Source: Lytechinus pictus
Taxonomy: Eukaryota
Assembly (NCBI RefSeq): GCF_037042905.1
Contig: NC_087252.1
Coordinates: forward strand, 682,001-746,000
Direction: 5' to 3'
DNA: 64,000 nt
In this document: one piece after another, positions 1 through 64,000 of the stretch
Position numbering within the stretch: position 1 is the stretch's first letter
Layout of the letters: every line of letters starts with the position of its first letter
Translations under genes and position numbers: made by a program
The notes under the pieces: model-generated
Database searches by the model: none
The model's input: the letters and a program-made list of their open reading frames with translations, nothing else
Told to the model about the DNA's origin: nothing

Positions 1-910
1 GCCACTATCTTATACAATCACTGGCATACTGAATGGGAGGGGGGGGGGCTTTGGGGCCATTGACCCCCCAAATTTACAAGAAAAATGAAAAAAAGATGGA
101 AAAGTAAAAAAAAAAAGGCGAAATGTTACAGTATCATGTCAACATCTGCAATCTAAGGTTCAAGTTTTTTCTAAAGACAAAAGTAAAATAACTCACTCGC
201 TTCGCTCGCTCCCAGATTTTTAGAAATGGCCAATGGCGTCATATCTGCCCCCTCATTTTTTTTTTTGTTTACTTCATTACGCTTCTGCATTACTTACCAT
301 GTTGATGAAGGCCCATGTACTTGCCGTGTTCTGTTTGAAGAATCTGAAGTTTCATTAAAATATGGTAAGCTTGGAATGTCAGGTAAAGCGTCGAAAACTA
401 TCACCCTTTTAATAAAAAAAAAGAAATCTAATTAAAGCGCACCTAACATTATTTTAATCGTCCATCTCAGGGCCACATAGACCGCCCTAATTGCCATACC
501 TTATACATTTATGTAGAATTGTCAAGAGTATCTGCTTGAGAAAGTGCGCTTTACCGTAAATTCGATATTTGATTAGTTAATTATTTTTCCATTCACTGTT
601 TCTTTATGCCATTCTACATGGATGGATGGATGGATGGATGCAGAAAGGAATGAAAATTCCTTCGTTATGATATAATCGGATATCAACATGTTAATCAATC
701 CTTTATGATGCCCAACACAATCAATTGTAAAGAAAAACCATGTATTATAAACACAATGACACTGCATGCATTAAAGTAATTTAATAGTAAAGAGCAGTCG
801 AGGTTTCCTCAGAGGTGAGACGAGTTGGCTGCTGCGACAGTTGCATCGGGCCTTCTTTTAGCTAGCAGGGTTAGGGTTGCAATAGGGCATTATTATCATC
901 AAGGTTTAAG

Positions 911-1276
911 GGTAACTTGTTAATTCGTCTACTGCCAACTCGTCCACTCACCACATGGCCTAACTTCATTTAGTCTAATGCCATTCCCTCCATTTGGTCG
1001 AACCATCATTTCGTATAATCACCAGTTCATCTATGACCATTTCGTCACATAATCAGTTGGTCTAGTATCCATTTTATTTTCATTCGTTTCGCTCAATTAA
1101 CACTTAGTCCAATTAGACCGAATGGTATATGGATTAAATGGCTATTGGACCAACTGGTAATTAGATGAAATTGTAACTAGACTACGTGGATAGTGGACGA
1201 ACTGATAGTAGGCCAAATGATAGTAGACAAGTTGGTAATTGGACGAATTGGCATTAGACCAAATGAAAATAAACCG
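911..1276. mobile_element. Non-autonomous TIR element (MITE-like) built from ~18-20-bp degenerate subterminal repeats
   Basis: Left motifs (aattcgtctactgccaactcgtccac) are mirrored at the right (gtagacaagttggtaattggacgaattgg). Boundaries approximate. Confidence 0.5.
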
Positions 1277-1830
1277 AAGGGTATAGTGTTAAATGCAGGG
1301 TTGAAGTTAGCTGAGCAACTGTTACTAGTATCGTGGAATCAGTTCGTCTGGAACCCAGTACTATCCAATGTATTTGTAGCAACAAAGGATCGTTACTTGT
1401 ATCGACTCTTTCTCTCTCCCTTTCTATAAGATTCATGATGAAGTCTTCTTAAAATCAAACAGTGAACAAGGTTCGAAATTTGGAACAGCCTGGTTACTAA
1501 ATGAATCGTGATTAGTGTTTTTATTGAATCAATATCAAAAATGCGTAAAGTAAGTCGAAATACGGAATAACAAATATCTTCTTTAGTAAACATAGATTAC
1601 AGAAACACGACAGGGTATTTATATTTTTGAACATAATGAATGCAAGATAAATATATTAATAAGAATTAGTAGCCAGAAAAGACCAAATAGTAATCTCTGC
1701 TCTATAATTTTAGCGAAACAATGGTAAGATACAAGTTTTTCATACATGCACATCCTTCATTTTTAGTTTGAAATATAAAGATTGAATAGATAAATTATGA
1801 TAAGGTTGAAATAAAACGTGTATTCATTAA

Positions 1831-2396
1831 GAGGGTGCGTAACTGACAATTATATGATTTGAACTTATGAAGAAAGATCAGACAAACAAAACACTGAAAA
1901 TGTTATCAACATCGGACAATGAATAACATATAATAACACAATAACATGACCAGTCATTTTGAATATTTGCATTATTACAGTGAAACAGTTCTATGCAATA
2001 TATTTTTTGCATATTCAATGAGCAAAATGACGGTGTCATATCCCCGCCTGTTCTTATATATTTTATTACATAAAATAATGTGTATTTAATTGTATTCCTC
2101 TAAGAATAACAAAATTGAATAGACAACTAATTTAATACATTAGTTATTTAGTGCTGCCACTTATACTTTATCATAAGGGAGACATATGATACACATATGT
2201 ATGCAAATGATATCAAACAATTATGATTTTATGTAATACCATAAGAAAAAGGAAAATGGGACATGAAATTGCTAAACATTAAAATCCAATAATTTTGTCT
2301 TTGGTATCAGATTTTCATGAAGCTTTCACCATTTTGCTCAATTAATCTAACTGTATTTAGTACAGATATCTTTATTATTATTCCCGAGCACCCATC
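1831..2396. mobile_element. Degenerate TTAA-flanked non-autonomous DNA transposon (Kolobok/piggyBac-type target)
   Basis: TTAA at 1827-1830 and 2397-2400; ends gagggtgc...gcacccatc; internal similarity to 7772-8344. Confidence 0.6.
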
Positions 2397-2809
2397 TTAA
2401 AATATAAATGAATTTTAATAATTCATAATTATTTGTAAATTTAAAGTTATTAAACAATATAAATTACTGAAGGATATTCTTTTAAATTTCATCAACTATG
2501 GGTAATAAATAACGATTCAATTCCAATTAAATTCTTTATTTCATTTCCATTCAAAGATATTTTACAGTAATATTCGTAAATCAGATACAAATTACCCGCG
2601 AAGGATGGCGCTATGTAGGTATGCAATCAAACAAGCATTGTACTATGAGATAAAATTCAACTCCATGTAGCAATTTCTGAAAGATTCCATATACACATAT
2701 TCATTGTATTTCAGTTATTGACCGCGTGCCTCTAAACCTATCCCAATGTCCTTTATCACCCTGTGATATTTTTCATCGTAGAAAAGTGTTCCCCCAATTC
2801 GTCTTTTAA

Positions 2810-3216
2810 GGTCACTGCACACCCTGGTCCAAGATCCTATCTTGGAACATTTGGAACAAATCGCATTTTGTGCATTTTCTGAAAATGTGAATGAAAAGTA
2901 CATTTTATTTAAGTTTGATTTACTGTAATAACCCCAATATAAAAAAATTGAAAGATTGAAAGCCTTTACATTTAGAAAAGACCATTTTCGTTTCAAAACG
3001 TAGCCAATCGTACGATTGCTATGACGTCATTGCGATTACATATTAAATGCGCTTTTATTTCAATAAGGGTTTTAGCATATAGTTACAAATTTGGACATGT
3101 ATGATGATTTAGAACATTCCACAGTAAAATACCCCATATTTCAATATTAGTATCAATTTCTACTACGTTTTATTTCACATTCGGGTCGCAGACCAATCTT
3201 AAGGTGTGCGGTGTCC
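2810..3216. mobile_element. MITE, same family as 62608-63023 in opposite orientation
   Basis: TIR ggtcactgcacacc...ggtgtgcggtgtcc; flanks ttaa/ttca; internal sequence is reverse-complement similar to 62608-63023. Confidence 0.65.
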
Positions 3217-3357
3217 TTCATTTCGTGACACAAGCCCAATAACATGAGAATAATTATCTCTCTTAATTAAGCCGAGTGACGTGATAAAATATAACGTTTA
3301 AGAAACCAAAGTCATGACATGAATAAGTTGTTCACATAAAAATAATTACACGCCAAC

Positions 3358-3883
3358 TAACGAACGTAGAGGGTCACACGGGCCTAACTACAACTGGCAG
3401 GCCAAAGATATTCATTCGTGCCAACCTATTGCTCAATTAGGAAATTTGATATTGCTGATTGACAAAAATGAATGAATATGATTGACAATCTTACACTGGT
3501 TCTAGGGAAGGTGCTTACTGAACTTCCTTTTTCCAAATTGAAAAGATATATCACTACTTTGGAACAATTTTGTTTTACTGGCGGAAGAATTAGGACCATT
3601 TTACTCTCTCAAGTGATGAATTTAATCCTGTCAGGTGTAGTCTTCATAAATGCCGATTTATTTTAAAAATGAGCCGGTCAAGGTACCCTTTTCTGGTCAG
3701 ATACGGAATGTCAGACATATATCCTGTCCACTGGTAGTAAACATTCAACCCTCGAATTTCCTCCTTATTTTTTATGATTTCTTTAAGTGCCACTTTAACA
3801 CACGAGTCTATGGGAAATGAATTAGGCCTGTGATACCAGAGGGCAGCCACACACGGCAGTGTTGTTGCCCTCTACGTTCGTTG
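3358..3883. mobile_element. MITE with 8-bp TSD (hAT- or P-type)
   Basis: TIR aacgaacgtagaggg / ccctctacgttcgtt; TSD acgccaac at 3350-3357 and 3884-3891. Confidence 0.8.
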
Positions 3884-4198
3884 ACGCCAACGTTACGTAA
3901 TGAAAGTGCACAGCACTGATCTATGTACAGTCGTATGTCATCAGCATGAATGTTAATTACATGAGAGAAGAATAAACCAAATACTGTTGTTGTTGAAAAC
4001 GCATAATTATCAGAAGTATTAGGTTTATTTTGAAAAGATGTTGTTCGATGGTTTGACTAAAAGAATAATGGAAATTATATGTAATAAAATAAAACGTAAA
4101 GTAAACTCATCTAAGTTATATAGAAATCCATCATTGTCATAATTCGTTCTACAGGAAATTTGCACAATGTCCTTAGTAAACAAAAAGGGGCACCCCCA

Positions 4199-5812
4199 AT
4201 TATTCAATTCAATTCAATTCATTTCACATTTGCATAAAAAGACAATACATAAAATTACAGTGATAAAAGGCATATAATACATGAGATCACACAAAATACA
4301 GAGAATACAAATGTGTGGAATTTAACAAAGGCCAAATGCCTATCAAAGGCAAATGCCAAACGGTTGTAAGCAGAAAAAAGTGTTAAAAAAAACAAAAATA
4401 AAACAGAACTAACCAAATACAAAAGCAAACAAGAAAACGGCTTAAGGAACAATTCATGAGTTTATAAGAATTTTTTTATACTTTCGTTTGAAAGAGTTGA
4501 GTGAAGGACTGATTTAAGATCATTTGGGTAAACTATTCCAGAGAGTGGGTCCAACATATTCAATTGTAGTTCGTGAGAAATTATATTTGAAATTAGGCAA
4601 ATAAAAGTTGTCAGACTGTCTGGTAATGTAGTTACTAACATATTTGTTTTTCACAAATAAATCATCATAAAAAGAGGGAAGAGAATTGTGAAGAAAAACA
4701 TGAAATTTGCAATTTGATAGCTGTTTATATGACTGATAGTGAGTAAATTAAGTTTTTTAAACAATGGTTGTGTACTGATTCTTGGAGAGGAATTGGTGAT
4801 AACTCTTATTGCACGTTTCTGTAAAACAATTATTCGGCTTAAATGGACCATTGCACAATTACCCCACAGTATATTGCAATAATTGAAGTAGGGCAAGACA
4901 AGATTGATATATCATGAGAAGTATGTTTAATGGAATTGAATTTTTCAATCTGTTTATTGCACCAATGGATCTAGATACTTTACAAAATATATAATTTATG
5001 TGATCTTTCCAAGTCAGTTTGTTGTCTTTGACTACACCCAAAAATTTCGTAGAATTAAATACAGGAATTTTACTATTTTGAATAAAAATGTCAAAGTTAT
5101 CAGATGAAATGTTCTTATTTTTAGGTTGAGATATCATACAACATGTCTTGTCAACATTCAATTTTAATTTATTGGCAAGAAACCACTCATTTATTTTTTC
5201 AGTTCTAAATTCATTGTTGAAGTTAAATCATCTATATCATCCCCAGACAAAAACAAGTTTGTATCATCTGCAAAAAATATAAAGTGTAGGATATTACTAG
5301 CATGCTGTAAATCATTTATAAAAATAAAAGAAAGGAACGGGCCTAACACAGAACCTTGGGGCACTCCGATGTTGACATGTTTCATCTAGGAAGAGACATT
5401 GTCAAAAGAAACATATTGTTTTCTGTCCTGAAGGTAACTCTTAAACCAGTCAAGGGCTACTCCTCTTAAACCATAATGTTGTAATCTTTGTAATAATATT
5501 GAATGACTAATACAATCAAAGGCCTTAGATAAATCTAGGAAAATACTAACTGTGAATTTTTTGTTTTCAAAGGCCTTTGCAATTGTGGAAGTGAATTCAA
5601 ATAATGCCATGTAAGAGGAGTAGCCCTGTCTAAAACCAAACTGTTTCGAATACCGAATGTTATTTTTACATAAAAAAGGGCATGAAGCGATTGTATATCA
5701 AACGTTCGAATATCTTTGAGAATGTTGATAAAATGGATATCGGTCTATAATTTGAAAGCGACTGTTTACTACCTCTTTTGTAAATAGGAATAATTTTTTT
5801 TATTTTAATTTC
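4199..5812 (-). pseudogene. 5'-truncated, frameshifted CR1/L2-group LINE (RT region plus 3' UTR)
   Basis: ORF fragments with [35 protein letters not shown] and LQKRAIR motifs in shifting frames; (AATTC)n tail at ~4199-4220. Confidence 0.9.
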
Positions 5813-6324
5813 ATAATGTGACAGAAAAAGAAAGCGTGATAACGTGGGGAGCTTGGAGAGAATAGTAACAATAATTACAACAATAATACTAATTACTAAT
5901 CTTTAACAGTCCACTAAATAGGACTGTTAAAGTACTTTGGAACATCTCAAAAATAGTCGATAGCTTACATCACATAACTATTTTGATTAAAACCATGAAA
6001 ACATTTTTTATTTTGGAATATGGGGTCGCTCTTCCAGTTTTGTTCGAGAGGCAATAAAGCGATTGGTTTGTGGCAATTTCGTCGAAAGTGATATTTTTTG
6101 TTATCACGGACGGATAAAAAAATAAAATAAAAAAAAACCCTGAAAAATATGTTCAGATCGAACTTATCAAACCTTGTAGTCTGAAATGTATCATTCAAAG
6201 TATGTACATTTCGCCTTACTTTTCTTCAAACTCTTATCATCATGCACATCTTTTAACTTGATTTTCCAAACACACTTCATGTCTCATTCTCCGAATCAAT
6301 CCCACTCACATCCTATGAAAGGCC

Positions 6325-6600
6325 GTTCATTTACATTTGCCATTCTCCACCCAGGTGTAGTAATGGGTACCTGGTAGGAGAAGGAATTCGGTTAATTTTC
6401 TGTTCAGTTTCAGTTTTTTTTTCATTACCAACACAACAGTATACAGAATACATGAAAATACATACTAATAAACAATTTAAGTATTGTAAAATATAAAAAA
6501 ATGTATATATATCTTAATGATACAATTGAATTCGTTGAATGCTCGAGCGTCTGACAAGGGCAGCCGTGCTAATGCTGAGGTAATAGTATGCAGTGTTAGA
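6325..6600 (+). mobile_element. Fragment of a SINE-like repeat, interrupted at ~6390-6528
   Basis: ctccacccaggtgtagtaatgggtacctgg resembles the conserved core of invertebrate SINEs; no tRNA head seen. Confidence 0.4.
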
Positions 6601-6838
6601 AAAAAAAGTGTATTTGTTATTGTTATTCTAAACTTAATTTTCATTGTTTACCAACTAAAACTACCCTCGATATTTTTACTGTAACATATAACCATTACAG
6701 TGCGGCTTTAACCTTAACCTAAGTAAGGAGACAGGAAGAGAAACAGGGAGGGGGTGGTGGTGTTCATTGTACCCGCCCCTTCAAGGAATATAACAAAAAA
6801 TAATGGTACACCCGGGAGGTATCGATGATTGCATTGAG

Positions 6839-8542
6839 CATGGACCTATGAATAGATGGACATTCATCGCTTAGATAATAGATTCACTAACAGGTGACTG
6901 TAATTGTCATCTGAATAACATTCTCTTTATACTTGTCTTCTTTGGTCCTATGATCGTCACCGTGAGAAGGGACTAAAGCAGTTAGTGATTAGACATTTAT
7001 ATTTCACAAATTATATGCGCAGTTGATAAAAAATCAATGGAATAATGGAAAATCGATGTGCAGTTTTTGTTTACCTTCGGTAATCTTAGTTCCATGTGTT
7101 TTATTTGGGGAAATGTCTGCATATTGTGATTGATTGTTTACCATTTGAAATTCAATTTTCCCAAGTTTCTCCATAATATTCCAAATATACGTGGCACATA
7201 ACATGTATAGATCGTGTATCGCTCGCGTTAATCGTCCATCTTTTCGTAGGTCCATGGTTTGACCATGGACCTACGAAGAGATTAACGCGAGCATTTCTTT
7301 GATTCAATGATAGTCACCGTCACCTGGTAATGTGCATCCTAATAAGAACATACAGGTGATGTGACAATAACAATTACTATGACAACCAAGACGTATCTGA
7401 TTACTTAAAGACGGATCAGTTTCCCCGGTCTTTGACTCATACCCTGTTACAGCACGTGCCTTTCAATCAACATGTGTCATATTTGGAAGCAGACGATTTC
7501 TGTGATATAAATATGGTATTATTCGATTCGGACACTTCCGGATGCACGTAAGAACCTCAATAACATTAAGAGATACACTATCGATACACGTTATGTGCCA
7601 CGTATATCTGAAAAATATGGAGAAACTTCGTAAAATGGAATTTAAATGGTTAACAATCAATGGCAAATTTGCCTTTATATTGAAATATGCAGACATTTTT
7701 CCAAATAAAACACACGGAACTAAGATTACCAAAGTGAAACAAGAACTTCACATCGATTTTTCATGATTTAAAGGGATGGTCCAGGTTGGAAAATGCTGAA
7801 AATGTGATCGAAATCGGATAACAAATAGCAAAGTTATTGAATTTTAAAGAATTCCATTATTCCAGTGAAACAGTTCTAGGCATGTCTTCATGAATATTCA
7901 TTAGGTGGACTGATGATGTCATATCCTCACTTGTTCTTTGGTATTTTATTATGTGAAATTAGGTTTATTCAATTCTTTTTCTACCAAGAACCAAAACAAT
8001 TTGATTGACACCTGATTAAGTGCATCAGTTATTTATTGCCGCAACTTATTTCATTATAATGGAGACACATCATTTACGCATGTATGACAAAATGAAACAT
8101 TTAATTATAATTTCATGTAATAATATAAGAAAATGGAAAGTGGGGATGGGACATCATCAGCCCACCTAATGAATATTCATGACGATGTGCATATCAAAAT
8201 AACTGATTTCACAAAATATTGCTAAAGTTAGAATTCAATAACTTCGTTATTTGTTATCCGATTTTGATGAAATTTTCAGCATATTACTTTATGAATTTTA
8301 CTCTATTTATTTAGATATAAATATTTTTATCCCGGACCATCCCCTTAAGTGATTTGTTATCCACTGCGCATACAATCTGTAAAATATAAAATTCCACTCA
8401 CGAGCTGCCTCAGGCCCTTCTCACGGTAACGATCACAGTATCAAAGTACAGACAAGTATGAAGAGAATGTCAGATGACAATAACAGTCACGTGTTAGTGA
8501 ATAATCTAAGCGATGAATGTCCATCTCTTTATTGGTCCATGG
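6839..8542. mobile_element. Inverted pair of same-family MITEs (6839-7257 and 7266-8542)
   Basis: Both have catggacct...ggtccatg ends; 7030-7210 is the reverse complement of 7565-7770; 6940-7030 mirrors 8350-8440. Confidence 0.7.
7772..8344. mobile_element. TTAA-flanked non-autonomous DNA transposon inserted in the second MITE
   Basis: TTAA at 7768-7771 and 8345-8348; TIR agggatggtccagg / cccggaccatcccc. Confidence 0.8.
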
Positions 8543-9600
8543 TTTTAAAAAGCCGTAGGATTTTCCAAAGGGGGAGGCATATTTTCCCGAGGAAAACTTT
8601 GACAAGCAAAAAAAAAAAGGTTTCAACCAAAAATAATGATATTTCGTCCACGAAAAAAAAATGAAAAAAGGGTCTTCACTTTTTAATGGGGGAGGGGGGG
8701 GGTACATGCACTTCTATTTTAACGGTATTTTTACATTACAAACTTTAATTGTGCCTCTCAGGGGGGGGGGGGGGCAAGGGCCGGCTGTGCCACCCCCCCA
8801 CCCCCTCCCCCCTGGATCCGCCAGTGGCCAATATATACGGTATGTAAGTTATTAATGACGTTACGTCCGATTGCATGTGAATGAATGAGAAACACATTAT
8901 AGCACTCAAGAAGGTTTAGGCCTACATCATATCATACATTAACATGACGAACATATAGAGCAACTTGTGGTATGACCACGGATCAGTATGCTATCCAGAT
9001 ATTTCTAGATCAGTGGGTATTTGACCCCCATTTGACCAACTGTTTTCCAGATAATGACTTCCTGTGACGAATCCAATTTATGTCCTTTCTATCAGGTATG
9101 GTACTGTAATACGATATAGCTATATTCAGCCATACGTCTGGTGTATTGCAGACTAGCTCAATCGACCACCCCCCCCCCAGGGGGGGGGGGGCAGTCAAAT
9201 GTATTGCTGTACACATGTGACCAAAGTTATTTCCATTGATACCCCCTAAACGAGTTTTTTTCTCTGTTGTGTGCGACATTATAGCCCGCCCGCGAAATTA
9301 TTTTTCCCACCGAGTTCTGGACCAACATATGAATATTCATGACTTGCGTCTTCGGATTAAGAGTACGCATGCGCGTGGACTTTGCCTCGACCAGTGCCTG
9401 TCGTAAGCATTCACGTTCAGTTGCTCAGAATGAATTAGCAATTACCGGTACCCTTACATAGTTACATAGGCCGTACAGGCTTAGATCTATATATATTATA
9501 TCAAATTCTTAAACACTTATCAAACTAGCTGCCATTAATGGCAAGACATGTGCTATAGGCTAGGGCTCACTTAGGCTAGCGCATTAACTTTACCTCAAAT

Positions 9601-9764
9601 CTGGGGAGCGTTTCATGAAAGGACTTGTCGGACGTTTTATCCGACAAGTCCCATTTTACCCGACAGTTACCATAGTAACATTGCTTATCAGCCAATCAGA
9701 ATCAAGGAAAGATGTCAGATCTGACAAACTTATCGGACGAAAATATTGATGAAACGCCCCCCAG
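9601..9764. mobile_element. Small MITE (Harbinger-like) in the left arm of the foldback
   Basis: TIR ctggggagcgtttcat / atgaaacgccccccag; absent from the mirror-image right arm (ggtccagatttgag at ~14700-14713). Confidence 0.75.
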
Positions 9765-9795
9765 GACCTGTCTAACACCTAGTCCTAGTACTAAT

Positions 9796-12483
9796 CAGTG
9801 TTGTAGTGCCTTGATGCTTGGCTTTGGCCTTAAGGCCTACTTTTTTAAAGCCTTGGCCTTGAACATTCAAGCCTTGGCCTTGAGGATTTTGAACCTTGAA
9901 ATTTCAAGGCATTTTCAAGGCATTCTGTACTTTCATTTGTTTTAAATAAGTAATTATAAATGTTTCAATTGTTTTTTATATTTAATGACACTAATGGTCA
10001 ATACTACCAGTCACCAGTAACATTAGCAGCAGCAGTGGTAAGTGTAATAGCAGTGTCATCAATTGTAATTGTCACCATTATCAAGAATTTTCAAACAAAG
10101 AATACATCAGTTATGAAATATAGCATTATGTATTGGTAATGTGTTGTAATCATGACTAATGAATGACAGTAAATAATGATTATGATCAAGATAATAGTGC
10201 TTTGATGACAAGAATAAACATCTGACTGCAATTTTGACAACAATTTTCATACTTTAAACATAGCTAACTCTAAAGAACGATAACAAGGTTGATTTCTATT
10301 CCATTAGGATTTCCTTGCATTATTTTCTTTGGCCAAAAAGAATGATATTCTGAAAAGATTTGGTTAACTTGAACACAGTCTTCAATTTTGTCATATCCAA
10401 ATGGGTTATGTCAATGGCATGATGAGCCAGAAACTTTGAGGGGCCAAGCATGGCATATAGAGCAAAATTTCTGTCAACAAAAGAAGAAAGCGATTGAAGC
10501 GAGCGAGTAAACAAAATTTGTCCTCCTCGTTCTATAGGAAAAGCTAATTTTGCGATAGATTGTTTAAAAAATAATATCACACTTACTCTATCTTTTCCTT
10601 TCCCTCCCCCCCCCCCCCTTGTCTAAGTTTATTCTTGGTGGTGGAACTTCTTCTTCTCTCTATCTCTTTTCTAAATTGTATATTTGTTTTGGGTCAGATT
10701 GACAAAATAAAGGGGAAAAAATGTTTACTTCTTTTTAATCATATATCGTTCAACAGTGAATTTCATTTCTCTACAGTTTCAAGGAAATAAACAACGTATT
10801 TGTTTTTGTGTCAATATGGTTTCAAGAAATAATAATTAATAAAAAAATAATAATTGAATAATTAATAATTATTTATATTATCAATAAGTATTAATAATTA
10901 ATGATTGATTAACTGTTTAAAGAAATAATTCAGATTTACCCTCTCCCAACTAAGGGTATGGGGTGCCCCCTGTTTATTTTATATCCTTTTGAATATAACT
11001 TTATTTTGTTAGTATTCTTTATTCTGTTTTTTAAGGTAAAATAAGTGTAGAAGTTAAAGGAAATGAGAATTGAAATTTAAAAGTGGTTGTAAGCAGAAAA
11101 AATATGAAAACTGACAAGAGTCTTAAAAAATGACTCATTTTCAGTTTAAGCATTTGAAACTTTTAGCTTGCGCTTTGTGCTCTCTTGCCCCATGCACCCC
11201 CATTTCAAAATGAAATATGCCCTTTTAAAAAAGAAATATACCTTCTTTAATAATAAAACATAATACATTTTAGGTTCGAAAATCACAGATTTTGAATCGT
11301 GCTTGCATCAATTATTGTTTAGTACCGTATATAATCCTGCTCATGGTTACAAAAATGTATAGAATGTTGCTTTATGGTTGGAATATCACAAATTTTTGGC
11401 TCGCTTCCTGCACTCGCATCAATAATATTATTGTACTCGTTCTCTTCCCGTTCACAAAAAAAAAGCTTAGAATGTCCAGTTTTCAGGTTGGAATATCACA
11501 AATTTTTGAGCTCGCACTTTGCGCTCGCATTATTTTTATTGGTGAGTTATGTATCCTATTTAAAATGCAGTAATTAAATGCTTCCTTTACTGGTCAGTAT
11601 ATAAAAAAAATTTAGCGGGCGTAAAGTTATTTTTTAGTTAGATACACATCTTTTTCATGATTACAAAACCAGCTCAGAATATTTAATTTCCATGTATTAT
11701 TACACGACATGTCAAGAAGTTTGAGCTGGTGGCTCGCGCTGGCAACATTGCGCAAGGATGCCCTTTTAACAATGATTAGCCCCATAATGGACCATAAATC
11801 AAGTTTTACAACTTCAGAATTGATTTTTTTTCAAAACCGCTTGCTCGCTATGCTTTGTCGCTGAGAAGTAAAACCTAAATCAAAATATCTATCTTATAAT
11901 TAAAAATCACTTTAGAAAGCCTTTGCTCAACTTAATTTCTACAAAACACACAATTAATTCACGCAGTTCATGATCTCATTTTGAAAATACATGTATCTGT
12001 TTGCACAAAAAAACTCATTTTGATAAATGAGTGCCTTTTTGGCGTTGACCCCCCCCCCAATAATATTTTTCTGCTGCCCCTGTCCCAGGGAGTGGAGAAA
12101 AACATACGTAGAGAATGCCATGATCAAATGACCGTGGTAATAATAATTATTGCAATGTAAATCGCCTAGAAAAATTATGGATTATGTGTACACAGGTAAC
12201 TATATCATTATTTTAATATGTCTCTATCATGAAATTATTTTTGTTGTAAATGTACATAGGTTAAATTTTTTCTCGCTCAGTCCCCTCGCTCACATACAGT
12301 TTACAATGTGTGATGTCTGCCGCCTACGTATTGTTAGTTCATTGTTATGTATATCGTAAGTTTGAAATGCCTTGGCCTTGAGGTTTTCAGGCCTTGGCCT
12401 TGGGTTTTCATGCCTTGACCTTGGCCTTTGGTATTGAAGCCTTGGCCTTGGCCTTGGAGGTTTGAGCCTTGACTACAACACTG
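9796..12483. mobile_element. Non-autonomous TIR element with (ccttgg)n subterminal repeats
   Basis: TIR cagtgttgtagt / actacaacactg; gccttg repeats near both ends; absent from the right arm; no clear 8-bp TSD. Confidence 0.75.
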
Positions 12484-12931
12484 AATAGCCCACTAATGCC
12501 ATGGTTAACTTCGAACTGGTCAATTCCGAACTTTACGTTTAATTAGGTTTAGACAAATGTTAGCTTATTTGCCAGGGTTTGTCTAGTCCGTATACAAAAC
12601 CAGTCCTAAATCTAAAAAAAAATATCTTAGTTCGAGTCTAGTCTCTAGATCTAGACTCTGACCTACGCTGTATCAGCATGGAACCACTTGTGTACCAAGG
12701 GGGGGGGGGGGGGGAGACTGCCCCTCTGACGAGTCACAACTGATTCAGGGGACGTGCCTCCCCCCCCCCTTTATGTAAAAATGCAATGAAAAAGACGTAT
12801 GTCCCCTCTTTTGAACGTGAAGATCTTTTTTTTTTTTTTGGGGGGGGGGGGCTTGTCACATTTTTTTCGAGGACGAAATATCCTCCAAAAATTTGCCCCC
12901 CTTTTGGAAAATACTAGGTACGCCAGTGCAT

Positions 12932-14217
12932 CAGTGGCGTAGCTACGGGGGGGGGGCTGGGGGCTGGGGGCTGGGGGCTATATGGGAGAAAGAAGAAAAG
13001 AAATGGGAAAAGAAGAATAAAGACAGAAGAAAAAAAAAGAAGAGGAAAAAAAGGGGAGGAAGGTGAGTGAATGAAATAATGTGAGGGGAGGACTTGAAAA
13101 AAATCTTTCATGTTACTATATAAAATTTTTGCTTGCGCTTCGCGCCAGTATTGCCTGTTCCATGAGATTCATATCTTCCTCAATAGGCTGACGATATGGA
13201 GCAAGTTTTGAAGTCAATATACAAAACATATTTTAGCTCGGACTTCCATTATTTTTTTTTTTTCATTTACAAATTTAAGTGCTCTGTATTAAATGTCCGT
13301 TTTATGGTCTACATATCAGTATTTTAAGCTCACGCTGCGTGGTCACATTGTTTGATTTGCCAAGTTCATAATGTCTACGTGTATTCCATAATGTTCCATG
13401 AAACAAATGTATTCAGAATGCCCAGTTCTAGGTCTAAATCTAAAAAATGCGCGATAGCCTGCATGTTCTTTATTTAAAATGTACTTAAATTATCCAGTTT
13501 CACATCAGAATATCAATAATTGTCTGCCCACGCTTCACGATCGCATTATTAATGATACCCAATTAACTATATCCTATTTATGATTACAAAAATGAATAGA
13601 GTGTCCTGCTTTTAGGTCTAAGATCTCAATTTTCTTCCGTCTCGCGCTTTGCGCTCGCATCAATTGTTTAGTTACATACCTATCCCATTTATTAATACAA
13701 AAAGTGCTTAGAATGACCATTTTTTTTAGGTCGGAATGTCAAAAATTGCTCGCGCTTCGCGCTCGCATTATTGAAATATATACCGTCTTAGTGGGTAACT
13801 GAAAGCAGTCCTTAATAGGTCCCTTTTCGATAATGCTAGTACAGTTAATACAAATTTCTGCTCGTGCTTGGCGTTTGCAGTAACCATCTAGTTACATACG
13901 AATCTTGTTTAGGATCACACCTACCATTGCCCATAATATTTATTAAAAAATCGCCCGCGCTTCGCGCTCACACTTTTTATAAGGCTTATGAGATTATTTC
14001 ATGTTTATGTTGTTTTATAAGAATAAAACTAAAAAGTGACTGATCGGGGAAAATATAGGTGAAGATAATTTCGGGCCCCGTCCCCTATTGGCGAAAGTCC
14101 GATCCGCCCTTGTGACACACTACACACACACCGGAAAAATGGCCGGTGCCCCCCCCCCCCTGAAAAAGCAAGGACCCCCCAGTGCCCCCAGGAAAAAAAA
14201 TCTTAGCTACGCCACTG
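12932..14217. mobile_element. Non-autonomous hAT-type element
   Basis: TIR cagtggcgtagcta / tagctacgccactg; 8-bp TSD cagtgcat at 12924-12931 and 14218-14225. Confidence 0.9.
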
Positions 14218-15406
14218 CAGTGCATGGAACGTATTCTAACGTCAGGCACAAACTAACGTCAGTGATCTTGATCCCCGTCTTAACCCCAAATTAAGGATTT
14301 CTTAGCTGAAAAAAATTTGACAAGCAAAAAACAAAAAGATCTTCACGTTCAAAATAGGGGACATAAGTCTTTTTTTGTTGCATTTTTACATTACAAATTA
14401 TTAATTTGGCTTTCCAACGGGGGGGGGGGGGGGGGGGGCACGTCCCCTGGATCAGTTGTAAATCGTCAGGGGGAAATCTGCCCACCCCCCCCCCCCTTTG
14501 GTACACTAGTTGTTCCATGCTGATACAGAGCAGATCAGAGTCAAGATCTAGAGACTAGACTAGAACTAAGATATTTTTTTAGATCTAGGACTGGTTCTGT
14601 ATACGGACCAGACATATTAAACCATTGTAAATAAAATCAAACGTAAAGTTCGGAATTGACCGGTTCGATGCTATTACTATTAGTATAAGGCATTAGACAG
14701 GTCCAGATTTGAGATAAAGTTATGCATAGTTTGATTATGTTTAAGAATTGGATATATATCGAGAGAGAGAGATCTAAGCCTATAAGGCCTATGTTACTAT
14801 GTAAGGGTACCGGTAATTTGACGATGCTAATTCATTCTGAGCAACGTGAATGCTTACGACCAGCACTGGTCGAGGCCAAGTCCACGCGCATGCGTACTCT
14901 TAATCCGAGGACGTAAGTCATGAATATTCATATGTTGGTCCAGAACTCGGTGGGAAAAATAATTTCGCAGCCCGCCCTCTAAATATATTTTCCGCGGGCT
15001 TCATTCATTGGCCTGTCTCGAGCCCGAATACTTTTCAGAAACAAGGAGGAAAACGCCCCGCCGGGGAAAAAGCTTAGGAAAAACATACCTTAGACACATT
15101 TGGCTTGTCTTAAAAAATACCCTAAATGCGTTTGACCCCTCGATTGAACATTGACCAGTCTTTCAAAACCACCCTTTTTTGTTTGAAAATCGGTGTTTTT
15201 GATACCCTGAACGAGTGCACGCGCGGCCCGCGTCCAAAACTGAAAAACACCTCTTTAAACGCGTTTTTTTGTCATTCATGTGTATAGCAAAATACTTATA
15301 TGCCCCCCCCCCCCTCCCCCACCCGGAAATCGACACTGACCTGCGCCTGGGTATTTAATTGGGGTGCAGACCAGACTAACTTACCCTGACGGAGAGAACA
15401 TATCTA

Positions 15407-15954
15407 CCCTTTTTACACACGCCAAAATTTCCTTAACCCCGTACTATAGGTGGGGCTAAATTGCCATTTAGCCCCACCTATAGTACGGGGTTAAGCTTAG
15501 CCCACTTTCTTTTTACACAGCATTTTTGCAAAGTGGGCTAACCCCACCTTTAGTACGGGATTATTTGGCCCTGCAAAAAAGCAGGGTTATCCCAGCAATT
15601 GCGGTGCTAAGAGCGATAGTACGGGGTTAAGATCGCTAGTGTAAAACGAAAGTGGGCTAAGCTTAACCCCGTACTATAGGTGGGGCTAAATGGCAATTTG
15701 GCCCCACCTATAGTACGGGGTTAAGGAAATTGTAGCGTGTGTAAAAAGGTACGAGTGAAGTACTTGTACTACGAATGATCGACAAAAACCACTAGTCCGG
15801 GGTTAGCGAGTTTCGTGTGTGAAAAGCAAGTATTCCTTATCCGGGGTTAGCAATAACAATTTGGCATGTGTAAAAAGGAAAAAAAATAGTACGGGGTTAA
15901 GGATAGTACGGGGTTAGCGATAGTCCGGGGCTAAGAAAATCCTGTGTAAAAAGG
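15407..15954. mobile_element. Palindrome-rich MITE-like repeat
   Basis: Ends cctttttacac / gtgtaaaaagg; two ~60-bp hairpins (15433-15494, 15663-15724); many tagtacggggtta motifs. Confidence 0.7.
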
Positions 15955-16199
15955 AATGGACCCGGGAGAGACTAACCCTTGTCAAACCCCTTCACGTCAG
16001 GGTGAATCAGGGACAACTCGAACCTAGGCCCGAGTTGTCCCGACCCCGTCAGGATTTGCGTACTATGACTGTAAATAAATGAACTCGTCTGTATAGTATG
16101 ACAACTGAACTTTGTATTGTACGCTATTAGGCCGACAAACGATCGCTCATTGTACCTTTCATTGTCAACAATCATGCGACTGAATCACTGAATCGGTGA

Positions 16200-16322
16200 G
16201 AGAAAAGCGGAAATAATATTGCACGGGAGGGCTTACAGGGTTGAGCGGAGCTCACGGAGAGGTGAATAAGAATTTAGCCGAAACTACCCCGGAACGGATC
16301 TAGTCACAGTCGGGCCGTATGG
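16200..16322 (+). other. Candidate first exon of the downstream lectin-domain gene
   Basis: CpG-richer unique sequence ending ATGG|GTGAGT (strong donor, phase 1, compatible with the acceptor at 51772); 5' end unknown. Confidence 0.35.
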
Positions 16323-17124
16323 GTGAGTATTATTTTTCACGTATTATAATGGATACATATCCGACCTGTATATGTATGCGCCTGTATGACTATTTCAGTA
16401 CAAGCAACTGCGCCATAATGTTTATTTCCGTTTTTATTATCTACAAAAGAGCACACACACACAGATGGTTTATTGGCACTTTACTAGTCATAATTATAGG
16501 GCATTATTAAATATAAGCAGCCATCGATCGTGTATATTAAATCATCATACTACTGGAGTAACTGGATATAAAAGACCATAAAAGCTTATGTACTTTTTTA
16601 TTAGGCATGTAATAGCAACAAAACCATTTGTATTCGTCGCGTATACTGCTGTACTTGTGTGTCTGCTCGGGTATAGGCTATTATGTTCAGGGACTTCCCG
16701 TTGAACTGCTAATTGACTTTGACGCCCAGGCTTTGACGACTATGGAAGGCCGATAGTGCCAAAAACGTGAACTACCATACGTATGCTCAAAAAAGAGTAC
16801 GTGTTCTTTGTTAAGAGTACGTGTTCTCCGTTAAGAGTACGTGTGCTCTAATGGACCAATCAGCGAGCTCGATTTGGGTTTTATGCACGCGTATGCTTTT
16901 ACCATACGTCAGCTTGTAGCAAACGTATGAGTTGAGAACGCATATGCTAATATCTCACTTCAGCTAAAAGCATAGGTATGCTCAGTCCATTCTGAAATTC
17001 GTTCTTTTCACTTTGACCAATCACATGGAGCCTTTCATTGAAGTTCGGAAGCGCGATTGCTAGTGCGCCATGCATGCATGATAATGCATATATGCACACA
17101 CTATACTACGTTATAGAGATCTAT

Positions 17125-18085
17125 TATTGTTAAAAGAGAAAATTGCGAGGGAGCAAAGCGACTGAGCGGGGGGAGGGGTGGTCTGGGAGGAGGGTGTCCC
17201 ACAGCAGGGAAAATTTTGCATTGTATCTCAAAAAACAAGATTTCTGGTGCATATTTGTGATGTGATTATGTGGTGTGTGATGTACTACTCAATAGTGGAA
17301 GTATTGTTAAAAGAGAAAATTGCGAGGGAGCAAAGCGAGCGGGGGGGGGGGGTGTCCCACAGCAGGGAAAATTTTGCATTGTATCTCAAAAACAATATTT
17401 CTGGTGTATATTTGTGATGTGATTATGTGGTGTGTGATGTACTATACAATAGTGGAAGTATTGTTAAAAGAGAAAATTGCGAGGGAGCAAAGCGACCCGA
17501 GCGGGGGGGGGGGGGGGTGTCCCACAGCAGGGAATGATTTTGCATTGTATTTCAAAAACAAGATTTCTGGTGCACATTTGGGATGTGATTATGCGGTGTG
17601 TTATGTACTACTCAAGAGTGGAAATTATCTTTAAAAGAGAAAATTGCAAGGGAGCAAAGCTACCAAGCGGAGGAGTGTGTGGGAGACGGTGTCCCCATTA
17701 TGCAGGGGCAGGGGAAAATAATTTTGGCGTCTCAAAAATAAACCTGTTTGAACCATGTTTGTGCTGTGATTATATTGATATGAATTATGACATACTCTGA
17801 AAAGCGGGAATTGTTGGAAGAAAAAAAACGTGAGGGAGCGAAGGGACCGGGCGGGTGAGGGTCTGGGAGGAGAGGTCCCCCTCCCAGAGCAGGGGAATAT
17901 TTTGTTGTCAGAAAAACATACTTTCTGTGCATATTTTGTGTTGTAATTATGTGGTGTGTGATGTACTCCTGAAAAGAAGATATTATCGTTGAAAGAGAAC
18001 ATTGCCAGGGAGCAGAGCGACCGAGCGGTGGAATGTCTGGGAAGGGGTGTCCCCATCTCAGGGCAGGGAATTTTTTGCATTTGGG
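17125..18085 (+). repeat. Degenerate tandem repeat, ~6 units of ~160-185 bp
   Basis: Units begin with ttaaaagagaaaattgcgagggagcaaagcga or variants at ~17130, 17307, 17464, 17631, 17815, 17989. Confidence 0.85.
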
Positions 18086-19677
18086 GTCTCAATAAAAGTT
18101 TTCTGATGCATGTTTGTACTGCGTCTTTGTGTGCGAATGGAATACTCCAGAATAACAGAAATTTATTCCCGTTAACCAACAGCACAAATAGTCAGTTTTA
18201 TTGGGGGTATATTAGGCAAAAATCCATGCAATTTACTCAAATGTGCGAACGAGCGAAGCGAGCGAGCGCTTCGCAAAGTATAAATATCCATGTCTAGTAA
18301 GGAAATGAAATGACGATTGAGAGACAAGAGAGTACATAATATATAAGCCATGCAGTTTTCCGGAATGGAATATAAGTTGTGGATATTGTAATAAAGCATT
18401 ACTTTGAAGTGGTATAATAAATGATCAATTTTTAGCAGATTGAGGACTGTTAAACTGTAATGCGACCGGGGGAAGAAATGCGGGCGTTTCCCCTCCCAGG
18501 TCTTATAGGGATTCGGAGGATTTTTGGATATCAAAAGCAAGAGTTATAGGGAAAGCATGTTAATCTAAAATTACATTATGTCCTCGTGAATATTTTCTGC
18601 ATATAAAGGTTAAATACAATGTCACAACTTGGAGAGAATGTACGAGTGCTAGAGAATGGAGGGAGCAAGCTTTGAAAATTGTATATTTAAAATATTTATA
18701 TATATAGTTAAGTGTTTTTCCTTTATTTCATAAACAAGAGATTAGTGTGATATGGTATTGTTTATTTGAGTTTATTTTGTCACCGACAAAAGCGCTACCC
18801 CTTCTTGCAAAATCCCCAAAGTAGTTTTGTGTACGGTGAGTGGGTATGGGCTTACGAGCACACCTTTGTGGGGAGGGGGGGGGGGACGGGAGGGCTTAAC
18901 AATATCAATATTGCCAGAATATCAGCCTTTCAGATTTTGTTAAGAGCAAGTAAGAAAAGTTGGTTATAAAAGCGTATGAATATTAATACATGTGCATTCA
19001 GACATAAAATTACTCCAAATTTTTGAGGGTATTTTCAGCACTTTGTTGCCGGAATATTTGCAAATGACTCCGGTTGAATGAATGAACTTTATTGATCTTC
19101 CTTGAAAAAGTAACATATAACAAGATACATGTACAATATCATATGCTAACGCATATGTTGAAAACGTTTAAAAGCAACAAATATCGATAATTAAAGGAAA
19201 GTAATGTAAAGACAAGGAAGACGAGGAGACCTTTAGAAGCCAGGCTTGTTATACGGTCCCTCAGTATTGAAACAATACATTATTTGTTTAAAGCAAAACT
19301 TGATTCTAGCTAAACTGGTTGATAATACTAAAAAAAAAAGAAATAGGTTGTACTAAGGTTATACAAGGATACATATGTGGTTAAAAATTATTTACAGATG
19401 AATAATGGATATGTTGAAGAAAAAAAAAAGTAGGTATAAAAAAAAAACCAGATAGATAGATAGACAAATAGATAGATAGAATAACGGGGGGAGCACGAAG
19501 TTACAAGATAGAAAATGGCAAGAGATAAGAGATTTGTAACAAAAACTATAATTGAAATGACTACTACATGTAGTACTTAATAACAGGAGTACATGTACAT
19601 GTACCAGTTGGTCGAGACATTTTACATAATTTATATTGCTAATCACATAGTTCTGCATGTATTTAAAAGAAAAACAA

Positions 19678-22600
19678 TTATACATCATAAATGTACTTAT
19701 TCAAAAATGAAAGTTTCAATTTCCTTTTAAAAACAGAAATACTAACAGACCCGGTAATGTTGGAGTTCAAAGAATTCCATAACTTTGGCCCTGTACAGAT
19801 CAGTGTTTTCTGAGCAAATATTGTCCTTGCATGAGGAATACGCAGTGCAGTAGCATTTCTTGTTGGGTAATTATGAAATTGGTTGTTCCTATGAAATAAA
19901 TATGCTAACGTCAATGGCAAATCACCTCTATGAAAATTATACATGAGTGACCCCAATTGCAGAAGATAAACATCTTCCAACTTCAAAACATGATGTTCAT
20001 AAAACAGAGGAGAAGTGTGAGCTAGAAAGTCAGCATTACTAACCGCTCGTATAGCTCTCTTTTGGACCAGAAATAATTTATTCAGCTGTGTCTTAAGAGA
20101 GTTACCCCATGCAAGGATCCCATAATTTATGTAAGGAAGAATCAAAGTTGAATATAGAATTTTCAGAATATGTGTTGGGAGATACAATTTAAGCCTGTTT
20201 AAAACACCTACATTCTTTGACAACAGCTTACATAATATGTTGATATGAGTTTTCCAATTTAGATTCTCATCAATATGAAGACCCAGAAATTTAGTTGTAA
20301 CCACTCTGTCAATTAATACACCATTGAAAGAGATATCACCAGGCAGAGTTTTGATTGTGTTGCTAAATAACATGTAATTAGTCTTCTTGAGATTGAGGGA
20401 CAATTTGTTTGCATGAATCCAGGTTGTTATTTTTTGCAACTCAATATTGACGGTATTCAGGAGATATTGAGGATCTTTATGGGAAAAAAATATATTGGAA
20501 TCATCTGCAAAAAGTAAAAAGGATAACAGTTTAGATGAATACTGGAAGTCATTAATGTACAATATAAACAAGAGGGGTCCTAAAAGTGATCCCTGTGGGA
20601 CACCACATGTTACACTATGTAATTCCGAATCCACACCATTTAAAGAAACAAACTGTTTCCTCTCTGCCAAATAACTTCTGAACCAGTGAAGGGCTGTGCC
20701 TCTCATTCCATAATATTCCAGTTTACTCAACAGAATATTATGATCTACAGTATCAAATGCCTTAGAGTAGTCCAGAAAAATTCCAATCGTGTGGGTGTGG
20801 TTATCAAGGGCATTTGCAATTTTATTAACAAAATGCAAAACAGCATGGCTTGTGGTATGTTTTTCTCTGAAACCGAATTGGAATTGAGAGAACACATTAC
20901 TCTCATTCAAAAACTTTACAGTTCGTACGTATACTAGCTTTTCTAAAAGCTTAGAAAAGGTTGTTAATAGAGAAATTGGACGATAATTTGTTAATAATTT
21001 TGCATTCCCTTTTTTAAATACAGGCACTACTTTAGCAATTTTCATCTTCAAAGGCACAGCCCCATTTAACAAAGACAGGTTAAAGATGTGTGCAAGAGGT
21101 TTCAATATGCCATCAACAACATTCTTAATTAAACCATTTCCAATACTATCACACCCTGGGCTTTTCCCTTTCTTTAAGGCACCTATTAAATCAAGAAGTT
21201 CCTTCTCTTTTATGGGCGAGAGGAAAATACTTTGCTTGTTTGGTGACTTAAGATAATGATGAAATTGTTGTTGAAAGTCCGGTATTTCCCTTGACAAATT
21301 AGGGCCAATATTACAAAAATAAGTATTAAATTTCTCCACAATTATCTTTCGATCATTGATCAAGTTGCCATCAACCTCCAACTCATTTATATTTGATACT
21401 TTTTGCTTTCCTTTGAATAAGCTATTAATGACCTTCCATGTTGCCTTAATGTCATTACACGCAACCTTCAATTGATTAGCATAATATTCTCGTTTAGCAG
21501 TGCGCAAAAGTGAAGTGAGGATATTTCTATAACTGGAATATTTTCTTCGTGAATTTTCACATTTACTCACTTTATATTTGTGAAAAAGTCTATTTTTCTT
21601 ATTAATTGATCTCAGTAAAGAATGCGTAATCCATGGCATTTTAGGCAATTTCTTATGACTAGGACGGTCCACAGATCGAAATGGGACATTATCATTATAC
21701 AATAGCATGAATTTATCAAAAAAAAAGTATTAAATGAACTATCTACATCATGATCTGAGAGGACATCATCCCATGTAGTTGCCATTAAAGCATTCTTAAA
21801 CTTGGCAATGTTTTCAGGGCTATTAACCCGAGACCGTTTATTTGCAGTATCAATAAATGGACGCCTGAGCAAAGCCATTCTGCAATATACAGGAAAATGA
21901 TCTGAAAGATCGGAAATGACTATACCAGATTCTGGTAAAGGATGAACATTGCAGAAAATGTTATCGATAAGGGTAGCAGACGTGTTTGTTATTCTTGTTG
22001 GTTTAGTAATCAGTGGAACAAAAGAAGATGAAATAAACATATTCACAATTTCATTAGCCTTATCATCTGAATCGCAGTTAAGCAAATTAATATTAAAATC
22101 ACCCATTAAAAACACACGTTTGTTGTTCAGTAAATTGTTCGTAATTATTGTCTGTATCTGTTCGGAAAATGACTTCAGATTACTATGAGGAGGCCTATAA
22201 ATAACTCCTATAACAACATTTTTCCTGCCTGGAAGTAATAGCTCAACAAAAAAAGTTTCTAAACTCTCATTCATAATAGTGATATCTGGACAAAAGTTAA
22301 AATCAAATCTGGATGGGACATAGACAGCCAAACCACCACCTCTTTTCTTATCCCTGTTATTAGTAACTAAACTAAAACCAGGAATATTATACAGACTTGT
22401 GAGTGTGTCTGGAGAAAACCAGGTCTCAGTAATACCTATAACAGGGGAGGTATTAAGTTAATTGACAAAGACACTAAAGAGATCAACATTCCTGCACATG
22501 CTCCGCACATTCATGTGGATAAGAGTAAGTGCCTGATTTTCAGGTTCACCCTGGATACTAGTAAAAAACTCATTTTCAGCAAAATACTTGCAGTTCGAAG

Positions 22601-22688
22601 ATACCACATTATGCTCATCATCAAAATGCAAGAAAGTGTTTGTGTTTGACTAAAAAAATTCACTTATGTTTCCTTCATTTTCAGCCAT
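19678..22688 (-). pseudogene. LINE ORF2 (APE endonuclease + reverse transcriptase), disrupted, copy 1
   Basis: ITETW, YRPP, GDFN, SDH and QFGF, GVPQGS, FADD motifs; TAG at codon 13, extra TAA at 22458-22460, T9 frameshift at 21718-21726. Confidence 0.93.
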
Positions 22689-23012
22689 TACATTGATAGG
22701 AATAATGTACAAAGTAATGTGCGACCATGCAGTCAACAAAACGTGATACACATTTCAAAATAGTTCTCTTCCTCATACAAGGTAAAACATTTACAACAGT
22801 TGACGTGCTCACAAAGATGGGAAAAAAGAAAGGAAAGGAAAGAAAGGATACAGCATAACATACTAAATATAGCATAGAAAATATAAAAATACTACCTATA
22901 CATCTATTCTGAGGTGAGAAAAATAAATGAAAACAAATGGTAAAAGAATTAGAATTATCGCCAAAGGGCCTAAAATAAGGTAACCCTACTCCACTGATGG
23001 AAAGGAGCTGCA

Positions 23013-23738
23013 CTACTTTAAATTGTCAATGTCTCTAATGTCAGTTATAAGCTTTTTCTTGAGGCCACCAGCTGAGTCCTTTAGCCCCGCGTAGATGCGT
23101 CCGTCCACGGCCCACACCTTTTCCACCTTCCCTGCGTGTCGGGCCGCATGATAGAGTTTTTGTCTTCGCTGTGTCAGGTCTTCGTTGAGATAAATCGACG
23201 ATCCTTTCAAAGAAGGCCTCCCACGGACGAACTTGAACTTTGCGTTCTGAGACGCAAACTTGACAATGATGGGGCGTGAACCAGATCTTTCGGCAGCCCA
23301 AGCAGCCTTGACAGGTCCAAGGCGGTGGAACCTGTCGATGTCAGATAGGGATATTTCCACCCCCATCCTCTTCGCAACATTTCCCACCACCTCGTCGGTT
23401 GACTCTCCCTCCTTCTCCTCAATGCCGTAGATACGGATGTTCTTCCTTCGGGAGTACTGCTCCATATCGTCAGTCTTGACTTGAAGCGCCAGAATCGACT
23501 GCTGGGCGGCTTCCTTCCTCTCCCTCAGCTTCTCTATTTCAGCAGCTTGAGCATTCGCCTTCATCTCTAGCTCCAAGATTTTGGACTCCTGCTCCTCAAG
23601 CCTTGCTGCAAGGCTAGAGATTACAGCCTCCTTCACCATTACCTGCAACAGCTGCTTAAAATCAGAATTGGATCCCAATTCTCCAACAACACGGCGGGCA
23701 ATTTCAGCAGTGTCCGATTTTGCTTGTTTGGGTGACAT
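23013..23738 (-). CDS. LINE ORF1 protein (coiled coil + RRM + C-terminal domain), copy 1
   Basis: 241-aa ORF with heptad-rich region, EQYSRRKNIRIYGIEE, RPIIVKF and IYLNEDLT motifs typical of L1-like ORF1. Confidence 0.9.
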   Translation of the reverse strand: MSPKQAKSDTAEIARRVVGELGSNSDFKQLLQVMVKEAVISSLAARLEEQESKILELEMKANAQAAEIEKLRERKEAAQQSILALQVKTDDMEQYSRRKNIRIYGIEEKEGESTDEVVGNVAKRMGVEISLSDIDRFHRLGPVKAAWAAERSGSRPIIVKFASQNAKFKFVRGRPSLKGSSIYLNEDLTQRRQKLYHAARHAGKVEKVWAVDGRIYAGLKDSAGGLKKKLITDIRDIDNLK

Positions 23739-24969
23739 GGTGCTGGAACGATCAAATAAATCAACTCAGGGGAAGGGAGCTCAAGCACAGCTTTGCAGAC
23801 CACAAGGTCACATTCCACAGTTATGACTCCAGAAAGTGAGAGCACATGAGCACATTAAAGTAGAGCAGAACTGACCATGCTGACACAAAATCCAATATAT
23901 GGGGTACTGCACAAAAATCAAGTCATTCCCAGATTCAATACTCACTTGGCCTAATTGGCAATAAGAGAAGGTAAATTAAGACATTATATGCATGTTCCTG
24001 ATGACAAAATCGATAGCCAAAGGATGCTATTGCATATTAAACACAGAAGACCGCGAAAGCAGGTAAAATGATATTGGTGATGATGATGGAGATTACTAGT
24101 AACCTGTATGTATGTATGTATGTGTTCCCCGATTATCATCAATTTATAAAATATTTGGGGGCCAACACGCCCCGGGCTCATACGCCTATATGGGAAAGAT
24201 ACAGGTATACCGGTAGCAGGGGCCCGGGATGTGCGCCATACAAGAGGGCAGGTGATGTGAATCGAAGAAGGAAATCTTTTACGAAGGACATTTTTGACAC
24301 AATATCAAGTCTAAAATGAATATGATTGTTTTCGCTTTTTTTTTTGGCATCCATCAATTTTTTTAGGGGGGCACCTGGGGGCACACGATATTTTGCCCCC
24401 CCCCCCCTCGTAGCTACGCCCCTGCCCCCTCCCCATTTTGCCGGAAAGGTGCGTCGGTTATTGTTTTTTCTCTGTTTCAATATAGTCAACCTCAGCAGTC
24501 TAAAACCTTTTTGCAAGAATAATCCTTCCTAAATATTATAATTTATTATTAATAATTTCCTATTTTCTGAGATGAAAACAAGAGGTTATGAGCATTATTT
24601 GCAATCATGAATATGATTATCTCAACAATCGACGCGTTCGCGAAGCGCGAGTTAAAAAATTGATTTTCCGACCTCAAACTGGACACTCTATACACTATTG
24701 GTAATCTTGAAGAATAATGTGTTTCTAAATCTGTTGAGTTTGGCCGTGAAGACTAGCGATGATCTGGCAACCCTGTTTCTAAGTAAACATTTCATTACAG
24801 ATGATTATTTGTTACTTTCAAGAGATAGAGATTTTTACAAAGCAAAATTTGATAAATGCAAATGTACTTTTGATACAAAACAGATGGAATATTTTTGGAA
24901 AGAACATAACAAATAAATAATAATAATAATAATAACAATAATAATAATAATAATAATAAATAATATGAA

Positions 24970-25444
24970 CAAAAAGTCGAAACGGGAATATTATTGTAAC
25001 AAATTCAAAGAATTCGCGAAAAATGATCTAAAACAAAAATGGAAAGTAATAAAAGAACTCCTACCAGCCAAAAAGTCGGAGTCTGAAATAATTTTAAGAT
25101 AGAACATGAAAGTGTGAAAATTGAAAACAATGTAGAAATTGGTAATGTATTTAATCAAATGTTTAATAGTTTCGCAGATGAAATAAAGGGTTCCAGTACG
25201 CAAAGCCAACATGATGTACATACTGATGGCAACTATATGCAAAATGTACCAACCACATAGGATACCTTTTCTTTTTCAGATATTAAAGAGGATTTTGTAT
25301 TAAAAGAACTGAATAGTATTGATACGCGTAAAGCCTACGGTCTTGATGGCTTACATCCTACGTTGTTAAAATGTGCGCAGTACAGTTTGATATGATTAAT
25401 GAATGGATGGACAGAAACGAAATGTATATTAACGTCGACAAAAC
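24970..25444 (+). pseudogene. Old internally deleted LINE ORF2 fragment, cut at the amplification junction (also 32386-32860)
   Basis: Translates in pieces to SKREYYCNKFKE...WKVIKELL, RKAYGLDGLHPTLLK, WMDRNEMYINVDK. Confidence 0.75.
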
Positions 25445-27093
25445 GTCCAGAATGTCTGGGAAGGGGTGTCCCCATCTCAGGGCAGGGAATTTTTTGCATT
25501 TGGGGTCTCAATAAAAGTTTTCTGATGCATGTTTGTACTGCGTCTTTGTGTGCGAATGGAATACTCCAGAATAACAGAAATTTATTCCCGTTAACCAACA
25601 GCACAAATAGTCAGTTTTATTGGGGGTATATTAGGCAAAAATCCATGCAATTTACTCAAATGTGCGAACGAGCGAAGCGAGCGAGCGCTTCGCAAAGTAT
25701 AAATATCCATGTCTAGTAAGGAAATGAAATGACGATTGAGAGACAAGAGAGTACATAATATATAAGCCATGCAGTTTTCCGGAATGGAATATAAGTTGTG
25801 GATATTGTAATAAAGCATTACTTTGAAGTGGTATAATAAATGATCAATTTTTAGCAGATTGAGGACTGTTAAACTGTAATGCGACCGGGGGAAGAAATGC
25901 GGGCGTTTCCCCTCCCAGGTCTGATAGGGATTCGGAGGATTTTTGGATATCAAAAGCAAGAGTTATAGGGAAAGCATGTTAATCTAAAATTACATTATGT
26001 CCTCGTGAATATTTTCTGCATATAAAGGTTAAATACAATGTCACAACTTGGAGAGAATGTACGAGTGCTAGAGAATGGAGGGAGCAAGCTTTGAAAATTG
26101 TATATTTAAAATATTTATATATATAGTTAAGTGTTTTTCCTTTATTTCATAAACAAGAGATTAGTGTGATATGGTATTGTTTATTTGAGTTTATTTTGTC
26201 ACCACAAAAGCGCTACCCCTTCTTGCAAAATCCCCAAAGTAGTTTTGTGTACGGTGAGTGGGTATGGGCTTACGAGCACACCTTTGTGGGGGAGGGGGGG
26301 GGGCGGGAGGGCTTAACAATATCAATATTGCCAGAATATCAGCCTTTCAGATTTTGTTAAGAGCAAGTAAGAAAAGTTGGTTATAAAAGCGTATGAATAT
26401 TAATACATGTGCATTCAGACATAAAATTACTCCAAATTTTTGAGGATATTTTCAGCACTTTGTTGCCGGAATATTTGCAAATGACTCCGGTTGAATGAAT
26501 GAACTTTATTGATCTTCCTTGAAAAAGTAACATATAACAAGATACATGTACAATATCATATGCTAACGCATATGTTGAAAACGTTTAAAAGCAACAAATA
26601 TCGATAATTAAAGGAAAGTAATGTAAAGACAAGGAAGACGAGGAGACCTTTGGAAGCCAGGCTTGTTATACGGTCCCTCAGTATTGAAACAATACATTAT
26701 TTGTTTAAAGCAAAACTTGATTCTAGCTAAACTGGTTGATAATACTAAAAAAAAAGAAATAGGTTGTACTAAGGTTATACAAGGATACATATGTGGTTAA
26801 AAATTATTTACAGATGAATAATGGATATGTTGAAGAAAAAAAAAAGTAGGTATAAAAAAAAAACCAGATAGATAGATAGACAAATAGATAGATAGAATAA
26901 CGGGGGGAGCACGAAGTTACAAGATAGAAAATGGCAAGAGATAAGAGATTTGTAACAAAAACTATAATTGAAATGACTACTACATGTAGTACTTAATAAC
27001 AGGAGTACATGTACATGTACCAGTTGGTCGAGACATTTTACATAATTTATATTGCTAATCACATAGTTCTGCATGTATTTAAAAGAAAAACAA

Positions 27094-30000
27094 TTATACA
27101 TCATAAATGTACTTATTCAAAAATGAAAGTTTCAATTTCCTTTTAAAAACAGAAATACTAACAGACCCGGTAATGTTGGAGTTCAAAGAATTCCATAACT
27201 TTGGCCCTGTACAGATCAGTGTTTTCTGAGCAAATATTGTCCTTGCATGAGGAATACGCAGTGCAGTAGCATTTCTTGTTGGGTAATTATGAAATTGGTT
27301 GTTCCTATGAAATAAATATGCTAACGTCAATGGCAAATCACCTCTATGAAAATTATACATGAGTGACCCCAATTGCAGAAGATAAACATCTTCCAACTTC
27401 AAAACATGATGTTCATAAAACAGAGGAGAAGTGTGAGCTAGAAAGTCAGCATTACTAACCGCTCGTATAGCTCTCTTTTGGACCAGAAATAATTTATTCA
27501 GCTGTGTCTTAAGAGAGTTACCCCATGCAAGGATCCCATAATTTATGTAAGGAAGAATCAAAGTTGAATATAGAATTTTCAGAATATGTGTTGGGAGATA
27601 CAATTTAAGCCTGTTTAAAACACCTACATTCTTTGACAACAGCTTACATAATATGTTGATATGAGTTTTCCAATTTAGATTCTCATCAATATGAAGACCC
27701 AGAAATTTAGTTGTAACCACTCTGTCAATTAATACACCATTGAAAGAGATATCACCAGGCAGAGTTTTGATTGTGTTGCTAAATAACATGTAATTAGTCT
27801 TCTTGAGATTGAGGGACAATTTGTTTGCATGAATCCAGGTTGTTATTTTTTGCAACTCAATATTGACGGTATTCAGGAGATATTGAGGATCTTTATGGGA
27901 AAAAAATATATTGGAATCATCTGCAAAAAGTAAAAAGGATAACAGTTTAGATGAATACTGGAAGTCATTAATGTACAATATAAACAAGAGGGGTCCTAAA
28001 AGTGATCCCTGTGGGACACCACATGTTACACTATGTAATTCCGAATCCACACCATTTAAAGAAACAAACTGTTTCCTCTCTGCCAAATAACTTCTGAACC
28101 AGTGAAGGGCTGTGCCTCTCATTCCATAATATTCCAGTTTACTCAACAGAATATTATGATCTACAGTATCAAATGCCTTAGAGTAGTCCAGAAAAATTCC
28201 AATCGTGTGGGTGTGGTTATCAAGGGCATTTGCAATTTTATTAACAAAATGCAAAACAGCATGGCTTGTGGTATGTTTTTCTCTGAAACCGAATTGGAAT
28301 TGAGAGAACACATTACTCTCATTCAAAAACTTTACAGTTCGTACGTATACTAGCTTTTCTAAAAGCTTAGAAAAGGTTGTTAATAGAGAAATTGGACGAT
28401 AATTTGTTAATAATTTTGCATTCCCTTTTTTAAATACAGGCACTACTTTAGCAATTTTCATCTTCAAAGGCACAGCCCCATTTAACAAAGACAGGTTAAA
28501 GATGTGTGCAAGAGGTTTCAATATGCCATCAACAACATCCTTAATTAAACCATTTCCAATACTATCACACCCTGGGCTTTTCCCTTTCTTTAAGGCACCT
28601 ATTAAATCAAGAAGTTCCTTCTCTTTTATGGGCGAGAGGAAAATACTTTGCTTGTTTGGTGACTTAAGATAATGATGAAATTGTTGTTGAAAGTCCGGTA
28701 TTTCCCTTGACAAATTAGGGCCAATATTACAAAAATAAGTATTAAATTTCTCCACAATTATCTTTCGATCATTGATCAAGTTGCCATCAACCTCCAACTC
28801 ATTTATATTTGATACTTTTTGCTTTCCTTTGAATAAGCTATTAATGACCTTCCATGTTGCCTTAATGTCATTACACGCAACCTTCAATTGATTAGCATAA
28901 TATTCTCGTTTAGCAGTGCGCAAAAGTGAAGTGAGGATATTTCTATAACTGGAATATTTTCTTCGTGAATTTTCACATTTACTCACTTTATATTTGTGAA
29001 AAAGTCTATTTTTCTTATTAATTGATCTCAGTAAAGAATGCGTAATCCATGGCATTTTAGGCAATTTCTTATGACTAGGACGGTCCACAGATCGAAATGG
29101 GACATTATCATTATACAATAGCATGAATTTATCAAAAAAAAGTATTAAATGAACTATCTACATCATGATCTGAGAGGACATCATCCCATGTAGTTGCCAT
29201 TAAAGCATTCTTAAACTTGGCAATGTTTTCAGGGCTATTAACCCGAGACCGTTTATTTGCAGTATCAATAAATGGACGCCTGAGCAAAGCCATTCTGCAA
29301 TATACAGGAAAATGATCTGAAAGATCGGAAATGACTATACCAGATTCTGGTAAAGGATGAACATTGCAGAAAATGTTATCGATAAGGGTAGCAGACGTGT
29401 TTGTTATTCTTGTTGGTTTAGTAATCAGTGGAACAAAAGAAGATGAAATAAACATATTCACAATTTCATTAGCCTTATCATCTGAATCGCAGTTAAGCAA
29501 ATTAATATTAAAATCACCCATTAAAAACACACGTTTGTTGTTCAGTAAATTGTTCGTAATTATTGTCTGTATCTGTTCGGAAAATGACTTCAGATTACTA
29601 TGAGGAGGCCTATAAATAACTCCTATAACAACATTTTTCCTGCCTGGAAGTAATAGCTCAACAAAAAAAGTTTCTAAACTCTCATTCATAATAGTGATAT
29701 CTGGACAAAAGTTAAAATCAAATCTGGATGGGACATAGACAGCCAAACCACCACCTCTTTTCTTATCCCTGTTATTAGTAACTAAACTAAAACCAGGAAT
29801 ATTATACAGACTTGTGAGTGTGTCTGGAGAAAACCAGGTCTCAGTAATACCTATAACAGGGGAGGTATTAAGTTGATTGACAAAGACACTAAAGAGATCA
29901 AAATTCCTGCACATGCTCCGCACATTCATGTGGATAAGAGTAAGTGCCTGATTTTCAGGTTCACCCTGGATACTAGTAAAAAACTCATTTTCAGCAAAAT

Positions 30001-30103
30001 ACTTGCAGTTCGAAGATACCACATTATGCTCATCATCAAAATGCAAGAAAGTGTTTGTGTTTGACTAAAAAAATTCACTTATGTTTCCTTCATTTTCAGC
30101 CAT
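27094..30103 (-). pseudogene. LINE ORF2, copy 2
   Basis: 304-aa APE ORF and 676-aa RT ORF split by a T8 tract (29134-29141); in-frame TAG at 30065-30067 after ATG at 30103. Confidence 0.93.
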
Positions 30104-30427
30104 TACATTGATAGGAATAATGTACAAAGTAATGTGCGACCATGCAGTCAACAAAACGTGATACACATTTCAAAATAGTTCTCTTCCTCATACAAGGTAA
30201 AACATTTACAACAGTTGACGTGCTCACAAAGATGGGAAAAAAGAAAGGAAAGGAAAGAAAGGATACAGCATAACATACTAAATATAGCATAGAAAATATA
30301 AAAATACTACCTATACATCTATTCTGAGGTGAGAAAAATAAATGAAAACAAATGGTAAAAGAATTAGAATTATCGCCAAAGGGCCTAAAATAAGGTAACC
30401 CTACTCCACTGATGGAAAGGAGCTGCA

Positions 30428-31153
30428 CTACTTTAAATTGTCAATGTCTCTAATGTCAGTTATAAGCTTTTTCTTGAGGCCACCAGCTGAGTCCTTTAGC
30501 CCCGCGTAGATGCGTCCATCCACGGCCCACACCTTTTCCACCTTCCCTGCGTGTCGGGCCGCATGATAGAGTTTTTGTCTTCGCTGTGTCAGGTCTTCGT
30601 TGAGATAAATCGACGATCCTTTCAAAGAAGGCCTCCCACGGACGAACTTGAACTTTGCGTTCTGAGACGCAAACTTGACAATGATGGGGCGTGAACCAGA
30701 TCTTTCGGCAGCCCAAGCAGCCTTGACAGGTCCAAGGCGGTGGAACCTGTCGATGTCAGATAGGGATATTTCCACCCCCATCCTCTTCGCAACATTTCCC
30801 ACCACCTCGTCGGTTGACTCTCCCTCCTTCTCCTCAATGCCGTAGATACGGATGTTCTTCCTTCGGGAGTACTGCTCCATATCGTCAGTCTTGACTTGAA
30901 GCGCCAGAATCGACTGCTGGGCGGCTTCCTCCCTCTCCCTCAGCTTCTCTATTTCAGCAGCTTGAGCATTCGCCTTCATCTCTAGCTCCAAGATTTTGGA
31001 CTCCTGCTCCTCAAGCCTTGCTGCAAGGCTAGAGATTACAGCCTCCTTCACCATTACCTGCAACAGCTGCTTAAAATCAGAATTGGATCCCAATTCTCCA
31101 ACAACACGGCGGGCAATTTCAGCAGTGTCCGATTTTGCTTGTTTGGGTGACAT
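30428..31153 (-). CDS. LINE ORF1 protein, copy 2
   Basis: Intact 241-aa ORF. Confidence 0.9.
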   Translation of the reverse strand: MSPKQAKSDTAEIARRVVGELGSNSDFKQLLQVMVKEAVISSLAARLEEQESKILELEMKANAQAAEIEKLREREEAAQQSILALQVKTDDMEQYSRRKNIRIYGIEEKEGESTDEVVGNVAKRMGVEISLSDIDRFHRLGPVKAAWAAERSGSRPIIVKFASQNAKFKFVRGRPSLKGSSIYLNEDLTQRRQKLYHAARHAGKVEKVWAVDGRIYAGLKDSAGGLKKKLITDIRDIDNLK

Positions 31154-34100
31154 GGTGCTGGAACGATCAAATAAATCAACTCAGGGGAAGGGAGCTCAAG
31201 CACAGCTTTGCAGACCACAAGGTCACATTCCACAGTTATGACTCCAGAAAGTGAGAGCACATGAGCACATTAAAGTAGAGCAGAACTGACCATGCTGACA
31301 CAAAATCCAATATATGGGGTACTGCACAAAAATCAAGTCATTCCCAGATTCAATACTCACTTGGCCTAATTGGCAATAAGAGAAGGTAAATTAAGACATT
31401 ATATGCATGTTCCTGATGACAAAATCGATAGCCAAAGGATGCTATTGCATATTAAACACAGAAGACCGCGAAAGCAGGTAAAATGATATTGGTGATGATG
31501 ATGGAGATTACTAGTAACCTGTATGTATGTATGTATGTGTTCCCCGATTATCATCAATTTATAAAATATTTGGGGGCCAACACGCCCCGGGCTCATACGC
31601 CTATATGGGAAAGATACAGGTATACCGGTAGCAGGGGCCCGGGATGTGCGCCATACAAGAGGGCAGGTGATGTGAATCGAAGAAGGAAATCTTTTACGAA
31701 GGACATTTTTGACACAATATCAAGTCTAAAATGAATATGATTGTTTTCGCTTTTTTTTTTGGCATCCATCAATTTTTTTAGGGGGGCACCTGGGGGCACA
31801 CGATATTTTGCCCCCCCCCCCCTCGTAGCTACGCCCCTGCCCCCTCCCCATTTTGCCGGAAAGGTGCGTCGGTTATTGTTTTTTTCTCTGTTTCAATATA
31901 GTCAACCTCAGCAGTCTAAAACCTTTTTGCAAGAATAATCCTTCCTAAATATTATAATTTATTATTAATAATTTCCTATTTTCTGAGATGAAAACAAGAG
32001 GTTATGAGCATTATTTGCAATCATGAATATGATTATCTCAACAATCGACGCGTTCGCGAAGCGCGAGTTAAAAAATTGATTTTCCGACCTCAAACTGGAC
32101 ACTCTATACACTATTGGTAATCTTGAAGAATAATGTGTTTCTAAATCTGTTGAGTTTGGCCGTGAAGACTAGCGATGATCTGGCAACCCTGTTTCTAAGT
32201 AAACATTTCATTACAGATGATTATTTGTTACTTTCAAGAGATATAGATTTTTACAAAGCAAAATTTGATAAATGCAAATGTACTTTTGATACAAAACAGA
32301 TGGAATATTTTTGGAAAGAACATAACAAATAAATAATAATAATAATAATAACAATAATAATAATAATAATAATAAATAATATGAACAAAAAGTCGAAACG
32401 GGAATATTATTGTAACAAATTCAAAGAATTCGCGAAAAATGATCTAAAACAAAAATGGAAAGTAATAAAAGAACTCCTACCAGCCAAAAAGTCGGAGTCT
32501 GAAATAATTTTAAGATAGAACATGAAAGTGTGAAAATTGAAAACAATGTAGAAATTGGTAATGTATTTAATCAAATGTTTAATAGTTTCGCAGATGAAAT
32601 AAAGGGTTCCAGTACGCAAAGCCAACATGATGTACATACTGATGGCAACTATATGCAAAATGTACCAACCACATAGGATACCTTTTCTTTTTCAGATATT
32701 AAAGAGGATTTTGTATTAAAAGAACTGAATAGTATTGATACGCGTAAAGCCTACGGTCTTGATGGCTTACATCCTACGTTGTTAAAATGTGCGCAGTACA
32801 GTTTGATATGATTAATGAATGGATGGACAGAAACGAAATGTATATTAACGTCGACAAAACGTCCAGAATGTCTGGGAAGGGGTGTCCCCATCTCAGGGCA
32901 GGGAATTTTTTGCATTTGGGGTCTCAATAAAAGTTTTCTGATGCATGTTTGTACTGCGTCTTTGTGTGCGAATGGAATACTCCAGGATAACAGAAATTTA
33001 TTCCCGTTAACCAACAGCACAAATAGTCAGTTTTATTGGGGGTATATTAGGCAAAAATCCATGCAATTTACTCAAATGTGCGAACGAGCGAAGCGAGCGA
33101 GCGCTTCGCAAAGTATAAATATCCATGTCTAGTAAGGAAATGAAATGACGATTGAGAGACAAGAGAGTACATAATATATAAGCCATGCAGTTTTCCGGAA
33201 TGGAATATAAGTTGTGGATATTGTAATAAAGCATTACTTTGAAGTGGTATAATAAATGATCAATTTTTAGCAGATTGAGGACTGTTAAACTGTAATGCGA
33301 CCGGGGGAAGAAATGCGGGCGTTTCCCCTCCCAGGTCTGATAGGGATTCGGAGGATTTTTGGATATCAAAAGCAAGAGTTATAGGGAAAGCATGTTAATC
33401 TAAAATTACATTATGTCCTCGTGAATATTTTCTGCATATAAAGGTTAAATACAATGTCACAACTTGGAGAGAATGTACGAGTGCTAGAGAATGGAGGGAG
33501 CAAGCTTTGAAAATTGTATATTTAAAATATTTATATATATAGTTAAGTGTTTTTCCTTTATTTCATAAACAAGAGATTAGTGTGATATGGTATTGTTTAT
33601 TTGAGTTTATTTTGTCACCACAAAAGCGCTACCCCTTCTTGCAAAATCCCCAAAGTAGTTTTGTGTACGGTGAGTGGGTATGGGCTTACGAGCACACCTT
33701 TGTGGGGGAGGGGGGGGGGGGGGCGGGAGGGCTTAACAATATCAATATTGCCAGAATATCAGCCTTTCAGATTTTGTTAAGAGCAAGTAAGAAAAGTTGG
33801 TTATAAAAGCGTATGAATATTAATACATGTGCATTCAGACATAAAATTACTCCAAATTTTTGAGGATATTTTCAGCACTTTGTTGCCGGAATATTTGCAA
33901 ATGACTCCGGTTGAATGAATGAACTTTATTGATCTTCCTTGAAAAAGTAACATATAACAAGATACATGTACAATATCATATGCTAACGCATATGTTGAAA
34001 ACGTTTAAAGCAACAAATATCGATAATTAAAGGAAAGTAATGTAAAGACAAGGAAGACGAGGAGACCTTTGGAAGCCAGGCTTGTTATACGGTCCCTCAG

Positions 34101-34512
34101 TATTGAAACAATACATTATTTGTTTAAAGCAAAACTTGATTCTAGCTTAACTGGTTGATAATACTAAAAAAAAAGAAATAGGTTGTACTAAGGTTATACA
34201 AGGATACATATGTGGTTAAAAATTATTTACAGATGAATAATGGATATGTTGAAGAAAAAAAAAAGTAGGTATAAAAAAAAAACCAGATAGATAGATAGAC
34301 AAATAGATAGATAGAATAACGGGGGGAGCACGAAGTTACAAGATAGAAAATGGCAAGAGATAAGAGATTTGTAACAAAAACTATAATTGAAATGACTACT
34401 ACATGTAGTACTTAATAACAGGAGTACATGTACATGTACCAGTTGGTCGAGACATTTTACATAATTTATATTGCTAATCACATAGTTCTGCATGTATTTA
34501 AAAGAAAAACAA

Positions 34513-37500
34513 TTATACATCATAAATGTACTTATTCAAAAATGAAAGTTTCAATTTCCTTTTAAAAACAGAAATACTAACAGACCCGGTAATGTTGGAG
34601 TTCAAAGAATTCCATAACTTTGGCCCTGTACAGATCAGTGTTTTCTGAGCAAATATTGTCCTTGCATGAGGAATACGCAGTGCAGTAGCATTTCTTGTTG
34701 GGTAATTATGAAATTGGTTGTTCCTATGAAATAAATATGCTAACGTCAATGGCAAATCACCTCTATGAAAATTATACATGAGTGACCCCAATTGCAGAAG
34801 ATAAACATCTTCCAACTTCAAAACATGATGTTCATAAAACAGAGGAGAAGTGTGAGCTAGAAAGTCAGCATTACTAACCGCTCGTATAGCTCTCTTTTGG
34901 ACCAGAAATAATTTATTCAGCTGTGTCTTAAGAGAGTTACCCCATGCAAGGATCCCATAATTTATGTAAGGAAGAATCAAAGTTGAATATAGAATTTTCA
35001 GAATATGTGTTGGGAGATACAATTTAAGCCTGTTTAAAACACCTACATTCTTTGACAACAGCTTACATAATATGTTGATATGAGTTTTCCAATTTAGATT
35101 CTCATCAATATGAAGACCCAGAAATTTAGTTGTAACCACTCTGTCAATTAATACACCATTGAAAGAGATATCACCAGGCAGAGTTTTGATTGTGTTGCTA
35201 AATAACATGTAATTAGTCTTCTTGAGATTGAGGGACAATTTGTTTGCATGAATCCAGGTTGTTATTTTTTGCAACTCAATATTGACGGTATTCAGGAGAT
35301 ATTGAGGATCTTTATGGGAAAAAAATATATTGGAATCATCTGCAAAAAGTAAAAAGGATAACAGTTTAGATGAATACTGGAAGTCATTAATGTACAATAT
35401 AAACAAGAGGGGTCCTAAAAGTGATCCCTGTGGGACACCACATGTTACACTATGTAATTCCGAATCCACACCATTTAAAGAAACAAACTGTTTCCTCTCT
35501 GCCAAATAACTTCTGAACCAGTGAAGGGCTGTGCCTCTCATTCCATAATATTCCAGTTTACTCAACAGAATATTATGATCTACAGTATCAAATGCCTTAG
35601 AGTAGTCCAGAAAAATTCCAATCGTGTGGGTGTGGTTATCAAGGGCATTTGCAATTTTATTAACAAAATGCAAAACAGCATGGCTTGTGGTATGTTTTTC
35701 TCTGAAACCGAATTGGAATTGAGAGAACACATTACTCTCATTCAAAAACTTTACAGTTCGTACGTATACTAGCTTTTCTAAAAGCTTAGAAAAGGTTGTT
35801 AATAGAGAAATTGGACGATAATTTGTTAATAATTTTGCATTCCCTTTTTTAAATACAGGCACTACTTTAGCAATTTTCATCTTCAAAGGCACAGCCCCAT
35901 TTAACAAAGACAGGTTAAAGATGTGTGCAAGAGGTTTCAATATGCCATCAACAACATCCTTAATTAAACCATTTCCAATACTATCACACCCTGGGCTTTT
36001 CCCTTTCTTTAAGGCACCTATTAAATCAAGAAGTTCCTTCTCTTTTATGGGCGAGAGGAAAATACTTTGCTTGTTTGGTGACTTAAGATAATGATGAAAT
36101 TGTTGTTGAAAGTCCGGTATTTCCCTTGACAAATTAGGGCCAATATTACAAAAATAAGTATTAAATTTCTCCACAATTATCTTTCGATCATTGATCAAGT
36201 TGCCATCAACCTCCAACTCATTTATATTTGATACTTTTTGCTTTCCTTTGAATAAGCTATTAATGACCTTCCATGTTGCCTTAATGTCATTACACGCAAC
36301 CTTCAATTGATTAGCATAATATTCTCGTTTAGCAGTGCGCAAAAGTGAAGTGAGGATATTTCTATAACTGGAATATTTTCTTCGTGAATTTTCACATTTA
36401 CTCACTTTATATTTGTGAAAAAGTCTATTTTTCTTATTAATTGATCTCAGTAAAGAATGCGTAATCCATGGCATTTTAGGCAATTTCTTATGACTAGGAC
36501 GGTCCACAGATCGAAATGGGACATTATCATTATACAATAGCATGAATTTATCAAAAAAAAGTATTAAATGAACTATCTACATCATGATCTGAGAGGACAT
36601 CATCCCATGTAGTTGCCATTAAAGCATTCTTAAACTTGGCAATGTTTTCAGGGCTATTAACCCGAGACCGTTTATTTGCAGTATCAATAAATGGACGCCT
36701 GAGCAAAGCCATTCTGCAATATACAGGAAAATGATCTGAAAGATCGGAAATGACTATACCAGATTCTGGTAAAGGATGAACATTGCAGAAAATGTTATCG
36801 ATAAGGGTAGCAGACGTGTTTGTTATTCTTGTTGGTTTAGTAATCAGTGGAACAAAAGAAGATGAAATAAACATATTCACAATTTCATTAGCCTTATCAT
36901 CTGAATCGCAGTTAAGCAAATTAATATTAAAATCACCCATTAAAAACACACGTTTGTTGTTCAGTAAATTGTTCGTAATTATTGTCTGTATCTGTTCGGA
37001 AAATGACTTCAGATTACTATGAGGAGGCCTATAAATAACTCCTATAACAACATTTTTCCTGCCTGGAAGTAATAGCTCAACAAAAAAAGTTTCTAAACTC
37101 TCATTCATAATAGTGATATCTGGACAAAAGTTAAAATCAAATCTGGATGGGACATAGACAGCCAAACCACCACCTCTTTTCTTATCCCTGTTATTAGTAA
37201 CTAAACTAAAACCAGGAATATTATACAGACTTGTGAGTGTGTCTGGAGAAAACCAGGTCTCAGTAATACCTATAACAGGGGAGGTATTAAGTTGATTGAC
37301 AAAGACACTAAAGAGATCAAAATTCCTGCACATGCTCCGCACATTCATGTGGATAAGAGTAAGTGCCTGATTTTCAGGTTCACCCTGGATACTAGTAAAA
37401 AACTCATTTTCAGCAAAATACTTGCAGTTCGAAGATACCACATTATGCTCATCATCAAAATGCAAGAAAGTGTTTGTGTTTGACTAAAAAAATTCACTTA

Positions 37501-37522
37501 TGTTTCCTTCATTTTCAGCCAT
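34513..37522 (-). pseudogene. LINE ORF2, copy 3
   Basis: Same TAG (37484-37486) and T8 frameshift (36553-36560) as copy 2. Confidence 0.93.
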
Positions 37523-37846
37523 TACATTGATAGGAATAATGTACAAAGTAATGTGCGACCATGCAGTCAACAAAACGTGATACACATTTCAAAATAGTTC
37601 TCTTCCTCATACAAGGTAAAACATTTACAACAGTTGACGTGCTCACAAAGATGGGAAAAAAGAAAGGAAAGGAAAGAAAGGATACAGCAAAACATACTAA
37701 ATATAGCATAGAAAATATAAAAATACTACCTATACATCTATTCTGAGGTGAGAAAAATAAATGAAAACAAATGGTAAAAGAATTAGAATTATCGCCAAAG
37801 GGCCTAAAATAAGGTAACCCTACTCCACTGATGGAAAGGAGCTGCA

Positions 37847-38564
37847 CTACTTTAAATTGTCAATGTCTCTAATGTCAGTTATAAGCTTTTTCTTGAGGCC
37901 ACCAGCTGAGTCCTTTAGCCCCGCGTAGATGCGTCCATCCACGGCCCACACCTTTTCCACCTTCCCTGCGTGTCGGGCCGCATGATAGAGTTTTTGTCTT
38001 CGCTGTGTCAGGTCTTCGTTGAGATAAATCGACGATCCTTTCAAAGAAGGCCTCCCACGGACGAACTTGAACTTTGCGTTCTGAGACGCAAACTTGACAA
38101 TGATGGGGCGTGAACCAGATCTTTCGGCAGCCCAAGCAGCCTTGACAGGTCCAAGGCGGTGGAACCTGTCGATGTCAGATAGGGATATTTCCACCCCCAT
38201 CCTCTTCGCAACATTTCCCACCACCTCGTCGGTTGACTCTCCCTCCTTCTCCTCAATGCCGTAGATACGGATGTTCTTCCTTCGGGAGTACTGCTCCATA
38301 TCGTCAGTCTTGACTTGAAGCGCCAGAATCGACTGCTGGGCGGCTTCCTCCCTCTCCCTCAGCTTCTCTATTTCAGCAGCTTGAGCATTCGCCTTCATCT
38401 CTAGCTCCAAGATTTTGGACTCCTGCTCCTCAAGCCTTGCTGCAAGGCTAGAGATCATTCACCATTACCTGCAACAGCTGCTTAATATCAGAATTGGATC
38501 CCAATTCTCCAACAACACGGCGGGCAATTTCAGCAGTGTCCGATTTTGCTTGTTTGGGTGACAT
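37847..38564 (-). pseudogene. LINE ORF1, copy 3, frameshifted
   Basis: Net 8-bp deletion near 38455 (gagatcattcacc versus gagattacagcctccttcacc). Confidence 0.85.
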
Positions 38565-39795
38565 GGTGCTGGAAAGATCAAATATATCAACTCAGGGGAA
38601 GGGAGCTCAAGCACAGCTTTGCAGACCACAAGGTCACATTCCACAGTTATGACTCCAGAAAGTGAGAGCACATGAGCACATTAAAGTAGAGCAGAACTGA
38701 CCATGCTGACACAAAATCCAATATATGGGGTACTGCACAAAAATCAAGTCATTCCCAGATTCAATACTCACTTGGCCTAATTGGCAATAAGAGAAGGTAA
38801 ATTAAGACATTATATGCATGTTCCTGATGACAAAATCGATAGCCAAAGGATGCTATTGCATATTAAACACAGAAGACCGCGAAAGCAGGTAAAATGATAT
38901 TGGTGATGATGATGGAGATTACTAGTAACCTGTATGTATGTATGTATGTGTTCCCCGATTATCATCAATTTATAAAATATTTGGGGGCCAACACGCCCCG
39001 GGCTCATACGCCTATATGGGAAAGATACAGGTATACCGGTAGCAGGGGCCCGGGATGTGCGCCATACAAGAGGGCAGGTGATGTGAATCGAAGAAGGAAA
39101 TCTTTTACGAAGGACATTTTTGACACAATATCAAGTCTAAAATGAATATGATTGTTTTCGCTTTTTTTTTTGGCATCCATCAATTTTTTTAGGGGGGCAC
39201 CTGGGGGCACACGATATTTTGCCCCCCCCCCCTCGTAGCTACGCCCCTGCCCCCTCCCCATTTTGCCGGAAAGGTGCGTCGGTTATTGTTTTTTTCTCTG
39301 TTTCAATATAGTCAACCTCAGCAGTCTAAAACCTTTTTGCAAGAATAATCCTTCCTAAATATTATAATTTATTATTAATAATTTCCTATTTTCTGAGATG
39401 AAAACAAGAGGTTATGAGCATTATTTGCAATCATGAATATGATTATCTCAACAATCGACGCGTTCGCGAAGCGCGAGTTAAAAAATTGATTTTCCGACCT
39501 CAAACTGGACACTCTAAACACTATTGGTAATCATGAAGAATAATGTGTTTCTAAATCTGTTGAGTTTGGCCGTGAAGACTAGCGATGATCTGGCAACCCT
39601 GTTTCTAAGTAAACATTTCATTACAGATGATTATTTGTTACTTTCAAGAGATAGAGATTTTTACAAAGCAAAATTTGATAAATGCAAATGTACTTTTGAT
39701 ACAAAACAGATGGAATATTTTTGGAAAGAACATAACAAATAAATAATAATAATAATAATAACAATAATAATAATAATAATAATAAATAATATGAA

Positions 39796-40432
39796 CAAAA
39801 AGTCGAAACGGGAATATTATTGTAACAAATTCAAAGAATTCGCGAAAAATGATCTAAAACAAAAATGGAAAGTAATAAAAGAACTCCTACCAGCCAAAAA
39901 GTCGGAGTCTGAAATAATTTTAAGATAGAACATGAAAGTGTGAAAATTGAAAACAATGTAGAAATTGGTAATGTATTTAATCAAATGTTTAATAGTTTCG
40001 CAGATGAAATAAAGGGTTCCAGTACGCAAAGCCAACATGATGTACATACTGATGGCAACTATATGCAAAATGTACCAACCACATAGGATACCTTTTCTTT
40101 TTCAGATATTAAAGAGGATTTTGTATTAAAAGAACTGAATAGTATTGATACGCGTAAAGCCTACGGTCTTGATGGCTTACATCCTACGTTGTTAAAATGT
40201 GCGCAGTACAGTTTGATATGATTAATGAATGGATGGACAGAAACGAAATGTATATTAACGTCGACAAAACCAAAGTTATGATATATGACTCAGTACAGAA
40301 AATCAACAAATAAATGTTAAATTCATATCATGTCAAAATCTAAAATTGGAAAACGTAGATAGATTCAAATATCTTGGAGTTACTATTGACCCACTTATGA
40401 AATGGACAAAGCATATTAACACTGTGTTAAAA
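39796..40432 (+). pseudogene. Old LINE RT fragment, continuing past the amplification breakpoint
   Basis: Continues INVDKTKVM ... VDRFKYLGVTIDPLMKWTKHINTV beyond 40270. Confidence 0.8.
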
Positions 40433-42261
40433 AAAGAGTTAAAGAAAGGGAAACGTTTCCGGGGGACCCCCCCCCAAAAAAAAAAAAATAATAATAAATA
40501 AATAAATAAATAAAAAGAGAAAGAAGACAAACGGATCCGGGGTCCAGGGGAGCCATTACCCCCCCCCCCCGGAAAAAAGACAAACAAAAAAGGAAGATAT
40601 AAGACATAAAGAAAAAGGTAAATGGGAGAGAGAATTTGAAGATAAAGAAACGGATCCAGTGAAACTGGAGGGGTATCCCCTTCGCCTGCCCCTCATGAGG
40701 AAGAGAGAGAGAGAGAGATACAAAGAGGGGGATAGGAGGGGTAAGGAAAAGGGGAACGAACAGGATAAAGATGGATAACAGATCTAGGGACTGATAGGCG
40801 TCACCACCCAGGCGCGGATCCAAGATTTCGTGGGGAGGGGGGGCCCAAGTTTGACCTGATTTTTGGCGCCCATGTGTACTTTTCGAAAAATGGCGCCCCC
40901 TCCCTCCCGGCCAGGCTAACTTAAATGTAACTTAAATGCCTTAAATGTATTTTGAATTATCTTATTACATCATTAATCACATAAAAAAAAAGGCAATTAA
41001 AGACCATTTTTTTAATGTGTTCTTTAAAAAAAAATCCATGAATATATAATGTAATATCAATGGGAGCGCGAAGCGCGAGCGATTTTTTGGGGTCTCAATT
41101 TGGTTTAACTTCTCACCAGAGTAGGCCCTACTAGAATATTGTGTGAACGGGAGCTGTAGTTTCTTTACTAGTTATTTAGAATAGCCTTCAATAATATCAA
41201 TGATAACCTCTTGGGAATAATGCAATCTCGAAGCAATCGACCCAATCTCCTCATCAGTGGCGAAGCTGTGATTTATTCAGCATGGTTGCAAGGGGGGGGG
41301 GGGGCTTGTTGAACTTTTGTAGAGGGCACCAAGATAAAAAAAAAAAAAAAAAATGGGGGGGGGGTAGAAGTTAAAGAAATTCCGAAATTTTATTCTTAAA
41401 AACACATCGAGGTATCTCACAAGGCCTAAATAAATAATGATAACGCGAAGCGCGATATATTTGACATAATATTTGGAAAATAATATTATATTTCACCATA
41501 ATCCCTTTCCTTTTTTCTATTTTTTTTCTTGGTCGTGATTTTTTTTTTTTTTTGGGGGGGGGGCAAAACGCCCATGTCCTAATAGTCATTTTTTAGCTTT
41601 ACTCTATAAACAACATTAATGTGCAATAATCTCATAAGCCCTATGCGAGATAAAAAATAATGAAATTTCATGTATTTTGACCTGAAAATTGAACATTCTG
41701 GACAATGTTTGTGAACCTAAACAAGATGCGTATTTAACTAGATAGTCACTACGAGCGCGAAGCGCGAGCATAAATTTTTAATGTGCGTTCTGGCCTGGTC
41801 GAAAAGGGACCTGTTAAGGAAGTTTTGCAGTTAGCCATTAAGACGATACATATTTCGACGATTGAATAATGCGAGCGCGAAGCGCGAGCTGAACATTTTT
41901 GATATTCCAACCTAAAAAAATTGATTTCATGTGTAAGGACTGATTACACATACTCCCTGGCTTTTATTAGAGAGTACCTGTTAGTACCGATCAGTAAGGA
42001 CTGATTTTAGGAATTCATGAAGAGCAGACATCTCACCAATCAACTAATGCGAACGTTAGCACGGACAGGAAATGTTTTATATTAAGACCTTAAAATTGGG
42101 CAATCACTTTAAGTAGTCATGAAAAAGAAGCAAATGTCACTACATAAAACAATAACCATCATTTACACAGGTCCAAAATACTGGTATGGTATTCACCAAA
42201 GCCTTAAACAAAATATAAATATAAACACCTTAAACAAACACCTAAAGCTCTCATTCCTTAA

Positions 42262-42865
42262 AGGTCAAGTCCACCCAAGAAAATTGTTGATTTGAATCGA
42301 TAGATAAAAATCAAACAAACATAACACTGCAAATTTCATCGAAATCGGATGTAAAATAAGAAAGTTATGACATTTTCAAGTTTCCCCTTTTTTCACAAAA
42401 CAGTAAAATGCACAACTCAGCGATATGCAAATGAGAGAGTCGATGATGTCCATCACTCACTATTTATTTTGTTTTTTATTGTTTGAATAATACAATATTT
42501 CAATTTTTACAGAATTGACAATAAGGACCGACTTAACTTAACCATAAACTGTTAAAATAATGGTAAATCCACATGTTCAGTGAAAAATAAAACTTTGTTT
42601 CACTTGACAAGGAGGAGAAAATTAGAATATTTCATATTTCATATAATAAAATACAAAAGAAATAGTGAGTGGATGACGTCATCAGTCTGCCAATTTGCGC
42701 ACCGACCAGGATGTGCATATAACTGTTGTGTGAAAATTTAGCGAAACTTTAAAATGTCATAACTTTCTTAATTTACATCCGATTTTGATAAAATTTTCAG
42801 TGTTTTGCTTGTTGAATTTTTTTCCTTTTTATCAAATCAACTTTTTGTTGTGGTGGACTTGTCCT
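42262..42865. mobile_element. TTAA-flanked non-autonomous element (Kolobok-like); partial relatives at ~43960-44242 and ~50118-50515
   Basis: TTAA on both sides; TIR aggtcaagtccacc / ggtggacttgtcct. Confidence 0.8.
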
Positions 42866-44869
42866 TTAATGAGTACAACGAATAACACATATGAACTGCT
42901 TTCTCTTTTCCACGATACTTGACTCTCGACCCTATTTCTCTTTCCCCTCCCCTTTCCCTTTTCTCTGCTGGACACCTAACCGTTTTTTGTTTTTTGTTTT
43001 ATTCCCCCAGTTTTTAATATTCCCTTCTCCCCCCTAATTTATGTAGTCACAGCCCCCCCCCCCCCCTTTTTCCCTTGTTATTCAAACCTATTTTGCCGTT
43101 CTTCATATATGGTCAAGATTGTCCTACTTTACTTTTAATTACAAACGATTAAGATTACTACAAATTTATCCCAAGGGACTTACCATTACAAGCTTTGCTT
43201 TTTAATAAGTCCCTCATTTTCATTTTCACATGCTAACTGTAATCTGTAATTAGTCTAATTATCAAAATGTGTTTGGAACAAAAAGAATTATATACATTTC
43301 GACTATTTCCTACGAATTTGTTAATTAATTATTGAAGTATTCTTATGACACTTATTCTGTTATGTACATTCATACATATGTATATATGTTTGTTATGTTT
43401 ATTATCAGAAAATGGAAGTGAAATAAACTAAACTGAAACTGAAATTGAAACTAACTCGAATTGCGAGGAAATATATTTGGTGTATATTGATTTGAAAACG
43501 GGAGGTTTTAGTACAACAAGATTATACATCTCGTTAAACAGTCTATGCGAGCACCAGGAACAATGACGACATAGGCCCTGAGCAAACTGTTTCATAAAGT
43601 CATGAAAAACATGCTTCTTATGTAACATACTTATGATATAATATAACATTATAATAAACAATAATTTCTTCTTTCTACATTACGTTTCTCTTCCTTTCTC
43701 CCTCTTTTTCTCCTTTTCCCCGTTTTTTATATATATATATTTTTTTGTTTGGGGGGGGGGGGGCACGTGCCCCCCATGCCCCCTGGTAGTTACGCCACTG
43801 TATAGGTATACAGAACTCACCAATCAAAATGCGAGCGACAGCGCTAGCTCATAGGCCTTCATTTTTGACAATCGAGACACCTGAAAAGGAATATTTTGAG
43901 AATCTTATATGAAATACACGAAGATAATAGGTAGGCCTACAACATTTTAAAGATTCGCTTAATTTCACAAACCAGTTATATTCACATCCTTGTCTGTATG
44001 CAAATGAGGAGACTGATGACATCACTCACTCACTACTTCTTTTTGTATTTTAGTGTATGAAATATGAACTATTCCATTTTTCTCCGTTGTCATGTGAAAC
44101 AACGATTAATTCCTCCCTGAACATGAGCAATTAGCATTGTTTAATACATCCGATTTTGATGAAATTTTCAGCATAATGCTTGTTTGATTTTTCTCTATTT
44201 ATTCAAATCAACATTTTTTTGGGGGGTGGACTTGTCCTTTAAGAAATGAAGGCGAGCGCGAAACGCTAGCCGAAAACTTTTTTAATGATGAAATGAAAAG
44301 GACATTTTCAGTTGTTAGATTAGAATATAAAATATTTTCAGCTTGTGCTTCTCGTTCGCATAAAAAAAACTGTGAGGTCGGGATGCGTATATAATTAAAC
44401 AGTGATGCGAGTGCGAAGAGCGAGCTCAATTTTTTTATATACTGACTCAAGAAGGACTCTTTTAAGGTATAATTCCTATTCTAAAAGTTTTTCCTTTTTC
44501 TCTTCGTCTTTTTTTCTTTCCTTTTTCTTCGCCACCATGGGAGGGGGGGCAAAAACTTTGCCCCCTGGATCGGCCTATGTATATTGACTTGAAAAACACT
44601 AACATTTTAAGGACTTATGTACGTGTGATCGATGGAGAGGATACACACCTCACTAATCAAATATTGCGAGCGCGTAGCGCCAGCTGAATTTGATATTAAC
44701 CCCTTTTCTGACCCTGAACAGGATACCTATCTCGCCAAACAAACTTCAAACTCGAGCACATTGATTTTTGTCTATTATCGTAAAAACGGGATATTTTAAA
44801 TCAGCCGCATTAATTTAACCTTTTTGGGCAGGAAATAAATTTCACTATAAACAGGCTATACGAGCAATG

Positions 44870-46665
44870 TTGCGCCCCCGGTCGAACATGAATTTGCATG
44901 GAGCCCCCTAAGTTCAAGGTCAATTTGGCGCCCTCGGTCGAACATGAATTTGGCGTCATGTGAAATATCACTTTGCCCTCCCCCTTCTGAAACATGTATT
45001 TGTCGCTTTATGGTCAAACATCAAATTAGCGCTCCCCTAGTTCGAACATCAATTTGGCGCTCCGCTAGTTTGAACATCAATTCGGCGCTCCCCTAGTTCG
45101 AACATCAATTTTGCGCCCCTCCCAGTTCAAACATCAATTTGGCGCCCCCATCTAGTTCGAAAATTAATTCGCCCCCTCCTCCTTGTTCAAACATCAATTC
45201 GGCGCCCCATGGTTCGAACGTCATTTTGGCGCCGCCTAGTTCTAACATCAATTTGGCGCCCCCCTTGTTCGAACATCAATTTGGCGCCCCAAGTTCGAAT
45301 AGCAATTCGGCGCCCCCTGGTTCGAACATCAATTTGGCGCCCCTAGTTCGAACATTCAATCGGCGCCCCCCGATGTCGAACATAAATTTTGCGCCCCTAC
45401 GTCGAACATCAATTCGGTGCAACCCCCCCCCTACGTCGAACATCAATTTGGCGCCCCCAGTTCAAACATCATTTTAACATCCATTCGAACATCATTTTGG
45501 CGCCCTCCTAGATCGAATATCAATTCGGCGCCCCTACATGTAGGTCCAACATCAATTTGGCGCCCCAAGTTCGAATAGCAATTCGGCGCCCCCTAGTTCG
45601 AACATCAATTTGGCACCCCTAGTTCGAACATTCAATCGGCGCCCCCCGATGTCGAACATAAATTTTGCGCCCCTACGTCGAACATCAATTCGGCGCACCC
45701 CCCCCCCTACGTCGAACATCTATTTGGCCTCCCTAGGTCGAACATCAATTTGGCGCCCCCAGTTGGAACATCAAATTGGCGCCCCTAGTTCGAATATCAA
45801 TTCGGCGCCCCCTAGTTCAAACATCAATGTGGTGCCCCTAGTTCGAACATTAATTCGGCGCCCCCCCCCCTAGTTCGAGTATCAATTCGGCGCCCCTACA
45901 TGTAGGTCGATCATCAATTCGCCCCCCCCCCCCGTTCGACCATCAATTCGACCCCCAGTTTGAACATAATTTTGGCATCCCTTCGAACTCAATTTGGCTT
46001 CCCTAGTTCGAATATCATTTCGCCCCCCTAGCTCGAGTATCAATTTGGCGCCCCCTAGTTCGAACATCAATTCGGCGCCCCCTAGTTTGAGTATCAGTTT
46101 GGCGCCCCCCTAGCTCGAACATCGATTCGCCCCCCCTAGTTCGAGTATCAATTTGGCGCCCCCAGTTCCAACATCATTTTAACATTCCTTCGAACATCAT
46201 TTTGGCGCCCTCCTAGATCGCATATCAATTCGGCGCCCCTACATGTAGGTCCAACATCAATTTGGCGCCCCATAGTTCGAGTATCAATTTGGCGACCCCA
46301 ATTTTCAACATCAATTCTAAGCCCCCCTAGTTCGAGTATCAATTTGGCGCCCCCCTAGTTCGAACATCGATTCGGCCCCCTCCCCCCCCTAGTTCGAGTA
46401 TCAATCTGGCGCCCCCAGTTCAAACATCCTTTTAACATCCCTTCGAACATCATTTCGGCGCCCTCCTAGTTCGAATATCAATTCGGCGCCCCTACATGTA
46501 GGTCCAACATCAATTTGGCGCCCCTAGTTCGAATATCATTCCCCCCCCTAGCTCGAGTATCAATTTGGCGCCCCCTAGTTCCAACATCAATTTGGCCCCC
46601 AGTTCGAACATCATTTTGACATTCATTCGAACATCATTTCGGCGCCCTTTGGGTTCGAACATCAT
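44870..46665 (+). repeat. ~27-30-bp minisatellite (ggcgcccc-tagttcgaacatcaattt) with higher-order repeats
   Basis: Dozens of tandem units; blocks such as ~45275-45435 recur at ~45550-45720. Confidence 0.95.
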
Positions 46666-47536
46666 TTTCTTTCCTCCTCTTCCTCTGTTTTTCTTTTCGT
46701 CCTTCCCCCTCTTCCTCTCCCCTTTTCTTATTTTCTTTCCCCCCTTTCTCTCTCTTTTTTCTTCTCTTCTTTCTTCCCTCTTCCTCTTTCTCCTTTTTTC
46801 TCCTTTTCCTTTTCCCCTCTTCCTTTCTCTTTTCCCCCCTCTTCTTTCCCCTCTTCCTCTTTTTTCTCCCCCCTCCCCCTCCCTTTTCTTCTCTTCCTTC
46901 CCCCTCTTCCTCTTTTTTTCTCTTTCTTTCCCCTCTTTTTCTCCTTTTTTTCTTCTTTTCTTTCCCCTCTTCTTTTTTCTTCTTTTCTTTCCTTTCTCTT
47001 CTTCTTTTTCTTTCCTCCCTCCTTTTTTTCCTTTTCTTTCCCCTCTTCCTCTTTTTTCTTCCCCCTCCCTTTTCTTCTCTTCCTCTTTTTTCTCCTTTTC
47101 TTTCCTCTTTTTCCTCTCTCTCTTTTTCTTCTCTTCCTTTCCCCTCTTCCCCTCTCTCTCTTTTTTTCTCTTTTTCCTTTCCCTCTCTTTTTCCTTCTCT
47201 TTCCCCTTTTCCTCCCCTTCCTTCCCTTCCTTCCCCCTCTTCCCTTTTTCTTCTTTTCTTTCCCCCTTTCCTCTCTCTTTTTCTCCTCTTCTTCCGTCCC
47301 CCTCTTCCTCTCTCTTTTCCCCTCTTCTTTTCCCCTTTCTCTCTCTTCTCTTCTTTCCTTCTTCTTCCTCTTTTTTTTTTCTCCTTTTCTTTTCTCCTAT
47401 CTACTTTCCTCTTTTCTTTCCCCCCTTTTCCTCTCTCTTTTTTCTTCCCTGCTTCCCCTCTTCCTTTCTTCTTTTTCTTCTTTTTTCCCCCCTCTTCCCC
47501 TCTTTTTTCTCTTTCTTTCCCTCTCTTCTTTTTTTT
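46666..47536 (+). repeat. ~870-bp polypyrimidine (CT) tract
   Basis: Almost only C and T on the + strand. Confidence 0.97.
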
Positions 47537-48024
47537 AGCCGAAGGGGGGGGGGCAAGGCCCCCTCGGCCCCCCCCATGGATCCGCGCCTGTCACCACCCC
47601 CCCCCCCAAAAAAAAAAAAATAAATAAAAAAAAAAATAAAAAAAAATAAATAAAAAGTGGAACACGGAAGAGAACAAGAAGACAAAGAATAGAAGAAAAA
47701 GGATATATATTTGGAAAAAAATATGAAAAAATAAGAGAGAGGTGGATGACAGATAAGTCAAAGAAAAGGAAAAAAAGTGGGAAGATAAAGAGGAAATTAC
47801 CTTGTACATTATGTACTTATTTCGACTCATTCCAATCGTGTAAATATGTAATTATAATGATTTATTTCAATAAAACATACAAAAAAGAGGAGAGCAAATG
47901 ACATGTATAGGCTCAGTTAGAATAGAGGAACAAAAATTCCCTTTTTTTTCTTGGGGGGGGGGGGGCCGGAGGGCAAGCCCTTCCAGTCCTTTGGATCTCT
48001 TCTATATATATATATATATATATT

Positions 48025-48672
48025 TCAGGTGAATTTGACGCCCCCTAGGTCGAACATCAATTTGGCGCCCCCTAGGTCGAACAACATAATTTTGCGTACC
48101 TAGGTGAAACATCAACTTGACGACCCTCTGTTTAAGGTCAATTTGGCGCCCCCTAGATCCAACATCAATTTGGTGCCCCCCTCCAAGGTCGAACATGAAT
48201 TTGGCGCCCCTTAGGTGGAACATAAATTTGGCGCCCCCATGTTTAAGGTCAGTTTGGCGCCCCCTAGATCCAACATCAATTTGGTGCCCCCCCCCCTCCA
48301 AGGTCGAAAATCAATTTGGCGCCCCTTAGGTGGAACATCAATTTGACGCCCCCATGTTTAAGGTCAGTTTAGCACGCCCCCCTTACAGGACAATTTGGCG
48401 CCCCTAAGTTTAAGGTCAATTTGGCGTCCCCCATGTCAAACATCAATTTGGCGCCCCCAAGTTTAAGGTCTGTTTGGTGCCCCCGTTACATGTTAGTTTG
48501 ACGCCCCCAGTGGAATATCAATTTGGCGCCCCCCCCCCCCGTTGAATATCATTTCGGTGCCCACTAGGTAGAACATCAATTTGGCGCCCTGATGATCGAA
48601 CATCACTTTGGCACCCCCTCCCAAGTTTAAGGTCAGTTGTCGCCCCCTCATTACAGCTCAATTTGGCACCCC
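48025..48672 (+). repeat. Second, diverged GGCGCC minisatellite array followed by a short CT tract
   Basis: Units aacatcaatttggcgcccc and tttaaggtcagtttggcgcc. Confidence 0.9.
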
Positions 48673-51343
48673 TCTGTCTCTCTTCCTTTTTGTTCGCCTT
48701 TTTTCTCTCTTTCCCCTCTCCCCCCCCCCCCCTCCCTTTTTCACCCCCTTCCCTCTCCTTGTTTTTCTTCTCTCTATCCTCCCCCTTTTCACTCTTTTTC
48801 TCTCCGGCCTTTTCTTTTTTTTTCTTTCCTTCCCCTTATTGCCGCCTCCTTTTCGCCTACTACCCCGGGGGCCAGGGCCTCTAAAGCCCCCATCCCACCA
48901 GAATACGCGCATGATATACCACCGTCTTCATCATATGCAGGGTGGATCGAGCCCCCGGATCGAGCCCCAACCCATACTACAAACTGACCTAGGACTGGTG
49001 GAAGAACAACTTTCCAGTATTTTGATACAGAAACAGACCTTAATCCTATTGAGAAACGGAGGGCTATCCTTAAATTATTAGGTACTTCCGGTATAGTTAG
49101 ATTCAATCACAATTCGAGTAGTGTTGTAAAACAGCAAAAATCCGGTGAATTTTCATCCAGTATAACAGCCGAGGTATCTTCAAGAGTACTGAGGTGAATA
49201 GGGCATAAATTGTCTGCATAAAATCTTTCCTCCACTAAGTTCCAGCCTGCAACCTACACTCTCTTTTCTTGGGGGGGGGGGGGGGGGCATCAATTCTGAC
49301 ACACCCTATATATACCCCCCTACACACAAGCACACACTATCTAGTGGTATCGCTCAGCGCACTGAACTATACCACTACGTAGAGGTATATTTCGGTGGTT
49401 CAGTGGCAGACACGGACGACCACGTGCATTCACTACAGTGAGTTTGGCACAGGATCTGCTATAACGGAATTTCTGATTGGACGGTCACAAACACTTCACC
49501 CAAAGTCTGCGCATACGTATGCTATTCGCTAAATAACCATACGTATGGTATATACCATACGTATGCTACAAGCTGACGTATGGTAAAAGCATACGCGTGC
49601 ATCAAACCCAAATCGAGCTCGCTGATTGGTCCATTAGAGCACACGTACTCTTAACGGAGAACACGTACTCTTAACAAAGAACACGTACTCTTTTTTGAGC
49701 ATACGTATGGTAGTTCACGTTTTTGGCACTATCGGCCTTCCATAGACGACGACTGTCGAGCTGTCGTGATCTTATCAAATATATTGACGTACTTTGGCGG
49801 ATACAGGGTCGAGCCCCCCCGGGGGGGGGGGGGCACTTCCATTGACGAGTGGATACCATGCGCGACCATTGGGTCTCGAAAAGCACCCTAAACAAGTATT
49901 TTCCATATTCTGAAAATGCACCCCTCAACAAGTATTGGCGTGTGAAACCCTACCCTTAACAAGTATTGGGGGAAAAAACCTACCCTTGGCAAGTATTCCC
50001 TGAATTGAACCCCTAAACATCCGTTACGAACACAATTATTTGCCTTTCGTAACTGATCGTTTGAATTTGAATGTGAACTATCCAACCTTTCTGCGATAAG
50101 TACGATTGTAAGTAAGTTTAAAGGACAAGCCCACGCAAACAAAAAGTCGATTTAAGTAAAAAGAGGAATATCAAACAATCATTATAATGACAATTTCATC
50201 GAAGTCGGATGTAAAATTGGAAAGTTGTGATATATTAAAGTTTTGTTTAATTTTACAAATCAGTTATATGCACATCCTGGTCGGTATGCAATTGAGGAGA
50301 CTGATGACGTGATCCACTCACTATTTTGTATTTTACAATATGAAATATTTAAACATTTCAATTTTCTCCTCGTTGTCAAGTGAGACAACGACTAATTCCT
50401 CCCTGAACATGTGGAATTAGCATTGTGTAAAACTATGGTTCAGTCAAGTTGGTCCTTTTTGTCAAATCTGTAAAAAGAAATGAAATATTGTATAATGCAG
50501 ATTATAAAAACAAAAGTGGGTGGTATGGGCGTTATGACTGCGCGAAGACTTAAGTACTAATGAGAATTTGGTATTCTGAAAAGTCTCATAGCGACCAATT
50601 AGCGGACTTTCCAATGGGGAAAGATAATGGTGAAAAAAGGTCCATTAAGTCTCATCATCTCTTGCTAATTGTGACTTTCATTTCGTACAAATGTCATCAA
50701 ATCGGTTCACTACTGTGCCCAAAACTATAGGAGGAAAATTAAGGAGAAAGGTATATAAAAAAGGAATAGAATAAAGGGAAAGAAGGTAGTATATCATGGA
50801 TAGAAACAGGTAAAATAAGGAATAAGGAACATATTTGCTAATAAAGAAATAAAAAAGAGGGAAAAGATAACATGAATTTTGTACATCTAAGGGAAATATG
50901 ACTATTATTTTTCTATATTTTCTTTGGTTATTAGCATCATACAGTATTTTATTTTTGCGCATTATTTTGACAATAATGAGATTGCCAAATCACGGTAGGT
51001 ACAACAATGTTCAGGGACGAATCAATCTTTGTTTCCAACAATAAAAAATAAGAATAGAACCCTCTAGTATTTAAATGAAATAAATACTCTCTCAAAGAAT
51101 ACCCCCCCCCCAAAAAAAAAAAAAAAAAAAAAAAAAATAGTGAGGTGAGGTGAGTGATACCATGGTTGATTCAAAGATTATTTGACGGATTGTATTTTTC
51201 TTCTGTATTTGTTTTTCTGTTGGGTTGAAATAAACACGAATTGGAATATGAATATGAATTTCTCTGAATGGTTTTCCAAACAGAAGCTTGAGGATTAGGC
51301 CTCTGACAAGTCTTTACTCGGGAGGCGAGTGCCTAGTATCACG

Positions 51344-51359
51344 ATGGAAGATTATTCAC
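51344..51359 (+). CDS. Probable first coding segment (MEDYS; exon 51284-51359) of the malectin-like/FBA-like gene
   Basis: Acceptor ttttccaaacAG, upstream in-frame TAG, ACGATGG start context, donor GTAAGT in phase 1 matching the next exon. Confidence 0.5.
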
Positions 51360-51771
51360 GTAAGTTTACCTTTCCAGATATATAAATTATACATGTATGT
51401 GTTCTAGAATGATTTCATTAGCTTTTATCTTGTTGTGTTTATTTTGCTACAATATTTCATTGCTACAACCTGTTACGACTCTTTTTCTTGAACCTTGAAC
51501 CTTGAAGAGTAATCCCTTTCAGCAGCTTCAAAGCTATCCCGGGATGAAAACATTCTATGTATCAGTGCGAGGTGCCATGGTGAGGTAGTTTGAAATTTCA
51601 CTTATAAACAGTAAAGGTGAGTGTGCACCGTGCAAGTAGCCTGGAATACAGTATGAAATGTCACAATAAAAAGACTAATTTGAAGGAAATTTTGAGCCCC
51701 CAGCTCACGCATGTCACCCACCACTGACACACTACTAATCAACTTTGTTCAACGTTTTATTTCAATTTCAG

Positions 51772-53121
51772 AATCACCACCAACAATCTCCTTGGAGGAG
51801 TTTAATGATGATGTCTTTCCAAGAGAGAAAAATCTGCTTTACAACGTGAACGCTGGTCATGGTGGTGCTTCAGCTATCCTGCTTCACACCCGGCAACGTC
51901 AGTCGAACGCCCAGAGTCAGATGAGTCTAGTTCAATCCGGTTTCAACTCGAATACATTCAACACCAAGCTGATTGTGACGTCAAGGTTAGGTATACCTGC
52001 AGCCAGGGACAACGGACGCTTTGCTGCCTCAATCGCACGTGACCTTCAAACAAATCACGACGGGAATTTGATCATGAAGATTAGATATGGTAGACACGAT
52101 GTAACTTTGTTTTCCAACCAGGCTATCTTTACCCGTGGAGGGCGCTTTCCACAAAGAGAATCTTCACCAGAAGGTAACCTTGATGTAGGCCTCCATGAGC
52201 TTGGTTTTGTCCACCTTACTGATACCGTTGAGTACACTGTGTCCTTTCTTGTGGGATGTAGCACGTCTAGATCTGATGAAAGCACACCCGTCGCCTGCTG
52301 CTATATGGTAGAGGTCCAGAGGAATGGGGATTGTTGGAAGCTTGATGCTGTTCCAGCTGGGAAATGTGGACCGAATGAGATGAAAAACAACTGGAAATTC
52401 GACATTAACCAGGATGGTTGTGTCAAGATCGAAGGCCCTCCAGATAGCCACTTTGTTTTCCTGTGCAACCGAAGTTACGCTGTGGATACATCCGACACCT
52501 CGCCTTGTGGCAAGGTATTTTTCACTCAAACCTACAACGGCGAGCACAGCACGACTCTTGTACCCAAGATCCGAACTCACTATGGCCGAGCAATGTTCTT
52601 ACTCTGCTCCAGGTCTAATCCTGACACCGACCTTATCACATCGGCTTTGTACTTTGTGGCACCAATGGTGAACAAAGTGGGTGTGTACTACATCGCAGAA
52701 AGCACTGATGATCCGTCACTGTCGACCCCAGCCCTTTGGTTGGTGAGTAAGAAGATAGGGAAGTTGGCGGTGAGGCTGAAACCGGACCTGACAGGCCCTT
52801 GCCGGTACGCTTTCTTCTCAAATGCACCGGAGGACCTTGAAGATGTCGAAAGTAGGTGCCTTCAGAGCGACTGCATCGCTACAGGAGTTGACACCCCGCT
52901 GCGTGGTCATCTCTCAATCAATGATGGCTGCCTGAACGTCTGGACCGATAGAAGAGTTGACATCAAGATTGAGTCCGGCAACCATACTGCCGTGCTCGTA
53001 CCGGAATCCGAGTTGGAGGAAGAGTCCGGGCGGTTTACCTTCCAAAAAGACGTTTCAAATGAGACCAAAGAGGGGAAGGGCGTGTACGTCTTTAGAGCCA
53101 GTGTTACTTTGAAAAACAAAG
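51772..53121 (+). CDS. Large 1350-nt coding exon with ~3 internal beta-rich repeats of unknown family
   Basis: Lies within the 479-aa ORF; branch-like tactaat, ttcaatttcAG acceptor, G|GTAAGC donor; phase 1-1. Confidence 0.9.
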
Positions 53122-53732
53122 GTAAGCGGAAGTATCGAAAATTGCATTGAGGGATAAAATATATGCTTGGGATGACCTGGTGGGTGTTAAGAAAATAATA
53201 GGTTCGTATGTTACGAACGTCTGGTGATAGTCACTTGTGCAACATATTGATGAATGATAAATAGAATATAGCATCCAGAAAGATATAACTAGTTGTTCGT
53301 GAAGTCATTCGTGACTTTATACGAACAGCTTTGTGAAGCACCCCACAGTTACTGATTCGTATTTATTGTAAATCATTTGGTAAATCGAAACATCACTCTC
53401 ATAACGTAGTGACCCGTTTGACAAACAAACCGACAAAGTGAAAAATGTATATTGTGATGTACTGCCTCTTTATTGTTGAATGTTTTGATTGTGGGATTGC
53501 CTATGTTGATATGTGCCCCGTACCACAACGATTAGCGACTTATAGCGAAACGAAACGACTAATCAAGATCATCGTTGCATACGCATCTTGCTGAGTAGAT
53601 TGACTACGAACCAATCAGATTTTTTTATTTCAAGTGATCGATTGATCGATAACCTTTGTGTTACACGGTTCATGTTATCCTGTGTATTATTCGGAAATGA
53701 ATAAGTAAAATTCGTTCTCACCCATTCCCCAG

Positions 53733-53900
53733 AGAAAAAAGATGTGACTCTCGAGTTAGAGGGTTCACCCTGTGGGGTCATGACGCAACTACCTGGTGTC
53801 CAGTTCGCAATCAACTTTGGTGGCCCAGCCTACCAGGATGTAAACGGCGCAGTCTTCTGTGATGGGCGATCTGCTTTACCATCCATCTGCTCAGATCATG
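53733..53900 (+). CDS. Coding exon; start of malectin-like domain
   Basis: AG/GT, phase 1-1; EKKDVTLELEGSPCGVMTQLPGVQFAINFGGPAYQDVNGAVFCDGRSALPSICSDH. Confidence 0.85.
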
Positions 53901-55567
53901 GTGAGGAACTTTACTAATTCTGATATTGGTGATTTAATATTGATTGCTTCATGATGTTGACATGTGTCCGTTTTCACCCTGGCGAAGGCCAAAAAAGTAA
54001 TAATAGCTATAAAGCGACCTGTAAATAGTGTCACGGCCCTATATTGGGGTCCGGAAAGAAAAGAGAGAGGTAGACCTATGAACGGATTCTCAGTACAAAA
54101 AACCCTGACACTTTGAGAACATTTTATAAAAGCATTTAATTAGTAAGTTACTTCTCGTTCCAATATCAGTCTACAACAGAGTGGATATAATCAATTTCCA
54201 TCTTCCTTAAAACGCCGAGGTTTGAGAAAATCAAATACATTTGAGAGTTTGAATATTTAAATCTTAGAGAAAAAATATTCACAGACTAAATTACACACCC
54301 ACACCCAATCACACACACATATACACATGAAACCTGATTATCAGATCGCGGTAGGATGGGGCCCCTGTTTTTGAAACAAGGTTCCAACTCTTGCCGGTGA
54401 TCGTGCTGTCGATATTACTGCGACAAATCGATGAATTTCTGTGTTGCGACGTCCCCGAATGACGACCTTGAGCTGTCCTTGATGATCCCTTAAAAGTAAT
54501 GGCTGCATGGACGTACCCCCGACTCCAGACCCGACGATAGAACATACGTTTATCAAAAACTTGGTAAATATTGAAGACTTCATACAAAATAAGTGAGATA
54601 AATTTGGTGATTAAAATAGCTTGAAGATACAATTCAGGAAACATGAAAATTGCGACTGGCAGGAAACTCAGACGATTACATGTCTTAACTCAACGAAAGC
54701 AAAACACGTAATGCCTGATACTAGCTTGTACACCAACTAATACACTTTGCCCGACTTATCAACTTTGGCGTGGCACCTACGTATACATCGTTTATACATT
54801 CATACAGAAATTACGAGCCATGTACGCTCGGTGAACTAATTTGCATAGTTACCATGGCGACGAGCGCTAAGAAAAAAAATCAGCTGCAATTCACCACGAA
54901 GCTAGTTTGCCATACATTTAAATTGTCCTGATCATTGATCAGCATTTTTAATCAAAAGTAAATATCAAGGAATCTTTTCCTCGGTTAAATTTTGGGAGGC
55001 TAAAGTAAGACAAATACAAATGACAATTTAGGAACTCGACTTGTGACAAATAGTCTACACACATCGCTGGTTAGATATGAAACTTTACTGCGAGCTAGAG
55101 TGGGAGAGACAGTCTACGTTCGTCTTTATGAGATCTAGATCTAGTCAATCTATCACGTTATTAATAAGCATAGATGTAGAAAATATTCATAAAAGAATAA
55201 AAGAAAAACATTGACATACCAACAAAGTTGACGGAATGTCACCTTCCATGACAGCGAGTGAACAAATTACAAGCAATTCTGAAGTTGTCTTAGGCAAATG
55301 AATCGAGCATAGAGAGTTGTTGCGCTCAGCTCAGCTAGCTTGATTTGCACATGTTGTGTGTGGATAGCGGTGGTGCAGACTTATGCATCGCGCGCTCGAC
55401 CTTGCATCCAGGAGGTTCGTTGCTATTTAATCGAGAAAATCATTCGCCATGGTGTAAAACGGAATCGCGCATACAGGACAAAGTCTTACCTGACGCACTG
55501 GCGCTGCTCAAAAAAAAAAGTGAAAGAAAGAAAAGGCGCCGCTTAAAAAAATAAAAATAAAGGAAAT

Positions 55568-55887
55568 AATTCAATTCAATTCAATTCAATTTATTTACAC
55601 TCTCAATAAAAACATGAACAACATACGTCAGGTACATAAGTAAAACATTGTGACAACATACAAAAAACATATTTATGAGAATGAGGGGCCAACAAAAAAG
55701 AGCAGATAGCCTTATTGAGCGTTGACCCAACAACTATAAGACAAAATCAATAAATATTACAAAAAAAAAGATAACATAAATGAAAACATATATTAACACA
55801 TACATTCAAAATATATAGCGTAGTTATACAAGCAAATTAAGAATACAAACTTAAAAGATGTAATTTATAATAACGTTTGAAAGAATT
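55568..55887 (-). mobile_element. Short 3' fragment of a CR1/L2-group LINE
   Basis: (AATTC)n tail next to tttatt; stem-loop-like 3' UTR motif similar in layout to the other LINE 3' ends. Confidence 0.6.
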
Positions 55888-56029
55888 TAAAAGAAATGGC
55901 GCCGCTTAAAAAAAATTATACACTGATATAATATTAGCAACAGTAAAGTAAAGACTATCCCCAGCAAAGCACACTCATATCATCTTCCTTATCTTTTCTT
56001 TTAACTACCCTTTTCCCAACAACTTCGCC

Positions 56030-56735
56030 GGTTAAAAATAATCAGCAGTGCGCTGCCTGCATATAACTGGCGCCAATCAAGAATAACCAGCGCCACCTAA
56101 ATCTAAATCGGCGCCGGACAAGAATAATCAGCGCCATTTGGTTATAAATCGGCGCCGGTAAAGAAAAATCGGCGCTGCCTGAGTTCTTAACCGGCGCCGA
56201 TCAAGGATAATCAGCGCCACCTAAATCTAAATCGGGGCCGGACAAGAATAATCAGCGCCATCTGGTTATAAATCGGCGCAGCCAGAGTCTTAACCGGCGC
56301 CGATCAAGAATAATCAGCTCCACCCTAAATCTAAATCGGCGCCGGGCAAGAATAATCAGCATCACCTGGTTATAAATCGGCGCCAGTCAAGATTAATCAG
56401 CGCCCCAGGTTATAAAATCGGCGCCGGTAAAGAAAAATCGGCGCTGCCTGAGTCTTAACCGGCGCCGATCAAGAATAATCAGCTCCACCTAAATCTAAAT
56501 CGGCGCCGGACAAGAATAATCGGCGCCATCTGGTTATAAATCGGCGCTGCCAGAGTCATAACCGGCGCCGATCAAGAATAACCAGTGCCACCTAAATTTA
56601 AATCGGCGCCGGTCAAGAATAATCAGCGTCCCCTGGTTCCAATAAATAGGCGCCGGTAGAATAATGAAGAAGGGCCTATCGCAAACCAAATCTAGTTCGA
56701 CGCCGGTCAAGAATGATCAGCGGCACCTGGTTATA
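56030..56735 (+). repeat. ~20-bp-subunit GGCGCC minisatellite with ~120-bp higher-order period
   Basis: Alternating aatcggcgccgg / aagaataatcagcgcc units. Confidence 0.92.
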
Positions 56736-57457
56736 CATTTTATTGTTGAATGGTCATAACGAATAACAAAGCTTATCGCATGCCCTTACAGAGTGGACTG
56801 GGGCGGGGCAGTTGCCCACAGATGTCATGAAATCTGACCAGTGAAATCATGCGTGGGAGATTCATTACATAAGTTCCCAAAAGTACCTTTCCAAAAGTCA
56901 CAAGATTGACCTATTTGCAGAATTTCGACACATTCTAACAAATTCTAGTGGTTTATTTTTTCTGGGTATATTTGGTTGCTAACCTCGAACCCCGATTCTC
57001 TCATACATTTTCCTTCCGTAGTGTCGCACCATCATGAGACTCTCCTTTGTATAGACAATTATATGCAACTAATATCACAACTAATTCTGAAATATTAATC
57101 TCAGTTGATGAGTATCAAATTACATCCCAGAAAAGGAGTACTAAGATTATGAAGATGATTCGATATTTTAGTCCAAAACTTTGCTAAAACCCGTTGCTAA
57201 TACCGGGAGTGTATAATTACGCAACCAGACGTATATTCGTTAGACCTTAAACCACTAAATATCATTTTCAATGTATAAATACAGTTCGTCAATACCTTTG
57301 TTTTAACGTTTAAATGTTTACGCGACAAAATTGATTTATTTTTTAATATTATTCATCTGATCACTCAGGAAGAAGTTAAAAACAAAGATAACGATACCTG
57401 TAAAACCGGAGAACTATTTCCTAAGCTCTGTCTTGAAGGATCTCTTTTTTAATTCAG

Positions 57458-57487
57458 GTCATAAGCATTATATCCAGTTTCATCAAA
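57458..57487 (+). CDS. Possible 30-nt micro-exon (GHKHYIQFHQ)
   Basis: ttttttaattcAG acceptor, GTAATT donor, phase 1-1; the frame is kept with or without it. Confidence 0.4.
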
Positions 57488-58402
57488 GTAATTAGATAAG
57501 AATTACTCATCATTACAAATTGCATTATATTTAGTGAAAAGCATCACAATATATATATATAAATACCAAATGCTGTATATAGGCCTTTACATCATGTACA
57601 TGAAAATTGAATGATTATATATAAACCTGGATTGGTGATGTATTCCAAATGATTCATGATGTAGTATCATCGTATATATATAGTTAAAAAAACTTGTATC
57701 TCAATTAATATACAAAAGTATTGGCCTCATCGCAATAAAAGGGTTAGTACACGAGATTTTGAGATCGCACATAACATGCATAATTTGTGCTACTTTTTGC
57801 TTGTTTCTTTCTTTAATAAGTTCTTCAATCTCTCTATATATGTTTTAGAAAGATTATATGTTTAATTTGATGTATTTTTTCTGTTATAATGAGATATGTT
57901 TGAGTGGACTTCAGGGAATGGTCGTACGCAGCAAGGGGGAGGGGGGGGGGGCAAATTCCCGATCAGCTGTTGTGAAAAGACATTTTTTTCCTTAACATTT
58001 CATGAAAACAACTATGAAAAATGTGCAAATGTGAGATGTGCACCAAGTACTTTTATTACACTTGTAAAAAAAAAAATCGCCCCATTGAGCAGCTCGGTCC
58101 GTTTACTCTATCGCTTTTATTTTCATTTTTTCAAAAATATGTTCGAGTCTTGCCCCCCGGAAATATTATCTGCGTGTTGTCATGCAAAATGGCATGACTG
58201 GAAATCCTACATTTTGAAAAGAGCATTTTAAACATAATTCTAAGTGAAATTCAATCAACAACACTCCTTTTAATTCAATAATTGTGATTGATGGTTAAAC
58301 TCTCATTAATGGTAACTACCATGGACACCTCCAATAAGAATCACGATTACTTTGAATGTATCATTAAAAGCAATGTAACGACCCATCTTATTGGTTACAC
58401 AG

Positions 58403-58536
58403 ATCGATACTACAACGGCTGTCACATTGACCCGTTGAGGAATTATCCCCAAGTAGTTGGAAGCACCAACGATGGCTCATTGTATACTACCTTCATAGGA
58501 AATCGACCAAGACAAGATGATGCCTTGAATTTCAGA
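58403..58536 (+). CDS. Coding exon, malectin-like domain
   Basis: RYYNGCHIDPLRNYPQVVGSTNDGSLYTTFIGNRPRQDDALNFR; phase 1-0. Confidence 0.85.
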
Positions 58537-59064
58537 GTATGTATAATTGATTCACTAAAAATGTTCGTCTAGGGTCTGTTTCATAAAGAGTTACAATTAT
58601 GGAAACGTTGATTGTGATTGAATGCTTAGCAATGTTACCGTGGTAGTTGGTTTATAGGATTTCTTTAAAGTAGTTGGTTTATATGATTTCTTTAAAGTAG
58701 TTGGTTTATATGATTTCTTCATTGAGTAAACTTTTTTGATATGCACTGCATTTACGATTTAACTTTGTTCCTGTTGTTGTTGCTACTTAACCAAGATTGT
58801 AAATCGGTCAGAATAAGGCAGTTAACATGTAGGCCTATACAGTTTTCATAATTGAAACATTCCTTACTATATATGTATATGTTTGTATATTGTATATCAT
58901 ACCATTGAAGTGAAAATTCACAATATAGAAAAATAAGAGGAGATTTTATGTTGTAGCATTTTAGAACAATTTCTGTCTTTGTATTTCTGACGGGGAAAAA
59001 CGTATAGGGCATTAGCAAATTATACACACGTTGATTTTCCTAAATGTAATTTTATCATTGATAG

Positions 59065-59166
59065 ATCCCGGTGCCCACAGGAAGATATGTCCTCACACTG
59101 TTCACAATGTCCTCGGGTTTAGATGACGTCACTGCTGTGGTGAATAGAGACGATTTATCAACTCAG
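59065..59166 (+). CDS. Coding exon, malectin-like domain
   Basis: IPVPTGRYVLTLFTMSSGLDDVTAVVNRDDLSTQ; phase 0-0; GTAAGT donor. Confidence 0.88.
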
Positions 59167-59667
59167 GTAAGTTTTATATCCAAACCCTCTGAACACGAAC
59201 GAAGCTTTGATTGAATAAACGTAATACAAAACAAGCCCAATACTGTACACTTAATCAAAATCTGATTTAAAAAAAATGTGAACGTATGCTTATTTTCATA
59301 ACGGGACCGCACCACGGACGGCAATGCAGGATACAATGTCAAATATTCCTTATTATCTAGTTTTTATCTGAAATATAAAATATTTCCTCTCCCCCTCCAA
59401 TGATTAAAGTTGGATTGAATCCTTGGAAGGTATGAATAAATTGTTGAGTTGCAGGGCAGTCAAAACTGGGTGCGGAATAGTTCATCAGAGGAAGAGTAAA
59501 ATTCATATGAATTATATTCAGACAAGCCCATATCATAAAGATGTTTAGCTACCCCGAATATTCGAATGAAAACAATTAAATTTGAACGTAACCGAGTTTT
59601 GTTGAAAAGTCTTTGTGTATCATTTGTATATTTACAATTTGTTATGAAATCAAATTAGATTCAACAG

Positions 59668-59770
59668 CAATTGCATAGTCAGACAGAAACTATCCCAGAA
59701 TGCACTGCGAAGAAAGCATCACTTCCTGTTACTGTGTCTGATGGTGCTCTTGACATCTCCCTGAAATGTG
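59668..59770 (+). CDS. Coding exon, malectin-like domain
   Basis: QLHSQTETIPECTAKKASLPVTVSDGALDISLKC; phase 0-1; GTAAGT donor. Confidence 0.85.
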
Positions 59771-60250
59771 GTAAGTCGCTTAATTTAAATCCTAGAGCAA
59801 TCATTAATCTCGAACAATATCAGTAAACTAGAAAATGCCAGATCGTAAATTACTTCATCCTCTCCGTAATCTGGTAATCATGATTTTTTTTCCTCTGTTT
59901 TTGTGCTGATTTTTCACAGCTATGTAACAAAGTGAAATTGCTTTTCATAAAATGCAATGCATGAAAAACTAACCCAACCAAGAAAAAAGAGAAAACACCC
60001 ATCCACAAACCCACACACACTCATCCATACACACCTACCCACCTCAACATAAGAACAACAACAGCAGCAATCCCTCTCTCTCACACACACGCCCCTGAAA
60101 TTCTTCCATAGCATCTGAAAATGTACAAGCAATATTTGATTTGTTTGAATTATTTTCTTAATTGAATTTGGCGTTAATGTCCAGTTGATTAGGCAAGAGT
60201 AAACATGTATATTCCAAATATATATATCATATATTTTACATTGTGTACAG

Positions 60251-60345
60251 ATAGAGGCATTCAACTTTCTGCTCTTCTTGTTCAGAGTGAAGATACAGAC
60301 ATTGAAATTTTGTCTAACGAATTATCATCAGGTCAAAAACAAGAG
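60251..60345 (+). CDS. Coding exon, end of malectin-like domain and linker
   Basis: DRGIQLSALLVQSEDTDIEILSNELSSGQKQE; phase 1-0. Confidence 0.85.
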
Positions 60346-60475
60346 GTAAGCTATTAAACAGAGCTTTTAAAATGATAATATCTTCTTTATATTTGACTTG
60401 TGTGAATTTTCAGTAGCTGGTTTATTTGTTCCAATCGAATGTAAGTTGAATTTTATATTACACAAAGCTATATTA

Positions 60476-60824
60476 TATAACGTGGAGAAGGTTTACGGTT
60501 CACCATGTGTAATATGAAGAAGGGAAGGAAATATAGGCAGAAAGATTGAAATTGAAAGACGAGATAGGATGAAAAGAGGAAATTAGAAGTATTATTTCTT
60601 GAAAGTGAGTGAAGTCCTGAAAAGGACTGTAAACCAGATGAGATGAGCTGAATATGGCTTGAGTTGCGATGGTGTGAGTAGTAGCAGGTTGAAGTGAAGA
60701 GAGGTTACTCGACGTTTCGGGCAGGTTGACTGTCCGTCTTCAGGAGTGAAGACTCCTTTCTGCCCACATTTCCTTCCCTTCTTCACATTACACATGTTGA
60801 ACCGTAAACCTTCTCTACGTTATA
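60476..60824. mobile_element. Penelope-like terminal-repeat remnant with ~70-bp inverted ends
   Basis: 60476-60545 is the reverse complement of ~60756-60824; contains a hammerhead motif. Confidence 0.7.
60707..60747 (-). ncRNA. Minimal type I hammerhead ribozyme motif
   Basis: Minus strand: ACUC-CUGAAGA-C-GGACAG-UCAAC-CUGCC-C-GAAAC-GUC-GAGU; both core boxes, stems I and II, palindromic ACGU stem III. Confidence 0.7.
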
Positions 60825-61182
60825 AACTCCACCATGCAAACCTACTATATTATATATACAACCTTGGCACGGTGGCCCCTTGCACTTTCCAGCAAATCCT
60901 TCAAAATAACGAAGCTTTAGCTTATCTTTCAACTATCGCAGCACTGCGATACATCTGTTATTTTTTATGGAAATGGACTTCTTTCGGTCTTAGTGTCGAC
61001 TTGCATTAGACGAATATCTTAATTTTGCACATCATTTTCCATGCCACGTTGGTAATTAAGGATTTATTCTCCTTAACTATTCATACTAACATACTAGTCA
61101 AACTAGTCAAGTCAAACTCTACCTCTTTCTCTGTGTCTGACTCTCTCTCTCTTTCTATCTCTCTCTCTATATATATTTGCAG

Positions 61183-61275
61183 ATTGGTGATGATCTTGCT
61201 CCTCTTGACCGTCACATTGCTGGATATGACATCAGAAACCTTGCTTGGTCTGGTGATATCCTTAGGATGAGGAAG
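61183..61275 (+). CDS. Coding exon (linker)
   Basis: IGDDLAPLDRHIAGYDIRNLAWSGDILRMRK; phase 0-0. Confidence 0.85.
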
Positions 61276-61915
61276 GTATGTCAGGCAATGCAGGGCAACA
61301 ACAACGACATCTCTGCTAAATTTACCACACATTTTTTTTTCATACATCAATTCCGGAAAGGCTGTTAAGTCTGCAAAAAATACATGTGTTACTGTATCAT
61401 TTATTGGTTCGAATAATATATGTATTGTTCAACTCTGATGTTGTGATCATATTTACATATTTATTTCCCCCCGTTCGCAGTTTTTTTTTAATTTAATTTC
61501 CAATCCATCTGACTCCTCTTTTCACTCCCCCTTTCATTTTCCTTCCAAATTTCGATTTTTAATGTTTTGTTAAAAGAAAGTTTAAACTGTAATTATTTTC
61601 GTAAGAGGGACTTGTATGGGGGCACATAGCCACATGCCTCGGTGTGGAATTTTACTTTCGCACCTGGATAACTGCACCCCCCCCCCATTTTTTTTCCAAA
61701 ATTGTGTGCACAAAGGTAAAAATGACCATCTGGTCATGATTATTTTTTTTGCTTGGTCAGCCCCCACTCCCACTTTCCAAACTTTTCCGCTGCCCCTTCC
61801 GACCATTTCAATTGCTATTATTTTGTTCTCATCCCCAGGAATATACTTCGGAATGTGATTCTACGCAATGGCCTCCTGACCATTTCAATTGCTATTATTT
61901 TTTTCTCATCATCAG

Positions 61916-61982
61916 GAATATACTTCGGAATGTGATTCTACGCAATGGCAGTCGCAGTTCGGTGGTGACGGTGTGGAGAAAA
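61916..61982 (+). CDS. Coding exon, start of FBA-like domain
   Basis: EYTSECDSTQWQSQFGGDGVEK; phase 0-1. Confidence 0.8.
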
Positions 61983-62298
61983 GTAAGGACTATATTTGTG
62001 CTTCACTGCAACCGAGTCAGAATAATAGTAAATGTTATATTTTATCTGAATAATGTACATCTATTCAAGACTATATATTCATACTTGGAGTTTTCCTATT
62101 GAAAATAACTTTGAATCAATTTACTTATGAATTAGAACATAAATGATTACAAGGTTATTCCAGCGGTATGGTCATTATGATTATTATTATTTGCTTTTGC
62201 TGTTCACACAAACGAAGAGAAAAGCTGATCATTCTGTGAAAGTATATATCTTTAAGTCAATTACTTGCCTTTTTCTCATTCCTACCATTGCGTCACAG

Positions 62299-62396
62299 GA
62301 CTGGTCTTAACTGGTGAAAATGGTGTTTTTGAGTATCACATGAATCTCGAGGATTCCTTCGACGTGCGTTGCCTTGATAATGCTCCACCAGTTCAG
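62299..62396 (+). CDS. Coding exon, FBA-like domain
   Basis: RLVLTGENGVFEYHMNLEDSFDVRCLDNAPPVQ; phase 1-0. Confidence 0.85.
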
Positions 62397-62607
62397 GTAA
62401 GATTAAGTTCTTCCTAGAAACACTGTAAAGTCTGAACTGAATTATCGAAGAAAGCATACTAACATTAAATTATGTTTTTTTTCAAGGTTATCAAGTTATT
62501 AAATGTGCAGGAACCAATGGACCGCCTGAAATGGTAGCCACCTACAGATGTCTAGATCACCAACGATAAAACATTTCGCATTGGTATACATTTCATGTAG
62601 TCGTTAA

Positions 62608-63023
62608 GGCCATAGCACACCTAACGATTGCTTTGCGACCCGATTTTTAAATAAAAGATAGTAGAAATTGATGCTAATATTGAAACATGAAGTATCTTAC
62701 TGTATAATGTTCTAAATCATCGTAACGATATCTATTCCCAAATCGGTGACTATGCTATCATCCTTATTAGAATAAAAGCGAATTTAATATATAGTCGAAA
62801 GGACGTCATAGTAATCGTACGACTGGCTACGATTTGAAACTAAGTTGGCTTTTACACCAAAATAAAGGCTTGCAATCATCCAAAATTGTTATTAGGGTTC
62901 TTTCCGGTAATTTGAACCTCAAATAAAAAGATACTTTTCATTCACATTTTCATGAAATGAGCCAAATGTGATTTGGTCCAAAATTGGATCGATGACCAGT
63001 CAGTCGTAAGGTGTGCGGTGGCC
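62608..63023. mobile_element. Intronic MITE with TTAA flanks
   Basis: ttaa-ggccatagcacacc ... ggtgtgcggtggcc-ttaa. Confidence 0.8.
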
Positions 63024-63138
63024 TTAATAGTCATGTACATGTAGTTGACATCTTTCAGGTTAAATATTAGACCATGCTAAGTTCTATATGCAACATTTTC
63101 CTTTGAAAGAGTTCCTTTCATGATTTATGCTTTCACAG

Positions 63139-63337
63139 TTCTCTTTATCACTGCGATCTTCCACTACCTCTGGATCTACATTCCAAATAACACTCACTCT
63201 AGAAAGATCTGATGGCACAGTGGTCCAAACGAAATGCACGAATGGTACACTAGAAAGGTCTGATGCTTGGTCAAGGGTCACACTTACCGTTGAGGAATAC
63301 GGTGCAGGAGCAAGGAGCGTAAGGATAACGACAGAAG
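63139..63337 (+). CDS. Coding exon, FBA-like domain
   Basis: FSLSLRSSTTSGSTFQITLTLERSDG...DAWSRVTLTVEEYGAGARSVRITTE; phase 0-1. Confidence 0.88.
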
Positions 63338-63690
63338 GTACCGGTATACGATGTTTCTTATCAATCACTTATGATTTACCAAAGAAGTATTATGACTCTT
63401 TTTAAAGACTGAACGAAACAAAGGGGAAAGGACTGGGTAATGGGTCTTTTACAGTTATAACTGATATTCTAACGTAAGCCCAAGCCAGTTCTAGCATTAT
63501 GAAACATGCGAGTAACTCTTTACAAGTACAATTTATTTGGGTTGCATTGTGGAATCTTCGAGTTAAGCTCGTTTCACTTACCGGTACTTGACTTTAAAGC
63601 AGTTAGGTTCCACTTCTTTGAAATATCCTGGGATCACCAAATTGTAGACTTCTACCAATGAAAGACAATGACTTTGATTATCAGTTGCAG

Positions 63691-63885
63691 GTCGAGGGAT
63701 TGAGGTCTCTGCAGCCAGTTTGAGGATGAAGTGTCGTCGGCCACATAGGACTGGTCTCAAGAATACTCTATGTGATGTCAAGATTATCAAGGACACCAAG
63801 AAGCTAGTCACCCTGATACGGGGCTTGGTTCAGAAGTACGGCCTCCCTACCTGTCCAATGTCAACAGATCGACCCGGAAGTGAAA
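63691..63885 (+). CDS. Coding exon, end of FBA-like domain; gene probably continues beyond the window
   Basis: GRGIEVSAASLRMKCRRPHRTGLKNTLCDVKIIKDTKKLVTLIRGLVQKYGLPTCPMSTDRPGSE; phase 1-1 with GTAATT donor. Confidence 0.8.
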
Positions 63886-64000
63886 GTAATTCTTGTTTGC
63901 CTTTAAAGTTTTAATATCATCCATTTTACATATAACATGATAGACAAAGCTACAAGTTGCCAGACAATCATCATAAATCTGTTCCTAGTTCTCCTTTCCT

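Follow-up and report, generated by a model that had tools for sequence, protein, structure and literature searches.

A probable gene-less transposon with IS3EU/GingerRoot-type ends and a nested, partly triplicated interior in an intron of the sea urchin Lytechinus pictus

We describe a 33-kb segment of the Lytechinus pictus genome that is bounded by near-perfect terminal inverted repeats (TIRs) and lies in the first intron of a host gene. All positions refer to the window, i.e. the whole stretch of 64,000 nucleotides that was analysed (contig NC_087252.1, positions 682,001 to 746,000). On balance, we favor the reading that the segment is one non-autonomous cut-and-paste transposon of IS3EU/GingerRoot type, which probably jumped with a core of older repeats and received nested additions before or after that jump. 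The locus is a clear case of known processes, and IS3EU is a known but little studied kind of element. In the accessible part of one source, IS3EU has entries in repeat tables and is scarcely studied (PMC11934779), and our literature search found IS3EU and sea urchins mentioned together only in genome reports.

The TIRs form an ungapped pair of 189 bp (16741-16929, + strand; 49556-49744, - strand) with two mismatches, at 16882 and 16922 (98.9% identity). The identity collapses at position 190, and the 190 bp with two mismatches given by an earlier note on this DNA is recovered if the flanking C/G is counted. The left TIR has a TATGG tip, a CATACGTATG palindrome and three copies of AAGAGTACGTG; the right TIR ends in CCATA. 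The three repeats had been described before, with a period of 19 bp that we correct to 20 bp (starts at 16793, 16813 and 16833). The sequence GACGAC directly adjoins the left TIR (16735-16740) and the right TIR (49745-49750) as a target-site duplication (TSD), and an exact 6-mer flank match is expected by chance with a probability of ~1.3e-4, based upon base composition. Because the insertion site is a run of GAC units, with two on the left and three on the right, the duplication length is ambiguous from a single locus. The flanks are also compatible with no duplication, with a 3-bp duplication (GAC), or with the 4-bp duplication (ACGA, with CTATGG ends) that the note had offered beside the 6-bp one.

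The termini had been considered insufficient to assign a superfamily, a view that the TAYGG tips and an extended signature overturn in favor of IS3EU/GingerRoot. In the portion of PMC10045372 that was available, TA..TA ends characterize the IS3EU families and their TSD is usually 6 bp long, and the tips of fungal IS3EU elements are TAYGG..CCRTA in the available portion of PMC12730594. By our own reading of Table S1 of the latter, 26 of 27 IS3EU consensus 5' ends start with TAYGG. A 21-bp pattern of 12 positions, TAYGGARG-N9-GMCA, which was drawn up after the ends in the window had been seen, fits 19 of these 27 fungal 5' ends (15/15 in the rows from which it was derived and 4/12 in rows read later), the rows being partly subfamilies of one another. 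In the window, the pattern matches solely at 16741 (+) and 49744 (-), compared with 0.04 matches expected. Since this match puts the tip on T, a 6-bp duplication would be favored. IS3EU/GingerRoot elements are recognized by TA..TA termini, TIRs longer than 30 bp and a 6-bp duplication; the element has TATGG...CCATA termini, 189-bp TIRs and GACGAC on both sides of a single site whose GAC run permits other lengths, so that its ends appear to fit this superfamily.

The absence of a transposase ORF, reported earlier, was borne out. Pfam searches of 185 stop-to-stop frames of at least 33 aa from the non-LINE interior, with the satellite and CT tract at 44880-47530 and 48030-48600 left out, matched neither a transposase nor an integrase family at E<=0.1, and the long interior ORFs are LINE ORFs only. 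An integrase-like DDE transposase was absent from these frames and from the long ORFs alike, and the element is therefore non-autonomous; a very decayed transposase remnant below Pfam detection is possible. The long ORFs held no Polinton/Maverick genes (protein-primed polymerase, integrase, capsid), and no captured gene was found in the interior, where the content seen consists of repeats.

Motifs of the TIRs continue subterminally, as had been remarked. The left subterminal region (16930-17122, +) has a degenerate CATACGTATG at 16971, and the right one (49290-49555, -) has two further exact copies (49512 and 49538). With up to one mismatch, CATACGTATG occurs 11 times in the window, compared with 1.0 expected (0/100 shuffles reach 11), and 7 of the 11 matches, including all five exact copies, fall within the two element ends. 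The two regions are unlike each other, yet they have this motif in common. Their inverted local alignment was equalled in 0/1000 shuffles and their best direct alignment in 24/1000. No inner partner ends for either TIR were found within the 64-kb window. Because of the common motif in both unlike regions and the lack of inner ends, the TIR pair and the 6-bp duplication are read as a single non-autonomous TIR element, which the sequence supports, and the case for separate small elements, named as a possible refutation, becomes very weak.

Inside the left end lies a tandem repeat (17123-18121) of about six 157-191-bp units, five of which were compared and are 69-97% alike. Three copies of a 7.4-kb unit follow (18031-25444, 25450-32860 and 32866-40270) and differ by 0.15-0.26%; copy 3 has an 8-bp deletion in LINE ORF1, and a 5-bp insert at the junction ahead of copy 2 is identical to 32861-32865. 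Copy 2 is a mosaic, with its 5' part from copy 3 and its 3' part from copy 1, and 15 of 18 informative sites fit a single crossover near 23516-23622 (permutation p 0.017). Pure assembly error was rejected as a source of the triplication, given that copies 1 and 3 differ by 19 substitutions and that the 5-bp junction is new. The 7.4-kb duplication is real on these grounds, and the middle copy may stem from a haplotype switch. Without the two extra units, the element measures 18,169 bp, in agreement with the ~18 kb given earlier.

Each 7.4-kb unit contains a near-intact LINE (19072-23830, -), with ORF1 at 23013-23738 and an endonuclease and reverse transcriptase (RT) region at ~19678-22649 whose frame is broken at a T run. 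An 8-bp candidate duplication around the LINE was not significant (an estimated ~0.2 expected), so that the 5' boundary of the LINE is approximate. A decayed, internally deleted LINE RT fragment (39790-40460, +; several frames, stops) is split by the triplication breakpoint, and its 5' part also closes copies 1 and 2. Further along is a 6.8-kb non-autonomous element (40809-47590), which we take to be hAT-like from its CAG...CTG ends and its own 8-bp duplication, TCACCACC; it contains an old MITE at 42255-42872 together with a 26-bp satellite and a CT tract. A second block of the 26/27-bp satellite occupies 48023-48650. The claim that the cargo is more decayed than the TIRs holds insofar as decayed material is inside, with the LINE piece as old content outside the nested elements. 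As an argument for old cargo it is weakened, because much of this material, including the MITE, lies in the separately bounded hAT-like element. The LINE, like the triplication, appears to be young. Removing the nested additions leaves a core of older repeats of ~6.6 kb, and ~26 of the 33 kb could be separable nested events, added in place.

The few differences within the TIR pair (2/189) speak for recency when set beside the 20/129 of the inner MITE arms (p 6e-7), which were possibly non-identical already at insertion, and the 7/87 of a TIR piece from a related organism, here called organism A (p 0.005). As a clock, however, TIR identity is poor, since conversion can keep ends alike. The 95% interval of 2/189 (0.13-3.8%) overlaps the 0.15-0.26% of the triplication, and the comparison of TIR divergence with copies 1-3 (p 0.095) does not place the triplication after the jump. 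A recent jump with the ~6.6-kb core is likely. It is hypothesized that an integrase-like DDE transposase encoded elsewhere in the genome would bind the 189-bp ends, with the 20-bp-spaced repeats and CATACGTATG palindromes probably serving as binding sites, and that insertion would occur by a 6-bp staggered cut into the GAC run of host intron 1. At the jump, the cargo probably already included the ~6.6-kb core, in which the left satellite, the decayed LINE piece and the MITE pieces are the older repeats; it may have been as large as 18 kb. The remainder would have arrived through ordinary nesting of the 6.8-kb hAT-like element and the 4.8-kb LINE, and through tandem duplication of the 7.4-kb unit followed by one unequal crossover that gave the third copy. 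The order of these events is one that we infer, and each nesting step may have come before or after the jump. The earlier picture of a recently mobilised giant with cargo is thus supported as regards a non-autonomous TIR element, whereas a giant jump, of 33 or 18 kb, would be conjectural, given that ~26 kb could have been added in place and that neither a second copy nor an empty site appeared among the matches listed. A bolder account, in which a low-copy sea-urchin IS3EU family continues to mobilise gene-less cargo of 18-33 kb, one jump carried satellites and the near-intact LINE and lengthened the intron ~18-fold, and the insertion segregates against a 2-kb empty allele, is in our view rather unlikely.

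Contigs from 4 of 22 public runs were compared with 15760-17290 only. TIR-like contigs occur in organism A at ~92% identity, and at 16975, within the left degenerate CATACGTATG, they have the base of the exact motif. In organism A, an X4 contig joins the left subterminal region to the satellite, with 8 differences and 3 gaps in 286 letters. An X4 contig that matches 16925-17029 continues for 411 letters toward the TIR side, none of which align to the TIR, and it does not support linkage of TIR and interior in organism A. Neither an empty site nor a second copy of the element was found among the matches listed for these four runs over 15760-17290, where a high-copy repeat dominates the loose ends. 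In the organism A runs, the left flank is mostly uncovered, and this gap is uninformative; run X1 partially covers 16644-16747, and this cover would suit a filled site as well as an empty one. The depth of contigs over the TIR was low in 4/4 runs relative to the neighboring repeat, which is a hint only, as depth is not copy number. The exact TIR tip had 0 matches in metagenome and viral contigs, TIR motif patterns had 0 in prokaryote genomes and 0 in viral contigs, and LINE ORF1 had no match in viral contigs. Three metagenome matches to the motif patterns were set aside as chance, since none aligns to the TIR.

An element of ~0.8 kb, consisting of the left and right ends, may instead have come first and been opened in place, through a single relocated block or gap-filling event, or through many successive insertions, without ever being mobile as a large unit. 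This would make the locus an ordinary nest of repeats, and we regard it as unlikely. The ~26 of 33 kb separable as nested events and the X4 contig with unaligned sequence beside 16925 would agree with it, as would an 11-bp match that recurs in direct orientation at 17094 and 49330 and brackets the interior. However, that match was dropped as not significant (E 4.6), the direct subterminal alignment is reached by 24/1000 shuffles, no inverted repeat or TSD was found bounding the whole interior, and the join of subterminal region and satellite is present in organism A. The TIR pair also looks far younger than the decayed interior, which disfavors slow filling piece by piece, barring conversion of the TIRs. 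That the entire 33 kb, including the triplication, arrived in one recent jump is less likely still. The TIRs and duplication are intact and divergence gives no order of jump and triplication, but the closeness of the copies and the recombinant copy 2 resemble late local events, transposition efficiency reportedly drops with TIR distance in the available part of PMC6431247, and the four runs listed no second copy. If the ends came from a different superfamily that duplicates 3 or 4 bp, such as AcademX, whose TSD is 3-4 bp in the available part of PMC10045372, the 6-bp reading would be an effect of the GAC run. The flanks fit the 3- and 4-bp readings equally, and AcademX was compared by its TSD length, but the 12-position IS3EU signature stands in register at both ends, making this quite improbable. 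Two independent small elements facing each other by chance are hardly credible: GAC units beside both ends ease a chance match, but partner ends are absent from the 64 kb, the exact 6-bp flank match has p ~1e-4, and the unlike subterminal regions have a common motif.

Taken as one IS3EU/GingerRoot-type transposon, the element resembles its relatives in its TA..TA tips (here TAYGG), its probable 6-bp duplication and its GC-rich target, and differs in having no transposase. In the available part of PMC6839031, GingerRoot TIRs are 100-150 bp, long like the 189 bp here, and copies with captured DNA are often without the DDE region, which 6/22 keep. The 33 kb contrasts with the 3.9-12.9 kb of Selaginella GingerRoot and the 5.6-13.4 kb of fungal consensus rows in the portions available (PMC6839031, PMC12730594), whereas the stripped core (6.6-13.4 kb) lies within the known size range. 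GingerRoot cargo is gene fragments, and the cargo here is repeats. Pack-TIRs and Pack-MULEs likewise have TIRs around host-type DNA and may be single-copy and formed post-insertion, according to the accessible part of PMC8277862; in the element here, no captured gene was found and no donor locus recognized. Teratorn and Polintons also have more than 20 kb between their ends (PMC6431247, part available), and Polintons produce 6-bp duplications. These are large through their own genes, whereas the size here comes from nested repeats and tandem triplication, with no polymerase, capsid or transposase ORF. The foldback elements TU of sea urchins and FB of Drosophila are non-coding, with long TIRs that contain short internal repeats and a variable middle. 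The element shares the non-coding, internally repeated TIRs and variable middle, but its TIRs are short (189 bp), with three repeats only and an IS3EU-like end signature. The 21-bp end pattern of rust-fungus IS3EU also fits this animal element, and could serve as a cheap classifier for gene-less copies.

Host exon 1 (15962-16322, +) is non-coding and was matched by a contig of run X19 with 0 differences; its 5' limit is the contig start, and the true 5' end may differ. A loose end past 16322 resumes at 51284, giving a spliced contig from one public run, with ~30 letters on the exon-1 side, that may derive from an element-free allele. The host gene can, judging from this contig, be spliced across 16322-51284. 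Because the contig joins these positions, a single element fills 94% of intron 1 (16323-51283, +, GT...AG, 34,961 bp). If the element and one copy of the duplication are taken out, 1,951 bp of intron are left, i.e. about 2 kb compared with 35 kb. An empty allele, if existing, would be a natural experiment on intron length and a direct test of sudden intron inflation versus expression. Exon 2 (51284-51359, +) contains the start codon (position 51344) and shares its frame with a large exon at 51772-53150, and the host protein has a homologue in Strongylocentrotus purpuratus with 76% identity (298 aa).

The outer element (16741-49744) very probably belongs to the IS3EU/GingerRoot superfamily, judging from its termini, and is another case of an already known element type. 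As the earlier note had observed, it shows no transposase ORF: Pfam searches of 185 interior frames of at least 33 aa, covering the non-LINE interior outside 44880-47530 and 48030-48600, revealed no transposase, the matches being weak, unrelated and all below the cut-off, and the long ORFs are LINE reverse transcriptase and endonuclease. By annotation, IS3EU makes up 0.01% of another urchin genome (excerpt of PMC11316814). Large IS3EU elements of sea urchins were not the subject of any paper found in the literature covered, most subscription journals and Repbase Reports lying outside that coverage.

A scan for inverted ends flanked by direct repeats, which also recovers the outer element, identified a nested element at 40809-47590 whose TIRs are 16 bp long and whose flanking duplication is 8 bp; five block shuffles gave 0 pairs with at least 8 bp. 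Several other rows of the scan were palindromes within long TIRs or 5-bp chance matches. Stepwise removal of the extra 7.4-kb units, the LINE and this nested element reduces the outer element to 18,169, 13,410 and 6,620 bp, the first value matching the ~18 kb proposed before triplication. The stripped element falls within the 3.9-12.9 kb of GingerRoot elements, which have TIRs of 100-150 bp and whose copies with gene fragments often lack a transposase (sections of PMC6839031). The 6,620 bp that remain contain the satellite on the left, pieces of MITEs, and a LINE fragment interrupted by frameshifts and stops and shortened by a large deletion. Together with the inner MITE arms (20/129), this fragment bears out the claim that the interior is partly more decayed than the TIRs, whose divergence is 2/189 (95% interval 0.13-3.8%), also below that of a TIR piece of organism A (7/87); as an age measure this similarity is weakened, since TIRs can be homogenised.

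We lean towards a helper-dependent history, in which a helper transposase would have mobilised the gene-less element in a fairly recent jump, bringing along a core of older repeats, and nesting and unequal crossover would have enlarged it further. Contigs of organism A, which appears to be a related species, match the window at ~90% on the promoter side and at 92-97% in the left subterminal region. One contig of its run X4 continues from the subterminal region into satellite, so this join predates the apparent age of the TIR pair. The join argues against a short element split open in place (compare the relevant part of PMC8277862), which we consider unlikely; in its favor, another X4 contig stops aligning at 16925 and continues with 411 unaligned letters. 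Somewhat less likely still is that the entire 33 kb moved in a single jump; divergence does not fix the order of triplication and jump (p 0.04 and 0.095). Of the recently mobilised giant non-autonomous element proposed earlier, the fairly recent, non-autonomous jump with an older core is the part we consider likely.

Pairwise comparison of the three 7.4-kb units (18031-25444, 25450-32860 and 32866-40270) gives 11, 19 and 11 substitutions, and they have one 5-bp junction insert in common. Every unit contains a near-intact LINE, which we take to be of CR1/L2 type, with its frame broken at a T run. Copy 2 tracks copy 3 until ~23516 and copy 1 from 23622, a mosaic fitted by 15 of 18 informative sites (permutation p 0.017, two columns private to copy 2 omitted). 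If an allele with two copies underwent unequal crossing-over, such a mosaic would be the expected outcome; a haplotype switch during assembly would leave a similar picture. At 4460-5776 the minus strand carries a decayed LINE RT, interrupted by stops, that has 32-51% protein identity to the triplicated LINE.

The outer TIRs form the longest inverted repeat of the 64-kb window. Anchored on the TATGG tips, the arms (16741-16929 and 49556-49744) have two mismatches, as the earlier note had counted, and a sharp inner edge; their internal repeats have a period of 20 bp rather than the 19 bp reported there. An identical GACGAC adjoins the element at either end, in keeping with the proposed 6-bp duplication. 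Because the insertion site is a GAC run, a 3-bp duplication, a 4-bp one with CTATGG ends, or none fits the flanks equally.

Gene-less elements are by accepted practice classified from their terminal 20-50 bp (PMC7805219, in part). IS3EU and GingerRoot form a single lineage, and IS3EU families have TA..TA termini and TSDs usually of 6 bp (passages of PMC10045372); fungal families end in TAYGG..CCRTA (portions of PMC12730594). Table S1 of the latter has 27 IS3EU rows; of their 5' ends, scored by eye, 26 start with TAYGG and 19 fit TAYGGARG-N9-GMCA (15/15 in the rows from which it was derived, 4/12 in later rows). This signature has exactly two matches in the window, at the two outer tips (0.04 expected). 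The match backs the IS3EU assignment strongly but not blindly, as the signature was drawn up with the window TIR already known and many rows are kin. The ends, earlier held to be unassignable, are thereby assigned; the signature places the tip at 16741 and, if the assignment holds, excludes the alternative 4-bp duplication. That the ends come from another superfamily is very improbable given the restriction of the signature to the tips, even though the flanks equally allow 3 or 4 bp, the TSD length of AcademX (passage of PMC10045372).

The palindrome CATACGTATG is enriched, with 11 window matches at up to one mismatch (1.0 expected), seven of them in the outer element ends, including both subterminal regions. 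Inverted alignment of these regions scores above 1000/1000 shuffles and no additional TIR copy was found in the interior, both of which speak against two independent elements, the most improbable reading. The inner subterminal edges (17094-17120 and 49330-49395) show a weak, non-significant direct resemblance with an 11-bp exact match, the right region having an extra hairpin; this resemblance would fit duplication at an internal capture point.

A contig of sequencing run X19 departs from the window at 16322, and its 30 further letters match the window once, at 51284-51313; the skipped segment starts with GTGAGT and ends with a pyrimidine tract and CAG. This splice junction places the outer element in the first intron of the host gene, which measures 34,961 bp, or 1,951 bp without the element; the insertion accounts for 94% of its length and for an 18-fold enlargement. 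Coding sequence starts at 51344, and the next exon (1,379 bp, to 53150) has no Pfam match; comparison of its ORF (51774-53147) with 4673 candidates gave a single homologue, a protein of Strongylocentrotus purpuratus with 76% identity over 298 aa, which marks the window as sea-urchin DNA. Other near-identical X19 contigs lead from exon 1 across the TIR's first 25 letters, short of the 31-letter bridging threshold, and from TIR into satellite. The spliced contig of this run has ~10x the depth of the intron contigs (arithmetic from the depth table). X19 and the assembly may come from one source, and the spliced allele could be with or without the element. The spliced leader (16320-16322 joined to 51284) has a very short upstream ORF across the exon 1-2 junction.

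A second gene-less, repeat-filled TIR element of 5.7 kb (9292-14968), presumably Mutator-like, has TIRs 94% alike (217/230) and a 9-bp duplication, AGCCCGCCC; its TIR has an 11-bp stretch in common with the 20-bp repeats in the outer element's TIR. Nested within it are an inverted pair at 12511-14668 (90%) as well as a hAT-like element at 12932-14217 that has an 8-bp duplication. Repeat-filled TIR elements of this sort are thus probably common here. Directly upstream of host exon 1 lies a foldback MITE (15408-15749) with an adjoining related repeat (together 15408-15954); contig depth over 15760-15967 in organism A runs is about 3e5-1e6, so this repeat would be extremely abundant there. A 41-bp tandem repeat at 56069-56638 has a higher-order 103/268-bp structure. 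An old MITE family is present as five copies or pieces inside and outside the outer element (1846-2260, 7790-8285, 42255-42872, 43942-44249 and 50118-50515), ~70-85% alike where alignable.

Follow-up and report, generated by a model that had tools for sequence, protein, structure and literature searches.

The window, a 64,000-nucleotide stretch of Lytechinus pictus DNA, carries on its forward strand the 5′ half of a 30-exon gene whose product is rather likely to be a STAND switch acting through a TIR-like effector, in which an array of beta-sandwich domains would serve for ligand binding or targeting. The initial annotation had proposed that a dozen or so exons join into a single open frame of ~880 aa running past the window; 12 such exons were found, AG/GT-bounded and with matching phases, encoding aa 1-878, and the end coordinate given there, 63885, is the end of the last in-window exon. 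The peptides that it quoted all fall within these exons, and the ORF track does hold only pieces of the gene. Extension in the 3′ direction revealed 18 further exons (exons 13-30) in the next 12.5 kb, so that the whole gene comprises 30 GT-AG exons and encodes 1885 aa, with a single terminal stop that lies 12.5 kb outside the window. Over its full length, the spliced product shows 94.2% identity to an 1885-aa predicted protein of Lytechinus variegatus, and the gene model is far beyond chance.

Coding exon 1 (51344..51359; all exons and features are on the + strand) consists of the ATG, five codons and one base, followed by a GTAAGT donor. Its joint to exon 2 (51359 to 51772) is seen in spliced contigs from runs X1 and X2, and the protein N-terminus agrees with those of orthologues. 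Exon 2 (51772..53121, aa 6-455) encodes the entire N-terminal beta-rich region, and its downstream joint (53121/53733) is also found in spliced contigs. The malectin-like domain begins in exon 3 (53733..53900, aa 456-511), continues through exon 4 (58403..58536, aa 512-556), exon 5 (59065..59166, aa 557-590), for which raw RNA junction reads are present, and exon 6 (59659..59770, aa 591-627), and ends in exon 7 (60251..60345, aa 628-659), which also encodes linker. Exon 8 (61183..61275, aa 660-690) spans linker and the start of the FBA-like domain, which extends through exon 9 (61916..61982, aa 691-712) and exon 10 (62299..62396, aa 713-745), has its core in exon 11 (63139..63337, aa 746-811), and places its final strand in exon 12 (63685..63885, aa 812-878), together with further linker.

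The junction check suggested in the initial annotation showed that 10 of the 11 in-window introns are skipped at the modelled GT..AG sites in contigs of X1 and X2, which are RNA by guess only; the eleventh intron, 60345/61183, is not among the contig rows listed. These spliced contigs have 0 mismatches, and their span from exon 2 to exon 12 (2619 nt) equals the model's exon sum. The guessed status of X1 and X2, along with very low coverage of the gene in runs recorded as RNA, could be taken to favor a pseudogene or retrocopy, or a model stitched together artefactually from chance ORFs. That reading is close to refuted: the 1885-codon frame is intact across 30 GT-AG exons, the orthologue is 94% identical with the functional cores most conserved, and the raw RNA-seq runs X19 and X20 hold 1-2 junction reads at each of four introns. 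The gene is real and transcribed.

The encoded protein is ordered as three beta repeats, an Ig-like module, a malectin-like domain, an FBA-like domain, a linker of ~100 aa, DUF4062, NACHT, a helical domain and TPR. The 'novel repeats' of the initial annotation were recovered by profile self-comparison as three tandem beta modules of ~117 aa: repeat A (51786..52148, exon-2 protein residues 5-125), repeat B (52149..52511, residues 126-246) and repeat C (52512..52829, residues 247-352). Alignment with hhalign gave a probability of 93.3% (E 4e-8) for A against B and 97.5% (E 2.5e-11) for B against C, and 98.1% when the whole repeat region was compared with itself shifted by one unit. No Pfam family matched exon 2 at E ≤ 1. 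The AlphaFold model of the exon-2 region is all-beta (pLDDT 79, pTM 0.76), and the best structural match of repeat C, a phage baseplate protein (Z 8.3, rmsd 2.5 Å, 100 aa), does not rise above the noise level stated for the tool, and the same holds for its matches to phage tailspike and tail-fibre proteins (Z 8.0 and 7.4). As modelled, the region consists of three tandem repeats without a family match or a clear fold match. They are followed by a small Ig/FN3-like beta sandwich (52887..53120, exon-2 protein residues 372-449) that matches many Ig-like and FN3 domains in a wide VIA search at Z 5.5-6.8, a generic and weak resemblance.

The malectin-like domain spans aa ~473-647. Positions 2-81 of Pfam Malectin (PF11721) align with aa 479-568 (residues 24-113 of the urchin orthologue piece used as query), from exon 3 into exons 4-5, with a score for that piece of 14.1 bits (E 0.046) that does not reach the gathering score of 23 bits. 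A Capitella relative that is alignable over its full length scores 34.4 bits on the same model, above the cutoff. A phmmer search of 1.84 billion proteins returned P0014 (E 1.1e-8), P0017 (3e-5), P0018 (5e-5) and P0019 (1.3e-4), multi-malectin bacterial proteins that themselves score 48-444 bits on Pfam Malectin. Structural models here and for the FBA-like domain were built from the L. variegatus orthologue, which is 89-92% identical to the window gene in the modelled domains. Model confidence for the malectin half is moderate by pLDDT, with residues 61-92 below 50. This half aligns with human malectin (9ikp_A) with Z 10.2 (rmsd 3.9 Å, 148 of 184 aa, 19% identity), close to the scores of other carbohydrate-binding-module folds. 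The malectin-like assignment of the initial annotation is upheld by these matches, and the bacterial sequence matches and, more tentatively, the human fold match are what the urchin domain has in common with malectin/CBM57-type domains. Malectin is a protein of the ER lumen, whereas the urchin domain is below the Pfam cutoff and resides in a cytosolic-type protein without a signal peptide. The spliced protein has no hydrophobic segment at its N-terminus, as the initial annotation had noted in reporting no signal peptide, and across its 1885 aa there is neither a signal peptide nor a membrane span.

The FBA-like domain (aa ~674-828) follows a similar pattern, in that both lectin Pfam models are sub-cutoff on urchin sequence. 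The gathering score of Pfam FBA (PF04300; 32.4 bits) is reached neither by the window's exon 11 ORF (13.2 bits, E 0.079) nor by urchin orthologues, which give 14.5-18.8 bits or zero match, whereas relatives that can be aligned across the whole region score 76.9-103.1 bits; homology to FBA is therefore transitive rather than direct. The gene's relatives match the FBXO2 sugar-binding domain at E 2e-23. The best Foldseek matches of the FBA-like model, at E 2e-9, are 1umh (E 2.1e-9, probability 1.0, target TM 0.62), 1umi and 2rj2, and by VIA the model superposes on the FBXO2 sugar-binding domain 2rj2 at Z 16.2 (rmsd 2.4 Å, 151 aa), with the next family at Z 12.7. The FBA-like assignment proposed in the initial annotation is borne out, and the domain shares the beta-sandwich fold of FBXO2/Fbs1, FBXO6 and FBXO44 (Z 14.2-16.2). 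The urchin protein differs from these in having no F-box and in the fusion partner of the domain, a STAND ATPase instead of a ubiquitin-ligase adaptor. The absence of an F-box had also been noted earlier, and no F-box family was found at E ≤ 0.1 in five orthologues or at E ≤ 10 on the lectin piece.

Sugar binding itself is a separate matter. Phe177, Tyr279 and Trp280 of Fbs1 are described as contacting chitobiose (PMC4603797). All three positions are lost in 4/4 aligned echinoid orthologues, whose beta9-beta10 loop is also shortened by a 7-residue deletion, and this renders FBA-type glycan binding, which the initial annotation had proposed, doubtful for the echinoid copy. Outside the echinoids, the Tyr279 position is Y, F or H in all eight rows and Trp280 is kept in all (five lineages and P0008); the Phe177 position is listed as Phe in six of these rows (Patiria, P0008, there given as Y, Capitella and three Mytilus rows) and is His in Anneissia and Branchiostoma. 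It is unlikely, on balance, that the L. pictus protein is a cytosolic dual lectin whose malectin-like and FBA-like domains bind glycans and sense exposed sugars for immunity. Such a function would suit the support for both folds, the retention of Fbs1-type motifs in conservative relatives (the Y-W of the beta9-beta10 loop among them), the role of FBA proteins as readers of N-glycans in the cytosol (PMC4603797) and the constraint on the lectin-like region among urchins, where the window gene is 66-70% identical to S. purpuratus. Against it stand the lost contacts and shortened loop of the echinoid orthologues, and FBXO44, which keeps the Fbs1 sugar-contact residues yet does not bind sugar (PMC4603797).

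The downstream effector domain that the initial annotation had guessed at is encoded 3′ of the window, where orthologues exceed Pfam cutoffs for DUF4062 (50.7 against 24.7 bits), NACHT (35.8 against 26.7 bits) and TPR_12 (68.6 against 30.1 bits). In the gene model, a Walker A motif, GESGSGKS, lies at aa 1189 and a Walker B-like hhhhD motif at aa 1276. Exon 13 as read from the L. pictus genome matches the solved TIR-like domain of human TEP1 (11gz_A) at E 3.6e-9, and an offset reading from this alignment places Leu at the TEP1 R908 position in urchins. The SVTQLE motif is invariant in the family; exons 14 and 15 gave no alignment to TEP1 on which its catalytic Glu (E1008) could be placed. According to a recent preprint, DUF4062 is a TIR-like NADase, and TEP1 is active, with activity that rises with concentration (bioRxiv 10.64898/2026.05.01.722283). 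As in the urchin gene, the DUF4062-NACHT-WD40 proteins TEP1, NWD1 and NWD2 have a TIR-like DUF4062 directly before NACHT, and they are likely the model for mechanism; the urchin protein differs in having TPR in place of WD40, a lectin-like N-terminal extension, and Leu at the R908 position. With canonical NLRs, including the expanded sea-urchin NLR set, it shares a NACHT switch, a repeat arm and N-terminal accessory domains, but it has TPR rather than LRR (no LRR family was found at E ≤ 0.1 in five orthologues) and no DEATH/CARD/PYD, and its family is small rather than expanded.

Over the C-terminal 950 aa, the domain order is that of NPHP3-type proteins, and automatic annotation gives the orthologue this name. 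NPHP3 is not known to carry an N-terminal array like that of the urchin protein, whose first ~880 aa hold the repeats and the malectin-like and FBA-like domains. A scaffold without an immune role, comparable to NPHP3, in which NACHT/TPR would organise a structure of the cell (cilia or membranes, for example) with the beta domains as protein-protein adaptors and DUF4062 catalytically silent, has about the same low probability as the dual lectin. The four NPHP3-specific Pfam models do match weakly, the family is old and has few members, and its NACHT is highly conserved. Conservative relatives from 5/6 non-echinoid lineages start with MG(C)xxxS, which resembles the N-terminus of NPHP3, a myristoylated protein. 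In the preprint, only TEP1 was active, and purified NWD1, NWD2 and NPHP3, the human proteins nearest in architecture, were without NADase activity in vitro (bioRxiv 10.64898/2026.05.01.722283). These points are opposed by scores for the NPHP3-specific models that all fall below cutoff in urchin orthologues (TPR_NPHP3 39.7-45.5 against 100; NPHP3_hel ≤ 18.9 against 27.9; NPHP3_N ≤ 16 against 24.8; NPHP3 ≤ 19.1 against 33), by the missing lectin-like array, and, with respect to a silent DUF4062, by how well this domain is kept (52-58% identity across phyla).

The taxonomic survey found relatives in starfish, crinoid, amphioxus, annelid and mussel. The gene had been described as hidden; it is not, since predicted orthologues already exist for L. 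variegatus, S. purpuratus and Diadema, although the gene itself is unstudied. Five orthologous proteins are 1539-1885 aa in length and 44-93% identical, and a further pair of copies, both more conservative, is found on a different contig. The bilaterian family is small and unstudied, and the window gene is one of its paralogues, echinoid and divergent; it no longer has the MG(C)xxxS N-terminus, and one Arg is gone from the DUF4062 pocket. The low number of gene copies, together with NACHT identities of 57-64% between phyla, makes a conserved cell-biological role look likelier than that of an arms-race receptor.

For the STAND switch with a TIR-like effector, a mechanism can be modelled on its relatives TEP1, NWD1/2, NPHP3 and APAF-1-type STAND proteins. 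The switch would be held shut by the TPR arm until a ligand frees it; NACHT would then oligomerise with nucleotide and gather the TIR-like DUF4062 domains, which may cleave NAD+ in the manner of TEP1 and bacterial Swarozyc proteins. The N-terminal beta-sandwich array of ~830 aa would act as the ligand-binding or targeting module. In conservative family members the ligand may be a cytosol-exposed glycan. With the Fbs1-type contacts, the MG(C)xxxS start and the DUF4062-pocket Arg lost, the ligand of the window gene is probably not the canonical N-glycan core.

A more specific proposal, which we regard as improbable, is that the family, comprising the window gene, its two conservative paralogues and the starfish, crinoid, amphioxus, annelid and mussel genes, forms a STAND class lipid-anchored by way of the MG(C)xxxS start, in which the malectin and FBA pair reads glycans on the cytosolic side, released from ruptured endomembranes or presented by invading microbes, and signals through oligomerisation of NACHT to a TIR-like NADase. 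If true, it would represent a glycan-triggered, NAD+-depleting immune switch and a class of cytosolic sensor not previously described in animals, ancestral to bilaterians and absent from vertebrate matches, and the window gene would then be an echinoid branch that neofunctionalised towards a different ligand.

The multi-exon gene proposed in the initial annotation is confirmed, and its transcript and domain order are established, from three N-terminal beta repeats and an Ig-like module through malectin-like and FBA-like domains to a DUF4062 (TIR-like), NACHT and TPR tail. The window (G000:C8:682001-746000) is drawn from an 812-Mb, 368-contig assembly. Read from stop to stop, the ORFs between 50000 and 64000 comprise a single long piece of 484 aa among numerous short fragments, and together they contain every peptide quoted in the annotation. 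In the databases the large ORF is closest to a protein of Lytechinus variegatus (93% identity), with proteins of Strongylocentrotus purpuratus and Diadema next, which makes the source a sea urchin near Lytechinus; the gene was not hidden, as predicted proteins for all three urchins were already in the databases. The contig was extended 20 kb past the window and searched by tblastn with the 1885-aa L. variegatus orthologue (P0001), yielding 29 collinear matches that span 51768 to 76547. The start codon lies at 51344, in exact agreement with the annotated start, and 16 coding bases precede a GTAAGT donor. The gene model has 30 coding exons, all bounded by AG/GT and read in a single frame with one terminal stop, and the modelled protein is 94.2% identical to P0001. 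Twelve exons, coding for residues 1-878, lie in the window, the last of them ending at the annotated end coordinate of 63885; the expectation that the frame runs on past the window is borne out by the 3′ extension of the contig, which carries the exons up to number 30 and brings the total to 1885 aa.

Spliced contigs and junction reads span most of the modelled in-window introns. Ten of the 11 in-window introns are skipped at the modelled sites by mismatch-free spliced contigs from sequencing runs X1 and X2 (one X1 contig measures 5626 nt); the eleventh is absent from the alignment rows shown, and the distance between exons 2 and 12 on the contig equals the 2619 nt of the model. Runs X1 and X2 are RNA by guess only, and X19 and X20 are RNA on record. 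In the latter two, four introns are each crossed by one or two junction reads whose first mate maps to the minus strand; depth on the exons is very low, and among the runs listed as carrying exon 2 there is none on record as RNA. Contig and read depth is very high, and loose ends and odd joints are numerous, at 55340-57943 (intron 3), 60114-60981 (intron 7) and 62284-63151 (intron 10); the signal there comes from repeats or mobile elements that are transcribed from other places in the genome and do not belong to the mRNA of this gene. A 41-bp tandem array occupies 56069-56638.

Other repeats occur within and around the gene. A tandem duplication of 77 bp (1.9 copies, 95% alike) at 61801-61949 repeats the final bases of intron 8 together with the opening ~34 bases of exon 9. 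A further possible acceptor thus lies 77 bp upstream of the one used by the spliced contigs. Past the stop codon by ~5.7 kb, in the downstream sequence (L008:8292-8444), is a second exon-27-like copy that is 94% identical to orthologue residues 1656-1706; it may represent an isolated exon duplication or mark where a further gene of the family starts or ends. On the minus strand of the window, three near-identical tandem copies of an element were recognized by their ORF content at 19678-23765, 27094-31180 and 34513-38458, each with three long ORFs of 683-687, 281-310 and 203-250 aa. The largest of these reads like a reverse transcriptase with a FADD motif, and the element looks like a non-LTR retrotransposon array with ~7.4 kb spacing. 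Just upstream of the gene sits a block of satellite arrays with a 26-27-bp unit at 45012-46647 (58 copies) and 48023-48562 (15 copies), separated by ~0.9 kb of CT-rich low-complexity DNA at 46667-47536; the satellite and CT-rich DNA account for the strand asymmetry at 46-48 kb, where GC skew is -0.51 and AT skew -0.39.

The C-terminal half was assigned by Pfam profile searches of five orthologues (E<=0.1), which placed DUF4062 at residues 932-1029 of P0001 (50.7 bits), NACHT at 1185-1351 (35.8 bits) and TPR_12 in the same protein (68.6 bits). Four NPHP3-specific models match P0001 below threshold, and at this cutoff the five orthologues showed no match to LRR, F-box or death-fold families or to any family of signal type. 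The gene model contains a GESGSGKS motif and a Walker B-like motif, and exon 13 of the window genome matches the solved structure of the TIR-like domain of human TEP1 (11gz_A) with an E value of 3.6e-9. For the region of the TEP1 catalytic glutamate, exon 15 (26 aa) gave no PDB match and exon 14 no TEP1 match. Two named arginines in the TEP1 alignment are consistent with a chain offset of 893; given this offset, the position of TEP1 R908 is read as leucine in this gene. The equivalent position, located by motif, is Leu or Thr in the echinoid orthologues, and Arg in other relatives and in two paralogues from another contig (the C2 copies). A 2026 preprint (10.64898/2026.05.01.722283) describes DUF4062 as a TIR-like NADase and assigns its bacterial members a role in defence against phages; it reports that human TEP1 is active, the more so at higher concentration, and that purified NWD1, NWD2 and NPHP3 are inactive. 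This in vitro inactivity favors the main rival to an enzymatic role, namely that the protein is a non-catalytic scaffold of the NPHP3 kind, as does the fact that the family is small and slowly evolving.

Both of the glycan-binding-type domains named in the initial annotation find support in homology and in a predicted model. For both, the query was the corresponding piece of 412 aa from the L. variegatus orthologue, whose two domains are 89-92% identical to those of the window protein. The only Pfam match of this piece alone is Malectin, at E 0.046, and of eight single ORF pieces submitted to Pfam six lacked any family, the rest giving noise and FBA at E 0.079. A phmmer search of PDB sequences with the piece returned no related structure, its single match, an aspartokinase, being attributable to chance (E 0.3). 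A word-index homologue search with the lectin region returned four proteins, all from urchins, and other phyla came into reach only when 1.84 billion representative proteins were searched exhaustively with phmmer. The 17 proteins so obtained are the S. purpuratus orthologue, six near-full-length relatives, four short fragments and six bacterial-type matches, four of which are multi-malectin proteins (48-444 bits). The six near-full-length relatives, from a starfish, a crinoid, an amphioxus, an annelid, a mussel and one unnamed source, share 26-30% identity over nearly the whole piece; all score 77-103 bits with Pfam FBA at the homologous position, Pfam Malectin reaches 34.4 bits in the annelid protein, and the full-length ones among them end in the same DUF4062-NACHT-TPR tail as this gene.

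An AlphaFold model of the piece, built from a 12-row alignment, has an overall pLDDT of 68, with 80-93 in the FBA half and lower values in the malectin half. The best Foldseek matches are the sugar-binding domains of Fbs1/FBXO2 (E 2e-9), and a second structural aligner matched the predicted FBA-like fold (piece residues 219-373) to FBXO2 with a Z of 16.2 (rmsd 2.4 A over 151 aa), the next family scoring 12.7. The predicted malectin-like fold (residues 18-192) matched human malectin with a Z of 10.2 (rmsd 3.9 A over 148 aa, 19% identity). Sequence and model together support the view that the urchin malectin-like and FBA-like domains are divergent homologues that fall below Pfam's own cutoffs.

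Glycan binding, which the annotation had also attributed to the FBA-like domain, did not hold up as well. Phe177, Tyr279 and Trp280 of Fbs1 are described as essential for binding the GlcNAc-GlcNAc core (PMC4603797), and these positions were placed by way of the alignment of the annelid relative with the FBXO2 sugar-binding domain (E 2e-23) and the family alignment. In all eight non-echinoid rows (five named lineages and one unnamed protein) Trp280 is kept and Tyr, Phe or His occupies the Tyr279 position; at the Phe177 position, five of these rows carry Phe, two carry His and one carries Tyr. The four echinoid orthologues all have a 7-residue deletion of the Tyr279/Trp280 loop and lack an aromatic residue at the Phe177 position. 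Because of these losses, and because FBXO44 is reported to retain the sugar-contact residues yet not to bind sugar (PMC4603797), the FBA-like domain of this gene is doubtful as a glycan binder.

The repeats, termed novel in the initial annotation, remain so by the searches made here: three tandem units are seen, with no Pfam family in the N-terminal 455 aa and no solved fold that stands out. The N-terminal model, for which exon 2 of the window itself was folded from a 13-row alignment, is confidently all-beta (pLDDT 79, pTM 0.76). Profile self-comparison delimits three tandem repeats of ~117 aa each, with probabilities of 93% for A versus B, 97.5% for B versus C and 98% for the whole region shifted by one unit, and a small Ig/FN3-like sandwich directly follows. 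Foldseek returned only tandem laminin-G/jelly-roll-like multi-domain matches (probability <=0.38, TM ~0.1), the best match of a wide structural search was a phage baseplate protein at the tool's stated noise level (Z 8.3), followed by phage tailspike and tail-fibre proteins (Z 8.0 and 7.4), and a search of the ESM Atlas yielded no usable match; the repeats are therefore given no fold name.

The two C2 paralogues, at G000:C2:59748639-59767500 and G000:C2:60468385-60489700 (~0.72 Mb apart), have the same architecture and share the N-terminal repeats, malectin start, DUF4062 and NACHT with the window gene. Both retain canonical FBA hallmark motifs and an SSTFRDF motif that is altered in the urchin orthologues of the window gene; their YW-loop exon was not found by a regular-expression search. 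Proteins of other phyla are 44-51% identical to the C2 copies versus 37-41% to the window gene, and the starfish, amphioxus and mussel proteins are nearer to the former. A tree was built from 12 rows over the 631 model positions for which both C2 copies have sequence; P0005, a fragment from Capitella and two redundant rows from Mytilus were excluded. Window-type sequences of echinoids, five rows in all, form one clade (100/100), whose sister comprises starfish, crinoid and both C2 copies (93/95). From these clades and the identity pattern, the window gene is placed as a divergent paralogue older than the Diadema-Lytechinus split. Cross-phyla identity is 19-31% in the beta domains, 52-58% in DUF4062 and 57-64% in NACHT.

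The relatives differ also at their N-termini, as five of six non-echinoid lineages (P0006, P0008, P0009, P0010, P0031/P0037) begin with MG(C)xxxS, a start that neither the window gene nor any of its four echinoid orthologues has. This we take to be an N-myristoylation pattern, with possible palmitoylation at Cys3, in which case these relatives would be cytosolic proteins placed on a membrane. In mussel databases (Mytilus P0013, P0029, P0030, P0032-P0036) the gene often appears as two entries, an N-terminal protein of 1117 aa and a C-terminal one of 693-904 aa. They meet at residue ~1096 of the complete model (1981 aa), so that annotation has probably cut the gene in two midway through DUF4062.

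The gene is placed among the DUF4062-NACHT-TPR STAND proteins; its lectin-type N-terminal array is undescribed and its repeat is new. No study of it was found: in the library searched, no paper joins 'FBA domain' with NACHT, or 'F-box associated' with NACHT and TPR. Architecture figures S1D and 1E of the DUF4062 preprint could show the combination. The two papers containing malectin, NACHT and TPR together concern unrelated subjects, judging by titles and the beginnings of abstracts. LOC576310 was not found in the literature, the automatic name DDB_G0287407 was seen once, as a synteny label (PMC11890989), and in sponge and ctenophore surveys DUF4062 turns up only in figure legends.

By analogy with TEP1, APAF-1-type STAND proteins and the preprint model, the TPR arm would keep NACHT closed until a ligand opens it, and nucleotide-dependent oligomerization of NACHT would then cluster the TIR-like domains, which may cleave NAD(P)+. 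For the long beta-sandwich array, the most plausible role is that of a module for ligand binding or targeting. A cytosol-exposed glycan is an attractive putative ligand for the conservative family members, and in the window (echinoid) copy the ligand has probably changed.

Were the function ordinary scaffolding, this would be merely another uncharacterized STAND protein. DUF4062-NACHT proteins were tied to TIR-like NAD+ hydrolysis very recently (10.64898/2026.05.01.722283), and here two lectin-type domains, one with the fold of the cytosolic N-glycan reader FBXO2, precede the DUF4062-NACHT module. A single genome thus offers a comparison of conservative copies that have FBA hallmark motifs with a divergent copy that lacks the sugar-contact residues, and the lectin-type array provides a concrete, testable idea of the input signal for animal DUF4062-NACHT proteins.
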